64,000 bases of DNA from contig RSEE01000060.1 of NCBI GenBank assembly GCA_003971905.1, forward strand, positions 310,001 to 374,000, written 5' to 3'. Position numbers and translations under genes: made by a program. Shown one piece after another: positions 1 to 64,000 of this stretch. The notes beneath the pieces are model-generated. The model saw nothing but the letters and a program-made list of their open reading frames with translations, did not search any database and was not told where the DNA came from. This stretch comes from Moniliella sp. 'wahieum'. Its lineage: Eukaryota. Each line of letters begins with the position of its first letter. Within the stretch, counting starts at the first letter, position 1.

Positions 1-1899
1 AAAGGGCGTGGTCCAGGAAGCCGTGAGGGTTGCGGGGAAGACGTGCCAAAAGCGGCAGCGCAATTTGGTTTCCCCCTGTGGCAGCGTCCAGCGAGCCGTG
101 CGGGTGGACGATCCCACTGACCCGGGGGAAGGGATTGCATGCTGTCCACGGTTCCCGGGGCGAGGAGGTCTGAAGGACCAAGTCCTGTAGCGGCTTGTGC
201 ATGATATTCGACCAGCAGTCTAGGTGGCCCTTCCCCTCCCTCCAATGCGGCGCGAGAGTGAGCGGGACATGGTCCGCCGTCTTGCTCGCTGGATCCACTT
301 GGACTTGGTACTTGGCCAACACGCATCTACCCGAACCAATAAGTCCAGCAAGGGTCAGAACATATTCTCCCTCCTTTGCGTTCGGCTGAAAGAAAGCTGG
401 GTTCAATGAGAACCGATCTAGCCCAGCGGCATTTTCGAGGCGGACGGTAACCTGTCGGCTACCATCAACGCAGGGTCCAGCTGAGCTAGCATCTCCCCCA
501 CAACCAACAGACGATTGACCTCCCCGCCCACAAAGTATGCGTTGACTTTCTCTTTGACTTGGAGGTTCAGCCCCCGATGTCAGGAGGGAAAGATTGAGAG
601 GCGGGGCGTGGAACGGGTTGTCCCGCCCCAAGCGGGGGGACGAACGACGGTGTGGGTTGCTGCTGCTCGAGGGGGCCAAAGTACCACGAATCGACTGAAG
701 TGCCGCCTTCTGATGCAGGTGAAATGGGGGTTGAAGGGATTGGCTCAGAAAGATGGTATGAATGGCTATTTCCCATACGGGCATGCCCAATTCCCCTTCA
801 ATCCATCTCGCGAAACTGCGAGCCTAGTGTCTGGAGACTGGGGCGGGAGGAGAAACGAATCACCCGACCCCTCGTCACCTCGGGTGGAGGTGGGTCATGT
901 ACCGATCACTTAACAGGCAGAACCTTCCCCCAAGACGGAGGGGAAGGTGGGCATGTCCCCCGATCCGACGAGAAAAGAACTTGCTACACGTTTACCCGCA
1001 AGCATGGTACGTCCACGACGAATCAAGCTGGTTGGCTCCTCGGTTTCGGGCGAGTGCTCCTGGAACCCGGGAGAGGTGGTGGTCCTTATGTTGCCACCCG
1101 AGCTTGGTCAACGCACCTCGTATTCCAGTCTTCTCCGGGAGACTAGGTACAGACGAGCTGCGCTGGTCGCGCGAAACGTGACCGCGTGCTAATTCAAGGC
1201 TTTTGTAAGTGGGCGCTGGGCCGCTTCCTGAAAGCCGGAGCGGGGGAGCAGGACGACGGTGCCTCCCGCTTGCCTGGACAAAGGCGAGCAGCTCCTTCTG
1301 TACATCAAACGCGAGCGAGGCCTGTAGAGCTAGGTCAGCTGCACCTGCCAGCTGGGTACTGGTGTCAGCTGCGCCCGTCTCAAAGCGAGTCAGACGACAT
1401 CCTTGATGAGGGTGAGGCGTTGCTGGTCGGCCTGTTGGGCAAGGCCAAAGGCCGGCATCGCCTCCTCCCGCCATCGATCTGGGTCGGTGTCGGCCAAAGG
1501 AAGTGCCTGCCGGAGCCTGGCTTGGATGGCAGGGACCTGGGCCCATGGGCCGTTGGAGGGAGCGTTGCGAAGAAGCTGAACACAGTGTTCGACCGTTTGC
1601 TCACGGGCACGGTGGACTTGGACCAAGGCATCCACCTCGCTCATCAGAGCGTCGAGGATGGGACGGACGTCGTCTGGGACGATATGGTCGTGGCTAAAGA
1701 AGGGGCGCTGGGCCAGCTTGGAGAGGGCGCGTGCATGATCCGCGTCGATTGCGCGACGGGCTGAAAAGTACTCAGCTAGCTCGTCCGTCAGTGTGGCAGC
1801 TTGGCGGAAACGCTGCTCCAGCCGCTGGATGGCGTCGGCAGGGTCGGAGGACAAGAGGGCCTGGGCATAGGCTTGGGGCGATAGGTCGGCGCTCTTCAT
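1..1899 (-). CDS. SYP1: Muniscin (Syp1/FCHo-like) endocytic adaptor: N-terminal F-BAR/FCH domain and C-terminal mu-homology domain; frameshifted, 3' end at or beyond the window edge
   Basis: ATG at 1899 gives MKSADLSPQAYAQALLSSDPADAIQRLEQRFRQAATLTDELAEYFSARRAIDADHARALSKLA (FCH-like). The minus strand near 480-570 reads GLNLQVKEKVNAYFVGGEVNRLLVVGEM, resembling the first strands of the muHD of fungal Syp1. Confidence 0.8.
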
Positions 1900-2783
1900 G
1901 GGGAAGAACACACAGGTCGACGTGGTTGTTGAGGGGAGGCAGAAGAAGAAGGAGACGAGTGGAGGGACTACACAAAAGCACTAACGATCCCCACAGAAAA
2001 GATGTTTGTCGGTGGATGTTGAGTACGTGAACGTTTTGATGGCCAGTAGGCCCCTGGTGGCTGAGCTGCAGTGCTGTGGACCAACTGAGCTGAGCAAAGA
2101 AACTCCACCAGAAGAGATCGATGAGTGCTCAGCCTGTGCTCAGCTGTGACGGACGCGCTGATGTGAGGCGCAGCTCAGCGCTCAGCGCTAGCGCTCAAGC
2201 TCAACCTTGACAGCTTGATCCTCAAGCTGCCTTCAAGCGACACGCTTCTGGCGTCAAGCTTTAAGCTTCAAGTCCATCCAGCTCGGAAGCGCGAAGCTTG
2301 ACGTGAAAAGTGAAGCTTCAATCTCTTCAAGCTTCAAGCTTCAAGCTTCAGGCATTCTATGCCGAGAGGTGGGGGTTTATAAGTAGCCTTTATGTTGATC
2401 TCTTCTCAGATTCTCAGGCCTGAGGGGTGCCAAGTGACTAAGGCAGTTGGTGACTAAGTTAATCCTTAGGCCTTCCGGTGAGGTCACTTAAAGCTTAATT
2501 ATCGACTTGTTTAATGTCACGCGCTGAACAATATCACTCGCACTACCAACGTCCAACCTCCACTGCGGAACGACACCGGGGCGGAACAGGCGCTCGCACC
2601 ATCCGCCGGGCCTCCACCACCCGGGGCGTTTTCCTTCTTGCGAGCAAAAACCAGCGCATGCTCCAGCGAACCACACGTCCCACACCACCGCCACCACCAT
2701 CTGCCACCACCACCATCATCACTACCATCTGCCGCGCTTCACCCGTTTTTTTTTCTCTGGTACGTGGCGTGCTCCCTGCAGCT

Positions 2784-2860
2784 GGGTATGATTCGAATCA
2801 TCCAGTTCTGCTATGAAGGATCAGTGAAGACAACCCAAAATACCAAAAATCCTATGACCT
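2784..2860 (+). ncRNA. snR61: Box C/D snoRNA, snR61/U38-like (guide for LSU rRNA 2'-O-methylation, yeast Am1133 site)
   Basis: Box C-like ATGATT 2788-2793; guide CCAGTTCTGCT 2802-2812, antisense to conserved LSU AGCAGAACTGG; D'-like ATGA 2813; C'-like GTGAAGA 2824; second element TACCAAAAAT 2841-2850, antisense to the adjacent LSU ATTTTTGGTA; D-like ATGA 2854; terminal GGGT/ACCT stem. Lies just inside a GTACGT donor at 2760. The D' spacing is one base short of the D+5 rule, which may be an indel error. Confidence 0.8.
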
Positions 2861-3000
2861 TCTCTTTGTCTGCCCACGAGGGCCACTGGGACACATGGCT
2901 GGTTTTGCTCTGTTCTGTGTTGTGCTGTGCTGTGGTGTGGTGCGTTACGTGTTGTGCTGTGGACGTATGGTATGTACTCTGTTTCATACGGTCATCCAGA

Positions 3001-3099
3001 GCGAAGATGATTCTATCCCTTTTATTGAGCTGGTGAGCTCGTGGCTCGACCACGGCATACCATGAGCCTTGGCTCTACTATGCACCACCATCTGAGCCT
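3001..3099 (+). ncRNA. snR55: Box C/D snoRNA, snR55/U33-like (guide for SSU rRNA Um1269, yeast numbering)
   Basis: Box C-like ATGATT 3007-3012; guide CTATGCACCACCA 3078-3090, antisense to conserved SSU TGGTGGTGCATGG; box D CTGA 3092-3095. The D+5 rule points to the middle U of UGG-U-GGUGCAU. Confidence 0.85.
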
Positions 3100-3655
3100 T
3101 TCTGCCTTGCGTTGCGCAAAGCAAGGCGCAAGCCTCTCCTCGCTTACTGGCTACTGACTCTTTTGTTTTGTGGTGTTGTTTTGATCCAGTCTTCCCGCCT
3201 GCTTGTCCTAATCTAAAGATCACGCTTGATCGGCAATCTGCACTTGCCTTGCCCCATCACTTTGTCGTCTGCACCTCACATAGCTTTGCCTGTCCTATAC
3301 CAGCCCCCCCCCCCCCTTCCCACGTCTCCCCTTGACAGCTTAGGTTAGACGGACAGCAGCCAGGAAACGCCCCCCGGATCAACGTAATAATCATCGCAAG
3401 TGTCAATCGTGCCAACCGAGCCATATAAGGCCGCTGTGGGCCGACAAGAAGTTCAGTGTCGCTGGACGCAGGGTAGAGAGGATGAACGAGTGCGAATGCA
3501 TACTACTACCCACCCAAGGTTTCCTACTACGACCTCTGGGATACGAAGTGCGCGGTGGCAATATCAAATTTCCAAGGCGGGGAGCCCGCGCGAGGGGAGG
3601 TACTTGGAGGGGGGGTATCTATCCAATTATCTACGAATAACTTGGAAAAAGTTGG

Positions 3656-6600
3656 TTATCTCGGTAACGTCGTGAGCAGTGCCGAGCTAAGCGAGGCGCA
3701 GCGCCTCGCCCGCTTGGTTTCCCGCGTTGTCGGGCCGGATGCCATCGGACGCGCTGTCGCGGCGCGAAGACGAGGACGCGAGCGAAAAGCTGAAACGCTG
3801 TACCCAGCTATCGCGACGCGGAGCGTTCGTAGACCAGGGCGGGTCGACGCCAGTGGTGCGGATGCCGTTGGTGCTGAAGCCATTGGCGCTGAAGCCATTG
3901 GTGCCGATGCCATTGGTGCCGATGCCGATGCCGACGGCGCCGTTTGAAGGCGGGGGGGCGGAGGTGTGGTCCGAGGCGAGGGTGGAGAGGGTGGAGCGGG
4001 GGGAGCGAGGTGCGCACGCCAGCGCGCTGGGCAGCCAGAAGATCAGCTTGCAGTACGGCGCGGCGTAGCTGAGCTTTAGCCAATTCCAAGCGTGTGTGGA
4101 GCGCAGCTGGGTGGCGAGCGCCGTTGCAGCCGTCTCGATTCGTTCGCGTGTGGACTTGAGCAGGGGCGCGAGGAGGCCGAGGTGGTGGGCTAAGCGGGTG
4201 TGCTGGTCCAACTGGGCTTTGGTACGATCGTACGCTGTCTCAGCACGTTGAAGACGAAGTAAGAGTGCTTCCTCGTACGCCTCCACGGGTCACCCGCTTC
4301 TTCCCCCCGTTCCAAACGGGCCAAGAGAGCGGCTTGGTCCATGGCAAAACGTCGATCTTGCGGATCCCAGCCCAGCGGTAGACAGCACAATAGTTGATCT
4401 TGTTCACCCAATCGTCCCGCTCCGATACGGAGGCCGCGTCGCACCACATCCGTCGTCGTTGGGAACCGAATGTCAAAGTACACTTCCAACCCCTGTGGCT
4501 GGTCCGGCACCGGTACCGCCAGAGCGTCACCCAAGTTGGTAATCTCATCGGGTAGAAAGTGGTGATGGCCGGGGAGATGCGGGTGGGCTCGCCCCAGGGG
4601 CCAGTGAGTTGGTCTGTGCCAGCTTGGGCTTGGATCTGCGCTGAAGTGCTTCGCACCAGTCGGTATCGCGAAACCAGAGCAGCTGAGACGAAGAGAGAAT
4701 GCACCCCCACTGCCGCGCCCGCCCACTCCTACGCGTCAAGAGCGCAATCTTGGCTACCCGCACCCCTATCGTCTCGTCCTCCCCAGCCGACACCTCGCAG
4801 ATGGGCGCATTGACAAATGCAAGCTTCATCTTGGTGTCGTCCAAGGCGATGTAGCTGGCCGGAAGCAGCGGTGCGCAATCGGAGAGCATGGATCCAGGGG
4901 CAGTTGCAGGTCCTGCACCCGCCTTGGCGCATCAACTCATACGGGTTCGGCACCTTCTTTGTCCCCGGCGCAAAGGGGGCGAGAACCTTGGGCAAAGCCG
5001 AGTCTGGCCGGCGGTCCTCATGGACATAGGCAAACTCAAAAGCAGTCGTATTGTCAAAGAGGTACCCAAGTACGTCCGGGTCGAGCCCACTGGTTTCCTG
5101 CGTATTGCGGAGGTAGGCGGCAGGTCCATGCGATTCTTATTGTTGGGTTGAAGTGGTCAGTGTGCAGCATGATGAGGGAAAAGGCAGTGATGGAGGCCTG
5201 GTCCAAGGTGAGCAGGTCGGGTGACAATGGATGTACCGTCGTGCAAAGGTATCGAGCACCCGGTCAATCTGTTGGGTTTCCTTGGGCAGCTCGTACTCGG
5301 ACAGCAATTTGCGCAGGGCAAAGTCGATGGCCAAACCAGAGAAGGACATGTGCGCCATAGCAGCTGTCAGGCAAGCCAGCGAAAATTCGTCCCCTTGGGC
5401 TGACAGTAGAGCCACCAGCCGATGATGACCCACCACTATCGCCGCACGAGCCACGTATGCATCTGGCTCGTCTTCCCCCCGATCTGGGAGGCAAGCGTTA
5501 TCTGTCTCAAGAGGGACGTCGGGACCTAGATCCGACTTGGCCAGCACAGCGCTGCTTCGGCGAGAGAAGAGTTTGCGTGGCTCCTCTTCTCCTTGGCCGG
5601 AGAGGGCGGGTGGCCGCGAAATGCCAAAGAAGGACGTAATCCGGTTTCCGCCCTCTCTTTCCTCGTCGTGGGCAGAGGAGAGTCCACCCCCTGTGGCAGG
5701 ACGGCGACGCGAAGTAAGCTGAGTGCGGCTACCGATCCGGTCGGTAGGTGTATCATCCGAGAAGGAGTTGCGCCGCGTGTGGACATACTGCAGGCCACCT
5801 CGTCCTCGACTGGGACGAGGAGAAGCGACAACAAACCGCGCCTCGCCCGACGGGGGCTCTGAAAAGTCAGGAGGAGAACGAGGAACTCTATGTGGAAGTG
5901 GGGACGACGAGAGGATAAAGGTATCCACGATGCTCCCCGGGGCGTCGAAGGCAGAGAGAGTGGGAGCGGTGGGGATTGAGAGATCCTGCTGGAAAAACTG
6001 GGGGGTAGAGGGGAACCTGGGGACATGGTGGCAGCAAGCCTCGGGCCAGGCGTGCGGCGAGAAAACACACCGCCCCTTCCGAGGGGGTGAGAGTAAGGGG
6101 CTGTGATACAGAGTCGACGACCGACCTTGAACGCGCCGGCGCGCAAGGAGAGTGCGCTTTAAGCTGCCTGCACTGTTTAGGTGTCCGCCCCGGCGGTAAG
6201 GGCCGAAATGGAGGGCGTGCCAGAGGAAGCTTGTCCCGACTCGGGGGTAGGGGCGGCGAGGGGGTGGAAGTCAAATGAACCTCGGCCGGAGAATGTGTCC
6301 GAAGCAGGCGACATGGATGGGAGCGCTAAGCGAGAAGGAGGTGACAGGTCAGTCCCTGCTCTGTTGAGCCAATGCAGTGCCAGTTGACTTGGGACCCTCG
6401 GCTCCACCGGGGTAACCTTAGCAGGAGAAGCAAAGCCATGGAGGAGCCAGATTGGTCCCTGGCAAGCCGAGGGGATGGGACTGGGATGCTCTCGGGTTGC
6501 TGTAAGCACCGGGTGGGGACCAGGAACCGGGTCGAGCGTATCCTGTGGCTCGTGTGCGAGCCTGGATGCAGGAGGGTAGTATGGGAAAACAGGAGCGGCC

Positions 6601-7133
6601 CCTGGATCGTGGGGAGGCTTGAAGAGGGGATCCCACTGTGCCGCCGAGAGGATTAGTACGGCACCACTACGGGGTAAAAACGACAGGCGAGGGGGGGACA
6701 GGAACGTACGTTCGACCGGATGGGGTCACCCTCGTCCCCTCTGAGTCGGGGGCGGTGAAGAGGAAGGATGGTCGTGGGGGACAGTATGGGGTGCGGGGGC
6801 GCAGGAGGAGGAGGAAGAGGAGGAGAGGGAGTACTGGGCAAATGGCTGGGGCCACGGATGGGGAGAGGAGGATTGGCTGTGCTCCGATGACTGACACGGC
6901 GGGGGGACAGGCGGGTGGGTGGCGGCCAGGCCATCGGCCATGGCGGATGAGCACGGCGCCGAGGGGGGAAAGGGCGGGGGGGGAGTTGCTGTGGGGGCGG
7001 TGGATGTTGGTCGCGAGGGGGGCCGCAGAGGAGTCGGGCGGGGAGGGGGGCGCAATGGGCTGCGCAAAGGCTTGGGCGGCATGACTTTCCGCAGCCGCAG
7101 CACTCACGAGGCAGGCGTCGCTCGGCGGGCCAT
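3656..7133 (-). CDS. SYT1: Sec7-domain ARF guanine-nucleotide exchange factor with split PH domain (Syt1-like); frameshifted, 5' exons uncertain
   Basis: Sec7 core FSGLAIDFALRKLLSEYELPKETQQIDRVLDTFARRYIHCHP (ORF 5137-5928); PH-like RQWGCILSSSQLLWFRD (4545-4889) and ASVSERDDWVNKINY (4240-4710); C-terminal coiled coil with HLGLLAPLLKSTRERI. Possible first exon from ATG 7133 followed by a GTGAGT donor. Confidence 0.8.
3855..3933. repeat. Degenerate 15-bp tandem repeat (GGTGCYGAWGCCATT), about 5 copies, at the 3' end of the Sec7 gene
   Basis: ggtgcggatgccgttggtgctgaagccattggcgctgaagccattggtgccgatgccattggtgccgatgcc read directly. Confidence 0.85.
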
Positions 7134-8697
7134 ATGACGACCGACGGGAGGTGGCGGTGGCGGGGAGGGGGTGGTGGTGGTGAAGGCAGACGCCTGGTGG
7201 CAGCGACGAGCGCGGTGGAGTGGATGGCGATCTGATCGGCCCAGTCAGTAGCAGCTTGTGGTGAGGAGGTTATAGCCGGCCGATGGATGGCAGGCCATTA
7301 ACCCAGCACAGCCCGGGGTGGTTGCGGCTATGCGATTGATGGGCGGGAGCATTTGACATGGCCAAGTTGACAGGCACTATTCACGAGGCAGGACTTACTC
7401 AGTATTCAACTAGGCAGTACTTCCTCAGTACCCACTAGTCCCAGCCAGATACACTCCAAGTACGTTTGCCCTCCCTCCCCGCCGCCCTTTTCTCTCGTCT
7501 GGCCGGGTGTGTTCGGCACCAATGAGCGACGGGACAGCCAAGACGCCCATGGATGATCACTCGATCACTAACTAGCTTCACTAGTCACTTGATCCAACCA
7601 TTCATCGACCATTCAAGATTCATCATCGATCAATGATCGCATCAGACAGAGGTTCTCTCGATCAGAAAACGATCCTCCCGATCATCGATCTGAGCGCAGC
7701 CACTCTGGTCCACACAACGCCCACATGCTCCCCCCTCTTCCCCGTGTTTGCACCACAACCCCGCACGCCACACAGAGTGGTATGTATGGTGCATGTCCCC
7801 CCCCCCTCCCTCCATCTATCGATCTAGTAGTGCACCGCACCACCTGGTTCCGATCCCGCATCCCCGTGGTGGAAGGATGCACGCCAGCCCCTCCCATACC
7901 GCCACACGAACACGGAACATGTGCAGGCTTGCGCACAGATCGTCCATCGTCGTAGCCTGGCTCATTCTCCGACTCTTTCTCGAAAGCGATGACGCTTCAC
8001 CCGCCCATGCGACCTGGCCCTTGGATCTTGATTTTTGCCCTTCGTTACCTTTTCATCTCGGTAGTCCCATGATGTTTTTCCCTTCATGAAGGCGAAATCT
8101 CTGGCTGCCGCCGGCCTGAGGCTCCTATAACACCTGCCGTTGCCTTGGCGCACCTCTCGACTCCTCTCCATGTCTACCCCTGGCAATGCATGCTTTGAAA
8201 AGTAATCCACTGCTTGATCTGACAGCATGTGGCAGACTATCCACCACCCTAGCCGCCGCCTGTCAGCAAGACTGCGGCCCGTCCGGGACCCGGTGAATAG
8301 CTGAGGCAACGTGGGGGCAAGCTGTCGGGCAGGTTGTCTCGACCTTGCGACGATCTTGCCGCTAGCGTCCCTTGTCCGAGAGTGTGGCAACACTGGTGAT
8401 CTGGGATCACGACAGTTAATCTTGGGCAAGGTCCGCGGCAACCTCGTAACCAGAAATTTCGATTAGCTATGAATGGCCAACGTACATCGGGCAGCTCACG
8501 CAACGATGCACTTGACCAAGCGTATCGCCTGCTATGGCTGTGTTCGTATTGTTCCCATCAAGCCTAGAGCTACAAAAACGGTTCCAAGGGTTGCCTTTCC
8601 ATGCCGCCATGTCACAGTCAATATCCACATCCAATCGACAATTGCGGCCTCCGGCCTCCAGGCCGATGGCGAAGAAACAAAACCACACGGAGATGCA

Positions 8698-10284
8698 TCA
8701 CGTCTGACCACGGAGAACTTTTCAAACATATCCACACCGGCCAAGTAACCGTGTTCGTACTCCCGAGCTGCCCGACTTGCCCTTTTCAGCTTCGTATGCG
8801 GCCTGGCGAATGGCCGCGAGCGATTGCTTGTAGCCGACATTGGCCGGCTGCGGGCCCGAGGGGTGTACCAGAACGCGGTGGCGTCCGTCCAGGCCTGTTG
8901 AACCCATCCTCAACCGCCAGTGCTCGTATTGCCCACCCTGCTTGTCCCATACCCCCGAATGACCAGCCAACGACTTGCCGCGCTCCTGTTCTCCGCCTGG
9001 TTGGCTGCGTCTTCGCCCGGTACGTCGTGCGGGTCCTTGCCCAGCGCAAACGACAATAGGTTCCCACAAGTGCAGCACGCCTTCCTCCACCGCCGAGTAG
9101 AACCCCCACCCACAGTCTTTCCCGCCTTCCTTTTTCAACGTCCAGAAAAAGTTGCGCCGCACGTGTCTTCAAGAGACGGAGCTGGGAGTGGGCCCAGTTG
9201 GTCTGCTGGCACGCTTGTCCTCATTAGGGTCCCAGAAGTGTTGTGGCAGCAGCGCTCCACTCGCCCACAATCAGGCTGCCCTTACCCTTGCCGCTGGCGT
9301 TGGAAAAGTGTTGGTAGGTCTTACGCCTGGGCGGACGCTCTCGGCATGTTGCTGCAGAAGAGTTTGTGGTCTTCCGGGGTAAAGGCGCGGTAGAGGTGGT
9401 GGTCGACAACGAGCGGGTTGAGGGGATGTTCCGCACGCCTCCAAACTGCTCCACGTACCAATCCAACGTCCACGCATCCGATACGTAAATCGGCACCGAG
9501 TTCGTCTGCAAAGAGTGGGTGGCGTGTCGAATGGGGCCCAGTGCCTCATCGTAAAACGCAGTCAGGTTCGGGCCGTTCTTGGGCTCGTTGAGCAACTCGA
9601 CCCGACCACATTCTCGTAGCCTCCCACGGCCTTGACCAGCTCGACCAAAATCTGCACCGTCTTCTTTGGTTGCTGCGAGCGTCCGAGCCTTCCAAAAGCC
9701 GGCTTGTCAATGCTCAGACCTACATGGCCATCCGTATTCTGGCCGCCTGGGGCGCATGGAGATCGACCAGGACGCCCACCCCGTGCTGCTGCGCCTTCTC
9801 AATCGCCTTTTGCACTACCCCCATGCATCCTTGTACGTGTCGGCGTACTTTTCGTACTCGGTGCCCTTCATCAGCTCGGGCGCAGCCTGGGGCAAAAGTG
9901 GAAGTACGCAATGGGCAAGCGGACGGTGTTGACGCCATGGTCCACCAGCCAGGCCCAGTCACCATCGTTGATAAAGTTGGCCCAGTGCTGGGTCAGACGA
10001 CGCTTGACCTCGTCGGCGGGCAGCTGCTTGTTGAGGTCAAACTCGCTCTTGGGATCTTTGACGCCTTCAAAGAGCGAGCCGGTGAGCCAGGTTTCGAGCG
10101 AAAACCACGAGCCAAGGTTGACGCCGCGCTGCTTGCGGTAACGGTAGTGCAGCACGCTGGGCGGCAAGGCGCTGACATCGGACGCGGCGCCGCCTTGCGC
10201 CGTCTCGTCGCCGCCGCCGCTGGAGGAGCTGCCAATGTCGAGCTTGGAGAGTTTGCTGTCGATCTTGTGGAAGAGCTTGTGCAT
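8698..10284 (-). CDS. Glycoside hydrolase family 5 (glucan 1,3-beta-glucosidase / exo-glucanase-like), no signal peptide; frameshifted
   Basis: YRYRKQRGVNLGSWFSLETWL; HWANFINDGDWAWLVDHGVNTVRLPIAYFH; VGVLVDLHAP; catalytic acid/base ELLNEP; nucleophile region LIVGEWSAA; FFWTLKKEGGKDCGWGF. The 3' end is approximate. Confidence 0.92.
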
Positions 10285-10811
10285 GGTTGTCAGGGGGGGG
10301 GGGGGGGTGATGGGGGCAGGGCGGGGCGTGGCGATGGCGGCAACTTTTATTCGAAGACGGGATGCCTCAGCGTGAGCGCTGCGTGCGCAGGCGACATGAC
10401 ATCATGAATGTGACATGGCTCAGGCAGCCACCCAAAGTTTGTTGTTTTGTGCGTCAGAAGCCAGCAGTTCGCACCACCAAGCCAAGAAGTCTGGGCAGCG
10501 CACGGGCCAGCCATGCGATTGCGCCTTGCGAAGCAGCGCGGCGGCCGCACGGGGGCACTGGCACCCACCAGCCAGCGGGGGCTGTGCACCGAGTACCTTC
10601 TCCTATCTCGGTCACCATCCCAGATCCCACCGGCGAACGACGATGCACCCGCTGGATCGCATCGGCCCGAACGGAGAGCCACGCCGCCATCGCATCGGAG
10701 GGTCCGTTATCCCCTCCATCCCCACCCCTTTCCCCACCATCCATCCCATCCCATCCCCCCCCTAGACTACATAGCAACACAACTGCCAGCCCCAGGCAAG
10801 CACAGCGAGTA

Positions 10812-13800
10812 TCATGTATCACGTTCCAACAAGCGACGACTGACAATAGGCAACAGATGAAGATAGACCACGTCTCCTTTCCCCCCGCGCGTCTCAGGCC
10901 TCAGGGCGGCGGCGGAACAGACGCGCACCCAGCGGCCCTGCACATTCGCATTCGCATCCGCATTCGCATTCGCGTTCGCGCTGGTACGCACCTCAGGCTC
11001 CACCTCGCCCTCGCTGCCTGCCGCACGCAACGACGCCACCAGCTCCGTCTGCCTACCCCGCGCGGACGTAAGCAGGGCACGTCGATTGTGCGCTCCACGT
11101 CCTCAGTGGGCGCAAGGAGACGGAAAGTGCCTCCGCGCGGCTGGACGCGGGCGGCGAGGGGTAAGAAATGAGTTTGAGGGGGGCGAGGAGGGAAGTGGCC
11201 AAGGCGCCGTGTGCCGCATGCGCGCGACACACTCTACTCCAGCCCTAAGCGCGCTACTGTCTGGTGCACCGCGCATCCAGCATCCCCAAGTCTTCCTCCA
11301 CTCTCGTCTTCGGGTGTACTGGCCGCTGCGGCACACACAGTGCCCGACGCGTCTTCGTCCGCAACACTCGCCCACTGCCTGTCCGGCCAAGGCCAAGATG
11401 ACACTTGCACGTCCTTCGTTGGGCAGCGGCGCCAGCACCTCGGCCCCCTCGCGCTCGGGCGGGCGAAAGATACTGCCGCTGGCGGTGCGCAGGGAGCCGG
11501 TGCGCGCATGTTTCCTCTGTTGCGGCGGCGGAGGGTCGGGGTCAAGGCTAAGCGGCCAAAGCCGAGGTTGGTGCTGGGTGTCAGCGAGCCTGGGGGTCCC
11601 AAGGGCCCCAGCAGCGCCCTCACCACTTTATCCAGTGGCGCCTCCGTTTCGTCCCCTACGTTTGCGCGGGTGGGATGACGCTGGGCATAGAGCTGGGCCC
11701 AGTCGGTCTCGGACTGGGCATTCCACAGTTCTTCCTCGCCCAGGTGGGCCAGATCGATCAGGCCCAACTCGTTGGGTGCCAACCATGGTCGGGCCGGGAA
11801 GAGGATGGACTGCAGCACGTCGCACACCCATACCGCCCATAAGGTACGGCGCCGCTCCATACGACGTACCCAGCTCCTCCATCCGTTGTCTTCCTCTGGC
11901 TCGGGGACCAGCACCAGTTCCCGCACAGTCTGGGTCCAAATAACCATGTTAGCAAACCGATGCACACCAGATCCAATCAGCAGGCTAGTTCAGCAGGTAG
12001 GGCATGGGACAAGAGAGTGCACGTACAGTTACCGCGGCCGCATGCAACAGACGCGCATGGTTCTCACTAATCCGTTCGCCCGATAACAATGCGGCCAGTT
12101 GGCCCAAGACCAGGGCTTGAACACGCCGTACCAACCCATCCGGATCGCTTGCCATCTCTTCTCCCGCTCCCTACGCTTTCGCGCGGGGGAGGCAAATGCG
12201 GACTGAGTTGGACCAACGCGGAGCGTGGTGTGCGAGTAAGAAAGTGCGGGTGCGGGGGGTACGTGGTGGACCGAGGCGCGGAGAAGCACGAACGTTCGTC
12301 CCCATGCTCGAGTGGGTGTTGGTGTTGGTGTTCATGTTGAGTCCCAATGCCGTTTCGTGGGGAGACCTGGGGCTGGAGGCCAGAGAGGACGAGCGACTCA
12401 GCTACGCGTTGAATCAAATGCGCTTTGAGTGCGGTCAAGCTATGTTGGGGCTTGAGTTTGTGAGAGGGGCCATAGGCGGTGCCCAAGAGCGCCCCCCAGA
12501 GCAAGTCGCCATCGTTTGTCCTGCAAACGGATGGCTCGTTGGTGGGGGTAGATTGAGACGGAGCCCCTTTCGCTGGGCAAAGGAGCGGGCGGTACCATTT
12601 CCGGTCCTTGGCCGGGCCTCGGAAGGAGCAGGGGCAGGGGCCGAGAGTGAGAGCGAGGGCGAGGGAGAGGTAAGCTCCATAGGTTCGGTGGGATGGAACG
12701 TGGATAACAGGGTGGGAACATGGATAAAGGGCAAAGAAGTGCAAACGTCTGAGCGAACAAGTACACTTGATCTACCCCCAGACTCAACGCGGCTCCCCAG
12801 TCTCTTCTGCCGCCTCGGCTAAGGCATGGAGCGCGGATCCCGTGCCTCCGAAAAGTAGCGTCCAGCTCTGCTTGCAGTGCGGGGCAGCGCAGCAGCAGCC
12901 ATGTGGACATAGGCTGCAACCCAAGATTCGTCTCATCGTCGAGCGACTGGTCAAAGAGCCGAGCAAATTCCACATCGCCTTCATGCAGGGCAGAGACAAA
13001 GCCAGCCAAGCTGCCTGAACGAATCATACCCGACTCTTCCTCTATCGAGGCCGACAACGTCGTCGAGAGCAAAGCGGGCGAGCGCAGACCTGCATGCGGA
13101 TCCAGTCTCAGCCCAAGGCCCTGCGGCTCGGGCCCAGCGCGCATAGAGTTGAGCAGCAGCGTCCCGCGTCAAGTTCCCGCGATGGGGAACGCATCCGGCA
13201 AAGGACCGGGCTCGGGATACGGCTCGTATCGCTGGGGGGGCTCGCTGGTCGCTGTCGTTTCGTACCCCTCATACGGTATCCGTACTCGTACCGCCACCGC
13301 TCTGGCCCTCTTTCGGGCGAAGGACTCTCCTCAGGGCTGGACAACGAGGGCGAGCGACCGCGTGGCTGGGGGGGCGGCAGAGGCGGAGGCAAACGTACGG
13401 CTGTAAGGCGAAGGGCCTTGGCCATGGGGTCAGCATCGTTGCTGCATCGGCACTGGGGCGTGCAGATAGGTGTGGCGGATGCGGTGGGGATGGGCCAGAG
13501 GCGGCGGGAGCGGCGGAGAAGGCGTGCGCGGGGCATAGACTGCATGGGGCAGCGACGGCATGTGCGGTGGTGGCGGCGGCGGCGGTGGCATCATGTAGGG
13601 ATGGGGCAGGGCACTGGGCGGTCCATAGGGTGACGAAGACGGAGGCAGGAAGCGGTAGGGCGGGGTGCCGGGAAGGCGTGGGGGAGCGGCGGGGGCGGCG
13701 CTTGAACGGGGGTAGTGGCCGGCGACGAGCGTTCGGGCGGCACGGGCCGGGTGCTGGAGGAGGTGGTGGTGGCGGCGTGGTGGCGGCGATGGAGTTGTGG

Positions 13801-14153
13801 AGGGCGGTGTGGAGGTGGAGCTTCATGTGCCTCTGGAGACTGTCGGTGCGGGTGGACTTGAAGTGGCAGTAGGAGCACGCGAACGGCTTCTCGCCCGTGT
13901 GGGAGCGCATGTGGCGGCTGAGCCCGTTCTTGCGCTGGAAGCACTGGCTGCAGATGGCGCAGATGAAGCGCCCGGGCTGGCTGCCCGGCGCGGGCGCCGT
14001 CGACGTCTCCACGCGCGCTGGTGGTGCTGCTGCTGGCGGCGCTGGCGGCGGGGCTGGTGCGGCTGAGGGGCCGGACGGCGGCGGGTGCTCCGATCCAGCC
14101 CCGTGCTGGGGGGCGGCACCTGCGCTCGCCCCGTCCACTGCGGCGGCGCTCAT
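10812..14153 (-). CDS. C2H2 zinc-finger transcription factor with C-terminal fungal-specific TF domain (Adr1/Rsf2/AmdX-like architecture); frameshifted
   Basis: Two fingers, FICAICSQCFQRKNGLSRHMRSHTGEKPFACSYCHFKSTRTDSLQRHMKLH (about 13820-13967); fungal TF domain motifs PFIHVPT (ORF 12435-12734) and WRSWVRRMERRRTLWAVWVCD...EELWNAQSETDW (ORF 11234-11965). ATG at 14153; 3' end approximate. Confidence 0.88.
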
Positions 14154-17100
14154 GGAGGAGAGGATCGACGGTGAGGCTGGGGATGGGGATGACGGTGCGG
14201 GTGCGGGTGAGGGTGAGGAGGACGAGGAGGAGGAGGCTGGGGAGGAGGATGGAGATGGTGAGGACGAAGCGGACGAGGGCGGAGGCAGGTGCGGGTGCTG
14301 TCTGGAGAGTGCCTCAGCCACGCCCGACTCGCATGCCCCACCTCCTCCTCCTCCTCCCGCCGATCGCAGCGCGCCACTCGCCTCGTGCCGCCCCATGTGG
14401 CACCACTGCCCCCGTGCCTCCAACCCCTCCCTGTGGCCCCGTGCCTTGCACCCACCAACCCTACAGTCTGGTTCACAAACTGCCCCCGTGCTCTCGTTCT
14501 CTTCCCCACACCACGCCTGTCATGCTTGCTATCGCCCGTCGCGCTGTGCCCATCCCAGATCAAAATTAAAGGGAACACAGTGTGCCCCTCTTTCTGGACC
14601 GTGCCGTTCTGTGGTTGTATAGATGGATTGTGCCTTCTCTTAGTCCGTGTCCCCCTCAATACCACACCGCGACATTCTTCCCGTTTGATGCCTTGTCCGC
14701 TTCTCCCATCGCTCCCATCTCGGCTCGGCCACGCGGGGGCCTCATCGTGTTGTTGGACATAGTAATCGCCCAGAGACGCTCACGCCATGCACACCTGCAC
14801 TTCTTGGCATGGCGCTATTGGCGAGCGCTCAAACGGGCACAGAAATAGGAAGCCCCCCAGGAGTAAGTTGCCCCCGGATGGGGTTGACGACAAGAGGGCT
14901 GTGGGTCATTCGGCTCGAAAACCCGCTGTATTTTGCTTGTACCATCCCCATGATGGCCGCCAGGTGTCTGCGGTTGCCAGTAATAGGTGAGGCCCACATG
15001 AGCCGCATCTGTCTCATAACGAACTATTCGATCCTTCCCTTCCTTTCTGTCCTTAGTCTCACCTTCTATCTCTGGGCTTAGGAGTGCATGAAGGCGCACA
15101 AAAGGCACTACAGTCTTTTTGGTGTGTAACGCCCTTGAGCATCTCTCACTTCGCCTTCTGTTATAACATAATATGGAACTAAGAGATGGTTCTCGATGGC
15201 GATGACACTCTCTAATTAGCTGGCGATCCCCCTCGCATCTCTTCGCTGGCACAAGAGGGAGCAAGGAGGTCTAATCACTCCACACTGTCCTCATCAGATA
15301 TGTCAGCAGACTGTGTTTTGACGTCACGAACGATCGAAGAGAGGTTTTTCTATCTCATGTTTTTGGTATATAAACACAGAGCACCGTACTTTCAAAGCAC
15401 GTACAATCGCGGGGACAGAGAGAGCGACGGGTATCGAGATCCATGTCACGGTCGCACATCAATACTACGACGGTTCCGTAACATTCAATATGCAGTCAAA
15501 ATCCTTCCCCATCTCGGCCGAGAAGAGAGCTCTAGGTAGTGTTAGGTGTTGATAATGCATACCACTCGTGCCTAGGCTCCCAGCGTATCGAGGGTGTAAG
15601 ATTACAGACCCGTCCTGGAGTGGGAAAAAGACGTTTATACTAGGTTTTAACGAGACACCAAGATCGTATCGATCAGAGAGGGGACATCCTATATATGTCA
15701 CTAAGCTCACACGCTATATACAGCCCTGATACATGATAGTTCTTGCGGCCTTACAACGGTGATATGGATGTGTTTACCACAGTTATATATATGGGAGCAG
15801 TAGGTTACATATGATAGAGGCCATACCAACCAACTGTCTTCGTATGACATAGATTGAGCGATGTTGATCGACGGAGGATGGCTGATGATCGAGAAGAGAA
15901 CATGCGCTTGTCCACACCACTACGTGATTTATATTCAAGTCTTCACCTGCCCATACACTTCGATCGATTGACGGGTAATCGCATGTGGGGGGAGTATTTG
16001 CTCTCGGGGCCGCAGGTACATTTGTTTGTTACTTCCAAGGCAGGAAAGTCAAAAGGGGGAACCGCATGGTTCCCTGGTGTCTCTGACGGAGCAAATAGAT
16101 AACAGAAGAAACAGAGTATATATCCAAAACCAAGTTGATCGATGAAAGTACGGCAACGGGCTCTCCACAGCATTTTTTGTGATGATTTAGCGCACCACAC
16201 GCTCTCACTAATTAACCAATCTAGTCAGGTATTCTTGTTTGACAGAGAGAGCAAAGCACGCAAAACCTCTCTATACGGCTCTCCAGGCCCTGGTAGTGCA
16301 GAGGGGGCGGAGTTTGAGGGAAGACTCTGTGGGGCCCATCACAAAAAAAGTGTATCTCATGAAGCCCATGAGGTCTGAGAGGGTCAGGTCTGAGGCATGA
16401 TGCATGATGCATGACATGCATGACGCGAGACGCCATTACGCATGACGCGCCAGAGCAGCTCGCACCGATCTCAAAGATGATCTCGCCTGAGGCTCAGGTC
16501 TGAGGGTCTGAGGCCTGAATGTCCGACCCTGAACGTCTAAACAGTCCGACGGTGTTGTGTGCGACAACGGACAGAAGGCCGGTCGCAGGTTCCGAATCAC
16601 GGCGGGGTTAGTGCACATGTCGATGAGAGGCGAAGCTGTGCGAAAAAGGTGATTTGTGCGTGATTGCGTGGTTATGATTTAAGCACTCAGGCTCAGCGTG
16701 CTAAGTAACTAGTAATGACGTCAGGGTCACCGGTCACCGTGACTTTTGCTCCAGCATTCCTCTTGGATATGGCGGATTCGATGATCTCTGTCGTCGCGTC
16801 GTTGTTGATTGTCCTTTCGCCTAGTATAATTCTCGCTTTCACCTGGCTTAGCTGCCATTCCCGATGGCTAGTGTTCAATCATCTTAATCGCCAGCGATCA
16901 CGCGCACGCGGCACGTATGGAGCATCCTCCTCCCCTTTCGATGCCCGCCCACGGTCGCTTCGAACGCCCCCGATCGGCATGCGTCTTCGGGATGGTTTGC
17001 GGAGACGGGCTCTGTCACCTGTGTGACCTGCTGTGATGGCTGTGACATGTGACATGGGGGATACCAGGCTGCCATTGCATCATACCCGATCATCGATCAG

Positions 17101-17992
17101 GGTACCCCCCGCAGTCTCCGTAGATTGCGGGGGGGGGATGGGAGGTCTGTAGCACCTGGTAGGGCAGGCCTTGAGCCTCAAGCCGAGGCAAGCTGGAAGT
17201 GGCAACAGATAATTATCGATCACCGATTACCGGTACCGTGCATCCTTGACGCATGACGCGTGACGAGTGATCTCGAAGTGATCGTGCCTCCTCGGTCTGA
17301 AGACTCAGTTCTTCCTGGCTTGGCTGAGGGCCAACGCTGAATTCAACCAACCGCACTCTTTCCGGGTGAGCAGATGACGTGGGCGATGGCCCCTGCGTTC
17401 AGCGCCGCGCCGCCCAAGGCTCCGCAGTGACGTCGTTCGACGCTCAAACCAGGAGCTCTGTTCTATCGCTGCCCCTCGTGCATTCCTCGCAACAGCTACA
17501 ACAGAGAGGCCGCAAGCCAGATCCATGCGGCTGTATCTCGTCTGCTGCTGAAGCAAACTCACGTGTTGACGACTGGTCTGGTCCCGTTGGGGGCAAGTGG
17601 CCATCCGATACATACCTGGGCCAGCACGCGTGCGCTCTCCTAGCTGTCGACCGCAAGCAGGCCGGCACAAAATGCTGTGAATCGCAGCCGGGGGATGCCT
17701 GAGAGGGTCTGAAGTCTGAGGTGATGCTGTCGGTGATCTCTGAGCGATGGCGTCGCAGCACAACGTGCTACTGTAGGCCCAAGCGCGGTCCATGGACTCT
17801 GGGGTCTGGTGGCTTCTCGTCATCACACCACACTCAGTGCTGGCGTCGCGCCATCCTGTGGCTGTGTCAAGTTTCTAGATTGGTGCGCTCCCAGCGCTCC
17901 CTTCTCCGCCTCCAACTCGCTCTCTTCTCTCTCCCGTTCCATCAGCTACCACCTTATATACTCCTCCATCCACCCCGACCCGCGCACGCAAC

Positions 17993-20986
17993 ATGGCCAC
18001 CTTTGTCGACTTGATTGCCTTCGTTGTTTTCATCCTTGTTCTCCTCGTCATGGCCTCAAAGATCTCAAGTAACGCTGTACGTCTTCTCCTGAGTTTCGAT
18101 GATTGTTCAGCTTCTCGACCGAAACAAGATCGAACAAGATCCTAACCCTGGCTGGATCTGTGCAGCAATCCAAGGTTCCCCCCGGCACCGAAGGAGCTGG
18201 CACCGCCACCACTTGGACCGAGGCGGCAGGCAACGCAGCCTCCTCTGTCGCTGGTACCGCATCGAATGTAGCCCAATCCGCTGCGCAGACTGTCGGCTTG
18301 AGCAGCACCCAAGACCAAGCCACCGCGGCCGACACTGAGCCCGCTTCGAAGAGCAAGTCTGAGACTAAGGATGGGACCAGCCCCTCCTCTGGCTCAGAGG
18401 AGAAGGAGAAGACCGGCAGCAAAGGATCGGAACCGGGAGTGACTGTCGAACAGCGCGACGGATGCACTGTGATCAATGGTGTCAACCTCCAGAAGAACTT
18501 GGGACAAGGCAGTGGTCTTTCAGCTCCCTCGGGTCCAGCCCATAAGACCGATTCAGAGCCCAAGGAATCCACTTCCCTTTCGGACAAGTCCCAGCACAGC
18601 GGCACCAACTTTCGAGAAGTGGCACGGGTGCCACAGGCTCGACCGGCACGGCGGGCACCGCAGCCACGACGGCCACGACGGGGGCAGCCGGTGCCAAAGA
18701 TACCAGTTTGGCCACGTCGGGTTTCTCCGAAAAGGATCTCAAGACGAGTACCAAGTCGGTTCCTCAGTACCCCAAGGGCGATCCCTCTCTCCAAACCTCG
18801 CCCGAAGAAAGCATTTCTGCCGCCCAAGGTTCGAGCAAGGCCTCTGTCCCGCAGTCTCACTCGACAACTGGGGTGAACGGTTCGGCCCTCGGTGCAGGTG
18901 CCGGATCGACTACCGGCGCAGCTACCGGTGCGGCGGCCGGCACAACCCATTCTTCTGGAACCACCGCTGGTGCTACTTCGGGCGCTGGTGCGTCCCCAAC
19001 GCCGCGTCGGGCACCGGTGCCACCAGCAGTGGTGAACCCTCCGGGGCAGGCGCAGCCAGCATCACTGGTATTGCCACCGGCGCGGCAGCCCCCACGGCCG
19101 AGAAGGTGGCCCAGTCGGAACGTGAACGTGCCGCTGGCAACTCGGCTTCTCAGGGTGGCATCCTTAGCGGCATCTCGAACAAGATTGCCAGTGTCACTGG
19201 CTACGGAACGTCCTCCACTGAGCCCACGTCGCAAGTTGGTTCGGACGCGCACGACTCTACCGCCAGGTCTACCGGTTCGACCGGAGACGCCGCTACAGGC
19301 GCGTTGGGTGGTGCGGCTGGTGGCGGGGCGTTGGGGTACGGTGCTGACAAGGCACTGCACCATGGCGAGTCTACGGGTCTGGGCCAGAAGGCCGAGGGTT
19401 ATGCCTCCGAGGGCAAGACAAGCTGTCCTCCTCGGCTCCCGGCCAGAAGGCTGAGGGATACGTTTCTCAGGGCCAAGACAAGCTCCCTTCGAAGGATGCG
19501 CACCTGTCTGGGCTGAAGAACAACATTTCTTCGCAGCAGGGCGCGTACCCTTCCACCACTCAGGCCCCCGGCTCGACGCTCCCGTCCACATCGGAGGCGA
19601 CGTCAACGGATCTCGAAGGTCGTGGGTTCACCGGCGCGTCAGCCCCGACCACCAGCACGGGGGCGACCGAGCAGCCCTCGGTGCTGGAGCAGGCCAAGGA
19701 AACAGCGTATGAACTTTACGAAAAGGCGACCGAGTTTGTTCAGGGACATCCCTCTGAGGGCGCCGCCGTTGGGGTCGGCTCGGGTTCGCAGCCGGTGCTG
19801 GTGCCGGGGCCGGGGTGGAGCACGGCGCGGACAAGGTTGCGTCACGGGAGATTCCTAGTTCGTCAGACACCGCCACGCACACCCCACCTCGGTGGGAGAG
19901 GCAGACACGTCGGCTCAGCAACCTTCGTACCTTACCCAAGCCAAGGAGAAGGCGTATGACCTGTACGAAAAGGCCGTTGGACAGAGCCCTTCGGATACCA
20001 CCGACGCCGGTACCACGGGTGCATCGGGCACCTCCGACTCTGCTGCGACGGGAGCAGCAGCAGCGGGGCTTGCCGGTGGGAGCGTAGGCGCCGGCGCGGA
20101 CCACCTCACCTCTGGCCAGACGGGCCACCACGCTGATCTTTCCTCGTCCAAGACAGGCGAGGCTGGGTCTTCCGCCTACCCGTCTGCCACCAAGGGACTC
20201 GGGTCCGATCCCACAACGGCAGGGGCAAGTAGTGGTGTGACTGGGAGCAACCCGATCTCGGACGTGGCAGGTAGCCAGACGGCCGCGCCTACCACGGGCC
20301 ACCAGAGCTTTACCGGGTGGCCGACAGTACCGCCAACAAGTCCACAGCGGGGACCGGGTCGGGTTTGGGTGCAGGTACAGGTGTAGCTGCCGGTGCCGGT
20401 GCCGGTGCGGCGGGTCTAGCTGGGTCCGGAGCTGCGGGAACTGCCTCGGGTGGAACCAGCAGCGGCAACGGGGTGGCATCCAACTTGGCCCACAGCAATC
20501 TCGCCTCGCAAGGGAAGAGCGAGGGTGAGAACGTCCTGTCCCAATCGAGCAACCCCAAGGATGCCCTGTCCACGGCGGAAAAGACGGCTGGGGGGAAGAA
20601 GGAGGGGCTGACCAAGGACGTTACCAAGACTGCTTCCGATCTCAAGTCCGACCCGACCAAAGGCGTGCAAGAGGCCGGTAACTACGCCCAGCAAGCTAAG
20701 AGCGAGTTGGGTGGAGCCGGCAGTGCTGGTGGTGCTACTGGGGCTGGCGGTGCTACTGGGGCTGGCGGTGCTACTGGGGCTGGCGGTGCTACTGGGGCTG
20801 GGGCTGGGGTTGGAGGTGCGACGGGAGCCGGCACCCGGTGGCGAGTATCTCTCTGGACTTGGGCATGCGAAGGGCGGGGCTGAGCATGAGGCAAAGACGG
20901 CTGAGAGCGAGGGTGAATCAGGTGTCAAGAAGAGCCACAAGCTCAAGGACGAGCTCAAGCATATCAAGGACAAGATCCTCCACTAA
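17993..20986 (+). CDS. Large Gly/Ala/Ser/Thr-rich LEA/hydrophilin-like stress protein with an N-terminal hydrophobic anchor; frameshifted
   Basis: Exon 1 MATFVDLIAFVVFILVLLVMASKISSNA; phase-0 intron 18077-18165 (GTACGT, CTAAC at 18142, CAG) joins in frame to QSKVPPGTEGAG. Repeats LEQAKETAYELYEKA / LTQAKEKAYDLYEKA and GQKAEGY x2; C-terminus KKSHKLKDELKHIKDKILH stop. Confidence 0.75.
20731..20802 (+). repeat. Coding 18-bp tandem repeat (GGTGCTACTGGGGCTGGC)x4 encoding GATGAG
   Basis: Read directly; matches GGATGAGGATGAGGATGA in ORF 20317-20883. Confidence 0.95.
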
Positions 20987-23932
20987 CTGGAGTGCCTCCT
21001 TTGCTGTGAAGAACCATTTTCTCCTGACGCACTCCGTGTCTGATTTCGAGTGTACATCCTGTCTACCATTTGACTCCTGTCGTGTTAGTATACGCCATAT
21101 TGTTGATCTTTCTGCTCTATACTTGTCCTCTCGTTGGTCGTACGAGGCATCCTGATAGTAGTCTACAGTGAGTATAAAGTAAATGTATTAGCCCCAACCT
21201 TCTAGAACGCAACACAACCGTAAAGAAGCTACATAGTACATTCCCACTATGCATTCTAGGTTGGAGGGAGTGAGTCTGGCTCCCACAAAGTAAATCTCTT
21301 GCTCCCTAGACAACCCCATCTTACCTTGAGCACCAGATGCACTCCACCAACTGTGTTCCAATTTGTATTTCGCTCATTGTTTCTTCCGCGCCACGGCATT
21401 TCTCTCTCAACCAGCAATGGCAGAGCCAAAGAGGACTCAGCTATTACATTCCACCCCCAACAGCAGAGTGCAGTTTCCATTCGCTTGGAGCCAGGGATGG
21501 CGCGTATTAACAAGCGAAATGTGTATACCCTGATCCGAAAAGGGGGTGCGGGGGAGAGGGCGCCTGTGTGCCGGCAATGTGGATGACGCAGTTTATCTCC
21601 CTGTTTTAGTGCCTGTGTTAAATTTTGCTCTTTAGAAGTCTTCATGAGGCTCGCCCATCCATGGATCTTTATTGTACACCGTGTTTTGGTCCTCTCGGCC
21701 GGGGGTTCTTCCAATGAGCATCCTCTAAACCCCCAATGGCCGAACGGCATATATGGCTTCAAAAGGACCGAGATCAACCTTGGTCACCATCTTATATACG
21801 TCTGGCGCTTTTGACCAGGAAGAACCGACAGAACGAACAATGCTGACTGAGAGGCCATTAAAGGGTAGTAGTGTGGGTTAGGAAGCCCCCCCCTAGATAG
21901 CCAAAATCCCAAAACGTGCGATGACTCTCCAGTGGACAATAAGAGCACAGTGGGAAACTGTATCCAGACACCTTGTCTGATACCTCTTCCACTTCGTTGA
22001 CACATGTGGGGTAGTCTATCGATTAGGAGCAGGTTGAACGGTGAACGAACAAAACGATTCAGAGCGAGAACTGAGTACTGGTGACTATTGACTGAGGGTC
22101 ACATGGCTCACCGGCGCGAAGACAGATGTATAAGACGAGTAATAGTGCAACAGACGTGAAAGGGAGAATGGAGGTAGCACCTAAGCAGTGTCGGCGAGGA
22201 AGCAGACCTGACAAATCACATCCCTTCTGCACTGTTCTATCCGACTCTCCTTTTTGTTCTGCCTCTGACGGACTCCTCTTTTGGAATGCTACTACCCTCA
22301 TCCCTCTCCCTTCATACACTACCAGTTCAGATATACAAAGCTCCCACAAATGAGCACCAAACGTCGGTGGTCGGACACTGTGGGGAAAACAGTATATATC
22401 ACCTTCAGAAGAGCAAACACCAGTGCATACACTGGCTGCTTACGCGCGGCCTACGGACCAAGATAAGGTCACAGGTGATGGTCGGACCATATACCGACAC
22501 GCGATCCTCTCCCCATGGCTTCATTTCCAGTTGCGTTTTGTCTCTGGATCAAGAGAGAAACTGTAGGTGTGGAGGGAGAACGCATATACTTTGCCTGGTT
22601 TGCCTTCCGCGGGGTTCGGCACCTGGGCTTGCGCTCCTTTCTGGCATCTACATATTAACAGAATGTGGAGAGAGAGCTAAGTGGTAAGTATGTAGGTGTG
22701 GGAGCCTTACGGGCCTATACGAGTACGCTCAGGCTCTGATTACTACAACAAAATGCTCGCGGCGAGTGACATGATGAAGGTGTTATGGATTGCCAATTGC
22801 GGCCCAAACCACCTGTCGCGGCATGTCCCTGGCCGATTGCTGAGGAGATTGAATGTTGATCTATGTTACTTGGTCTAAGGTCTAAGATCTAAAGCTAAAG
22901 GAAGAGGTCCTCAGCCTGCGGCTATCGACTATCGTTTTGCTCAGGGCCGGATCTGTGGGGCCTCAGGCTCGGGGACTGAGGATTCAGGCGCTGAATAAGC
23001 ACCCTGTTTCAATTGGGACGGGCAGCGTCCTGGAATCCACTTCTACACGAGCCTGACCCTGCTTGACCTACCGTGTCTGCGTCTACATATGCTACTTCGC
23101 ATAATACTTGCCATATGTCACACTACAGGTCACGTCATGCTAACCAGGCGTCCCTTTCTCGCCTTGTGCTGAAAGTCATTTTGCCGAACCCGACGCACGA
23201 TGAGCTGACCATTATGGTAGGGAAGGTATAGGGCCGACGAAGAGAGGGGGGGGGGGGTTGGTGGCGACACGATGTGTGCTACTATCTCCACAGCACCGAA
23301 TGTGCTGGGTGCTGGACTACCGAATCGCCACCGGCAGCAACTATAATAGTGGTGGGATGGTGCTAAATATCTCCGCCAGAGGCACAATTGTAGAGAGGGC
23401 TGAGGGCTGAGCGGTCCATGGATCCACCACGTGCAGTGCGCTGGGTGGGTGGGGGGGGGGGGGGGCGCACGAAATTGGGTGTGGCAAGACCATTGAGAAG
23501 ACAAGTAAAAGTACAGGTACAACGCTTCGGGCGTATGGATGTGCCGGGGGACCAGCAGGGAGATGGAATGGAGAGGTTTGGGAGGATGAGAGTGAGCTCC
23601 ACGGCCCAGACGAGAATGGTGGGCGGGAACGTCGTGAGTGGCGTAGCGAGATTCGAGATTGCAACGAGGGCGGGCCAACGTGGATCCTGACGGCCTGATG
23701 ATCGGGAGGTGGTGTAGCAGATCAAAAGAACAAAAGGGCGCGTAAGGACGGGGGTATCCGTTCGGCCCTGGCCGGGCGATGAGACGAGGGGGATGAGGTC
23801 TTGAGCCAAATATTAATAAGCAGACTGCTGATGGGAAAAGAAGGTGTTAGTAGGGGAAGAGAAGCAGTTGAACAAGCAAGAGAGTTGATTGAAGCGTGGA
23901 AGGGCCAAGAGCGGGAAGACATACAAAGCGCA

Positions 23933-24037
23933 TCAGTGCGTGTGACGCATGTTCATCATTGCCTTGCAATAAGGACAGCGCTTGTGGCTCGTGTAGTCCA
24001 CGAGCGCCTTGCAGGAGGGGCACTGGAACCATTTCAT
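23933..24037 (-). CDS. 34-aa zinc-ribbon microprotein MKWFQCPSCKALVDYTSHKRCPYCKAMMNMRHTH (CxxC-x11-CxxC)
   Basis: Intact ORF from ATG 24037 to TGA 23933. TATATAA at 24260-24254; upstream intron 24155-24055 (GTGCGT/CTGAC/CAG) ending 17 nt before the ATG; 3'-UTR intron 23924-23828 (GTATGT/CTAAC/CAG). Confidence 0.7.
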   Translation of the reverse strand: MKWFQCPSCKALVDYTSHKRCPYCKAMMNMRHTH

Positions 24038-24253
24038 CCTCGGGGACTGAGGTGCTGTGGACGCAGGCGAGGGCGCAAGGTCAGCTAGGTGCCGCCACCG
24101 GAGGATGGGGAAACAGGCCGGCGGAGAGGGGGATGAAGGATCACGAAGGACGCACAGTAAGTGTTGGTGGCGGGAGGCGGTGTAGTGCTTTTGGTCGAGG
24201 CAGACGGGCAGAAGAGATGGAAGCTGCTTCGAGGCGTTGGCATCGGGCAGGGG

Positions 24254-24260
24254 TTATATA
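24254..24260 (-). promoter_or_regulatory. TATA box of the zinc-ribbon micro-gene
   Basis: TATATAA in a GC-rich context, about 100 nt upstream of the first splice donor. Confidence 0.55.
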
Positions 24261-27200
24261 GGCAGGGCGGGAGAGAGGGGCAGAGGGCGTAGCAGGCAGC
24301 GCCATTCCGTGATCGTCCAAGTTGGCGCCACTTGTGGCAGAGATCGATTATTTCGGACAGGGCGGCTCGGACGATCGATGAGTGGATATGGGTTGGGTTG
24401 GAGAGGGGATGAGATTGAGAGGCGGCTTCGCGCTGCTGAGCCGCTGTCAGGGCCTGCTGGGCGCTGGGCGCTGGACGCTCCAAGCTCCGAGGCTCAGGCG
24501 CTCACGTTGAGGCGCTCAGGCCTCAGGCGACGCTCCAGGCAAGCACGCGGAGGGCTGTTTTGGTGCGGTGCACCCTGGCCCAGGGGTGTTTCAGCGGGTG
24601 TGGTTCCTGACCCAATCAGGGATCCTGGGCCGAATCATCCATCCAGCTGTGACGCGTGGTACCGATGATCCGTCACGCGTCAAGCTTCAGCTTCCCGCTC
24701 CAGCTTCAAGCCAGACACTGATGTCGATGACTCGTTGCTGCAGATTCTTCGTCCCGAGCCAGTATACCTCCCGTGCGCCCGCTGCCCAGTCGGCTGACAC
24801 GCCGATTTGACATCCATCTCTTGCGCCGCTGGCCGAGTACGGAGAGTGAGAGTGTATAGCGGTTTGAATGTGGCCCGGCAAGCGCGGAGCCCCAAGAGTG
24901 GCGGGCGGGTTGGGCGTTGTTGGCGCTGGGCGCAGTGCGTGGTGTGCACTGGCCGCCCCGTCGCCCGACACAGGCCAAGCAGCAGACAGACACCCCCCCG
25001 CGCGCAGCACTGCTCTGCCCCTGCCACCTGCCCCCTCCAGCCCCCGGCTGAGGCTCAGCTTCAGCCCGCGCCGCCTCACACTGCCTCCGCGCCTCGAACG
25101 CACTGGCTCGCACTAGCTCAGTGTATATATACATCACTCCGGCGGCACAAGTAGTGCGCTGGTCAACGTTCAACCCTTCGTCTTGACAGCGCCGATTCAA
25201 CTCAAGGGTTGTAGAGATGTCTTCTGTACTCACTCTATTCCTGCTCCCCAGCCACCCCCCCCCCCCCCCGCTCCCGGACCTCACATGTCACTAGCACTGG
25301 CCTGACCGCCACCCCTATGATAGAAAGAAGTATAGCACACAGCTGCGCTTTGCTTACTACCCCGTGACTAATATATAATCATTTATCCCAATTCATTGAA
25401 CGTGACCCTCGGCAAACCAAGACAAAACCATACGTTGAACACGCAGACGACCTGGTCAGGCTATCCAGTGTCTGTCCTGGCAATCACATAGGCAGTCTCT
25501 CTCTCCTCACGCGTCACGCGTCACCCACGTTCGTGACGGTCGCCTAAGAGCGTGTGTTTCCCCCTCGCCTAAAAACAGCTATTACACCGAGCAATCCAAC
25601 AATGCCGTCTCCTGTTGCTCGGCCTGAAAGCGAGCACACAAATCGGACCCCAACGACCTCACCCGCCTATTGCACATGCACACATCGTGTGGACAGAAAA
25701 ATCAGTGGCGATGTCCCCGGACCCTACACGTCATCCGCCATTCCTCCACCGCACAAAACTTCTTCTCCATACTCTCCACACAGCAGCCAGACAACAACAG
25801 CATGATGGTGTGGCCTTGGCAATGTGGGACGGCATACAGTTCGAAGATTTGGACTACAGTGGGGATAAGGAAGAGGATCGATCGGATCACGCGTCATGAG
25901 CATTATACGCTTAGCCTGAGCGCTCGTCTTCTACAGCCCAGCAGCAAAACTGATAGGATTCCACCACGCTCACGACCTGCTTGTTACACTTGCACTTTAT
26001 CGTCCTGTGTGTACAAACAGCGATACTTCGACGGCTTGGCTTGGACGAAACGCCGGAACGCTTAATGGACCCCACGGAACGCTTCGCCGGACGTCGATGT
26101 ATCGATGATGCCAGATGATCGGTGACGATGATGACGTATGATGCATGATACATGACGTGTGATGTGTGACGCGCCTCCCGATTATGGCTTGCTCCTCCAG
26201 GGGCCTTGTGGTCGTACCCCTTGAGCGTCTGGTCCAGGGGTGGTGGATCCGAAGCGGCTCAGCCTACCGCCTCCTACGGCGTGCATGTCAGTACTTCGGA
26301 CTGGGAGTACGCAGCAGTGCTTGGTACTTAGCAGTTCACCAGTGCTGGTGAGACTCAGACTGAACGTACTCAGAATCAGTACCAGTATCAGTATGCTCGC
26401 ATGTCACATGTCACGCATATATGTCAAAATGTCACGCACGCCACAGGACTCAGTCGGAGGCCTTGGTCCGAGTGCGGCCGCGTGCCCGGCGCCACACCCT
26501 CCAGTCTCGGGTTCACGCGTTCACGATCAAAATGAACATATGCACGGCCCTGCCAGCCTTGTGGCTTTCTCGTGAATCATTAATCATTAATCATTAATCA
26601 TTGCGCCATGGCAGTCCGTTGGAGCCCCGCCGAGCCCCGCCGAGCCCCGCTGAGCCCCTAGGAGCATCGTGCATCCCACATCAGATCCATCAGACCCCGG
26701 GCTCAACAAGGCACCCGGTTCACGCGTCACATGCCACATATCACACTAGCTGCAAGCTCACGCGTTCACGCGATGCAAGTGATGCCTCCGCACTGGTCCG
26801 CTGGGCAGCCAGCAAGACAGGGGGCACATGGCCCTTTTCTTCGTTCCACCTGTTCCCGACACGCTCCAGCAGGCTCCAGCAGGCTCCAACAGACGCACGC
26901 CTTTGCGATCCGCCAGTGTGCCAGGGCCCCCGTCTGTCCCCTGCGCGCATGCCTCCACCAAAGACCCACAATACCCACACCACGCATCTTCACTGCAGTG
27001 GGTCCTGCTAGTCTGCTAGAATAGGACCTGTCACATGTCATGCGTCTCATGTGTCATGCATGCCACACATGGTCACTTGCCAGCGCATCAGCAACGCTGA
27101 AGCTTGACGAACAGAGGGACGGCGGGACTGTTGATGCCATCGAGCGTGAGGCTCAGCCTGAGCGCAACGAGAAGGGTGGGCGTGACGCGTGACGACCTGC

Positions 27201-29701
27201 CGAATCGTGAGGCGCTGAACTCGAGATCTCTGAAGTGTTCTGCTAAGGATCTCAAAGGGTGTCTACAGGTGTCCCCTTGCGCGGGGCCGTGGTAGAGCTG
27301 CTGTATGATATTTGAGTTCTGAGAGACTATGTACCGGCCAGCTCATCAACCATTTAGATCTTCAGCTTCGGTCCTGTCCTGCACGGCTGGCTGGTCCTGC
27401 ACCCGTCCCTGAGCGGGCCAATGAAAATCGTCCGCGCCACACTGCGCGTCACGCGCGTCATGCATCAGGCCTCAGGCTGAGGCCTCAGGCGTCGCCGTCA
27501 CGCGTCACGAGGACACTAGTCACCGCCACCGGGTCACCACCGGGTTTTCTACGATCTAAGATCTAAAGCTCCGTGCGGCTTGAGCAAAAATCTGGTGGCT
27601 ACCAACATGTAAACGCTAAGCATGCAAGTACGGAGAAGTAATTAGTGCTTGTACAACTACGTGTCGATTCCGACCCTGACATACTAAGCCCCTCGGTTTG
27701 ACACGTGCTCTTATTTCGATCTTATTCAGCTTCAAGCTTTACCCTTCAGCTCCGCCTGAGACTGCGGGGGGGGTTAGGTGGCTAAAGGAGGCTCAGAAGA
27801 TTTCACAGATGTTTTCGCCAGGAGTACGGCATGTCGCAATGTGGCGCTCTGTGGGGCTGGGGTTGTCGAGCTGTCCATCTATACAACACGTATTCCCCAC
27901 CCACCATGCTCTTATGCCTTTCCTGAGACCCTCAGACTCAGAAGGTTCAGGGTCAGATTGAACAATCGCCTAACCCGATCTAGTATACCGATCCGACGCG
28001 CCATGCACATAGTATGTTCGGCTCGCGCCTCAGGCTGATGCATGCAGTATGGTTCGACCGCAAGACACACATGTAGGCCGCCGGCGCACCACTGGCGCAC
28101 CCCTTCCTTCGGATTGATTACTGAGATGACTGATTTTTGATTCTTCCGACGCCCCTTGTGCGCGCGTTTGCGTATCTAGATTCACCACCCTGCGCTCCGT
28201 AGGTCTCCCGCCTACTGTCTGAGTCTGACCGTGAGCGCCTAAGCGTCTGAGAGTTGGGGCTTGGGCCAGGGCAGGAAAAACGGGAGGAGTAGACGTTCGG
28301 CCGAAGGGCCAGGGGGCTGAATAATGAAAAGTGAATAGTGAATAGTGAATGCCATCGAGGGCTTGTCCCGCGCACGGGGCAACACAACCGGAAGATTGGC
28401 GGTGCTAAGTTCTGTCAAGCTTCAAGCCTTTTCAAGCTTTGGCAAAAAGCTTTTCAAGCTTCAAGCTTCAAGCTTATTCAAAACGTTTTGAGTTTCTACG
28501 TCCAAGGTCCAAGGACTACTACTTTAACTTCCAACTCCTCTGTACCCCAGATGGGTGTGGGCGCAATTAATGAGCAAGGAAGGAAATGCTACAGGAAGCA
28601 TGAAGCTACATTGACTAACTAAGCGTGAGGACAAGAGACTATCTCAGTGGGGAGCACCAGAGCGCAGACCAGCTTGGTAATGCATTGACTAACTAAGCGT
28701 GAGCTCCAGTGTAAGATAGGAAAACGGGGGGTATGACTTAATGGTCTACCATCCAAACCCTTGTCCCCACCCTTGTCCACCCTCCTGCCCAACCGCCCGC
28801 GCAAAAGCGAAGAGATGCGCCCAGGCGAAGGTGTGTGCCGCCGGCCGAGGAACCATTATGATGCCACAAACCATGTCACAGTACTAAATCTCCACCGTTG
28901 CTCCCTCTGGTCTCTTGCCGCCAATCTCGCCAAGGGTTTTCTCCTTTCGTTCTTGATTTCTTTCTTCGTTCTTTATGTTCTCTATACTCCACAAGCTCCT
29001 CGAAGCCTGGCGACGCCTCTTTTCCCGCCCTATAATATCGCCCCCCTTTCTGTCGCCTCGACGGGAGGACGGACATGGGGGCAGTGCGGGATGGATGGGA
29101 TCTCGCTACCGCTATCGTTACTGCTACGCTACCGTCTGGGCCGTGCACCATGCTTCCATCTTCTACCTTCCACCTTCTACCTTCCACCTTGCTACTTCCA
29201 AACAACGTCCACCGTCCAACTTGGCGCAGCAACGTTTCACGTGAGAGCAGTAACATTTCCCCGCCAAAAACGAGCGGGTGGTAGGAGGAACGCTACTGGG
29301 GGGCGTGCTCGTTCCCCTGGCCAAGGTCACGGCCGTACGGGGCACATGGGAGAACCACCAGGTGGGTCGCTAGGCCAGGGGAAGAGAGAGAGGGTCGTGG
29401 CGTAAATCACTAGAGGGCAAACAAAAAAAACAAATGCAGCAGCGGAGCAAGACGAGAAGAAGAGAGAGTCGTCCACGTCCCCGTAAACGGGAGGCAGGAT
29501 CAGAAGAAAAGAGAAAAGAGAAAAAAAAGGGTAAAAACAAAGGAGACGATGATCTATCGGGCGGTTGGTGCGAGAGGGCCATGAGCCAACTGAGCCAACG
29601 CGGCCAAGCTCCGACTGCAGGCGGCCGAGAGGAGAGAGGGGGGGGGGGGGGGGGGGGGAAGCAGTGTCCTTTTGTTTGGTAAGGGAACGAGCGGGACACG
29701 T

Positions 29702-31221
29702 TTACTTGCTTAAAAGCGTATGAATCTCCGAGAGGATCCCGAGGCCTTGGCGGGCAGGAGCGCGGGCTGGGTCTTCGCCCACCCGGAGCGTATCAGGCAA
29801 AGCGGGTTGGCTTGGTTTGGGTCCGGCCCAGGGGAAAGGGAGGTACTCTTGCAAGTATTCAAACGACACAAGGGTTGCGCCGAATTGGGGTGAGGAGCGT
29901 AGGACACGAGCGAGGGCCCTTGAAGAATGCTTTGGGACCTTCTTGGACCAAAATTTTGCCAAAGCAGTCGGTGATGCCCTTGTACGTGGCTTGGCCCTTA
30001 CGGGCTTCGACTTGCAACCGCGTTTTGATCACGTCGGCCGGCGTGGTGAAAAAGGCGGCGGGCATACCACTGATCGACGCGGCCGCCAACATTTCCCACC
30101 CAAACGACAGTTTCTTGCCATTCTTGCCCTCGTGAAACGTGTCCTTTTCAGATGCGCATAGGCAGGGAAGTAGATCGCACTAAATGGAATGTCCCAGCAG
30201 CACGCTCCAGCACCTTTGTACAGTCCACGAAGACCCAAGTCTTTCACAATCTGCCCGGCACCCAGCTTTTTGACCCCTTCCACCTTGGCCAACTCTCCCT
30301 GAACTTGAAGACGGATCTTGACAATCTCTGAAGGTCATACAGGTTAGCTGTCTTCCTGTCACTCATAGGGGTGGGACCCGGATGATAAGAGGAGAGAGCT
30401 GGCGCGTGGAATAGGAGAGAAATCAAATCGGAATCGGAATCGGAATGGAGATGTATATACAAAACAAAGAAGAAAAAATGTATAGAAGACGTACCCAACG
30501 GATTGGTAAAGATGACTTGGCACCCTCCCGCCGAGCCACCAGCGACCAACTCCCACTTGAGCGCAATCTCTCCTGTGTGAGGGTCCGTGGTCTTGGACCG
30601 AATCAGATCATTGACCGTCAACTTGATAGCCTTTCCGGTGCGACGCCAATGAGTTGTGGGCCCAGTCCCGAATAAAACCCGAGAAAGCCCTCGTTACGAA
30701 ACACTTTGCCAACACAGTCCAACGAGTTTTTGTACATCGCCGCCTCGCCCACGGGAGCACGCTGGTTTTGCATCCGCGTCTTGACCAGGTCAATGGGATA
30801 GACCAGCGTCGCACCGACCGATCCTGCCACGCCACCAAGCAAAGTGGTACACAGCATGGGCTAGGTCGTACAGCAAGCCACGCCGTGTTGGTGGGGCATC
30901 ACCAGGGGTAGAGGTAGAGGCAGCAGTAGACAGTGGGGTCCTTTTGGTTTTGGTTTTGGTTTTGGTTTTGGTCGTGCCCCGCCGCGGGAGGTGAAGGACG
31001 CGAGGGGGCAAAGTCATCTTGGATGGCGAGCTGGTGATGGAGGCGTGCCGGGTGAGCGGGGTCCTTGTTCTCCGCATAGCTCACCCCGCCCCCGAGCTGC
31101 TGGAAGCGGTGCAGACGCTCCGTAAGCGCGCATTGTCCCCCTCGGTGCGGAAGGTGGCAGTGAGGAGGAACGGGGGCTGCTCCTCGCACAGCAGCGGCTT
31201 GGTCTGGGGGAAAAAGATCAT
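29702..31221 (-). CDS. AGC1: Mitochondrial aspartate/glutamate carrier (AGC1/aralar-citrin family) with a short N-terminal extension; frameshifted
   Basis: [59 protein letters not shown] across intron 30494-30328 (GTACGT/CTAAC/CAG); [48 protein letters not shown]. Confidence 0.93.
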
Positions 31222-33169
31222 TGAGCGTGGTGGAAAGCCAAGACAGAACGGGGCGCTGCGTCTCCAAGAAAGGGGCAACACAAGGTCAACCTGAGCAACG
31301 GTGGGAGGGGGGAGGGGGGACACACGAGGTGGGCGGCGCACGCTAATTGCTAATCGCTAGCCGTCGGTACTGTGCGGCTTTTCCTTTTCCCCTCGGCTTC
31401 GGGCCAGCGCCTGGTTGGGCCCTTGTTTGCGCTGCTGAGCCTCAACGCTCAGCGGCTCAGTACCCCCCACAGCGACACCGCCACCGCCTATAGATAGCCA
31501 TACAGGACACACGACCCCCGCGCCCACTCCCCCTCCTGGCCTTAGCGCACGTTACGCGTCACGCGGTACTAGTTACTAGTTATTAGTTACTGGCCCCTCG
31601 GCCCCCCACACTGGCGCCAGGCCGAGGGCGGAGAGCTGCTGCGCCCACGGCGGCTGCGGCGACAAGGTACGAGGGACTATTAGTGACTAGTACCACGCTC
31701 AGCCGGAGCGGCCCCTGTGCCCTTTAATTGTTGCGGATGGCTGCGGTGTCCCCTGGCGCTGCGAATGTTCTGGTAGCTCTGGGCTCAAGGGGAGCGCCCA
31801 TCTCATCGTCAGCGCGTCAGCTTCTTGTTTGTTCCATGCAACGTGGCCGACCCAACCGCGGAAACAACGGGTAGCCCTGGGTTCACGTCGGGCATCAACT
31901 TTCAAATGCATCGAATGAGGTAGGAACGGTACCTACGCGTGTTAGTTATCCGGTAACGCGTAACGCGTAACGTTTAACCCCCGCTTCTGTTCCGCCAGCG
32001 CCCCCAGGGGGAAAAGCGGGCAGACGCCCACCCACACAGGCAGTGGCGCAGCAGGGCGCAGCAGGCGTAGGCGCCCTCCCATACCTGAAGCCCACGGGGG
32101 GTACTCGCTCCTAGCGCCTAGCGCAGCGTCACGCATCCACCTAGTAGCTCGGCCCAGTTACCATCAGTTCCGTCATTCTGAGTATTATATCCTCTCGAGA
32201 GCATGGTTCGGTGCCAATCAATAGAATACGTACGAACATGACTAGTTTGAAGCTAGCCCCGGCGCCTCTCTAGCTTTCACTTACAGTACCATCTGCTTAG
32301 ACCATCGCGACCGCAAGACCAGTCGCGCGAGCCTCTCTCTGATCGATGGAGAGGGCTATTGTTGTTGGCACAGAGGTGACGATCACGCATGTTGATCGCA
32401 GTGAGGCCTGAGGTGATCATCTCGATGATGCATCTGCCTCGCACGCTCCCACCCACGCCGTGATCAGGGGGACTGCCAGTGTAGTAACGGTAAAATGACA
32501 GTGGTACGGGTAATGGTACTGAGGTACTGAGACTGCGGTATTGAGGTACTGGCGTACTGGGGTGCTGCCGAGGGATAAAAGTAGTGTATACGGAGGCGAG
32601 ACCGGTGGGGCAACAGGGTGGAGCGGGGACAGGAAGGAGAGGAACAGGGACAGGGATAGGGCAGATATGTATGGGGTTAGGGGTTTGGTGGGGGAGAGAA
32701 AACAGACTGCACATCTTGGCCGGCAAGACGGTGTGTGTGTTCTTTTTTTGTGGATGTAGGAAGGGGAAGAGAGAGGAAAGGAGACTGGGCGACGAGGTAG
32801 AAATGGGCAAAGACAACAAGCAAAAAGCAAAAAGCAAATAGCAAAAAAGCAAATAGCAAATAGCAAATAGCATCCAGGCAGAAGAGATGATCAATGTTGC
32901 CCGGCTTTTGCCATGCAAAAATCAGTACCCAAGTGCCCAGTGAGGAAGGGCTGGAGAGAGAGAGAGAGAATCGAGAAGGCACACACTCTCTTCGCATCGC
33001 ATATTCCCCCTGGAAAGGCAGAGTGCAGGAGTGCCGACCTCACCCCGCGCTGCCACGCGCTCATAAGGGCATGGACTGGAGATGGTCATGGAGCTGGGGA
33101 TGGAAACGGGAAAAGAAGGAGAGAGAGAAGAAGAAGAAGAGGAGCAGTGTGGTGCAGCTCTTGAGAGGC

Positions 33170-33444
33170 TCATCGGCCGCTGGACCGCTCGGTCCATACG
33201 GCCGTCGAGGAAATGCATCCCAGAACTTGCATTCGGACCAGAGCGGCGAAACGCGCAGCCGGCAGTGCGGGCAGATCTTCATTGGTGGTTGCGACCTGGG
33301 CAAGAAGACAAACAGGAAACGGAAACGGAAGCAAAAAAACAGTGCGTCGGTGCCCATGGGGATAATAGCGGGAGAATCGAGAGAGAGAGTCAGCGCATGC
33401 CTATGATGGCAGATAGACAAGAAGGGGCACAAGACGTACGACAT
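33170..33444 (-). CDS. Spliced zinc-ribbon-like microprotein MSSQPPMKICPHCRLRVSPLWSECKF[C]GCISSTAVWTERSSGR (one base restored); uncorrected it reads on to 33061
   Basis: CCACC-ATG at 33444; intron 33439-33296 (GTACGT/CTGAC/polypyrimidine CAG) splices in frame. TTCTGGGATGC needs +1 nt to give TTC TGY GGA TGC, which completes CxxC-x10-CxxC. Confidence 0.55.
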
Positions 33445-36075
33445 GGTGGGTCTGCTTGCGGGGGGGGGGGGAGCGAAGAGAGGTGAGGGGTGCGGTGGGG
33501 TGCGGGGGACTAAGCGTTAAACGTAACCGGTAACCGTTAAGCGGTACTCGGTTCCAGTATCGCTCCAAACCAGGGAGACAAAACAGAGGGCCGCAAGGGA
33601 AGAAGAGCAAAGGCTCTCGGAGAGAAAAGGCTGGACAGAACAAGGTGTGGTACAGCAAAGGGGAACGCCAAGGAGGGGACAGAAGCGCTGAGCGGCCTGC
33701 TGCGCACTCCCCACACTGTTCAAAGATATATTGCCGAGGGGGGGTGAAGTTGGCGCTGAGGAGCCACTAGTCAACCAGTCACTAGGCCTTGGGTAGTGGG
33801 TTAGTCGTATGGGCCAGGGTGGGTGCGAGAGTCGTGGCGGTGTGATGGGTGATGGGTGGTGGGAAGGATGACGGGATGCGGTGTGGCGCCGGGTGAGGCG
33901 AGCGGCGCAGCGCAGGCTGCATGCGCTCAGCAGCTCCGTAGCATGCAGCATGCCGGCATGCCAGAGGTGTGAGCGTTGCGGAGCCCAGGTGGGGCGACGC
34001 ATCGGGCGTAGTCTACGCCCTAGAGCAGACACAGCACCAAGGCACAGCGCAACGCACTGGTAACGCACTGGTAACGCACTGGTCCTGCCGGCATAAGACG
34101 GAGGGATGATCGATGAATACGGATTCGATGGATGATGGAGGTTTCCCTGTCGATGATTATGCCAGGCGCCGCCGTCGCCTGTGGTGAGCCTGTGGTTGAA
34201 CCTTGGCTCAAAGCCAGTGCGCCCCACACTGGTACCAAACGCTAGAGCCCCACGGAGTACCGAGTTGAAGACTCATCACAGCCAGCATGCTCTGCAGCCC
34301 GACGGACACATGTTGCATCGTCGTGGCGTTGGGATTAGTTTTGGAGGGGAGATGCGGCAAGAGCAAGGCCTATAAGGGGGGCGCAATGCACCATCCCAGG
34401 AGGGGGGGGTAGTCAACGTGCCATCCGAAGCGAAGAGGGGAGGGAATCGCAGAGGGACGAAGCTGGAAGCTCGAAACTCGAAGCTGGATGTGCGATGTAC
34501 ACAAAGGGCGCGTTAGTGAGTACTGTGTGCGTTGGAACGTTGGTCAGCTCGGATCTCAGAATGGTTGGCTGCGCAGCATCACACATCACGTGTCGATCAA
34601 CGCAGTTCGTGCCACATGCCACGTGACATGCGACATGTGATGCATGTGACATGTATGTGACCTACTCGGTTCTCGGGCCTCGCACTTCGCCCCGCGCCAC
34701 ACCAGTGCCACAACTCTCTCGTGTCACATGCGTCACACGGCTCTTCACCTGCCCTGCTGCACAAGAGGGGCGTGGCTGCCAATTAATTACACTGCTCCCT
34801 CGTCGTTCCACGGTCCAGGTCCAACGTCACCAGCCACCTTTTTTTCTCTCTGACTGGATGACCTTTCTTACTAGTTACTGTCCATCCTCTCTTCCGCTCC
34901 GTTCCGCCTTGCCCGGTGCACGCGCCCAACCGGCGCCGGGACCTTTTCCTACAAGTATACTGGGTGGGTTTGGGCGCGGGGAGGACGCTGTTTTGTTGCG
35001 TGTGGGGTTGTGAGATGGTAGATAACTTTGCTGACCAGCCGACGCGGGAAGCGCTTGTACAGCAGATGACTGGTGAGGATGGACGACGAGAGAACATGGC
35101 CAGGGAGAGATGGGAGCCCGAGAGATTGCTGACCGACTGAACGAGCTGATGGTGGAGCCCAGGGAAGGACGTCGCGGGGCGTACTGAGCCACTGACTTCG
35201 GACCCCGCGGAGGGCTCGGGCTGAGCGCTTGAGCCTGCTGAGGCTCAGCGCGCAGTCCTCGGGGCCGCACAGCCCCGCAAGGCAGAGAAGCCGACGCCAG
35301 GCAGGTGCGACTGCCATGCACAAGCACATGGCCATCATGCACATCATGCATTACATGCTCACAGGCCGCATGCCCAGTCGCACGAGCACTGACGTCACTC
35401 GCGTCACTAGCACTAAGCACTAAGCGCTAAGCCCTCCCGCCGACATGCCGGTGAGGCATGCAGCCATCGCACACTCGACTGGCTGGCTGTTCTCGGCAGT
35501 CGAAAACTTTCCCAATCCAGTGTTCGGTGTACCCTACGCACTCAGCCTGAGTATGAGGGCGCACATGGCGCCAAGCCGGTCCGACTGCGCGCTCCATGGC
35601 CCTCGCTGAGTCGCCTGCGGCCCCGCAGCCTGGCTGCCCCCCGCCGCAGAAGCTACCGGAGCATGCGCGGCTGCGCGCCTGCGCACCCGCGGAGGCGGCT
35701 GGTCGTTGGTTGGCGTTTTGCCCCCCTCCCCCTCACCGCTCGCATGCATCATGCATCATGCATCACATGCATCATGCACATCGGCGATCCTGCCTCCGTG
35801 CATCCGAATCAGCAGTCACCGGCATCACGCCTGCGTACTCCGTGCCGCAGCACGCAGCAGGCCCGTGTGCGAGTCACCGGTCACCTGACATAGTCACCGC
35901 CGCCGCCCCCGCCAATCTCCAATGTTCAGTTCAGCGCATCCAGCCGCTGCGCCCCCTGCCTGCGCCCCGCCCGCGCTGCCGGCCGCTTCTGGGCGTGCTT
36001 TTGAGCATTCGCACCTTGGTGCGTCGCACGCTTCCTGCGTCCCCCCCCACCACCCCTCCCGCCTCCTGTGCCGCC

Positions 36076-38262
36076 ATGAAGACCACGGTGCTCGCCAGCG
36101 CCCTCCTCGCCGCGGTGGCCACTGCGCCCTGCGCCCATGCCGCCGCCTTCCCCGCCCTCTCCTCGAGGAGCGCTCCCAGCTCGAGGCAGCCACCGTCGAG
36201 CAAGTTGCCCGCGCCATTGTTGCCGAGGTCATGCTCGGCAAGCGCTCCGACCCCACCGGCACCTACGCACCCACCTACATCACCTGCCCCAGATCAACAC
36301 TACCGGTGCCAACTACATTGGAGGCTATGTGCGCAACGCCACTGGCTTTGCCCTCAACCCGGCCGAGGCCACCTACATCCGCAACCACCGCTCTGCCCGT
36401 CACGCGACTGACGACCACTGGCTCAAGCAGGCCCAGGTCGGTCTGGACTCGGTCGTGCCCGGTGGGTTTGACAACTACACGTCGGACCTGAGTCGTGTGC
36501 CGCGCATCGGCATTGCCTCTTCTGGCGGCGGGTACCGTGCGATGCTCAATGGCGCCGGTGTGTTTAATGGCTTCGACGGCCGCAACGAGACGGCCAATGC
36601 GATTGGTACTGGAGGTCTGCTGCAATTGGCCGACTACCTAGCCGGCTTGAGTGGCGGCAGCTGGCTCACCGGCTCGGTCGCCATCAACAATTAACCCTAC
36701 CACCCAACAACTTCACGACGAGGTGTGGGACTTGGACAGCAACCTCATCCTCCCCTCGGACAATAAGATCAGCTTCTATTCCGGCCTAATCAGCGATGTG
36801 CACGATAAGAAGAACTTGTCGGGAATGGCAAATGGACTGGCATCACGGACTATTGGGCTCGCGCATTGGCCCACCACTTGATCAACAATACCATGTACCC
36901 CAACTACGGTGTGGCTACCACCTGGAGCGACGTGCGCAACGTGTCCAACTTCCAAAGCTTTGCCTACCCGTACCCAATCATTGTCGCCGACGAACGGGGT
37001 ACGTTCTTCTTCTTCTTTTCCCTCGTTGGAGAACTGCGAGCAGCAGAGTTTGTGTGCCGAGAAAGGAGATGACTGACTGACGGTGCTGTGTGGCGCGAAC
37101 CAGAACCGGGCGAACTATCATCCAGGCCGAATCGGCCATCTGGAATTCACACCGTACGAATACGGTACCTGGGAGCGCAAGGTCAATGCGTTTGTTGACA
37201 TTGACCTGGCCGGGACCGAGTTTGTGAATGGTCAGCCGACCAACTCGTCGCAATGTGTGACGGGTGGACGAATGCGGCATGGACGATGGGCACGTCGAGC
37301 ACGTTGTTCAATGGTGCCTTGATTGAGTTGACCGAGAGCAAGGGCGGGGACTGATCAAGAAGGCGATTGAAGAAGTGCTGAAAGACATTGGCGATGACGG
37401 CAATGACATTTCCATCATTCCCAATGCGTTTGGTGGTTGAACCCGACCGTGTCGGAAATTGCTTCGAGCAACAACGTGACCCATGTCGACGGTGGCGAGG
37501 ATGGCCAAAACGTGCCGATCTGGCCGTTGCTCAACCCGGACGCAAGTTGGACTTTATCATTGCCGAGGATGCGTCGGCCGACGTGAGTTCCTGGCCCAAC
37601 GGAACCAGTCTCTGGACCAGGGCCAACGTTTCAACTCGTCCAACGACTTTAGCGACTATGCGTTCCCTTACATTCCTCCCATGGAGACCTTTGTCAACCG
37701 TGGGCTCAACACGCGTCCCACGTTCTTTGGCTGTCCCGGATCGCGGATCACGAACCAAAACACGTCGTTCAACGGACAACCGTCCCCGATTGTTGCGTAC
37801 TTGCCTACCTACCCCTACGGGCTTTGGCAACACGTCGACGTACAAGATGGACTATGAACGGACGAAAGCCAAACGGTGCTGGACAATGCGTTCAACGTGG
37901 CTACGATGGGCAATGCCACGTCGGGAGCGATCAATTGGCCTACGTGTTTGGCATGTGGCATGCTCACGCGTTCGTTTGAACGTTCCCACACGCCCATCCC
38001 TGACAAGTGCACTCAATGTCTCAACCTGTTCTGCTGGACGGGGTGGAAGATAACTCGGAACCAACTGCGGCTTACTCGCCCCCGATTGGCGTGCCGGAAT
38101 TCATCACCTCGGGCGGAAAGACGTTGAAGGAACCGCCGATCACGGGTGGCAATGGGTCCAATGGCGCTCCCCCGCTGGCCCCGGTTCTATCACTCTCCCC
38201 TGGGCCTCCAAGCCTTCGGTCGCCCGGCTCTCGCCGCGGTTGTCCTGGCCACCGTGCTTTAG
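36076..38262 (+). CDS. PLB1: Secreted, probably GPI-anchored lysophospholipase / phospholipase B; frameshifted
   Basis: Signal peptide MKTTVLASALLAAVATAPCAHA; TYAPTYITCP; PRIGIASSGGGYRAML; catalytic GLSGGSWL; intron 36999-37103; EFTPYEYGTW; VDGGEDGQNVP; DASAD..WPNGTSL; FVNRGLNTRPTFFGC; hydrophobic end ALAAVVLATVL stop. Confidence 0.95.
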
Positions 38263-39330
38263 GTGCGGTGAACGTCAAAGTGAAAGTGAAAGTGAAAGAC
38301 GTTACCTTGCTCACAACCACACGTCTCTTCCCTCCGCTCCTTGCTCCTTGCTCCATACTCCTTGCTCCTGCTCCTTGCTCCTTGCTCTTTTGACCTGCTG
38401 GCTTGCTTGCGGGCCGGTTGGCTGGCTGGCTTGTTTGCTTCTGCGTACCTACCTATCTTTCCCCTCGTTTGATCCTACCTCCCTTTAGTTCTTGTTTTGG
38501 TCTTGATCTTGATCTTGATCTTGACCGTGGTCTTGGTCTTGGTCTTGGTTGGTCTTGGTCTTGGTCTGACCTTTACCTTGGTCTTCATCTTCATCTGTCC
38601 TTGTTCTTGGTCTTTGTGCCAGTGCTTGGTATAGGCCATGCCATATGTCATACGTCATGGGTCTTGGCCTGTGGTTGTGGGGTTGTGCTGTTGGCTGTGC
38701 TTGTTGGCTGCTGGGTTGGCTATTGGCTGTTGGCTGTGGTTACGGTGGTGGTTGGGTTTGGTTTTGATTTGAGTTTTCAGCCCCTAGTCCTTTCCCCCTT
38801 TTCCCGTTCCAGTAGAACTGAACCCCCCCCCCTGCACCCCGCCCTAGCTTGCTGATTGCGTGGATCCTTCTCCTTCTCTTGGCCCCTCACTCGCTCGCTT
38901 GCCGTGCTGCTTCCCCTCTCAAATATTACCTCTCGCCCCTTCTCAGATCTTACTTCTTACCTCTCACCTCTCACTCTTAACCTGAGCGTTCAACCTTGGG
39001 AACTTAGCTAGCTAGGACGATCCACGTTGAGCTGATGCTTGCTGGGTTGTGATACGTTCGTGTCGTTCGTTTTACTCGTCTCTTCTGCTTTGGTTGATTT
39101 GCTTTGCTTGGTGCACCCACGGAACCCCCCCCCCCCATCTGCTCCGCCCCCGTTCTCTTCCCTCCAACTTGAAGCTTGACTTGAGCCAGCCCGTACAGGC
39201 AGGCAGTCCGCGTCGATTCGTCCCGCCACCCGAGATTAGAGAGCTTCCGTATAAGCTCGTCAGACGGACGTCCAACCCACCGCGCTGAGGGGTTCAAATC
39301 GCACCCCTCCCCCCCCCCTCGATCGGACCT

Positions 39331-39449
39331 TGGTTCTCGTCCTCGGTTCTCGGGTCTTGGTTCCCGCTTCGCGATTCTCGGTTTCCGGTTCGCTGGTCTA
39401 GGTTCGCGGTTCTGAGTTCTCGGTTCGCGGGTCTCGGTTCTCGGTTCTC
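39331..39449. repeat. Degenerate heptamer array (GGTTCTC/GGTTCGC)n
   Basis: Read directly, about 16 imperfect copies. Confidence 0.85.
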
Positions 39450-39640
39450 GCCCCCCCCCCCCCTCTTCCTCCCAGCGCACGTCACGCTCTTTCGTTCATT
39501 TTCAGTTGTCCCCCCCTCGCTCTTTGACCCATCACAGCGCCCGCTGCACCGCGGAGGCAACCCCGTAACCCGCACAAGACAACAGTCACATCTGTCTGTC
39601 CGGCATGCCTCGCTTTCTCCTTTTCTTCTCTTTCTTTGTC

Positions 39641-39727
39641 TTGCCCCTTGCCCCTTGCCCTTGCCCCTTGCCCCTTGCCCCTTGCCCCTCGCCTTGCCCC
39701 TCTCTCCTTGCCCCTCGTCCTTGCCCC
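39641..39727. repeat. Heptamer array (TTGCCCC)n
   Basis: Several consecutive near-perfect copies followed by degenerate copies. Confidence 0.9.
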
Positions 39728-40926
39728 GTGCCTTTCCCCCCCCCCCCCCCCCGCTGAAGACTTTCCTTCACGTACGTTCCCTTCACTTGGATGGAGGAAA
39801 CTACGGACACACTACCCCAGTACCCGTACTGGCACCGGTACACCATTTCCTACTCCGTCCGCACGCCCCACTTATTGCCACTTGCCTTCTTGCCTTCTTG
39901 CCACTTGCCTTCTTGCCTTCTTGTGCCTTTTGCCTTTTGTCTCTTGTCTCTTGCCTCTTGCCTGTAGCCTGTTGTTGCGTGCCGCCCGTGCGGAAGTCCG
40001 CAAGGCAGGCCCCAGGCTCCAGGCCTCAGGACAGTAGAAAGAATGGATACAGGTTCGGTTCTGCCCCACGCCGATTGCAGGGAACCGTAGGGAACTCAAC
40101 GAAATCGACCGAGCCTGACTCTTAGCTGTCTTCCCCCTACGGCATTGGCCGCACCTCTGGGGGAGGGGGGGGGTAGGAACCATCAACTCCCGGGTCTGGC
40201 ACGCGAGCCGTGCGTGGTTGATCGGGGGCTCCTGCCTGGCTGCCTGTTGTGGAATTTTCGGTATTAGTCGATTGTTGACTGTTGATAGTCGATAGTCGAT
40301 AGTCGATTGTCGATTGCTGATTGTCGAATGGGGAGTGTCGACAGACCAATTCCAGTGCCGTACTCGTCGCTCGTCCAACGACGTACCCGTACCGCATACC
40401 GCGGAACACCCCAGCAAGCACGTTTTGATTTGTCAAGTGCTGGGTTCCGACGTGGAAAAACGCCACAACCAGGGCTCCGGGTTGGTGCGCCGCACGCACG
40501 CCTTCTCCTACCTCCCATCTGAGATGGGAGAGGGGAGGTGGGAGGAATCTGACATGGGACGGACTCGTCACTGTGTGCCGATCTGACGTCTGCTAAGCGC
40601 TAAAAAGCGCCAAGCCCGCTCCTCCTACTCCCCGGTGTCGCGAAAAGTTTAGGTCTCCATAGGACTATAGACGATGACTAGTGACTATTGAATGCGCCCA
40701 GCAGATACCCTCTCCGAGCCGAGCGCGACTGTCGTGCAGCCGCGGTAAAGAACCGGCAATGGGTCTCTTGGACTTGTTCTTACTAGCACCGCCCTGGCTG
40801 GGCTAGGTGGGGTAGGGGGCAGAAGGACGTTGTGGCATAGAGCAGGTGCAAAAAGAGGAGGGGGGGTTGGGTGTACTTAGTATGCGCAGTGTGGGTTGGA
40901 TGGCTTGTTGGGGCAGCAGGTCCAAC

Positions 40927-42004
40927 TTAGATCCGGCCCAGCTCCTTGAGCTGGCAATCAGCTCGTCCACATTCTCCACCTGGCGCGGCAAGACGTGTCA
41001 GAACCCCAACGAGCAGAGAGAATCCCCAAAGAAGAAAAAGACAAAGGGGAAAAGGAGCAAGAAGGAAGAAATAAGAAACAGCACGTACCTTAGCGCCACC
41101 CTGGCGTGCGGGGGGAGGCGCCACCTTGAGCGTCTCGAGGTGCGGCTTGGCCGCGTCCTCGAGTCCCAGCTCCTTGAGCGTCACGTCTTGGTCGGCTTCT
41201 TCTTGGCCTTCATAATGTTGGGCAGCGAGGCCAAAGCGAGGTTCTGTGGTGCGGAAGGAAGGTAAGGAAGACGAGCAAAAACAAGGAGGAAAGAGAGAGG
41301 GGGGAGGGGGGTTAGGGGGTCAGTACCTCGTAGCAAAGACCCGGAAAGGTAAAACCAGGCATGGCTAGGGGGGGGGGGCCAGTGCGCCGGAACGTACCGT
41401 TGAGCCGAGGTCGGTGGTCAAGACAAAGGGGAAGGTGGTTTGACGAGCCCAAGCCACCATCAATTTCGCGCGTGACCTGGAACTTCTGGCCGACGTCGGG
41501 TGCCCAAGAGCTCGACCTTGAAGCACAAATGTGACCTGGGGCCAGCCGAGGTGGGCAGCCAGCATCTGACCCGTTGGGACGCATCATCGTCAATCGCTTG
41601 TGCCCGCAATGACCAACCGACTTCTTTCGGGTCGCCCTTGGTGGTCGCTCCGGCCCTGACGAGGGCAGCCAAGACCTTGCTCACCGCCAACGGTTCCAGC
41701 ACTTGCTTCTCGTCCAACTTGACGTGGATCGCATCGTCCGCGCCCATGGCCAAGCCCTTGCGCAACACATCCACCGTCTTGGCCGGCCAGCCGAGACGAG
41801 GGTAATGCCCGACACACCGTTTCAACTGCTCCTTCAACCGCACCGCCTCCTCCACGGCAATCTCGTCAAACGGGTTCATGGATGCTTGTCGTTCGTGTCC
41901 ACCGACTTGCCGTCCGAGGCAACGCGCACCTTGACCGTGTAGTCGAGCGCGCGCTTGACCGGCACAAAGATGCGGATCCACGGCAGGGGGGTGGTGGCAA
42001 ACAT
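40927..42004 (-). CDS. CIR1: Electron transfer flavoprotein beta subunit; frameshifted
   Basis: RIFVPVKRALDYTVKVRVASDGKSVDT; SMNPFDEIAVEEAVRLKE; LRKGLAMGADDAIHV; QAIDDD; VTREIDGGL; TTDL-RLN; TLKELGLEDAAKPHLETLKVAPPPARQGGAK|VENVDELI. Introns at 41397-41244 and 41088-40980. Confidence 0.95.
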
Positions 42005-44617
42005 GCTGGTGCGGGGGAGAGGGGGCAGGAGGAGGAGAGGAGGAGGAGGAGGAGGGGCAGATGGTGGAGACAGACCCACCGGCGGCCGATGCTGGCCCCG
42101 CGTGCTTTGTTGCGTTCTTTCCCGGTGCGGCCGGGCCAAGCCAGCCGGGAGCGCGAGTGCCAGCCAGTGCCCGCCAGCGCAGGCCAGCGCAGGCCCCCCC
42201 CCAGCACGCCCCAGCCGGGCAGCACCGACAGGGTTGCCAAACCCAACCCCCCGCCGCGTGCGGCCGGCCTGGTGCCGGCCAGGCCGACACAGGGCCGTGC
42301 CCTGCCCGGCCCGGCGGCCGGCTACGTGTCGGCCCGAGCGGCGTCGGTTGGCGGCGCATTCACAGGGGCGGCCGCATGCCACACTGGGCCCGTGCGGGCT
42401 GGTACCCGACGTTGAAGGTGAACGTTGAAAGCTTCAAGCTGGCAGCTACACTCACTCAGTACACACTAGTGTTGGTTGCCTGCATATTATTGCATCTGCA
42501 TCAGATCGATCAGATCTCAGCATCTCAGATCTCGTGTCTGCTGCACGCCGGCACCAACTCGGCCCGGACAACCAAACGCCGACAGACGAGATGAGGGATG
42601 GGAGTTGGGACATTGCCATCTGCCCTCGATTGGTCCATGTCGATGATGCAATGCGTGGGCCTTCGGGGCGTTCTTACGTAATTGCAAGTCTCGCGCTTAC
42701 GTCTTTGCACGAACCCTCTCTCTCTTCGTCGATGCTCGCCACTTTGGCTCACCCACGCCCGACGCCCTCCCATTCCTGCGCACCGCCGGCTGCATGGGTT
42801 GGTACTCTCGTCACCAGCAGCCAGCCACCATGGGCGCCGTAACATGTAACACCGCTGGTCGAACGCTGTGCGTAGTAGTAGTAGCTCTTCCAATGGGCGG
42901 GGAAAAAAGGGTGGACGAATAGGGTCGCCACGGTCCATGAGTCCATGACGTAGTTGGGGCGCAGCACTAGGCGGCAATCCTGCTATTGTCATGCGCCCCT
43001 GCATCCCATCGCGCATCCATTCCCCAGAGTATCGATTATCGATTACTAGATCGATTCTCGATTACTGGAGCTCGCCTGTCCGGAGGCTGAAGCGTCCCAT
43101 ACGTTCAACTCAAGCTGTCTTCCGGAAAGTGGATACTGCGTTCGCCTGTATATATATAGCTCAGGTGGCCGCAAGAGATCGACCCTGTTCCCAAGAACAA
43201 GCTGCGCCTGCTGCGCCGTACCGTCGCTGTCGGTCGGTGGTCGCCGATTCTTAGAAGTCCCATGCCATCGATCATCGATCATCGATCATCATAGATCACA
43301 CATCATCCATCATCCATCTCGCCCCACCTGACTGGCACCCGCCTTGGGCAAGATTAACGTTGAACTTCAACAGCCTCTCGGACCCCGTTGGGTCAGTTGA
43401 TCGTCTGTGCACTCGCACTCGCCGGCAGGAGACAAAATGTCGATCGGCTACGCGGTTGGGCAATGCCGTCAAAAGGGGCCCTGGCGGGGGTGGGCGGTTG
43501 GTGCCGCGAGTGGCAAATCGGGTTCGGATCGTCATCGTCATCGAGTCATCGTCATCACGCTGTCGGCATCCTTGCGCCTAACCTTTGGGGTGTGAGGCAT
43601 GAGTGAATGAGGCCGAGGAGACCGGCGCTGTTCCCACTATGGCCGTGTGCGTAGCTCCAAGGGACAGAAGGGGGCAGAGCAACGTCCGTCCCTAATCGAC
43701 CTAATCAGCGCTAGGGCTAGCGCCTCAGCGCGCGCTGCTCAGCCTGAGCGCTCACGCGTTCACGCGCCCCCCAGCCCCAAAAGAACATCATTATCATCGC
43801 AGCGAGCGAGAAGCGAAACAGGGAGGCATATGGCTTGTTGTTCTGTCGGGCGTGGTGCCGTGGGAGAGGTGCGAGATTTGTGGGCGTAACGACGTCATAC
43901 TGATCGGAACGCCAACGCTGCGCGCAACTGCGCTTTGAACAGCGAACAGATTTGCGAGCAGCTAGTAGGCCGCAATCACCGTAGTCATCGGCCCCATCCG
44001 CACCGTCATGCGTCGCACCCGGCCGCGCCATGCCAGCGCGGTGTGCGCTTGCCTTTCTGGGCCTGTCGCGGGGCGGGAGGGCAGTGCACGCAGGCGCAGG
44101 CGAGAGTGGGTTGTTGCCGCCGGCGGAAGCGCAAACTTGCTGGCTGAGTGCGGAGGAGAGCCGCTACTACACCCGAGTGCCCAGCCAGCCAGCCAGACGG
44201 GCGTCGTCCCCAGCTCGCTCGCCAATCCTTTGTCCCCCGCGGGCGCAGCCAGCCAGTGTCCTGCGTCTGCGCCCATCCGCACCGGCGCCCGCCTGCGCCT
44301 CCCCAGCCAAACGATCAGCAGCACCGTCCACCCTTCACCCACCGCTCACGCCGCATGGAGTTCAATGCGCAACGCACTCACCACGGCAGTACGCGCGACT
44401 CGCTACTCAGTACTTACTGCTCACGCGCTCACGGCCCGCCGCCCTCGCCCGCTTCTGGCTGCGCGCGTACAGCCCTCACGCTCACGCGTCACACGCCAAA
44501 CTTCATGCTTCACGCGCACGCTCAAGCTTCACCGTCTGGGCCGTCGCGACGCTCCGCCCCACCCCCCTTGTGCCCCTTGGCGCAGGCATGCCCCCGCGGC
44601 TCCCGCTTCCCGTCCCA

Positions 44618-44623
44618 TATAAA
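44618..44623 (+). promoter_or_regulatory. TATA box upstream of the GPI-type protein gene
   Basis: TATAAA followed by a pyrimidine-rich leader and a GCCACC-ATG 150 nt downstream. Confidence 0.6.
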
Positions 44624-44767
44624 GCGCGCTCCCTGCGCCCCGCATCGCTCTTTCCTCTTTTCTGCCTCCTGCCATCGCTCTGGTTCCTCTCGCCATCCCC
44701 CACCAACGTCACGATCGTTGTCTGATCTCTTGTTGTGACCCCACCCCACCCAACTCATCTTGCCACC

Positions 44768-45667
44768 ATGCAGCTCTCTGCCCTCCTCGCTCTCTCGCCG
44801 CCGCTGGCGCCGCTGTGGCCCAGACGCCCTTCACCGTCAACACGCCCACCACCAGTGTGATCGCGGTATGCACCTCCCCGTAGCTGACCCACTCACTTCG
44901 CTTGCGTTTGCGCTTGCGCTTGCTCTTGCGTACCGAGACTAACGAAACTGGTCTTGTGCAGTGCGTGCCGCCAGGTGACCTGGTCCGGTGGCCAGGGGCC
45001 CTTCACGCTGGTGGTCCACACCTACGCCGGTACCCCTGGCCCCGTCATCGACACGGTTACCAACCTGTCGGGCACTTCGTACACGTACCAAGTCAAGAGC
45101 TCCGAGGTCAACCAGCAGCTCGAGTTCCAGCTCACCGACTCGACCGGTGCCACGGCCCAGTCCGGTGCTACGCCCAAGGTCGCCAGCAACCCTTCGTGGT
45201 ACGTTGGTTTCCTCCCATGGTTCCCTTCTTGGCTTGTTTCCCCCCGGTCCTTTTCTCTGACTTATTCGGACCGTCTCAAACAGCGCCGGTAGCGGCTCGG
45301 GCGCCTCGAGCGGGGTGCTGCTCCCAGCCCCTCTTCGAGCGGCGGTGCCTCTTCGAGCCCCAGCGCCTCGTCGAGCAGCAGCCCCTCGTCGAGCAGCCAT
45401 GCGTCGTCGAGTGAACATGCCTCTTCGAGCAGTGCTGCGGCTTCCAGCTCGGCTTCCAGCTCGGCTTCCAAGGGAGGCTCCTCCAGCTCGGAGGCAAAGA
45501 GCAGCGCTTCTTCTTCGGCGCCCGCCTCGGGCTCGTCCAGCAAGCCCACCGCCGGCTCGTCGGCCGGTAGCTCCCAGTCCTCGTCCTCGTCTGCCGGGTC
45601 GCGTTCGCTCCCCGTCTCGGCCGCGATGGCTGCCATCGCTGGTCTGGCGGCTGCCGCGCTGCTCTAA
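44768..45667 (+). CDS. Small secreted Ser/Thr-rich, probably GPI-anchored cell-surface protein with an N-terminal beta-sandwich-like domain
   Basis: Signal-like MQLSALLAL..., then QTPFTVNTP; introns 44866-44961 and 45199-45283; QVTWSGGQGPFTLVV...GTSYTYQV...LEFQLTDSTGATAQSG; long Ser-rich stalk; hydrophobic end VSAAMAAIAGLAAAALL stop. Confidence 0.85.
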
Positions 45668-47325
45668 GCAAGCCGGTTGGACTTGACCGCATAAGGGGCA
45701 CCGACCATGCAAGACCCCCCCCCCCCCACACGCAGGTGGTCGGGTGACGCTTTTCCTCTTTATGTCGTTCTTTTTCTTGACTTGCTTAGCCACCGACAGG
45801 TTGTACCCCATTGGAGCCGTTTTGAGTTGCCTTCACGCCCTTGCCTTTTCTTCGGTTTCGACCCCGATTTCGATTCCGATCCTGATCTAAGGATCCATAC
45901 ACGGTGGTGTGCTGCTTGGCTAGCCTGCTCTTGGCGGTTGTGGCCGCGCACCATCGCCCCTGATTTGACACCGACACCCTTGCCACTTCTCCCTCATCTG
46001 TCCCTCCCTCTCACCTCTTCTTGTGTCTTCTTGCCTGCCCGTACCTCATCCTTCTTGCCGCTACTGGTTTTTTTCTTTTCCCGATCCATTCGCAGATGCG
46101 ATTCCGATGCAGTTGAACGTTGAGTACTCAGACGAGTGTTGGAAGGTCGACGTGTGGCCAGCTCTTCAGATCTGATGTTTGATGTTTGATTGAGGTTGGA
46201 GGTTGGAGGCCCAACGTGTGCGAGCGCGGTCAGAGTGCCTTGTTAGAGATGCTTTCTTTCCTTTTCCGTTGTCTCCCATTGACCATGCGTTCGTAGACAG
46301 GTGCCTGTGGTGTTCACCTAGTGGTCAGCGCGGTCAGCTTCAGTACAGCCGTTTCCGCGCTGCGCACAAGGCTTGGTTTTTGGTATCTAGGTGAAATCCC
46401 GCAAAGAACAGAGCAGCTGGGGCAGCAAGCTTACCCCAGAGGGGAGTGTGTAGAGTCACTAGTCACTAGCCAGAGGGGAGGGGGGTTGGGGGGCACATTT
46501 GGATGGGCGGATGGTAGGATCTCGGAGGAAGGTGGTGTTGTTACCGATTACAAAGGAAAAGTGAAGGCGAATGGGTTGATGGATCGATGGCTTGTCGGAC
46601 ACATAGTGTCTATAGTCATGCTCATCGAGAAACACCTCTCGATTATCATTATGCGTGCGGTTTTGTTAGGGGGGAGGGATGAAAAAGACAGGAGACCCGA
46701 CATGACACGGATTGGGTCAGAGCACACTGTTGCCACTGTATTGCAGCATCCTGATACTTATCTTGGGGCACAGTGGTCTAATCGAACTACTCTCCTCCTT
46801 GGTGGGACATCTGCTCTGCCGGGTAACTGTGGCCGCGAATAAGCGCGCAAGAAGCGTGCAGCGTCTCTGAGATGTGAGGCTGGATGGGGGAGACAATGTT
46901 GCTTCGGCGGTGGCGTCCGCATCTTGAGAACCGCTGGCCATGTAATGATGCGAGCAGCTGGTAATCGATCATCGACAGGCGATAATCGATAATCGGTATG
47001 GTATGCTCATGCTTTCCTTACTCAGCGTGCCACCCCGTACGTAACAGGCAGATAAGATAGCCTGCCCCCTCCACTGCCCCCTGCCCGCCCAGGCCGAGGG
47101 CAGCGCTGGCACCGCACCACTCTCCCCGCCAAACGCAATGCCTCCCGGCACCCTCTTTTTTTGGGTGGGTCGCCGATTAGATATCAGATCGCAGTCCATC
47201 GCCCCGCTGCCCTTGCCCCTGCCCCCTTCCCCCCCTCCTGCTCCTCCTGCTGCTCCTCCTGCTCTCCTTCTCCTCCTCCTCCTCCTTCTCTCCTCCTCTC
47301 CACAACCTCGCCGTCCACGCCGGCA

Positions 47326-50067
47326 ATGCTGCCGCCGCACACCAACGGGCCAATCCACTCCCCTCCCTGCCCGCCCTCATCCGCGCCTCCGCGCAGCACC
47401 TCCCGCGAAACCCTCCGCCCCCGGGCCCAGGCCCACCGTGTCCCCGCAGCCACTTCTCCTCCTCTCGATCCGAGTGTTACAACCGCAATGAACAGCCTCC
47501 CTCCCACCTCTCCTTCCTCTCGCCGTCCCACTGTTCCCTTGTCGGAATGGACAGCCTTGGCTCACTCTTCCTGCCGCCACCATAAGCGCCCCCGCCGTTT
47601 GGCCCCAAGCGAATGGGGACCATCACCGTCGACATGCGTCGCTGTCAATGGGTCAACCAACTACTCGTGGACAGGTGGCGTTGCAGCCTCCCAGGGCGCC
47701 CGTCGAAGCATGCAGTCCTCTGGTCGTTCTGGCCGCTACGGTTCGAGCGGAATTGGAAAGGATGGGGTGGGAGCCGTCCCCCCCCCGTGGGTCCGAATGG
47801 CGAGCGACGTCTGACCGCGGCCAATATCAGCTCGGAGCGTCGACGGGAAGCGCTGTCACAGGTCCCATGCAAATTCTTCCGTAGCAACGGATGTTCCGCC
47901 GGGGCTGCCTGTGCCTTTTCCCACACCCTCCCCGATGACTCGTCCGCACCCAACACGGATGGGATTGGATCTGGCTCCAACGTCATTTGTCAATGGTTCC
48001 TACGTGGCAACTGTCGCTTTGGACCTAAGTGTGCTCTCGCTCACATCTATCCGGGCCAATCGGTTAGCGTACGTCCTGCCTCCCTGCCCTTGTTCACCCC
48101 CGTTTTTGTCTACGCCGGCTGACATGTGTCTGCCCCCGCAGGAGGATATGAGATTCAATAAGGGGGTCCACTCCAGCCCACCGTCGGGGTCCTCGCCGAA
48201 CGGAGGTGGCAAGGCCGGATCTGCACCCCGGCACGCTGCTCCGGCTCCGCGCATGAGGACCAGCCAGCACCTGGATCCGACTCCGAGCCAGTCCCAAAAC
48301 TCGAACAAGGTACCCCACCAACCAAAACCAAGCATCTTCCCTTCCTTCTGCGCACACTTCCATCCAGTCCCGAGCGACTAGCAGCTCAGACGATTCAACG
48401 GTACCCCCTTCCCACGGGGGTCGTACGCAATCATCTTATCTTTCCATCCCGGCCTCCATGCCCCGAGGAAACACATGGAACTATCCGCCGCCCAATTTGA
48501 GTCCCACCCAGTCCCATCCGTCGTGGCCTTCGTATGGCGATCAACAGTCCGGTCCGTGGGGCGGTACAACGGTCCCCACTAACCCTGTTGGTACGGGCAT
48601 GGCCGTGGGCACTTCTCCAATTTCATCTACAACCTCTAACAGTTTCGTTCCGCTTGACCCGGACCGCACGGGAAGTGGCACCAGCCTCCCGGTCGATATG
48701 CTTTCCCATCGCATGGGTTCCCCAGCTTAACTGGGCCGCGGACCAAGAAGCCGCTCCGTTGGACCTTTCTTCCCAGAGGCACAGGATGAGCTGGATCCAA
48801 TCCGTCGAGCAAGTGACATTGTCATCTAGCTTGAGCCAACCTCTCATAGCTATGTGGGGCCCAGGGTTGCTGCCCTGCCCCTACCATCTCCTTGGTCGCG
48901 TCCCACCATGTCTGTTCAAGCGGCGAAAAATGGCCTCCTCAGCATCATCTTTATCGTGGGACGCGCGGGTCCCGGATGTTCCCCTGGAACATGCAGTATC
49001 CACCTCAATCGGTCCTCACGCCGAGGCGTTTGGTACCGACCCTCTCTTTGTCCACCCCCGTTCTTCGTACGAGACGAGCAGCGCGGGCAACTGTACGGAA
49101 CGTCGCTTTCGGGGTACAGTAACTGTCCAGTGGCTATTCTCCTAGTCAACTCGGTACGCGCGGCGCACTTGGGCTTGCTGAGTACGGCTGCTTGGTTTCT
49201 CAGGACGGTAGTGCTGGGGAAAAGGTATCTTCCCACACTCGGATTCCCTCTCTGCCCACCTCCTTTCCTACCTCTTCCACCCGCTCAGCACTTACTTCCC
49301 CCACTGCTTCCAATATAAAGGCGCCGCACGTGCCGCACGCACCTCCTGCCCCACGCCCTGTCCCGTGGGAACGGACATGGGCACCTGTCGCTCCACAAGA
49401 GTATTTGGGCACTACGTTTGCCTCCATCAACCGATCCGAGAGGTGGAGCACATTTTCTCCCATCTCCTCCTCCCCGTCCCAGGCAGCTTTCTCCTTCCAT
49501 GGTTCGTCCTGGGCCGGACAAGGTACGCGGCTCATGTCCCACCAAGCTAGTGGCGCCAGTGGGGCCAGTACAAGTGCCTGGCCAGCGACCGATCAGGCCA
49601 AGGCGCCCGGTGCCAGTCGGCGCACGACCAGTACCTGTTCCGGGTTTGGCGACCACTTTGATCCCTCTTTGGCGGGCTTTGTCGATCCACCCGTGTCTTA
49701 CTCTCTGTCGAAACGGTCGTCGTTGTTGGATGGCGCTCGACTAGGGTCGGGATCGGGATCGGGATTGGGATTGGAATCAGGGTCCACCCCCCCCGCAGGA
49801 CCGGTGGGGATGGAGCGGGCCAACTTGGCTAGCTTGCCTAGTTGGGACAAGGCGGCGAGAACGGGGAACAAATCGCCCACCAGCCCACTTAGTCCTACCT
49901 CGGTCCCCGTCGCCGCTTCGGGCGGAGGAGGTACCGTGTCTCGCAGTCGGTTCATGTGCTCTCCTTTCCTCCAAGAAGGTAGAGAGGTCGACGCAGAGGG
50001 CATCTTCCCTTTGAGTAATCTTCACCTTCTCTCCGTGCTGTCACATGTGACCCAACGCTCGTCCTGA
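47326..50067 (+). CDS. Tandem CCCH zinc-finger protein (Lee1/Cps3/Scp3-like) with a long low-complexity tail; frameshifted
   Basis: LSQVPCKFFRSNGCSAGAACAFSH and ICQWFLRGNCRFGPKCALAHIYPGQ; intron 48069-48141 (GTACGT/CTGAC/CAG). Confidence 0.85.
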
Positions 50068-51947
50068 GCATATCTCAGCGTGGGTCAAAACTCCCTTTCT
50101 TCCCTTTCTTCTCTTTCTTCCCTTCCTCTCCTCTCCTCCCCCCTCTCTCCCCTCCCCCTTCCCCCTTTTCCCTCTTCCCCTTTCCCTTTTCTCTGCTGTG
50201 TTCCGCACTTGCTACCATGCCTCTATACGACTCGACGAACGCTTCGCTTGATCTGTGACGATCCAAAAGATCTCCAGTGTCTGCCCTACGGATGTACACT
50301 ATGCCTTCTCGCCTTCTCGCCTTTTCGCCTTCTGGCATTCTTTGCCCCCCTGTGAAGTAGGGGGTTGTGTTTGCATGTGATCCTCTCTCGTCTCGTGACC
50401 CCGTCTGCCCGCGGACTGGATGAAGATGCACGGCCGCGATCTCGGTTCCTTTGTTTGGGTGTATGGCAACCCACCAACAAACTCCTTTTGCTTTGCCTTC
50501 TCCGTTCCCCCGTTCCCCCGTTCCCCCGGTCTCCAACACTAATTGTTCCCCGTGCTCCGTGCCTCGTGCTCCATGCGCCGTGCCCCGGCGCCAAGTCTGT
50601 CCCATTGCCTGAGACCATCTCAGCTTCAAGACTCAATACTACTTGATGTACTCCTTGTTTGGGGGTGGAGGTGCCCCTATCCCCCCCAAGATAGTCTTCA
50701 ATGCTTCGGCCATCGACGGAGTTCTTGTTTATTGCGTTTTGAGCTCCGAAGTCTCTGCCTTTATACATGCAATCTGGAATCTACACTTGTTCTTGAACAC
50801 GTTCAGTAGCTTTAGCTTGGGCATATATACTTTGTCGCTTCGCAGCCCACTAGGTACTAGCTGCCACATTGTGAGGTGAGGGATTAGCGTTTAGCGTTTA
50901 GCGTTTATTTAGCGCTTAGCAACAGTGTGATGCATGGTGGCGGCAAAATATCCCCTCAAAAAGTGTTTTGAAAATCTGCACGTGTGAGATTGGTGTTGCT
51001 GAATCGTAAAAAAGCTTGCCAGAAGCTTGAAGCTTGAAATTCGCCGGAGGGACGCGTCCTGCCGATCCTACCCAAGAAGGTGGCCATGCTTCCAGCCTGC
51101 ATCCCTAGCATCGCTGCCGCGGTGTCCGGCAGCTGGGTAGTCGATAACTAGCAACTAAGAACCAGCAGCAGCTGAGAGGACAAGTAATCGATAATCAGCT
51201 GCGTGTGTGCGGAGGGGGGTTGGTACTTGGTGCTGAGTGGATGGGTGAGAGGATTGAATATTCAAGCTGAGCCTCAGCGCTGAAGGAGGGGTGTAGCGGC
51301 GAGTGACATGGACATTCGATTTAGTGCTAGGTGGGCTGGAATGCTGGCGGTGGCGTTGAAGGCTGAAGGGCGGAAGGGCAATGGTGAGGCCTGAGGCCGC
51401 CGTTGAGGCTCTCATTTGGCGGAGCAGCGCGGATGGACTAGCCCCTCTGGGCCTTGCGCAGACGGGAGATGGGCATGGCTGAGCGCTGATCGATCAATGA
51501 TTCCATGATCGGATGACGTGTTTCCGACGGCTGTCGGTTTCTGGGCCGACATTGGCGGGCGGAAGCACGCCGCAGGGGGCAGTGTGGGCGCGTCGGCGGC
51601 AGGTGACACGGCAGAAGGCGTGTCTAAGATCTAAGCTCAGTCGTGCTCAGGGCCCCCTCGCGTCACGGGGGCAGTCTGCCGCTTTGGCCCGAGATCCACC
51701 ACGCGTGCGCTTTCAAGAGCTTCACGCTGTCGCTTCCCAGCAGCCTGTCTCCCGCCTTCCTGTCCAGCTCCCCGCCCGAGCACAGCACCCGCACGCGCCT
51801 CCCCACCACCCTCACCACCGTCCAGGGCCCCCAGCTCCCACCCTCTAGCCTCGGCTCTCGCTACGCCCCTGCCATCCCCCCCACCCCCTCCCCCCGGTCT
51901 CCTCCACCTCCCTGCCTCGCACCTCTGCCTATTCCCTCGGCGTAAGC

Positions 51948-54762
51948 ATGGCCCGGCCCCGCAGCTCGACGTTGGCCCCGTCGCTTGTTGTGCCCTCCCA
52001 GCGGTCAATCTCCCTTGGTAGACGACCCCTTGCCGCCTCTGCTCGACACATGGGCGTCCTCGATTTGGGCCGCGCCAGATGATAACACCCTGGCTGCTGC
52101 CCGCCACAGCAGCACCGACTTTGCCCTCTCTTCGCCCTTGGCTCCCTTGCACTCGTCCTCCTTGGCCCCACCAGGCTCAACCTCCGTCCGTACCGGGCGC
52201 GATCGCGCATCCACCTTGGCTGTCGGCGCCCCCATCCCTCACAGCCTTCACTATGCCATGGCCCGCACCCCCTCCCTTTCCCTGACCCGTCCCCGTCTTG
52301 GGTCCTGGCCTCGTTCCTGATCTCGATGCAGAAGATGCCCCGATGCACCGCCGTTCGTCGGTCGGACCACAGCCTTCCCTCCCTCCTGTCGGGAGCAACA
52401 TGGCCTCCAAGGCATTATGGAACCGACTCCACTTTGCCACGCAAGACGACCAGCCCGGCCGCCGGCGTGCTGCTAGTATGATGGGACCTCCTGAACGGGG
52501 GGTTCACTTCCCCAGTCCTTTGGCCCAAGAGGAACACGTTCCACCTCACCTCTCCCCCTCCTACTTGAGAGAGAGGGACCCATCGCCTACGCGGTTGGAG
52601 GAGCTTCCTTCCTCCTGGACAAGGGTGCGGTCTGGTACTGTGGGTGCATTCGCCTCGAGTCCGGGAGGGTACCCCCTGGCCACTTTGCCTTCTTCCCTTC
52701 GACCTCACCAGCCCTCGGTTTCTTCGCCTTTTGCTCCCTCTAGCGGCAGCGATCATTCCCACTCTTCCTCCCCTACGCTTGCCCCGCCATCCACTTCTCA
52801 TGCCGACGAACAGGACAACTCGTCCACGATCTCCATCCCATTTGCCACCCCCCCATGAACCGCCTTTCTACGCCTTCCACTACAGCTCCCCGTGCTCCCT
52901 CGATGTATCCATCCATTTCTCCTTGGACCTACTCTACACCTCCAGGGGCTCCATTCCTCCCCACCTCTACTCCGCTGGCGGCATCACTGGCCAAAGTACC
53001 AGTCTCCCTTCTCCTGCGCCTGCGCCTGGCCTAGCCCCTGCCCCTGCCCCGCCCCCGCTCCTGCCCCTGCTCCTGCTCCTACCCTTATTTCATCGCCTTC
53101 GGCACCAGCAGCCAAGAAGGCTTCCTCCAAAACGCCTGCCAGCCCTCCTCCCAGCAGGGCGTTGTGGATCGGCAGTCTGCCCCCCAACTTGACGACTGCG
53201 GCGCTCACCACCCTTTTCCGCCGGTGGGGCCCACTGGAGAGCACTCGGGTGCTGAGCATCAAAAATTGCGCCTTTGTCAATTTCCTCAATGCCGACGATG
53301 CCGTCGCGGCGCGCAACGCGATTGTTGGGACGAGGTGGGATGCTTGGGATTACTCGGTTGGGTTAGGACTGGGACTCGACGCTGCAGGCTTTGATGCTGG
53401 TACGATCAAGTCGGAATTTGCCAAAGCGTCTCCTGCGCCGGCGGCTTCGCTCGAGCGGGCTCGGGCGATCGGGGCCACCGTGCCGGAACCCAAGGGGAAC
53501 CCATTCAGTGCGGTTTAGCGCGGGAACGGAATGCCGCTCATGGTCTCTTTTCTGCCAGCAACTCCATCGTGCCTTCTAGCGACAGGGGCGGCGTTGCCCT
53601 CCCGCCCGAAATGGCAGTCACGTCGTCCCTAGAAGACCAAAGAGCCATCTTGCACGCTCTTGGCCCCAATCCGGATGGGACAAGTCCCGAAGAAGAACTG
53701 CCGGCGTCAATGGCAGTCGACCCATCTAGGCCCAAACGGTTCTCGAACCTGCTCCCCCCGCCTCCTGCGGCGTCGCGCCGGTTCGATGCAGCCCGACTGC
53801 GCGAACTACGAAGGGCATTCGATGCACCTTCCTCCATGTGGGACGTGAATCGATGTGCGGAAGCCTTGATGCCTGACCTTGCCTCCCTCGCAGCAGCGAT
53901 TACGCGGGCAATGTGATTGTCCAGCGTCTGTTTGAGAGTGGTTCGGACGCGACGAAGCGCGTTATGCTTCAGGCGCTCGCGCCTCACCTGGCTCGGATCG
54001 GGTGTCACAAGAACGGGACATGGGCAGCACAAAAGGTGCTGGAATGCATCCCACGGGAGGGCGAGATGGTTACGCTGGCTGTGGAGGCACTTGCGCCTTA
54101 TGTGCCCCCTCTGTTGCTGGACCAATTGGCAACTATGTCGTACAAGGCTTGTTGCCCTTTGGCCCGCCCCATACCGATGCCATTTGCTGCGTTTCTGGAG
54201 CAAAGTGGGAGATTGCCCAGGGCCGGTTTGGTGCGCGGTCGATGCGCGCGCTGTTGGACCATCCTAGCGTCACTGCACGCCAACGCCGCCTTGGGGACTG
54301 GCCATCGTGTTGTGTGCTGTCCCACTCGCCTGCTCGGCGAATGGGACGATCCTATTACATTGGCTGTTGGATGACCCGTCGCACGTGTCCCAGGACAGCG
54401 ACATGCACTGCTTGCTGCTCGTCTGCGGCCCTACCTGGGGGACCTAGCTACCCACAAACTGGGCTCGGTCGTGCTCCTGCGCCTGGCGCACCAGACGAGC
54501 GAACCGGCAGTGGCGCAAGATACAGTTGCGGCGCTGTTTGAAGGTCCGGCGCCCGCCTACCTCGATATCCTGTTAGACCCGGTCCATGGCTCCCAGGTCA
54601 TTGCGCAGGTGTTGGGTGCGCCCTGCTTGGATCCAGCGCGCCGGGCACGCTACCTGCCCTGACGGGACCGTGGTGCAGGAACGCGGCCTGGTCCATGTTC
54701 CGTCCCATCGCATGCTCGCAGAGGTGGTGGGACTGCTGCGGCCCACCAAGGAGGGCGAGTAG
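51948..54762 (+). CDS. JSN1: RRM + Pumilio-repeat RNA-binding protein (Jsn1/Puf2-like); frameshifted
   Basis: RRM SRALWIGSLP...GPLESTRVLSIKNCAFVNF; linker FDAARLRELRRAFD; PUF repeats NVIVQRLFE...HLARIGCHKNGTWAAQKVLEC, GNYVVQGLL and IAQGRFGARSMRALLD. Confidence 0.88.
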
Positions 54763-55742
54763 AGTAGACTTGGCATGTGTCTCCTCAGCATAGCCAAGGC
54801 GCAATGGGTCCGGGCCTCAATCCTGGATTTCCCAGGCAGCGTTTGTTGCCTCTCGTGTCTTTTTGCTCCTACCATTTCCCACCAGGGCAAGAGCACAATG
54901 ATCGCGGTATTTCGATTTTCGGTTGGTTCAGATATCTCTCCTCCTCCTCCTCCTCTCTGCCCTCCACTGGGTTACAGCGCGATGGGACACCATGGGATGA
55001 ACCATTGTGCAGTGCGCCGCCTGCTGTTCGTGGTGGCGCGCATATCTGCTTGTGCTAGTGCTGTGCTTGTGCTTGTGCTGGTGATTACCTCAATGACTAG
55101 ATGACGACTATGGAAGCTGGGCGTTGGGTGGAACTGTCAGCGTGGGGTGGATGGGTTGCAGGCATAATGGAAACTGCCATAGACAATGGACTAGAAGCTT
55201 GGCATGCCAGATACGCCTCGCAGTATGGTATGTATCCGCAGGGGGACGTGTGGGGGCTGCGCGCGTCTGTGCCTCTGCGCGCCGGACGACCATGGGTGAT
55301 TGGGCCATCGGCCAGTGCATCAGCGTCAGCATTAGCAATTGCGGTCGCTCTTCCACACGCTCCGCCGACACGCCGCTGGCCGATGGGGCCGCGTAGAGGA
55401 CGCAAGCCACCGTCGGTCGCCGGTGGGCGCTGGGCTTGGATGTCCCGCCGTGGCCATCCGTCCGGGTGGGAGGTGGGAGCGTGAGGTGTGCGTGGGCGGG
55501 GTGAGGATGCGCATGAGATCTGAGATGATGTCAATGCGAAGAATGCAATGAATGCCCCATCGGAGGGGCTCCCCGCTTTTGATTCTTTCAGGCGGCCGGC
55601 GTCCCAACACACGCACAACACAGCCGCCGTGCCCCGGCGGCCGGCCCCGCGGTGTGAAGCATGTCAAGCATGTCCAGCACGTCAAGCGTCAGGCAGGCTA
55701 CGCTCGCTGCTGGCCGTGCCTGCCTGTGCTCTCCGCCGCTCC

Positions 55743-58700
55743 ATGCCAGCACTGCTGTCCGCCGGCTTCCCCCTCCCCACGCCTCCTCGCCCCCACCTGC
55801 GCCCGCCCCCACCGTCTCCTCCACCATCCCCACCACCACCACCATCCCCTCCCCCTCTCCCTGCATGGGCTCCTCCCTCTCCCTCTCCACCCCCCTCCCC
55901 CCATGCCATCGCCGCCTGGCCTTCCCACCCAACCCACCACACCCCCTCCCCCGCCCAGGCTGGCGACCTGGACCCAATCCTAGACGAGATGCTGTGCCTC
56001 GACAATGCCGACGAGTATGTCCCCTGGCCCCGCTCTGCCCCATGGTCCCTGACCGCCTTGCTTCGTTCGCTTCCTCCTTACTCTCCAGCCCGTTCTCAGC
56101 ACTCCCCATCCCACTGCCCTGCACCAGCCACCCGTCCATCGCCTCCACCAGTACTACCCCCGCTCCCTCTGCGCCAGGGCAGCACGATCCCCTCCGCCAC
56201 CCGCCCTCCTGCCGCAGCCCAATCTGGCCCAGTTTGGCTGCGCATCTCACTACAGCCACACCAGCGATTCGGACCTGGGCTACACTGCCAACACCATCGT
56301 TCGTCCTCCAGGGATCAGCTCGGGCAGCTGCAGGTCCATGTTCATGGCGTCGCGCTCGTCGGGGCCAAGAGCCGAGTTGAGACGCAATCCGAATGCGGAT
56401 CGAATTAGGCGCCCCACGCCACCCTCGATGCCAGACGGGTCCGACCCGCATGCGGGCGAAGAGGCTGCGCTGCTCTGCAAGCCACCTCGCCTCAGGCCAT
56501 CGACACGGCCCGTGCCCGCTTTGGTCCCCCCGAACTGTGGCAGCGCATCGGCAGTTTCACCCACATCAAACTGCCCCCGGAACGGCCACACGGCGCAAGG
56601 GCCGCAAGTACAAACCCCCGAGGTGGATGCACAACGCGCGCTCTTCCTGGATGCTACAATGGTAACGGCCACCGCACCTCATAACAGTATTAGTGTGTGT
56701 GACAGCTGCTGCACACGCGAGCGCAAACGTGCGCTTCGCTCAAGGCAAAACGCAAAGGTGAGGTCGGAGACCTGGAAGAACCCCCTACCGAGGAGGAGAT
56801 GCGTTCCATGGGGGTTGATCCAACTCTGCCTAACGCTGTTGAGCTCGTTCTGGCCCACCGAAATCAACGTGCCAAGTCTCGCGTGGTGGTGTTCAACTCG
56901 GACGATTATATCGAGTTCCATAATGGCGAGGCCGTGTTGCCAACAAGGATTACATGCTACTGTCGGCACCACAAGGAAACGGTGGGGTTCTGCATCATCT
57001 TTACTTTGCGAGATTGGACGGGCCAGCTGCTTGCTTCCGGTACCACCCCTCCCATTATGATCACCGACGACCACAAGACTCCCCAAACGGCTCTGGGCCG
57101 TGCGCAAATCCAAGCCCAAGCCGATGCCTTGGCCGCTGCCCTCTCCCAAGCCCATGAAGCAAATGCAACTCCCTTGCCTAACCAGGGTAACACCCCGCTA
57201 GCGCCGTTACCACCCACAGAGGAATCTGCTCCGTCACAGGACAATACGGTTGGTCGTCTGCCGCCGCAACGGCGCAAGAGCAGTACGGTGCGGCCCAAGC
57301 CATATGCTCGGCACCCTAGCAACGCATCTTCTCTCCCGCCCAATAGGACCAGCGTGCCATCTCGCGCGTTTCGGTCCCGTCCCCGGCACCGGCACCAATG
57401 GATGCAACGCTCGAGATGGCGCGCAGAGCATCAGCGGTTTCCCAGCACGAGACGGTACCCAGTGTACACCCACACGACACCAATCTTACGGAAGCCATCT
57501 CCTTCTCTGGCACCGCTTCTCCCTCGTCCAACACGCTTCCACAAGGTCCAATGCCCCTTTCGGCACTACAATCTGGACTAGCTCCCGACACTCTTCAACC
57601 GCTTCCGATGGAGGATGTGTGGATGGGCTCACTTCCCTCTGACTTGCCTGTCAACCCGACCCCAACATGCTGATGCAAGCTCTCTTTGCCAGGTCCCAGA
57701 CTGAAGGGGAGACGTCCAACACTGATGGAACGAGCCCAGAATTCGTGGCAGCCATGATGTCGGCCATGATGAATTTCAACCCTCAGCCCAGCCCTGGGGC
57801 GCAGGGGAGTACCCTGCCCCTGGCCAAGGAGATCCCAATCGGAACGAATTGATTTTTCCACTTCCTGGGGCGACGGCCTCCATGCCCACTTTTACCCCTT
57901 CCCCCCTTCCTCCCCTCCTGCACCCAAAATTTCGCAACTGATCCCTCGGGAAGGCCCGACAACCGGAGGGATCGAAGTCACGGTGCTAGGAGAGAACTTT
58001 GTCCCTGGAGTCACGGTCCTATTTGGAGATCACCCCGCTATCAACACCAAGGTGTGGGCGAGCAATACGCTTGTTTGTACCTTACCCCCCTCGGCTTGCC
58101 CGGGCCCGGTGATCACCAGTCTCCAACTTAACGATGTTCGTCTCACACCGAAAAAGGACCAAACTTCTCCGCTTCCCTTCTTTACCTATGTGGAGCAGGC
58201 CGATCGTGGACTGATGGAGCTGGCGCTCCAAGTGGTTGGGCTCAAGATGACGGGCCAAGTGCATTCAGCGCGGGATGTAGCAATGAGGGTGGTCGGGCAC
58301 GAGAACGATCCCGCATCCAACTCGTCCCACGCCGACGTGAGCAATAGCTCCAACCCCACTTCGGCCACCCAATTCTCGCTCCTCCAGTCGGTTGCAGAGG
58401 AGAAGCGGAAGCCGCTAGCGTTCCAAGATACCTTGCTTGCCCTCTTGGCACTATCCGATGTAGAGGTCCCTCCTCCTCTACAGACACGGGGCACGGTCCA
58501 ACTTCCTCCTTCTCGATGGGGCGAAGCTGTACGTTTGGCCAACCCGGCGGGACAGACGATGCTGCACCTTGCTGTTGTCCTGGGCCTGTCTCGTCTGGTG
58601 GAGGAGCTGGTGCGGCGGGATGCAACGGTCAATGCACCGGACCGGAACGGATTGACTCCATTGCACTTTGCTGTGCTGCATGGTCGAGCCGGGTAGCACG

Positions 58701-59485
58701 GTACCTGCTGCGCCACTTTGCCGACCCACGCGCATGTACGAGGCAAGGCAAGAGTCCCTCGAGCTGGCTCGGTTGGCTGCACAAGAGGATACGGCCAAGG
58801 TGCTCGAACATCACTTTGACCTGCTCGCCCTGTCCACCAAGGTCGATGCGGAAGCACAGGAAAGCGGGGACGAATGGGACGGTGCCTCGGATGGGGCAGT
58901 AGATACGGTATCCGAGTCCCATTCGAGTGATGGAGCCGGACCCGCGTCCCAGGATCTTGTTGAGGATGCGACCGCGAGCCTGCCCCCACCTTGGACCGAC
59001 TCCAAACCCCCTTTTGCCAGTCAGACTCGCACGTCGAGCTGGGAAGAAAATGCCTTGTTAGCCGCTAGCTTGGCCAAGTTGGCCGAGGAAGTGCAGCGCA
59101 ACCAGCCCGAACAGTCAAGACAGCAAGGTTTCCGGAAGTCCCGGTTCGCACTGGGTCTCCCGATACGAGCGCGGCAGGTGCACTCCCCCCCGCTGTCGGT
59201 GTACCAAGTCCAAGTGCCTCGGGTCGAGAGGAACCCGCACCCGCCCCCCCGCCCTATTACGACGAGGGGGGGTACCGCGCACGACCGCAAAGGACAGTAT
59301 GTGGTACGGGACCGGTTGCCTGGAAACAGGATCGCATGTTGGTCCTGTTCTGGTTGCCTGCTCTGGTACTTGCTTCGGTACTGTTGTTGCTCTATTCGCC
59401 CATGCTCGGGAGGATCTCCGCTTCTGGGGTTGGTGGACATGTGGACAAACAGGTGACATGGGGTCATGCAATGTGGGGTCACTAG
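55743..59485 (+). CDS. MGA2: Spt23/Mga2-family membrane-tethered transcription factor (IPT/TIG, ankyrin, C-terminal TM); frameshifted, start uncertain
   Basis: KSRVETQ(I)RMRIEL; CDSCCTRERKR; LPTRITCYCRHHKETVGF...TPPIMITDDHK; IPT PKISQLIPREGPTTGGIEVTVLGENF; DRGLMELALQVVGLKMTG; ankyrin GQTMLHLA and GLTPLHFA; TM DRMLVLFWLPALVLASVLLLLY. Confidence 0.95.
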
Positions 59486-60123
59486 TCACTGGTCACTGGT
59501 CATGGGAGCCCGAGTTGGTCCCCGTCGGTGGGGGTAGGGAAGCGAGAAAGTGTATCTATGCTACGAGAGGTTGTGGTCCTTATTTTGTTTGTTCTGTACT
59601 TGCTTGAGAAGGTGTTCGTTTGTGACAACTATTATACTAATTCACGCTGGAGATGTTAGTACTTAGTACTTGTCTTCGAAGGTTAGAAATGAGAGAGACA
59701 ACAGGTATGTATGCAGATACGCAGAGAGGGCGAGAGATCGATCATGATCGACGTTCGAGATAACACCTAAGTTCGTATAAGTAGATCTTGATGTACTACT
59801 CAGTACTCAACGTACCCAACGTCCAAACCGTCCTCTCACCCATCCCAACACCGAAACAATATGGTTCGCACTGTTGTTCCGGTGGAGGTCGGAGTTGGGA
59901 TGGGATGATGCACATCATGCATCATGATGCAGGGGCTCGCTTCGAAACCTATAATAGTATCCGTATGTATTCCAGTCCCAGGTCAAGCTGCAGGCTTCAA
60001 GGGACCAGCTAGCTATCGTGACTAGTGACTAGGGACTACTGGGGAACGACTATAGTAAACCAGTAAATAGAGAAATGGGTGTTGGAATATTCCAAAAGTG
60101 GTGACTTGTGGTGCTCATGGGCA

Positions 60124-60257
60124 GGAGAGGAGAGGAGAGGAGAGGAGAGGAGAGGAGAGGAGAGGAGAGGAGAGGAGAGGAGAGGAGAGGAGAGGAGAGG
60201 AGAGGAGAGGAGGAGAGGAGAGGAGAGGAGAGGAGAGAGGAGGAGGGAGAGGAGAGG
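60124..60257. repeat. Polypurine pentanucleotide microsatellite (AGAGG)n, about 130 bp
   Basis: Read directly. Confidence 0.98.
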
Positions 60258-60538
60258 ATGGGAAAAAGCTACGGAGGAAATGACGAGAGGTTCAAGTAAC
60301 GATAAGGAAAAGAGATCGTTGTGCAACCGAAATGCTGATCACCAGCAGGCTCCAACCAATTGCACGAGATGGGTGTGTGGACATAAGTGTATACATGTAT
60401 CATGGTGTGTGCCAACAAAGAAAGTGATGACAATTTGAAGCAAAGCAGGCCGTACTCACAAGTGATATGTGCCCGATGACCTACCGAAACCGTAGATCAT
60501 AGTATGAGAGGACCAGGATGGCAGGATGGTCTGCAAGG

Positions 60539-61750
60539 TCAAGCAACGTTGCTTAGAACCGAGCGGGCCGTGACCTGCGGGTCAATGGCACTAAGGGTTG
60601 ATGTGGCCATGCCAAAGATGCCGGAGGTTGAAATGCAGTCACAGAAGTACCGTGAGCTGCACCGGAAGAGAGAGCTGGTGGGTGTCATAACGGCACGCAA
60701 ACGGGGAGGGGAAGGGGGGTTGGAATGGTCCGGAACTCCGACGGTGGTCTCTTTCTTCACATTTTTCTCTTCAGTCGTGACCGTGGGTGGTGTCGAGGGA
60801 GTGGTGAGGGGCAAATCTGGCCTTAACTTTTCAGGATCGCCAATTTTGTCCTTAGGGTCAAACTCCGTCGGTGATGGTGTATGGTAACCGTAAGGATACC
60901 CGCGGTGAGAACGATGGACGTGTGCGGCGTGGCGGTGGGAGGAATATAAGCAGCCGAAAGACCAATGAGCACATCCCATCCGCCCGGTACATTGTGATCC
61001 ATAAGGTTGTCCAAACGGAATGAAATGGCCTCGGTGCATCCGAAAAGGATGCCGGCGTGGTGGACAAGACTGCGTTAACGTGTGTGCAAACCTTCTCTGC
61101 CATCTCGTCCGACATGGTTGTGGAAGCGATGGCAGGGTTGGGGATGGAAGGGACGAGACAGTCTCATTGACGGTTTGTCTCCTCCGTTGCCATGTCGATC
61201 TGCTCAACATGGTCGGTTGCTTTCTCACTTACAGGGAGATTCTCCTTCGCAATGGCGCTTCTCCTGAGCCTTTTTCATGTACGGCGATTGCACCAGATAG
61301 CGTAGAACATATCGCCGTGCTTAACGTTTAAAAACTGTTGGCATCTGCAGAAGAGGATGTGGGGTTAGGGCGTGTGACCCGCATCACAAATGATATTGTC
61401 AGATAGGGTGAGGAAAACGTACCATCGCAGCGCTGAACCCGAACCGAGGGCGCAGAGATGCAGGACCAGTGGGGGGAGAGGGCTGCATCGAGGTCTTTGA
61501 AATCTGGCGGGCTGGGGCGAGGGTGGGATGAGGATGGGCAAGGGCGTTGGAGAGAACGAAGAGGGCGATGCGTTGGGTGTCAACTCATGTCCGAGTCAAG
61601 GACCTGCAGGTGAGGGGGAGCCATGGTGGGTAGAAGGGATGAGAGCGGGCACGAAGGGGAGGAGGGTGGCGACGAGGGCGGATAGAGGGGAAAAGGAGCC
61701 AAACGTTGGTGCAGGGGGAGTGGGGGGGCAGCGACGGAGAAGATTATATA
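60539..61750 (-). other. Putative spliced, lineage-specific or degenerate gene of unknown function
   Basis: TATATA near 61750; an intron with GTACGT near 61422, CTAAC and CTGCAG near 61346; downstream protein-like but interrupted frames (ORFs 60858-61115 and 60539-61228). No recognisable domain. Confidence 0.3.
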
Positions 61751-63441
61751 TGTGTGCCTTCGGACTGTGTTATTATAATCGCCCCTTCGATCAATAAGCT
61801 CAATCGACACACGAAATAAGATATGCCCATCGGCTCAGCGCTCAGCTTGAGGCTGAGCGGTCACCGCGGGGCACCCTGTATGAGGGTGGTCTAGGCCGGT
61901 GTGTACAGTACGGCCGCACCGCCACAATCGGACAGCGAGTAGCAGCGAGGGCTCGGCTGAGATTCGATCATGAGTCGGGAGTACTGAGTACAGGATGGAC
62001 CAGCACTAAGTACTAGTAATTTGTGCATGAGAAGAGAGCGCTTGAGAGCACGTTGAGTATCGAAGACAACGAGAAGAGCACAGGTCAACAGGGGGTATTG
62101 GTTCGTTATTACATGGGTGTGCTCTATCTCTGTGCGCTCGCACGGTACGGTATACGTGTGGTGGAGCAAAATGGTAACGTTAAGCGAGAGACGTCCTATT
62201 TCAGTCTCATCAGTGGAAACCGTATGCCCAGGAGACTGCGAGAGCTGCGCCCATAGCAATCTCATGTGGTCAGAGCCTGTATCGGGCTTACATCGCTTAC
62301 GCCCAGCACGCACTATTTGCTGTCAAAAACGCACTTCCGATATCCTCAGCAGGAACGATGAGTCCGATGAGTGTGTGTCTGCAAAAAGGTTGATCGATAT
62401 ACAATCACCATAGGGGGGTGCTGACGGGGTTTACACGTATGTATTCACTACAAGGTTCACACTGATACAGACAGCATTGTGGTGTCAACGAAGCTTCCCA
62501 TACTTAGTACATATGGCTTTCCCACACCACGGAGTTCAGTCTGAATATTCACCCCGAAATATATGGAAGACAAGAAGTGGGGTAGAAAAGGTATGTTTCG
62601 GCATAGCGGCAAAACAGCAATTTAACATTGTTTGTTGTGTGGTTGGATGTCGTCTCAAGGATTGCGTGGTGAAAAGGTATCACGACAGATTGTGGTTACA
62701 CGGTCGTAAAGCTCCCGAGCTCTGTTGTTCTCAGTTCGATTCTGGGCGCAGTCACTTTTTTGCGTGGCAAGTCCCACTCTAAGTTTTGTTCAAATGTCGT
62801 CCAGCCAATTGGCCAGCAGCAGCAAAGAGTAATAACAAGGAGACCACCGGGCCTACGGCCCGGTCTGATGGGGCTTCGCCCCACAGCCTGTCCTTGCGCT
62901 GATGGCGACGCTCCATGGCCATCTTTCCCCCCATGTCCACCATTCCATCGACGCCCTTCCCCTGGTCCACCCGTTCCAAAGGCCCCCTTCCCATCGTCAA
63001 CGCTGTCCACCGTTCCATCATCCTCAGAGACCTTCACTCCCATGTGCAGCATAGGTTAACGTTCCATCTATATTCACCGTGTGGCATAGTATACCGTTCT
63101 GTAGTCAGTAAGATCAGCAGACCAGTTCTCTTTTATAGCATAGAGATGAGCTTTGGAAGCGAGTGAGGGGAACACGAAAGGCCCTGGTTTGCGTTTGCTG
63201 GCGATTCCACCGGCCTCTTGATTGTTGAGTTGGGACGAAACATACTATCTGTGCCACACTTCACAGGATGCGTTATTAACACTAAGGTAGAGGTGATGTG
63301 TATATGTGTGTGCATGGTATATCGGGATAGACAGAACCAAACAACACTGCCATCAAGTCTGATCCCCATATGATGCTTGATCTGGTCCGCTCATCGACTC
63401 ATCCTATCTCCAAGGTTCGTTTATTGCATCGTACTTCGTCA

Positions 63442-63554
63442 TTATCCATCACTTGATGAATTATGATCTTCTTTGTAGTGTTCCACATACTGTGATCAGG
63501 ACTTGAACACCTCGCGGCAGTGAGGACAGTATACGTCAATGAAGGGCCCGCCAT
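63442..63554 (-). CDS. Single-C2H2-finger microprotein or its pseudogene: MAGPFIDVYCPHCREVFKS*SQYVEHYKEDHNSSSDG (needs +1 C in a C-run and has an in-frame TGA)
   Basis: C-x2-C-x3-F-x5-Y-x2-H-x4-H spacing is exact across the TGA at 63498-63496. TATATAT at 63794-63788; intron 63695-63575 (GTATGT/CTCAC/CAG) ends 20 nt before ATG 63554. Confidence 0.5.
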
Positions 63555-64000
63555 ATCGCAATCGAGGTTGAGAGCTGTGGATCAAGAAGTGGGTGAGTAT
63601 ACTGTCACAGCCGGGACTCGGCTCCAAACAAAACTTGCTGAGACTCTGCTTTGGATCGTGGAGATCTTGGATCTGAGAGAGAGAGGAACACATACCTGTG
63701 CCTGCAATGCAGTGGCGCTGGGAGAGGTCCGATACGAGAGTTATATCGGGGGGATAATTGGTGGAAGTAGAGAGAGAAATGGGAAAAATATATACGCAGG
63801 AGAGAGAAGTGCAAAAACTCCGCACTGCGTTCACAGATCTCTCTCGGTTACTCAGTATCTTCGCTCTGTGTCCGGTCCATGTTTGCGAGGGATAATGACG
63901 GGAGAAGGCCGGGCTATGCCCCAAACATCGCATAGAAGATACTCCCTACCCTGGGACTCCACTTGCGCTTTCTCATCATACACGGCCGGATCATGTGTAC

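Follow-up and report, generated by a model that had tools for sequence, protein, structure and literature searches.

Work on metal-binding microproteins has so far dealt mostly with archaea and bacteria, and fungal annotations routinely omit genes below ~50 codons. Among described systems, the C(P)XCG micro-proteins of Haloferax are the nearest in kind to the peptide considered here. According to the available part of the published account (PMC11241148), half of the C(P)XCG proteins tested were without zinc or held another metal, and AlphaFold2 cannot predict which proteins these are. The peptide considered here, encoded by a 34-codon open reading frame (ORF) on the minus strand of a 64,000-nt stretch of Moniliella sp. 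'wahieum' DNA (contig RSEE01000060.1; this whole stretch is referred to here as the window), is likewise a stand-alone product, far below 70 aa, that consists of little beyond two Cys-Pro-x-Cys knuckles and carries no other domain. In contrast to the Haloferax proteins, it is eukaryotic, lies behind a putative TATA promoter, and may have introns in its untranslated regions (UTRs). Both of its knuckles are followed by Lys rather than Gly (CPSCK and CPYCK), which places it outside the C(P)XCG definition as given in the available part of PMC11241148. With cut-offs of 60 and 80 bits, the NCBIfam models HVO_2523 and HVO_0416 give the peptide scores of 16.4 and 15.2, revealing no sequence relationship.

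The peptide also resembles a group of Pfam zinc ribbons (PF17848, described in Pfam as the zinc finger of acetyl-CoA carboxylase, PF13248, and PF12773) in having two CxxC knuckles ~11 residues apart and an aromatic residue before the first. Unlike these, it has a helix after the second knuckle in its structure model, not a second hairpin. Zinc fingers of the PF17848 type stand in front of the carboxyltransferase part of acetyl-CoA carboxylase; no acetyl-CoA carboxylase part is attached here, and ORFs of ≥55 aa between 21.1 and 29.7 kb gave no other Pfam hit. With respect to gene architecture, the putative introns are like the fungal UTR introns described in the accessible part of a Cryptococcus re-annotation (PMC5006051) in lying outside the coding sequence, one per UTR; the difference is that here a gene of just 34 codons would have an intron in each of its UTRs. 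A full-text literature search found no fungal stand-alone zinc-ribbon microprotein, which does not rule out that one has been published, and the word "zinc" has no occurrences in a review of the hidden fungal genome (PMC11413187).

A coding-like frame on the minus strand

The ORF (Table 1) runs from an ATG at 24037 to a TGA at 23935-23933 and encodes a 34-aa peptide, MKWFQCPSCKALVDYTSHKRCPYCKAMMNMRHTH, with the Cys4 layout CPSC-x11-CPYC. The peptide is basic (pI 9.4, ~4.1 kDa), the frame ends 10 residues past the last Cys, and the sequence around the start codon is CCGAGGATGA, which has A at -3. The original prediction had described an intact 34-codon frame between two UTR introns, the second starting 8 nt past the stop, with a TATATAA box upstream and a second in-frame ATG about 11 nt from that box. 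All coordinates and distances of the ORF, the intron-like stretches, and the box were reproduced, and the intact frame was found to carry a coding-like third-position GC signature. Because a Cys4 frame with coding-like sequence lies behind a TATA box, we consider the locus, on balance, to be a probable small, unannotated fungal gene for an orphan Cys4 microprotein.

Table 1. Features of the locus, in window coordinates
Feature	Coordinates	Strand	Signals or basis
TATATAA box, putative core promoter	24254..24260	minus	exact match
Upstream ATG, 69-aa alternative start	24241..24243	minus	in frame once 24155-24055 is removed
Putative exon 1, 5' leader	24156..24225	minus	5' end inferred
Intron-like stretch 1 (101 nt), would be 5' UTR	24055..24155	minus	GTGCGT, CTGAC, CAG
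Putative exon 2 (130 nt), carries the whole ORF	23925..24054	minus	bounded by both intron-like stretches
34-codon ORF plus TGA	23933..24037	minus	ORF list
Intron-like stretch 2 (97 nt)	23828..23924	minus	GTATGT, TACTAAC, CAG
Putative exon 3 / 3' UTR	23200..23827	minus	pyrimidine-rich stretch, candidate extent

GC content at codon positions 1/2/3 of the ORF is 0.38/0.44/0.82. The third-position (GC3) excess of 0.41 ranks second among 321 ATG-ORFs of 25 to 60 codons and is reached by 0.22% of 18,258 random 102-nt windows. At least five of the seven other top-ranked ORFs lie, by their coordinates, in or antisense to regions with Pfam hits, so GC3 excess does pick out coding DNA. The full-codon log-likelihood of the ORF is only middling (rank 27 of 321), and its synonymous-codon score ranks 28th. 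In a scan of 20.5 to 31.5 kb, the ORF emerged as the strongest periodicity island within 21.1 to 29.7 kb, an 8.5-kb region without Pfam hits, and its periodicity of 0.40 matches that of the known genes on both sides.

Zinc-ribbon resemblance and predicted fold

A Pfam search with the 34-aa peptide returned Zn_ribbon_ACC (E = 1.5e-5), Zn_ribbon_3 (4e-5), and DZR (7e-4), with matches spanning only 10 to 11 profile positions per stretch. The PF17848 (Zn_ribbon_ACC) score of 25.6 bits, against a cut-off of 24.5, is summed over two partial stretches, the best of which covers positions 1 to 11 of 26; scoring the 106-aa open frame lowers it to 21.2 bits. PF12773 (DZR; 20.1 bits, cut-off 27.3) and PF13248 (Zn_ribbon_3; 23.4 bits, cut-off 27) both remain below. 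For the zinc-ribbon identity claimed in the original prediction, the search thus gave short knuckle matches but established no family membership; DZR, which had been named as a family to search, scored below its cut-off. The label "zinc ribbon" is generic for this peptide.

The single-sequence AlphaFold2 model of the peptide (mean pLDDT of 74) places strands at residues 4-6 and 11-13, with a helix spanning 22-30, and so shows a hairpin plus a helix rather than two hairpins. Foldseek returned nothing from the PDB at E ≤ 10, and a wide VIA-align comparison returned one of 48,161 chains, at Z 2.0; the best E-value of a PDB sequence search was 0.24. In the ESM Atlas, the nearest entries were unnamed clusters of 32 to 36 aa at 0.90, followed by rubredoxin-like and zinc-ribbon families at 0.87 to 0.89, which serve as leads only. 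Other kinds of small fungal protein were considered and rejected. Pheromone precursors of the basidiomycete lipopeptide type carry a C-terminal CaaX box, whereas the peptide ends in ...MRHTH and has none. In fungal metallothioneins, Cys makes up about a quarter or more of the residues, arranged in CxC/CxxC clusters, as opposed to just 4 of 34 residues here.

Relatives and a non-coding alternative

Searching 1.84 billion representative sequences with phmmer yielded neither an ortholog nor a self-hit. The four matches at E ≤ 1e-3 are longer, unrelated proteins of 122 to 844 aa, each aligning over several stretches; three of them are clearly repetitive, and one lacks even the Cys4 arrangement. 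The exact peptide is absent among ~15 billion predicted proteins, and the 10 NCBIfam matches are all far under their cut-offs. A degenerate DNA pattern for both knuckles matched twice in metagenome contigs (L001 and L002). Both had been selected by the knuckle pattern itself and were rejected as relatives; in L002, where the ORF was read, the match falls at the C terminus of a protein of 134 aa, on DNA of 38 to 39% GC, and the N-terminal part of that protein appears hydrophobic by eye.

The lack of an ortholog or a family in the searches with phmmer, NCBIfam, and exact look-up favors an alternative in which the promoter and transcript are real and the RNA, spliced or not, is non-coding, its frame being fortuitous or only pervasively translated with no stable product. 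The shortness of the ORF, and the fact that most of the ~1-kb pyrimidine-rich unit around it has no coding signal, also fit such an RNA. We nonetheless regard this reading as unlikely, though deserving of serious attention, as a GC3 of 0.82 combined with two CPxC knuckles is not expected in a non-coding exon. Base composition argues in the same direction: pyrimidines dominate the minus strand from 24300 to ~23200, the ORF being the exception, and the pyrimidine fraction is 0.56 to 0.57 in putative exon 2, inside a block at 0.63 to 0.71, with the switch from pyrimidine-rich to balanced sequence falling exactly over the ORF. No Rfam family reached its gathering score anywhere in the window. As for a snoRNA within the putative introns, no TGATGA box was seen by eye, and lineage-specific snoRNAs are a kind that Rfam would miss. 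The only repeats between 21.0 and 29.8 kb were homopolymer runs and short pairs attributable to chance, and the locus is not flanked by transposon ends.

Chance level of the combined features

A further alternative is that the locus is intergenic DNA without a transcript, where an ORF, a TATA-like heptamer, and splice-like motifs have come together by chance. The Cys4 motif was gauged with the pattern CPxC-x8-20-CPxC, which occurs in 1 of the 586 ATG-ORFs of the window (the 34-codon ORF itself) and in the ATG-ORFs of none of 150 simulated windows. When all six-frame open stretches are simulated, the pattern appears 0.013 times per window, a rate that, over the several hundred windows read from this genome, should yield between one and a few strict Cys4 motifs by chance; this figure favors coincidence, as does the lack of a relative in phmmer and of an exact match among predicted proteins. 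At this locus, the Cys4 motif and the codon-position GC pattern of the ORF are beyond chance. The joint odds of all the features together are post hoc, because these were picked after the locus had been seen.

The window contains seven copies of the heptamer TATATAA, where shuffles predict 0.47 and local Markov simulation 0.84 to 1.16, with seven reached in 0 of 300 simulated runs. This corresponds to a 6- to 15-fold enrichment. The copy at 24260-24254 forms an isolated AT island amid GC/CT-rich DNA, and, with intron-like stretch 1 either kept or removed, ATG 24037 is the first ATG past the one that follows the box after 11 nt. Another copy, at 61750 on the minus strand, has a similar CT-rich leader followed by an ATG in a CCACC context at +126.

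Both intron-like stretches fit a fungal-type pattern (5' GTRNGT, branch CTRAY, 3' YAG) at fungal spacing and length, the branch A lying 26 nt before the 3' CAG end in the first (CTGAC) and 19 nt from the 3' end in the second (TACTAAC). The same pattern gives 44 matches in the window against 39 ± 7 in simulations and therefore carries little weight by itself, a point on the side of coincidence. Two non-overlapping matches within the 454 nt behind the box were obtained in only 1 of 4,000 local simulations; such tandem patterns in this G-poor block are unusual locally, not window-wide. At ~100 nt each, the putative introns are comparable to two introns backed by Pfam continuity, 36999-37103 (plus strand) and 30494-30328 (minus strand), whose splice signals theirs also fit. 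A CDS-intron finder tried for calibrating splice signals proved too noisy, its 16 candidates being mostly implausible.

Pure coincidence is, in our assessment, improbable. It would have to bring several roughly independent rare features to one locus: the GC3 excess, the strict motif, the enriched TATATAA, the local pair of intron patterns, and the first-AUG position of ATG 24037. Codon-phase GC, the rarity of the Cys4 motif, and the enrichment and position of TATATAA are three independent signals, and they favor a real small gene.

Limits of the frame

The frame could also belong to a longer protein, either the 69-aa form starting at ATG 24243, which the spliced model confirms to be in frame, or a read-on past the TGA brought about by an assembly error. 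The real genes of the window lend this some substance. They are frame-broken, with frame changes that leave no room for introns, which points to assembly indel errors or decayed genes; the assembly may thus be wrong at the stop codon or at another point of the ORF, which could affect the boundaries of the frame. In addition, the frame past the TGA retains a weak GC pattern in the same phase (0.35/0.44/0.65). Even so, a longer protein is quite improbable at either end. ATG 24243 lies just 11 nt behind the TATATAA box, 17 nt from its first base, and has C at -3. The usual distance from a TATA box to the transcription start is ~30 nt, by which this ATG is probably upstream of the start. The 29 codons that exon 1 would contribute are S/T/P-rich and of low complexity, as in any frame of C/T-rich DNA, and their GC of 0.38/0.72/0.66 is not highest at the third position; putative exon 1, as delimited in Table 1, has a pyrimidine fraction of 0.71 and no ATG. 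Past the TGA, the splice signals of the second intron-like stretch are complete, and read-on would require a substitution of the stop, unlike the indels seen elsewhere.

Below the ORF, the pyrimidine fraction of the minus strand is 0.57 to 0.71 down to ~23200 and 0.40 to 0.43 thereafter. That the ORF is a regulatory uORF whose main ORF lies farther along the same transcript is highly improbable: the 429 nt from 23922 to 23493 are free of ATG, as a long leader would be, but this is only the sixth-longest such stretch on its strand and lies in pyrimidine-rich DNA, the spliced model down to 23200 (~630 nt) contains no ORF of >50 aa, its longest having 50 aa, and neither strand shows coding periodicity or a Pfam hit between 23800 and 21100. 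The view that no main ORF follows, and hence that the frame does not look like a uORF, was accordingly borne out.

A proposed gene model

In the favored reading, that of a small Cys4 microprotein gene, the TATA-box promoter at 24260 would drive a minus-strand transcript of ~1 kb, whose first AUG, at 24037, would open the 34-codon frame. The product would be the basic 4.1-kDa peptide with its two CPxC knuckles, most likely folding around one metal ion, probably zinc. As modeled, a beta-hairpin would hold the first knuckle and a short helix would begin with the second, and the whole would act as a stand-alone Cys4 module that binds nucleic acid or a protein partner. The sequence itself shows the ORF, its codon phase, the rarity of its motif, the TATATAA enrichment, and the first-AUG position; that the locus is transcribed, spliced, and translated, and that its product binds metal and has this function, is inferred.

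If expressed, the gene would enlarge the hidden proteome of fungi by a minimal Cys4 module of 34 residues that has a promoter of its own, and would offer a small, tractable test case, for example for UTR introns placed close to either end of a tiny ORF. Taken alone and unverified, the locus is of modest interest; several such orphans in the genome would be informative about the origin of new small genes. A bolder proposal, which we offer tentatively and think rather doubtful, is that this fungus has a lineage-restricted set of genes for stand-alone Cys4 microproteins, to which the locus belongs. Each would have its own TATA promoter, and this one introns in both UTRs; the set would be to eukaryotes what the C(P)XCG micro-proteins are to archaea and was possibly born recently from pyrimidine-rich intergenic DNA.

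Both introns, if spliced, would lie wholly within UTRs and leave the protein unchanged. Junction-dependent decay usually follows a 50- to 55-nt rule, known from mammals. The donor at 23924 follows the TGA after only 8 nt, which would place the second exon junction within that distance and too close to the stop to mark the mRNA for nonsense-mediated decay. At the 3' end of the same intron-like stretch, a second CAG directly follows the first, forming a NAGNAG acceptor.

A 34-codon Cys4 frame with two candidate UTR introns

The original prediction placed a 34-codon zinc-ribbon gene between two introns in untranslated regions; its open reading frame (ORF), intron-like stretches, TATATAA box, and the distances among them were all recovered from the window. 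The ATG-to-TGA frame encodes the peptide MKWFQCPSCKALVDYTSHKRCPYCKAMMNMRHTH and, in a spliced model (the minus-strand transcript with both candidate introns removed), starts at the first AUG, whose surrounding sequence, CCGAGGATGA, has an A at −3. Based on the 64-kb window together with protein and structure libraries, we somewhat favor the reading that a basic Cys4 microprotein of 34 residues is encoded here by an unannotated orphan gene, which would have a TATA promoter and probably an intron in both its 5′ and 3′ UTRs.

Coordinates of the ORF, introns, and TATATAA copies in the window
Feature	Position	Strand	Details
34-codon Cys4 ORF	23933..24037	−	two CPxC knuckles
Candidate intron 1	24155-24055	−	101 nt; GTGCGT, CTGAC, CAG 26 nt further
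Candidate intron 2	23924-23828	−	97 nt; GTATGT, TACTAAC, CAG 19 nt further, then second CAG
Intron in PLA2_B	36999-37103	+	105 nt, GTACGT; Pfam profile continuity, 165 to 179
Intron in carrier gene	30494-30328	−	167 nt, GTACGT; Pfam profile continuity
TATATAA	24260-24254	−	isolated AT island in C/T-rich DNA; putative box of 34-codon ORF
TATATAA	61744-61750	−	isolated AT island; CT-rich leader, then ATG in CCACC context at +126
TATATAA	25372-25378	+	1.1 kb from the 24260 (−) copy, oriented away; first ATG 230 nt downstream
TATATAA	17954-17960	−	
TATATAA	21792-21798	−	
TATATAA	15367-15373	+	
TATATAA	15783-15789	−	

Family, structure, and relatives of the peptide

The claim of a zinc ribbon stood for the two CPxC knuckles and their short Pfam matches and was not supported for membership in a named family. 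Zn_ribbon_ACC matched the knuckles at 25.6 bits against a cutoff of 24.5 (21.2 bits with the 106-aa open frame), Zn_ribbon_3 at 23.4 bits (cutoff, 27), and DZR at 20.1 bits (cutoff, 27.3). Every NCBIfam match was far under its cutoff, and the best E value in a PDB sequence search was only 0.24. In the ESM Atlas, unnamed clusters of 32 to 36 aa scored 0.90 and rubredoxin-like or zinc-ribbon families 0.87 to 0.89. AlphaFold2, run without an alignment, gave a mean pLDDT of 74. In its model, strands 4-6 and 11-13 form a hairpin enclosing the first knuckle, and a helix (22-30) begins at the second; the predicted fold is thus closer to a knuckle plus helix than to a two-hairpin ribbon. With this model, Foldseek returned no match and VIA-align one chain (Z 2.0), as expected for 34 residues. 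On these profile, sequence, and structure results, we call the peptide, which is basic (pI 9.4; net charge, ∼+4.7), a generic Cys4 knuckle module and do not assign it to any named family.

No relatives of the peptide were found by phmmer, exact look-up, or metagenome pattern. A phmmer search of 1.84 billion representatives yielded four matches at an E value of ≤1e-3, all rejected as unrelated longer proteins (122 to 844 aa) matching in several stretches, and the exact peptide is absent from 15 billion proteins. Two metagenome loci (L001 and L002) retrieved with a degenerate pattern for both knuckles were rejected, as the pattern itself had selected them; in L002, moreover, the matched part forms the C terminus of a 134-aa protein, in DNA of 38 to 39% GC. 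That protein (1207-1611, +), whose N-terminal part is hydrophobic by eye, ends in a WFQCPFC...CPYC zinc ribbon, and its only link with the fungal locus is the search pattern. Because frames so short are rarely called as genes and the searches covered protein and metagenome collections, the missing relatives are weak evidence.

Stand-alone C(P)XCG zinc-finger microproteins are known from haloarchaea (PMC11241148). These are the closest known kind, and the locus may work like one. The fungal peptide differs from the definition given there in having K, not G, after each knuckle, and no sequence relationship between the two was detected.

Coding signal

GC by codon position in the ORF is 0.38/0.44/0.82. 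The third-position excess over the other two (0.41) ranks second among the 321 ATG-ORFs of 25 to 60 codons in the window and is matched by 0.22% of 18,258 random 102-nt windows; for Pfam-matched coding segments, the mean is 0.13 ± 0.16 and the maximum 0.53. This measure finds coding DNA, since at least five of the seven other top-ranked ORFs lie, by coordinates, in or antisense to Pfam-matched regions. In a sliding periodicity scan from 20.5 to 31.5 kb, the locus is the strongest island (0.40) of the 8.5 kb between 21.1 and 29.7 kb, where 92 of 93 open frames of ≥55 aa lack a Pfam match, the one exception containing the zinc-knuckle ORF. Less favorable are the full-codon log-likelihood (only 27th of 321) and the purely synonymous score (28th of 321), middling values that partly reflect the weak preferences given by a small training set of 782 codons. 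A real transcript without a meaningful protein, against which the third-position excess argues, is unlikely.

Located 1.3 kb upstream, two neighboring frames at 25585-25893 (−) form a periodicity island with third-position GC of 0.70 to 0.74 and no Pfam match; they may represent an unannotated or frame-broken coding fragment.

Candidate promoter, candidate introns, and chance

The seven TATATAA copies compare with 0.47 expected from dinucleotide shuffles and 0.84 to 1.16 when local composition is kept (seven were reached in 0 of 300 simulations), a 6- to 15-fold enrichment. Several copies are isolated AT islands without an obvious gene behind them. From 24300 to ∼23200, the minus strand, locally G-poor, has a pyrimidine fraction of 0.63 to 0.71 (95th percentile of the window, 0.68), with the ORF region as the exception at 0.56 to 0.57; we infer a ∼1-kb unit with a small coding island.

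Both candidate introns match a GTRNGT + CTRAY + YAG pattern at fungal spacing, leave the coding frame untouched, and appear to fit the two Pfam-backed introns in length and donor. Across the window, the pattern lacks discriminating power, with 44 sites against 39 ± 7 simulated. For the 454 nt that follow the TATA box, simulations gave at least one match in 3.0% of cases and at least two nonoverlapping matches in 0.025% (1 of 4,000); for a 1,054-nt block, the values were 11% and 0.5%. The pair, noticed after the fact, is therefore unlikely at this particular place, and splicing is probable judging from the sequence. The second donor lies 8 nt past the TGA, as predicted; if this intron is spliced, no junction-dependent decay would be expected under the 50-55-nt rule. 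Upstream, minus-strand matches cluster at 26274-26439, 27616-28070, and 31779-32284. Roughly 12 of the 29 minus-strand matches fall within 23.8 to 32.3 kb, and only the carrier-gene intron among them belongs to a known gene.

The loose motif CxxC-x8-20-CxxC is nothing special in the window (three ATG-ORFs; 0.59 expected). The strict form, CPxC-x8-20-CPxC, occurs once among window ATG-ORFs, in this ORF; in 150 simulated windows, no ATG-ORF contained it, and six-frame open stretches gave 0.013 occurrences per window. A whole genome spans several hundred windows, so one or a few strict motifs are expected by chance, and the motif by itself is no proof of a gene; the argument is carried by its coinciding with the codon-phase signal and promoter. 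Given that convergence, coincidence is decidedly unlikely, even with chance motifs expected genome-wide.

Longer frames and assembly quality

As predicted, an upstream ATG at 24243 lies 11 nt behind TATATAA and falls in frame once the first candidate intron is removed, which would give 69 aa; between 24241 and 24037 there is no further ATG, even unspliced. Directly past the stop, a weaker GC pattern continues in the same phase (0.35/0.44/0.65), which is probably chance in T/C-rich DNA. The 105-nt frame is unbroken, as had been claimed, and both knuckles share it, flanking its sole CCCC run. It is very unlikely that the frame belongs to a longer protein, whether by use of the 69-aa start or because the assembly is wrong at the stop codon. 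An upstream ORF is highly improbable, as the claim that no main ORF follows was borne out by a maximum of 50 aa among later ORFs in the spliced model down to 23200.

The orphan microprotein gene we favor lies in a GC-rich window (49 to 65% in 2-kb steps) with eukaryotic genes in pieces, among them Sec7, a C2H2 finger protein, PLA2_B lysophospholipase, ETF, an RRM protein, a mitochondrial carrier, and SPT23/MGA2. Because SPT23/MGA2 is a fungal transcription-factor family, we take the window to be nuclear DNA of a fungus. PLA2_B (36080-38124, +) and the carrier (29862-30860, −) switch frames without space for an intron: in PLA2_B, the segments matching profile positions 350-419 and 429-488 are ∼25 nt apart and differ in frame, and the carrier-gene repeats occupy overlapping frames. 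Such breaks suggest indel errors in the assembly or gene decay. Runs of G or C of 12 to 20 nt (23241-23267, 23442-23468, 25252-25275, and 29633-29659) are places where the assembly is likely to be less accurate. At 18100-21150 (+), long overlapping open frames rich in G/S/T/A and without a Pfam match show strong third-position GC periodicity that undergoes three phase changes within 20.5 to 21.0 kb; they are probably a single low-complexity gene broken by frameshifts.

What the first reader, a model, noticed from the sequence alone, without database searches (positions are those of the whole stretch)
23828..63794. Dispersed set of spliced zinc-binding micro-genes hidden in apparently empty intergenic DNA
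Seen: three minus-strand loci (about 24.0, 33.3 and 63.5 kb) each encode a 34-43 aa peptide that is essentially one metal-binding module (two CxxC..CxxC ribbons and one C2H2 finger), below the 60-aa ORF cut-off. Each has a canonical intron ending 13-20 nt before the Met that precedes the Cys motif. Two also have a TATA box about 100 nt upstream of the donor. Inference: an unannotated class of stand-alone Zn microproteins (competitors or adaptors, metal or redox sensors). The peptides are not obviously homologous to each other, so a shared function is unproven.
Basis: partly seen in the sequence, partly recalled or inferred. Interest (0 to 1): 0.8.

Follow-up and report, generated by a model that had tools for sequence, protein, structure and literature searches.

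The report
One candidate zinc-ribbon micro-gene, two misreads
Of three proposed hidden zinc-binding mini-genes in this fungal DNA, only one, a 34-residue zinc-ribbon reading frame, is there as described, and it remains an unproven candidate; the other two are a half-motif and a stop-interrupted finger with no in-frame start.

Summary
The window is GC-rich basidiomycete DNA (the AGC1 carrier is closest to Ustilaginomycotina). The assembly carries about one single-base frameshift per 200-300 coding bases.

Locus 1 is confirmed. It is a 34-aa ORF (24037-23933, minus strand) with CPxC-x12-CPxC. A TATATAA lies 217 nt upstream, and two intron-like elements pass a strict pattern. Its third-position GC excess ranks at the 99.6th percentile of 554 small ORFs. 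An ORF under 100 aa with two CPxC knuckles arose in 1 of 400 shuffled windows, a post hoc test. No homologue was found, and no fungal genome DNA could be searched.

Locus 2 has one CxxC and a lone Cys. Its ORF is 73 aa, not 43 or fewer, it matches no family, and its motif occurs at chance frequency.

Locus 3 has a C2H2-like pattern with an in-frame TGA, and the cited Met is in another frame.

Generic "intron + Met + CxxC" ORFs numbered 2 against 0.54 expected; 12 of 100 shuffles gave two or more.

Verdict: there is no class. Locus 1 is one plausible orphan zinc-ribbon micro-gene (about 0.5).

The parts
24254..24260 (-). Locus 1: TATATAA box, 217 nt upstream of the ATG and about 100 nt upstream of the first donor
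   Evidence: TATAWAW heptamers number 25 in the window against 2.55 in shuffles (0 of 100 shuffles reach 25).
24055..24155 (-). Locus 1: putative 5' leader intron (101 nt). GTGCGT donor, CTGAC 25 nt before the CAG acceptor; it ends 17 nt before the ATG.
   Evidence: passes the strict pattern. Not verified by transcripts. The strict pattern as such is at chance frequency (17 against 17.3).
23933..24037 (-). Locus 1: 34-codon ORF plus TGA, encoding a C4 zinc-ribbon-like peptide (CPxC-x12-CPxC). A at -3. No ATG between 24240 and the start.
   Evidence: ORF. (GC1/2/3 = 0.38/0.44/0.82). (99.6th percentile for GC3 excess and 92nd for codon score among 554 small ORFs). (Zn_ribbon_ACC 25.6 bits against cut-off 24.5; other ribbon families below their cut-offs). 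(1 of 400 shuffles). (AF2 pLDDT 74.3). Leader read by eye.
23828..23924 (-). Locus 1: putative 3' UTR intron (97 nt). GTATGT donor 8 nt after the stop, TACTAAC 18 nt before CAG. An AT-rich stretch follows at about 23805-23820.
   Evidence: passes the strict pattern. Not verified.
33296..33439 (-). Locus 2: GTACGT...CAG element (144 nt). ATG 33444 has a CCACC context, sits 2 nt before the donor, and stays in frame with ATG 33282 whether or not the element is removed.
   Evidence: It fails the strict intron pattern because the only CTGAC is 93 nt from the acceptor.
33061..33282 (-). Locus 2: 73-codon ORF that starts M-K-I-CPHC, with a lone Cys 10 residues later and then a CT-rich low-complexity tail. 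Judged non-coding or chance.
   Evidence: (0 Pfam families at E<=10). (no homologue). (recognition 2151, no usable hit). (pLDDT 61.5; motif region 58-62). (codon score at the 75th percentile).
63788..63794 (-). Locus 3: TATATAT box, about 95 nt upstream of the GTATGT donor
63575..63695 (-). Locus 3: GTATGT...CAG element (121 nt). Its best branch-like site is CTCAC, which is not the CTRAC consensus. It ends 20 nt before ATG 63554.
   Evidence: Not in the strict intron list.
63399..63554 (-).
   Evidence: (0 families). (GC3 0.47; 57th percentile for codon score).
63463..63528 (-). Locus 3: C2H2-like pattern (C-x2-C-x12-H-x4-H) in another frame, interrupted by TGA at 63498-63496
   Evidence: Searches, with X at the stop: zf-C2H2_jaz 23.8/23.0 bits against cut-off 22.6; zf-C2H2 21.0/18.7 against 25.2.

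Best explanation
There is no family of three. Locus 1 alone is a compact, TATA-driven transcription unit on the minus strand: a leader of about 70 nt, a 101-nt intron, a 34-codon ORF, a 97-nt intron just after the stop, and an AT-rich 3' end.

Its product is a stand-alone, basic C4 zinc-ribbon peptide. The two CPxC knuckles hold one Zn2+. By analogy with other small basic zinc ribbons, the peptide docks on nucleic acid or on a larger complex.

Shown: the ORF, the motif, the sequence signals, the codon-position bias and the motif's rarity in shuffles. Inferred: transcription, splicing, translation, metal binding and function.

Locus 2 (one CxxC plus a lone Cys, with a low-complexity tail) and locus 3 (a finger-like pattern with an in-frame stop and no in-frame Met after the putative intron) are chance or decayed motifs in non-coding DNA.
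For: Locus 1:
- Intact ORF with CPSC-x12-CPYC.
- An M-to-stop ORF under 100 aa with two CPxC knuckles 7-40 residues apart arose in 1 of 400 block-wise dinucleotide shuffles of the window. With one or more CPxC it arose in 11%, and with any CxxC pair in 50% (a post hoc test).
- GC3 is 0.82 against GC1 0.38 and GC2 0.44. That excess is at the 99.6th percentile of 554 ATG ORFs of 25-60 aa in the window. The codon log-odds score of 0.14 per codon is at the 92nd percentile and within the 0.06-0.44 range of the Pfam-supported training pieces.
- A directional TATATAA lies 217 nt upstream, in a window where TATA heptamers are ten times enriched over shuffles (25 against 2.55).
- By eye: no ATG between 24240 and the start codon, and A at -3.
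- Both flanking intron-like elements pass the strict pattern. They resemble the one intron validated by homology in the AGC1 gene (GTACGT...CTAAC-17 nt-CAG).
- Pfam places the peptide among zinc ribbons. The Atlas gives recognition 2678 (above 2300), with small rubredoxin-like and zinc-ribbon clusters as nearest neighbours at 0.87-0.90. AF2 from the single sequence gives pLDDT 74.3, with a hairpin plus a helix.

Loci 2 and 3 are not genes as described.
Against: No relative was found. The exact sequence is absent from about 15 billion proteins. phmmer against 1.84 billion representatives gave 4 hits at E<=0.001, all long repeat proteins with many ribbons. The word-index search of 22-70-aa proteins gave no candidate. 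PDB sequence hits were all at E>=0.24, and Foldseek gave 0 hits.

Generic signals are at background. The strict intron pattern is 17 against 17.3. A small ORF with any CxxC pair occurs in 15% of shuffled windows.

GC1 of 0.38 is unlike the window's coding average of 0.60.

The assembly has about one frameshift per 200-300 nt. The start, the stop or the size of any short ORF could therefore be an artefact.

The AF2 and Atlas scores for a 34-aa Cys-rich peptide are weak evidence, and no chance CxxC peptide was folded as a control.
Confidence: 0.45

Rival explanations
1. All three loci, locus 1 included, are chance ORFs in non-coding, pyrimidine-rich intergenic DNA. A motif-hunting reader picked them out; nothing is translated.
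For: A small ORF with a CxxC pair turns up in 15% to 50% (wider definition) of shuffled windows. 'Intron + Met + CxxC' gave 2 against 0.54, and 12 of 100 shuffles gave two or more. The strict intron pattern is at chance. No homologue was found for locus 1 or locus 2. In passages of a fungal review, only 9 of 373 presumed sORFs in S. pombe had a detectable peptide (PMC11413187).
Against: For locus 1, several independent features combine: two CPxC knuckles (1 of 400 shuffles), a GC3 excess at the 99.6th percentile, a TATATAA at a promoter-like distance, an ATG-free leader, and A at -3.
Confidence: 0.35
2. One reading: three spliced micro-genes form an unannotated class of stand-alone zinc microproteins.
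For: All three have a GT...AG element ending 13-20 nt before a Met. Two have TATA boxes. Each contains a CPxC.
Against: Locus 2 has no second ligand pair and fails the CPxCG-related motif definition (definition from passages of PMC2253796). At locus 3 the finger is out of frame with the Met and carries a TGA. The loci are not similar to one another. The signature is not enriched over shuffles. Coding statistics for loci 2 and 3 are unremarkable.
Confidence: 0.04
3. Locus 1 is not a stand-alone gene. It is a piece of a longer gene whose frame is broken by assembly indels, or an upstream or leader ORF of a non-coding or other transcript.
For: The assembly has 5 frameshifts in 1,190 aligned nt of AGC1. 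PLA2_B is split over all three frames. The ORF's frame is open for 106 codons upstream. ATG 24243 would be in frame after removal of the putative intron (and arithmetic). A 238-codon stop-free frame starts 87 nt downstream of the ORF's stop.
Against: None of the flanking frames hits Pfam (1 of 101 pieces in 21-31.5 kb matched ribbon families, and that piece is the one containing locus 1; the other 3 hits are the carrier gene). The flanking translations are Pro/His/Arg-rich low complexity. phmmer at any length found no longer protein containing the module. ATG 24243 lies only 10 nt after the TATA box.
Confidence: 0.1
4. Locus 3 is a relic, or a mis-assembled copy, of a real single C2H2 finger gene. 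One extra base in the G/C run just after ATG 63554 would put that Met in frame with the finger.
For: The canonical spacing and hydrophobic positions are kept. zf-C2H2_jaz scores 23.8 bits against a cut-off of 22.6 with X at the stop. Frameshift errors at runs, including a GGGCCC context, are documented in the AGC1 gene. A TATA box lies upstream.
Against: The TGA lies inside the finger, in the same frame as both halves, so an indel cannot explain it. GC3 of the second half is 0.24 and the codon scores are ordinary. zf-C2H2 itself is below its cut-off. Finger-like patterns with stops allowed occur 1.47 times per shuffled window. No RIP-like composition is seen.
Confidence: 0.1

Closest known systems
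CPxCG-related small zinc finger proteins of archaea and bacteria (e.g. Brz of Halobacterium salinarum; passages of PMC2253796 read)
   Same: Locus 1 is shorter than 100 aa. It has two Cys pairs 12 residues apart, both of the CPxCx form, and no other domain. That family was also partly found in unannotated six-frame translations.
   Different: This is a eukaryotic, apparently spliced locus. Neither knuckle has the Gly of CPxCG. Sequence similarity does not go beyond the knuckles. Expression and metal binding are untested. Loci 2 and 3 do not meet the motif definition.
Pfam zinc-ribbon families (Zn_ribbon_ACC PF17848, Zn_ribbon_3 PF13248, DZR PF12773)
   Same: The locus 1 knuckles and the flanking aromatic and hydrophobic residues align to ribbon profiles.
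   Different: Only Zn_ribbon_ACC passes its cut-off (25.6 against 24.5), and it does so through two partial stretches (11 of 26 profile positions in the best). Zn_ribbon_3 (23.4 against 27) and DZR (20.1 against 27.3) are below theirs. The likeness is to a generic fold, not to a family.
Classical C2H2 / JAZ-type single zinc fingers (PF00096, PF12171)
   Same: The locus 3 pattern is C-x2-C-x12-H-x4-H, with an aromatic residue before the first Cys and Phe after the second.
   Different: It is interrupted by a stop, there is no in-frame Met after the putative intron, and zf-C2H2 is below its cut-off.
Small eukaryotic zinc-ribbon subunits such as RNA polymerase subunit Rpb12/RPABC4 and ribosomal proteins eL40 and eS27 (named from general knowledge, not from any call)
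   Same: These are small basic proteins built around one C4 ribbon, and they act by docking on nucleic-acid machines. This is the working model for locus 1.
   Different: They are conserved and recognised by Pfam. Locus 1 matches none of them.

Membership tests
CPxCG-related small zinc finger proteins (definition from PMC2253796) | Protein shorter than 100 residues | tested here: met
   Locus 1 is 34 aa. Locus 2 is 73 aa.
CPxCG-related small zinc finger proteins (definition from PMC2253796) | [quoted passage not shown] | tested here: met
   Locus 1 has CPSCK and CPYCK, 12 residues apart. Locus 2 does not meet it: after CPHC the next paired pattern (H-x3-H) lies 53 residues away. Locus 3 does not meet it: the second pattern is H-x4-H and lies beyond a stop.
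CPxCG-related small zinc finger proteins (definition from PMC2253796) | The protein is made and binds zinc | not testable with these tools
   No transcript, ribosome-profiling, mass-spectrometry or metal data were available.
Pfam zinc-ribbon families | Score at or above the family's gathering cut-off | tested here: inconclusive
   Locus 1: Zn_ribbon_ACC 25.6 against 24.5, from two partial stretches; Zn_ribbon_3 23.4 against 27; DZR 20.1 against 27.3. Locus 2: 0 families at E<=10.
C2H2 zinc finger (PF00096 / PF12171) | Uninterrupted C-x2-4-C-x12-H-x3-5-H inside a translatable ORF | tested here: not met
There is an in-frame TGA at 63498-63496. With X at the stop, zf-C2H2 scores 21.0 against 25.2 and zf-C2H2_jaz 23.8 against 22.6.
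Spliced protein-coding micro-gene | Canonical donor, branch site at a normal distance, and acceptor | tested here: inconclusive
   Both locus 1 elements pass the strict pattern; neither the locus 2 nor the locus 3 element does. The pattern is no more frequent than in shuffles (17 against 17.3). The reference intron is in AGC1.
Spliced protein-coding micro-gene | Coding statistics above those of other small ORFs | tested here: met
   Locus 1 is at the 99.6th percentile for GC3 excess and the 92nd for codon score among 554 ORFs. Locus 2 is at the 75th percentile for codon score. The locus 3 Met ORF is at the 57th.
Spliced protein-coding micro-gene | Conservation of the ORF and its Cys codons in related genomes | not testable with these tools
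   Protein searches found nothing.
Spliced protein-coding micro-gene | Transcription, splicing and translation | not testable with these tools
   No expression data.

The most novel reading that the evidence does not exclude
Locus 1 is a genuine, translated 34-residue CPxC zinc-ribbon microprotein with its own TATA promoter and introns in both UTRs. It would be a eukaryotic counterpart of the archaeal stand-alone zinc-finger micro-proteins, conserved in Ustilaginomycotina but invisible to annotation. It would be the first of a set that a frameshift-tolerant, motif-aware scan of polished genomes would reveal.
Probability: 0.1. Interest if true: 0.55.

Novelty: new member of a known kind. Interest (0 to 1): 0.2.

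Why it matters
If locus 1 is real, it adds a fungal example to the little-explored group of single-domain zinc-ribbon microproteins. It would also show that such genes hide below ORF cut-offs in basidiomycete genomes.

The larger practical lesson is negative. Motif-plus-intron reading of raw sequence yields this kind of 'gene' at about the background rate. In this assembly, homopolymer indels break known genes into short ORFs. Small-ORF claims from it therefore need a polished sequence first.

Tried and rejected
- Exact look-up of 5 candidate peptides: 0 of 5 are in the collection.
- phmmer of the 34-aa peptide against 1.84 billion representatives: 4 hits, all long proteins with repeated ribbons or repeats, not orthologues.
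- Word-index searches: locus 2 (73 aa) gave 2 candidates and none scored. Locus 1 gave no candidate when sent as a 40-aa reference beginning 18 nt before the ATG. The 34-aa form had been rejected as too short, and an out-of-range E-value had been rejected before that.
- PDB by sequence: 9 matches, all at E>=0.24. Foldseek against the PDB: 0 matches.
- Paralogy among the loci or elsewhere in the window: only self hits.
- Rfam at gathering thresholds: 0 matches. tRNA scan: 0 genes.
- RIP-like composition at 63-64 kb: not seen.
- The bacterial promoter/terminator scan is irrelevant to a fungus.
- Pfam on 180 further ORF pieces of 55-134 aa in 21-35.8 and 59-64 kb. Apart from 3 carrier-gene pieces and the piece containing locus 1, the only match was a sub-threshold RSN1_TM hit (17.5 against 27) to a hydrophobic low-complexity piece at 32680-33039. 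I rejected it as spurious.
- The idea that the window's many short ORFs reflect many introns was rejected. They reflect frameshifts.
- Complex prediction and the genome-contig scan were not used. There is no partner to test, and that collection holds only bacteria and archaea.
- Not seen: the supplement of PMC2253796, which holds the full motif algorithm.

Full report
**Context.** The window is about 59% GC. Pfam on ORF pieces finds ordinary fungal genes:
- muniscin/F-BAR at 0-2 kb
- Sec7 at 5-6 kb
- a C2H2 factor at 13.3-14.5 kb
- a mitochondrial carrier at 29.7-30.9 kb
- lysophospholipase PLA2_B at 36.5-38 kb
- ETF at 41.5-42.4 kb
- CCCH/Torus, RRM and PUF pieces at 47.6-54.4 kb
- an SPT23/MGA2-type protein with TIG and ankyrin repeats at 56-58.7 kb

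The carrier exon is 79-88% identical to AGC1 proteins. The best named hits are Ustilaginomycotina: Tilletia, Pseudozyma, Thecaphora, Sporisorium, Ustilago, Malassezia and Ceraceosorus. No 100% hit appeared, so the window's own proteins do not seem to be in the protein collection. No Pfam domain was found in 21-29.7, 31-35.5 or 59.5-64 kb. Those are the 'empty' stretches that hold the three loci.

**The assembly is error-prone.** A frameshift-aware alignment of an AGC1 homologue to 30899-29708 (-) needs 5 frameshifts and one intron in 1,190 nt. By eye, two of the shifts are A-runs one base shorter than the reading frame requires, and one sits at a GGGCCC context.

The PLA2_B domain gives the same picture. 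Six of 22 ORF pieces carry consecutive parts of the 491-position profile, and they lie in all three frames. They span 1,538 nt, which leaves no room for normal introns.

The many short ORFs in the window are therefore mostly frameshift artefacts. The bounds of any micro-ORF are provisional. The one intron supported by homology reads GTACGT...CTAAC-17 nt-CAG and is about 165 nt long.

**Locus 1 (confirmed).** ORF 24037-23933 (-) encodes 34 residues with CPSC-x12-CPYC. Its surroundings:
- TATATAA at 24260-24254.
- An element at 24155-24055 (GTGCGT, CTGAC 25 nt before CAG) that ends 17 nt before the ATG.
- A second element at 23924-23828 (GTATGT, TACTAAC 18 nt before CAG) that begins 8 nt after the stop. 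An AT-rich stretch follows.
- Between 24240 and the start codon there is no ATG, and position -3 is A (read).

The statistics for the ORF:
- GC1/2/3 are 0.38/0.44/0.82. The GC3 excess is at the 99.6th percentile of 554 ATG ORFs of 25-60 aa in the window.
- A codon log-odds model trained on 1,009 Pfam-supported codons puts it at the 92nd percentile. Its 0.14 per codon compares with 0.06-0.44 for the training pieces, which are self-scored.
- Pfam aligns it to zinc ribbons: Zn_ribbon_ACC 25.6 against 24.5, through partial stretches, with other ribbon families below their cut-offs.
- The Atlas gives recognition 2678, with small unnamed 32-36-aa clusters and rubredoxin-like or ribbon clusters nearest at 0.87-0.90.
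- AF2 from the single sequence gives pLDDT 74.3, with a hairpin and a helix.

**How unusual is locus 1?** A small ORF with any CxxC pair is not rare: 0.15 per shuffled window for ORFs under 60 aa, and 0.72 for ORFs under 100 aa with a 7-40 spacer. With both knuckles CPxC it arose in 1 of 400 block-wise shuffles. That test was chosen after seeing the peptide.

TATAWAW heptamers number 25 against 2.55 expected, so a TATA box here is unlikely to be noise. The strict intron pattern, in contrast, is no more frequent than in shuffles (17 against 17.3), so the two 'introns' add little on their own.

**No relatives for locus 1.**
- The exact sequence is absent from the collection.
- phmmer against 1.84 billion representatives returned only 4 long repeat proteins.
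- The word-index search of 22-70-aa proteins returned nothing.
- The PDB gave nothing by sequence or by fold.

Short ORFs are rarely annotated and no fungal genome DNA could be searched. This absence therefore weakens the case but does not refute it.

**Locus 2 (partly confirmed, rejected as a zinc module).**
- ATG 33282 opens M-K-I-CPHC, but only a lone Cys follows. The ORF is 73 aa, and the same frame is open back to ATG 33444, giving 127 aa unspliced.
- The GTACGT...CAG element (33439-33296) exists and keeps ATG 33444 in frame. Its only CTGAC is 93 nt from the acceptor, and it fails the strict pattern.
- M-x0-6-CxxC occurs 15 times in the window against 12.6 in shuffles.
- There is no Pfam family at E<=10, no homologue, recognition 2151 with no usable Atlas hit, and pLDDT 61.5 with 58-62 over the motif.
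- It fails the published CPxCG-related motif definition.

**Locus 3 (not confirmed).**
- The TATA box at 63794-63788 and a GTATGT...CAG element at 63695-63575 are present, and the element ends 20 nt before ATG 63554.
- That Met opens a 51-aa ORF without any Cys/His module.
- The finger-like pattern at 63528-63463 is in another frame and contains TGA.
- With X at the stop it scores at threshold for zf-C2H2_jaz and below threshold for zf-C2H2.
The in-frame TGA cannot be explained that way.
- Coding statistics are ordinary.
- Such patterns with stops allowed occur 1.47 times per shuffled window. The window has 7, of which 2 lie in the real C2H2 gene at 13.8-14.0 kb.

**The 'class'.** The three loci share no sequence. 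It occurs twice, at loci 1 and 2, against 0.54 expected. Twelve of 100 shuffles gave two or more. Among 26 small ORFs that follow an acceptor, 2 have CxxC, against a base rate of 15 of 883. A class is not supported.

**Comparison with known systems.** Locus 1 meets the sequence definition of the CPxCG-related small zinc finger proteins described for archaea and bacteria: under 100 aa, two patterns 7-40 residues apart, at least one of them CPxCx (passages of PMC2253796). That is what it most plausibly works like. Membership beyond the motif cannot be tested here. A review of hidden fungal genes does not contain the word 'zinc', and it stresses how few predicted sORFs are verified (passages of PMC11413187). 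My two literature searches turned up no fungal stand-alone zinc-ribbon microprotein. That is a statement about those searches only.

**Verdict.** I put about 0.5 on locus 1 being a real translated gene, and about 0.45 on the full statement, including that loci 2 and 3 are chance or decayed motifs. Interest is low to moderate.

Noticed in passing
window 29708-30899 (-) and 36506-38043 (+): The assembly carries frequent single-base indels. There are 5 frameshifts in 1,190 aligned nt of the AGC1-type carrier gene, at least two of them at shortened A-runs. The PLA2_B domain is split over all three frames without room for introns. Most short ORFs in the window are artefacts of this.
   Followed up: yes
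window 29690-31300 (-): An AGC1-type mitochondrial aspartate/glutamate carrier without EF-hand hits, 79-88% identical to Ustilaginomycotina proteins. This places the window in that group of basidiomycetes. It has one homology-supported intron at about 30494-30328.
   Followed up: partly
whole window; clusters at 15367-16123, 25124-25378 and 43149-43158: TATAWAW heptamers are ten times more frequent than in shuffles (25 against 2.55). They cluster in a low-GC island at 15-16 kb (GC 0.47).
   Followed up: no
window 23133-23846 (-): A 238-codon stop-free frame (Pro/His/Arg/Ser-rich, with no Met until near its end) starts 87 nt downstream of the locus 1 stop, on the same strand. It has a weak codon score (13.9 bits over 87 codons) and no Pfam hit.
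   Followed up: partly
window 21000-29700, 31300-35500 and 59500-64000: Three long stretches without any Pfam-recognisable coding piece, unusual for a compact fungal genome. No tRNA or Rfam family is found anywhere in the window.
   Followed up: partly
window 18100-21000 (+): A chain of abutting coding-like segments on the plus strand (codon scores 13-36 bits) with no Pfam domain. It is probably a real gene or genes of unknown family, again broken across frames.
   Followed up: no
window 63691-63693 (-): If the locus 3 element is not spliced, the ATG inside its GTATGT donor is the first ATG after the TATA box. It is in frame with the CPHC half-finger, giving a 65-aa ORF that ends at the TGA. 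No Pfam family passes its cut-off.
   Followed up: partly
window 32000-34000: Strong strand asymmetry (GC skew +0.23 and AT skew +0.23 on the plus strand). The minus strand around locus 2 is therefore pyrimidine-rich low complexity, which inflates Leu/Phe/Ser-rich open frames.
   Followed up: no
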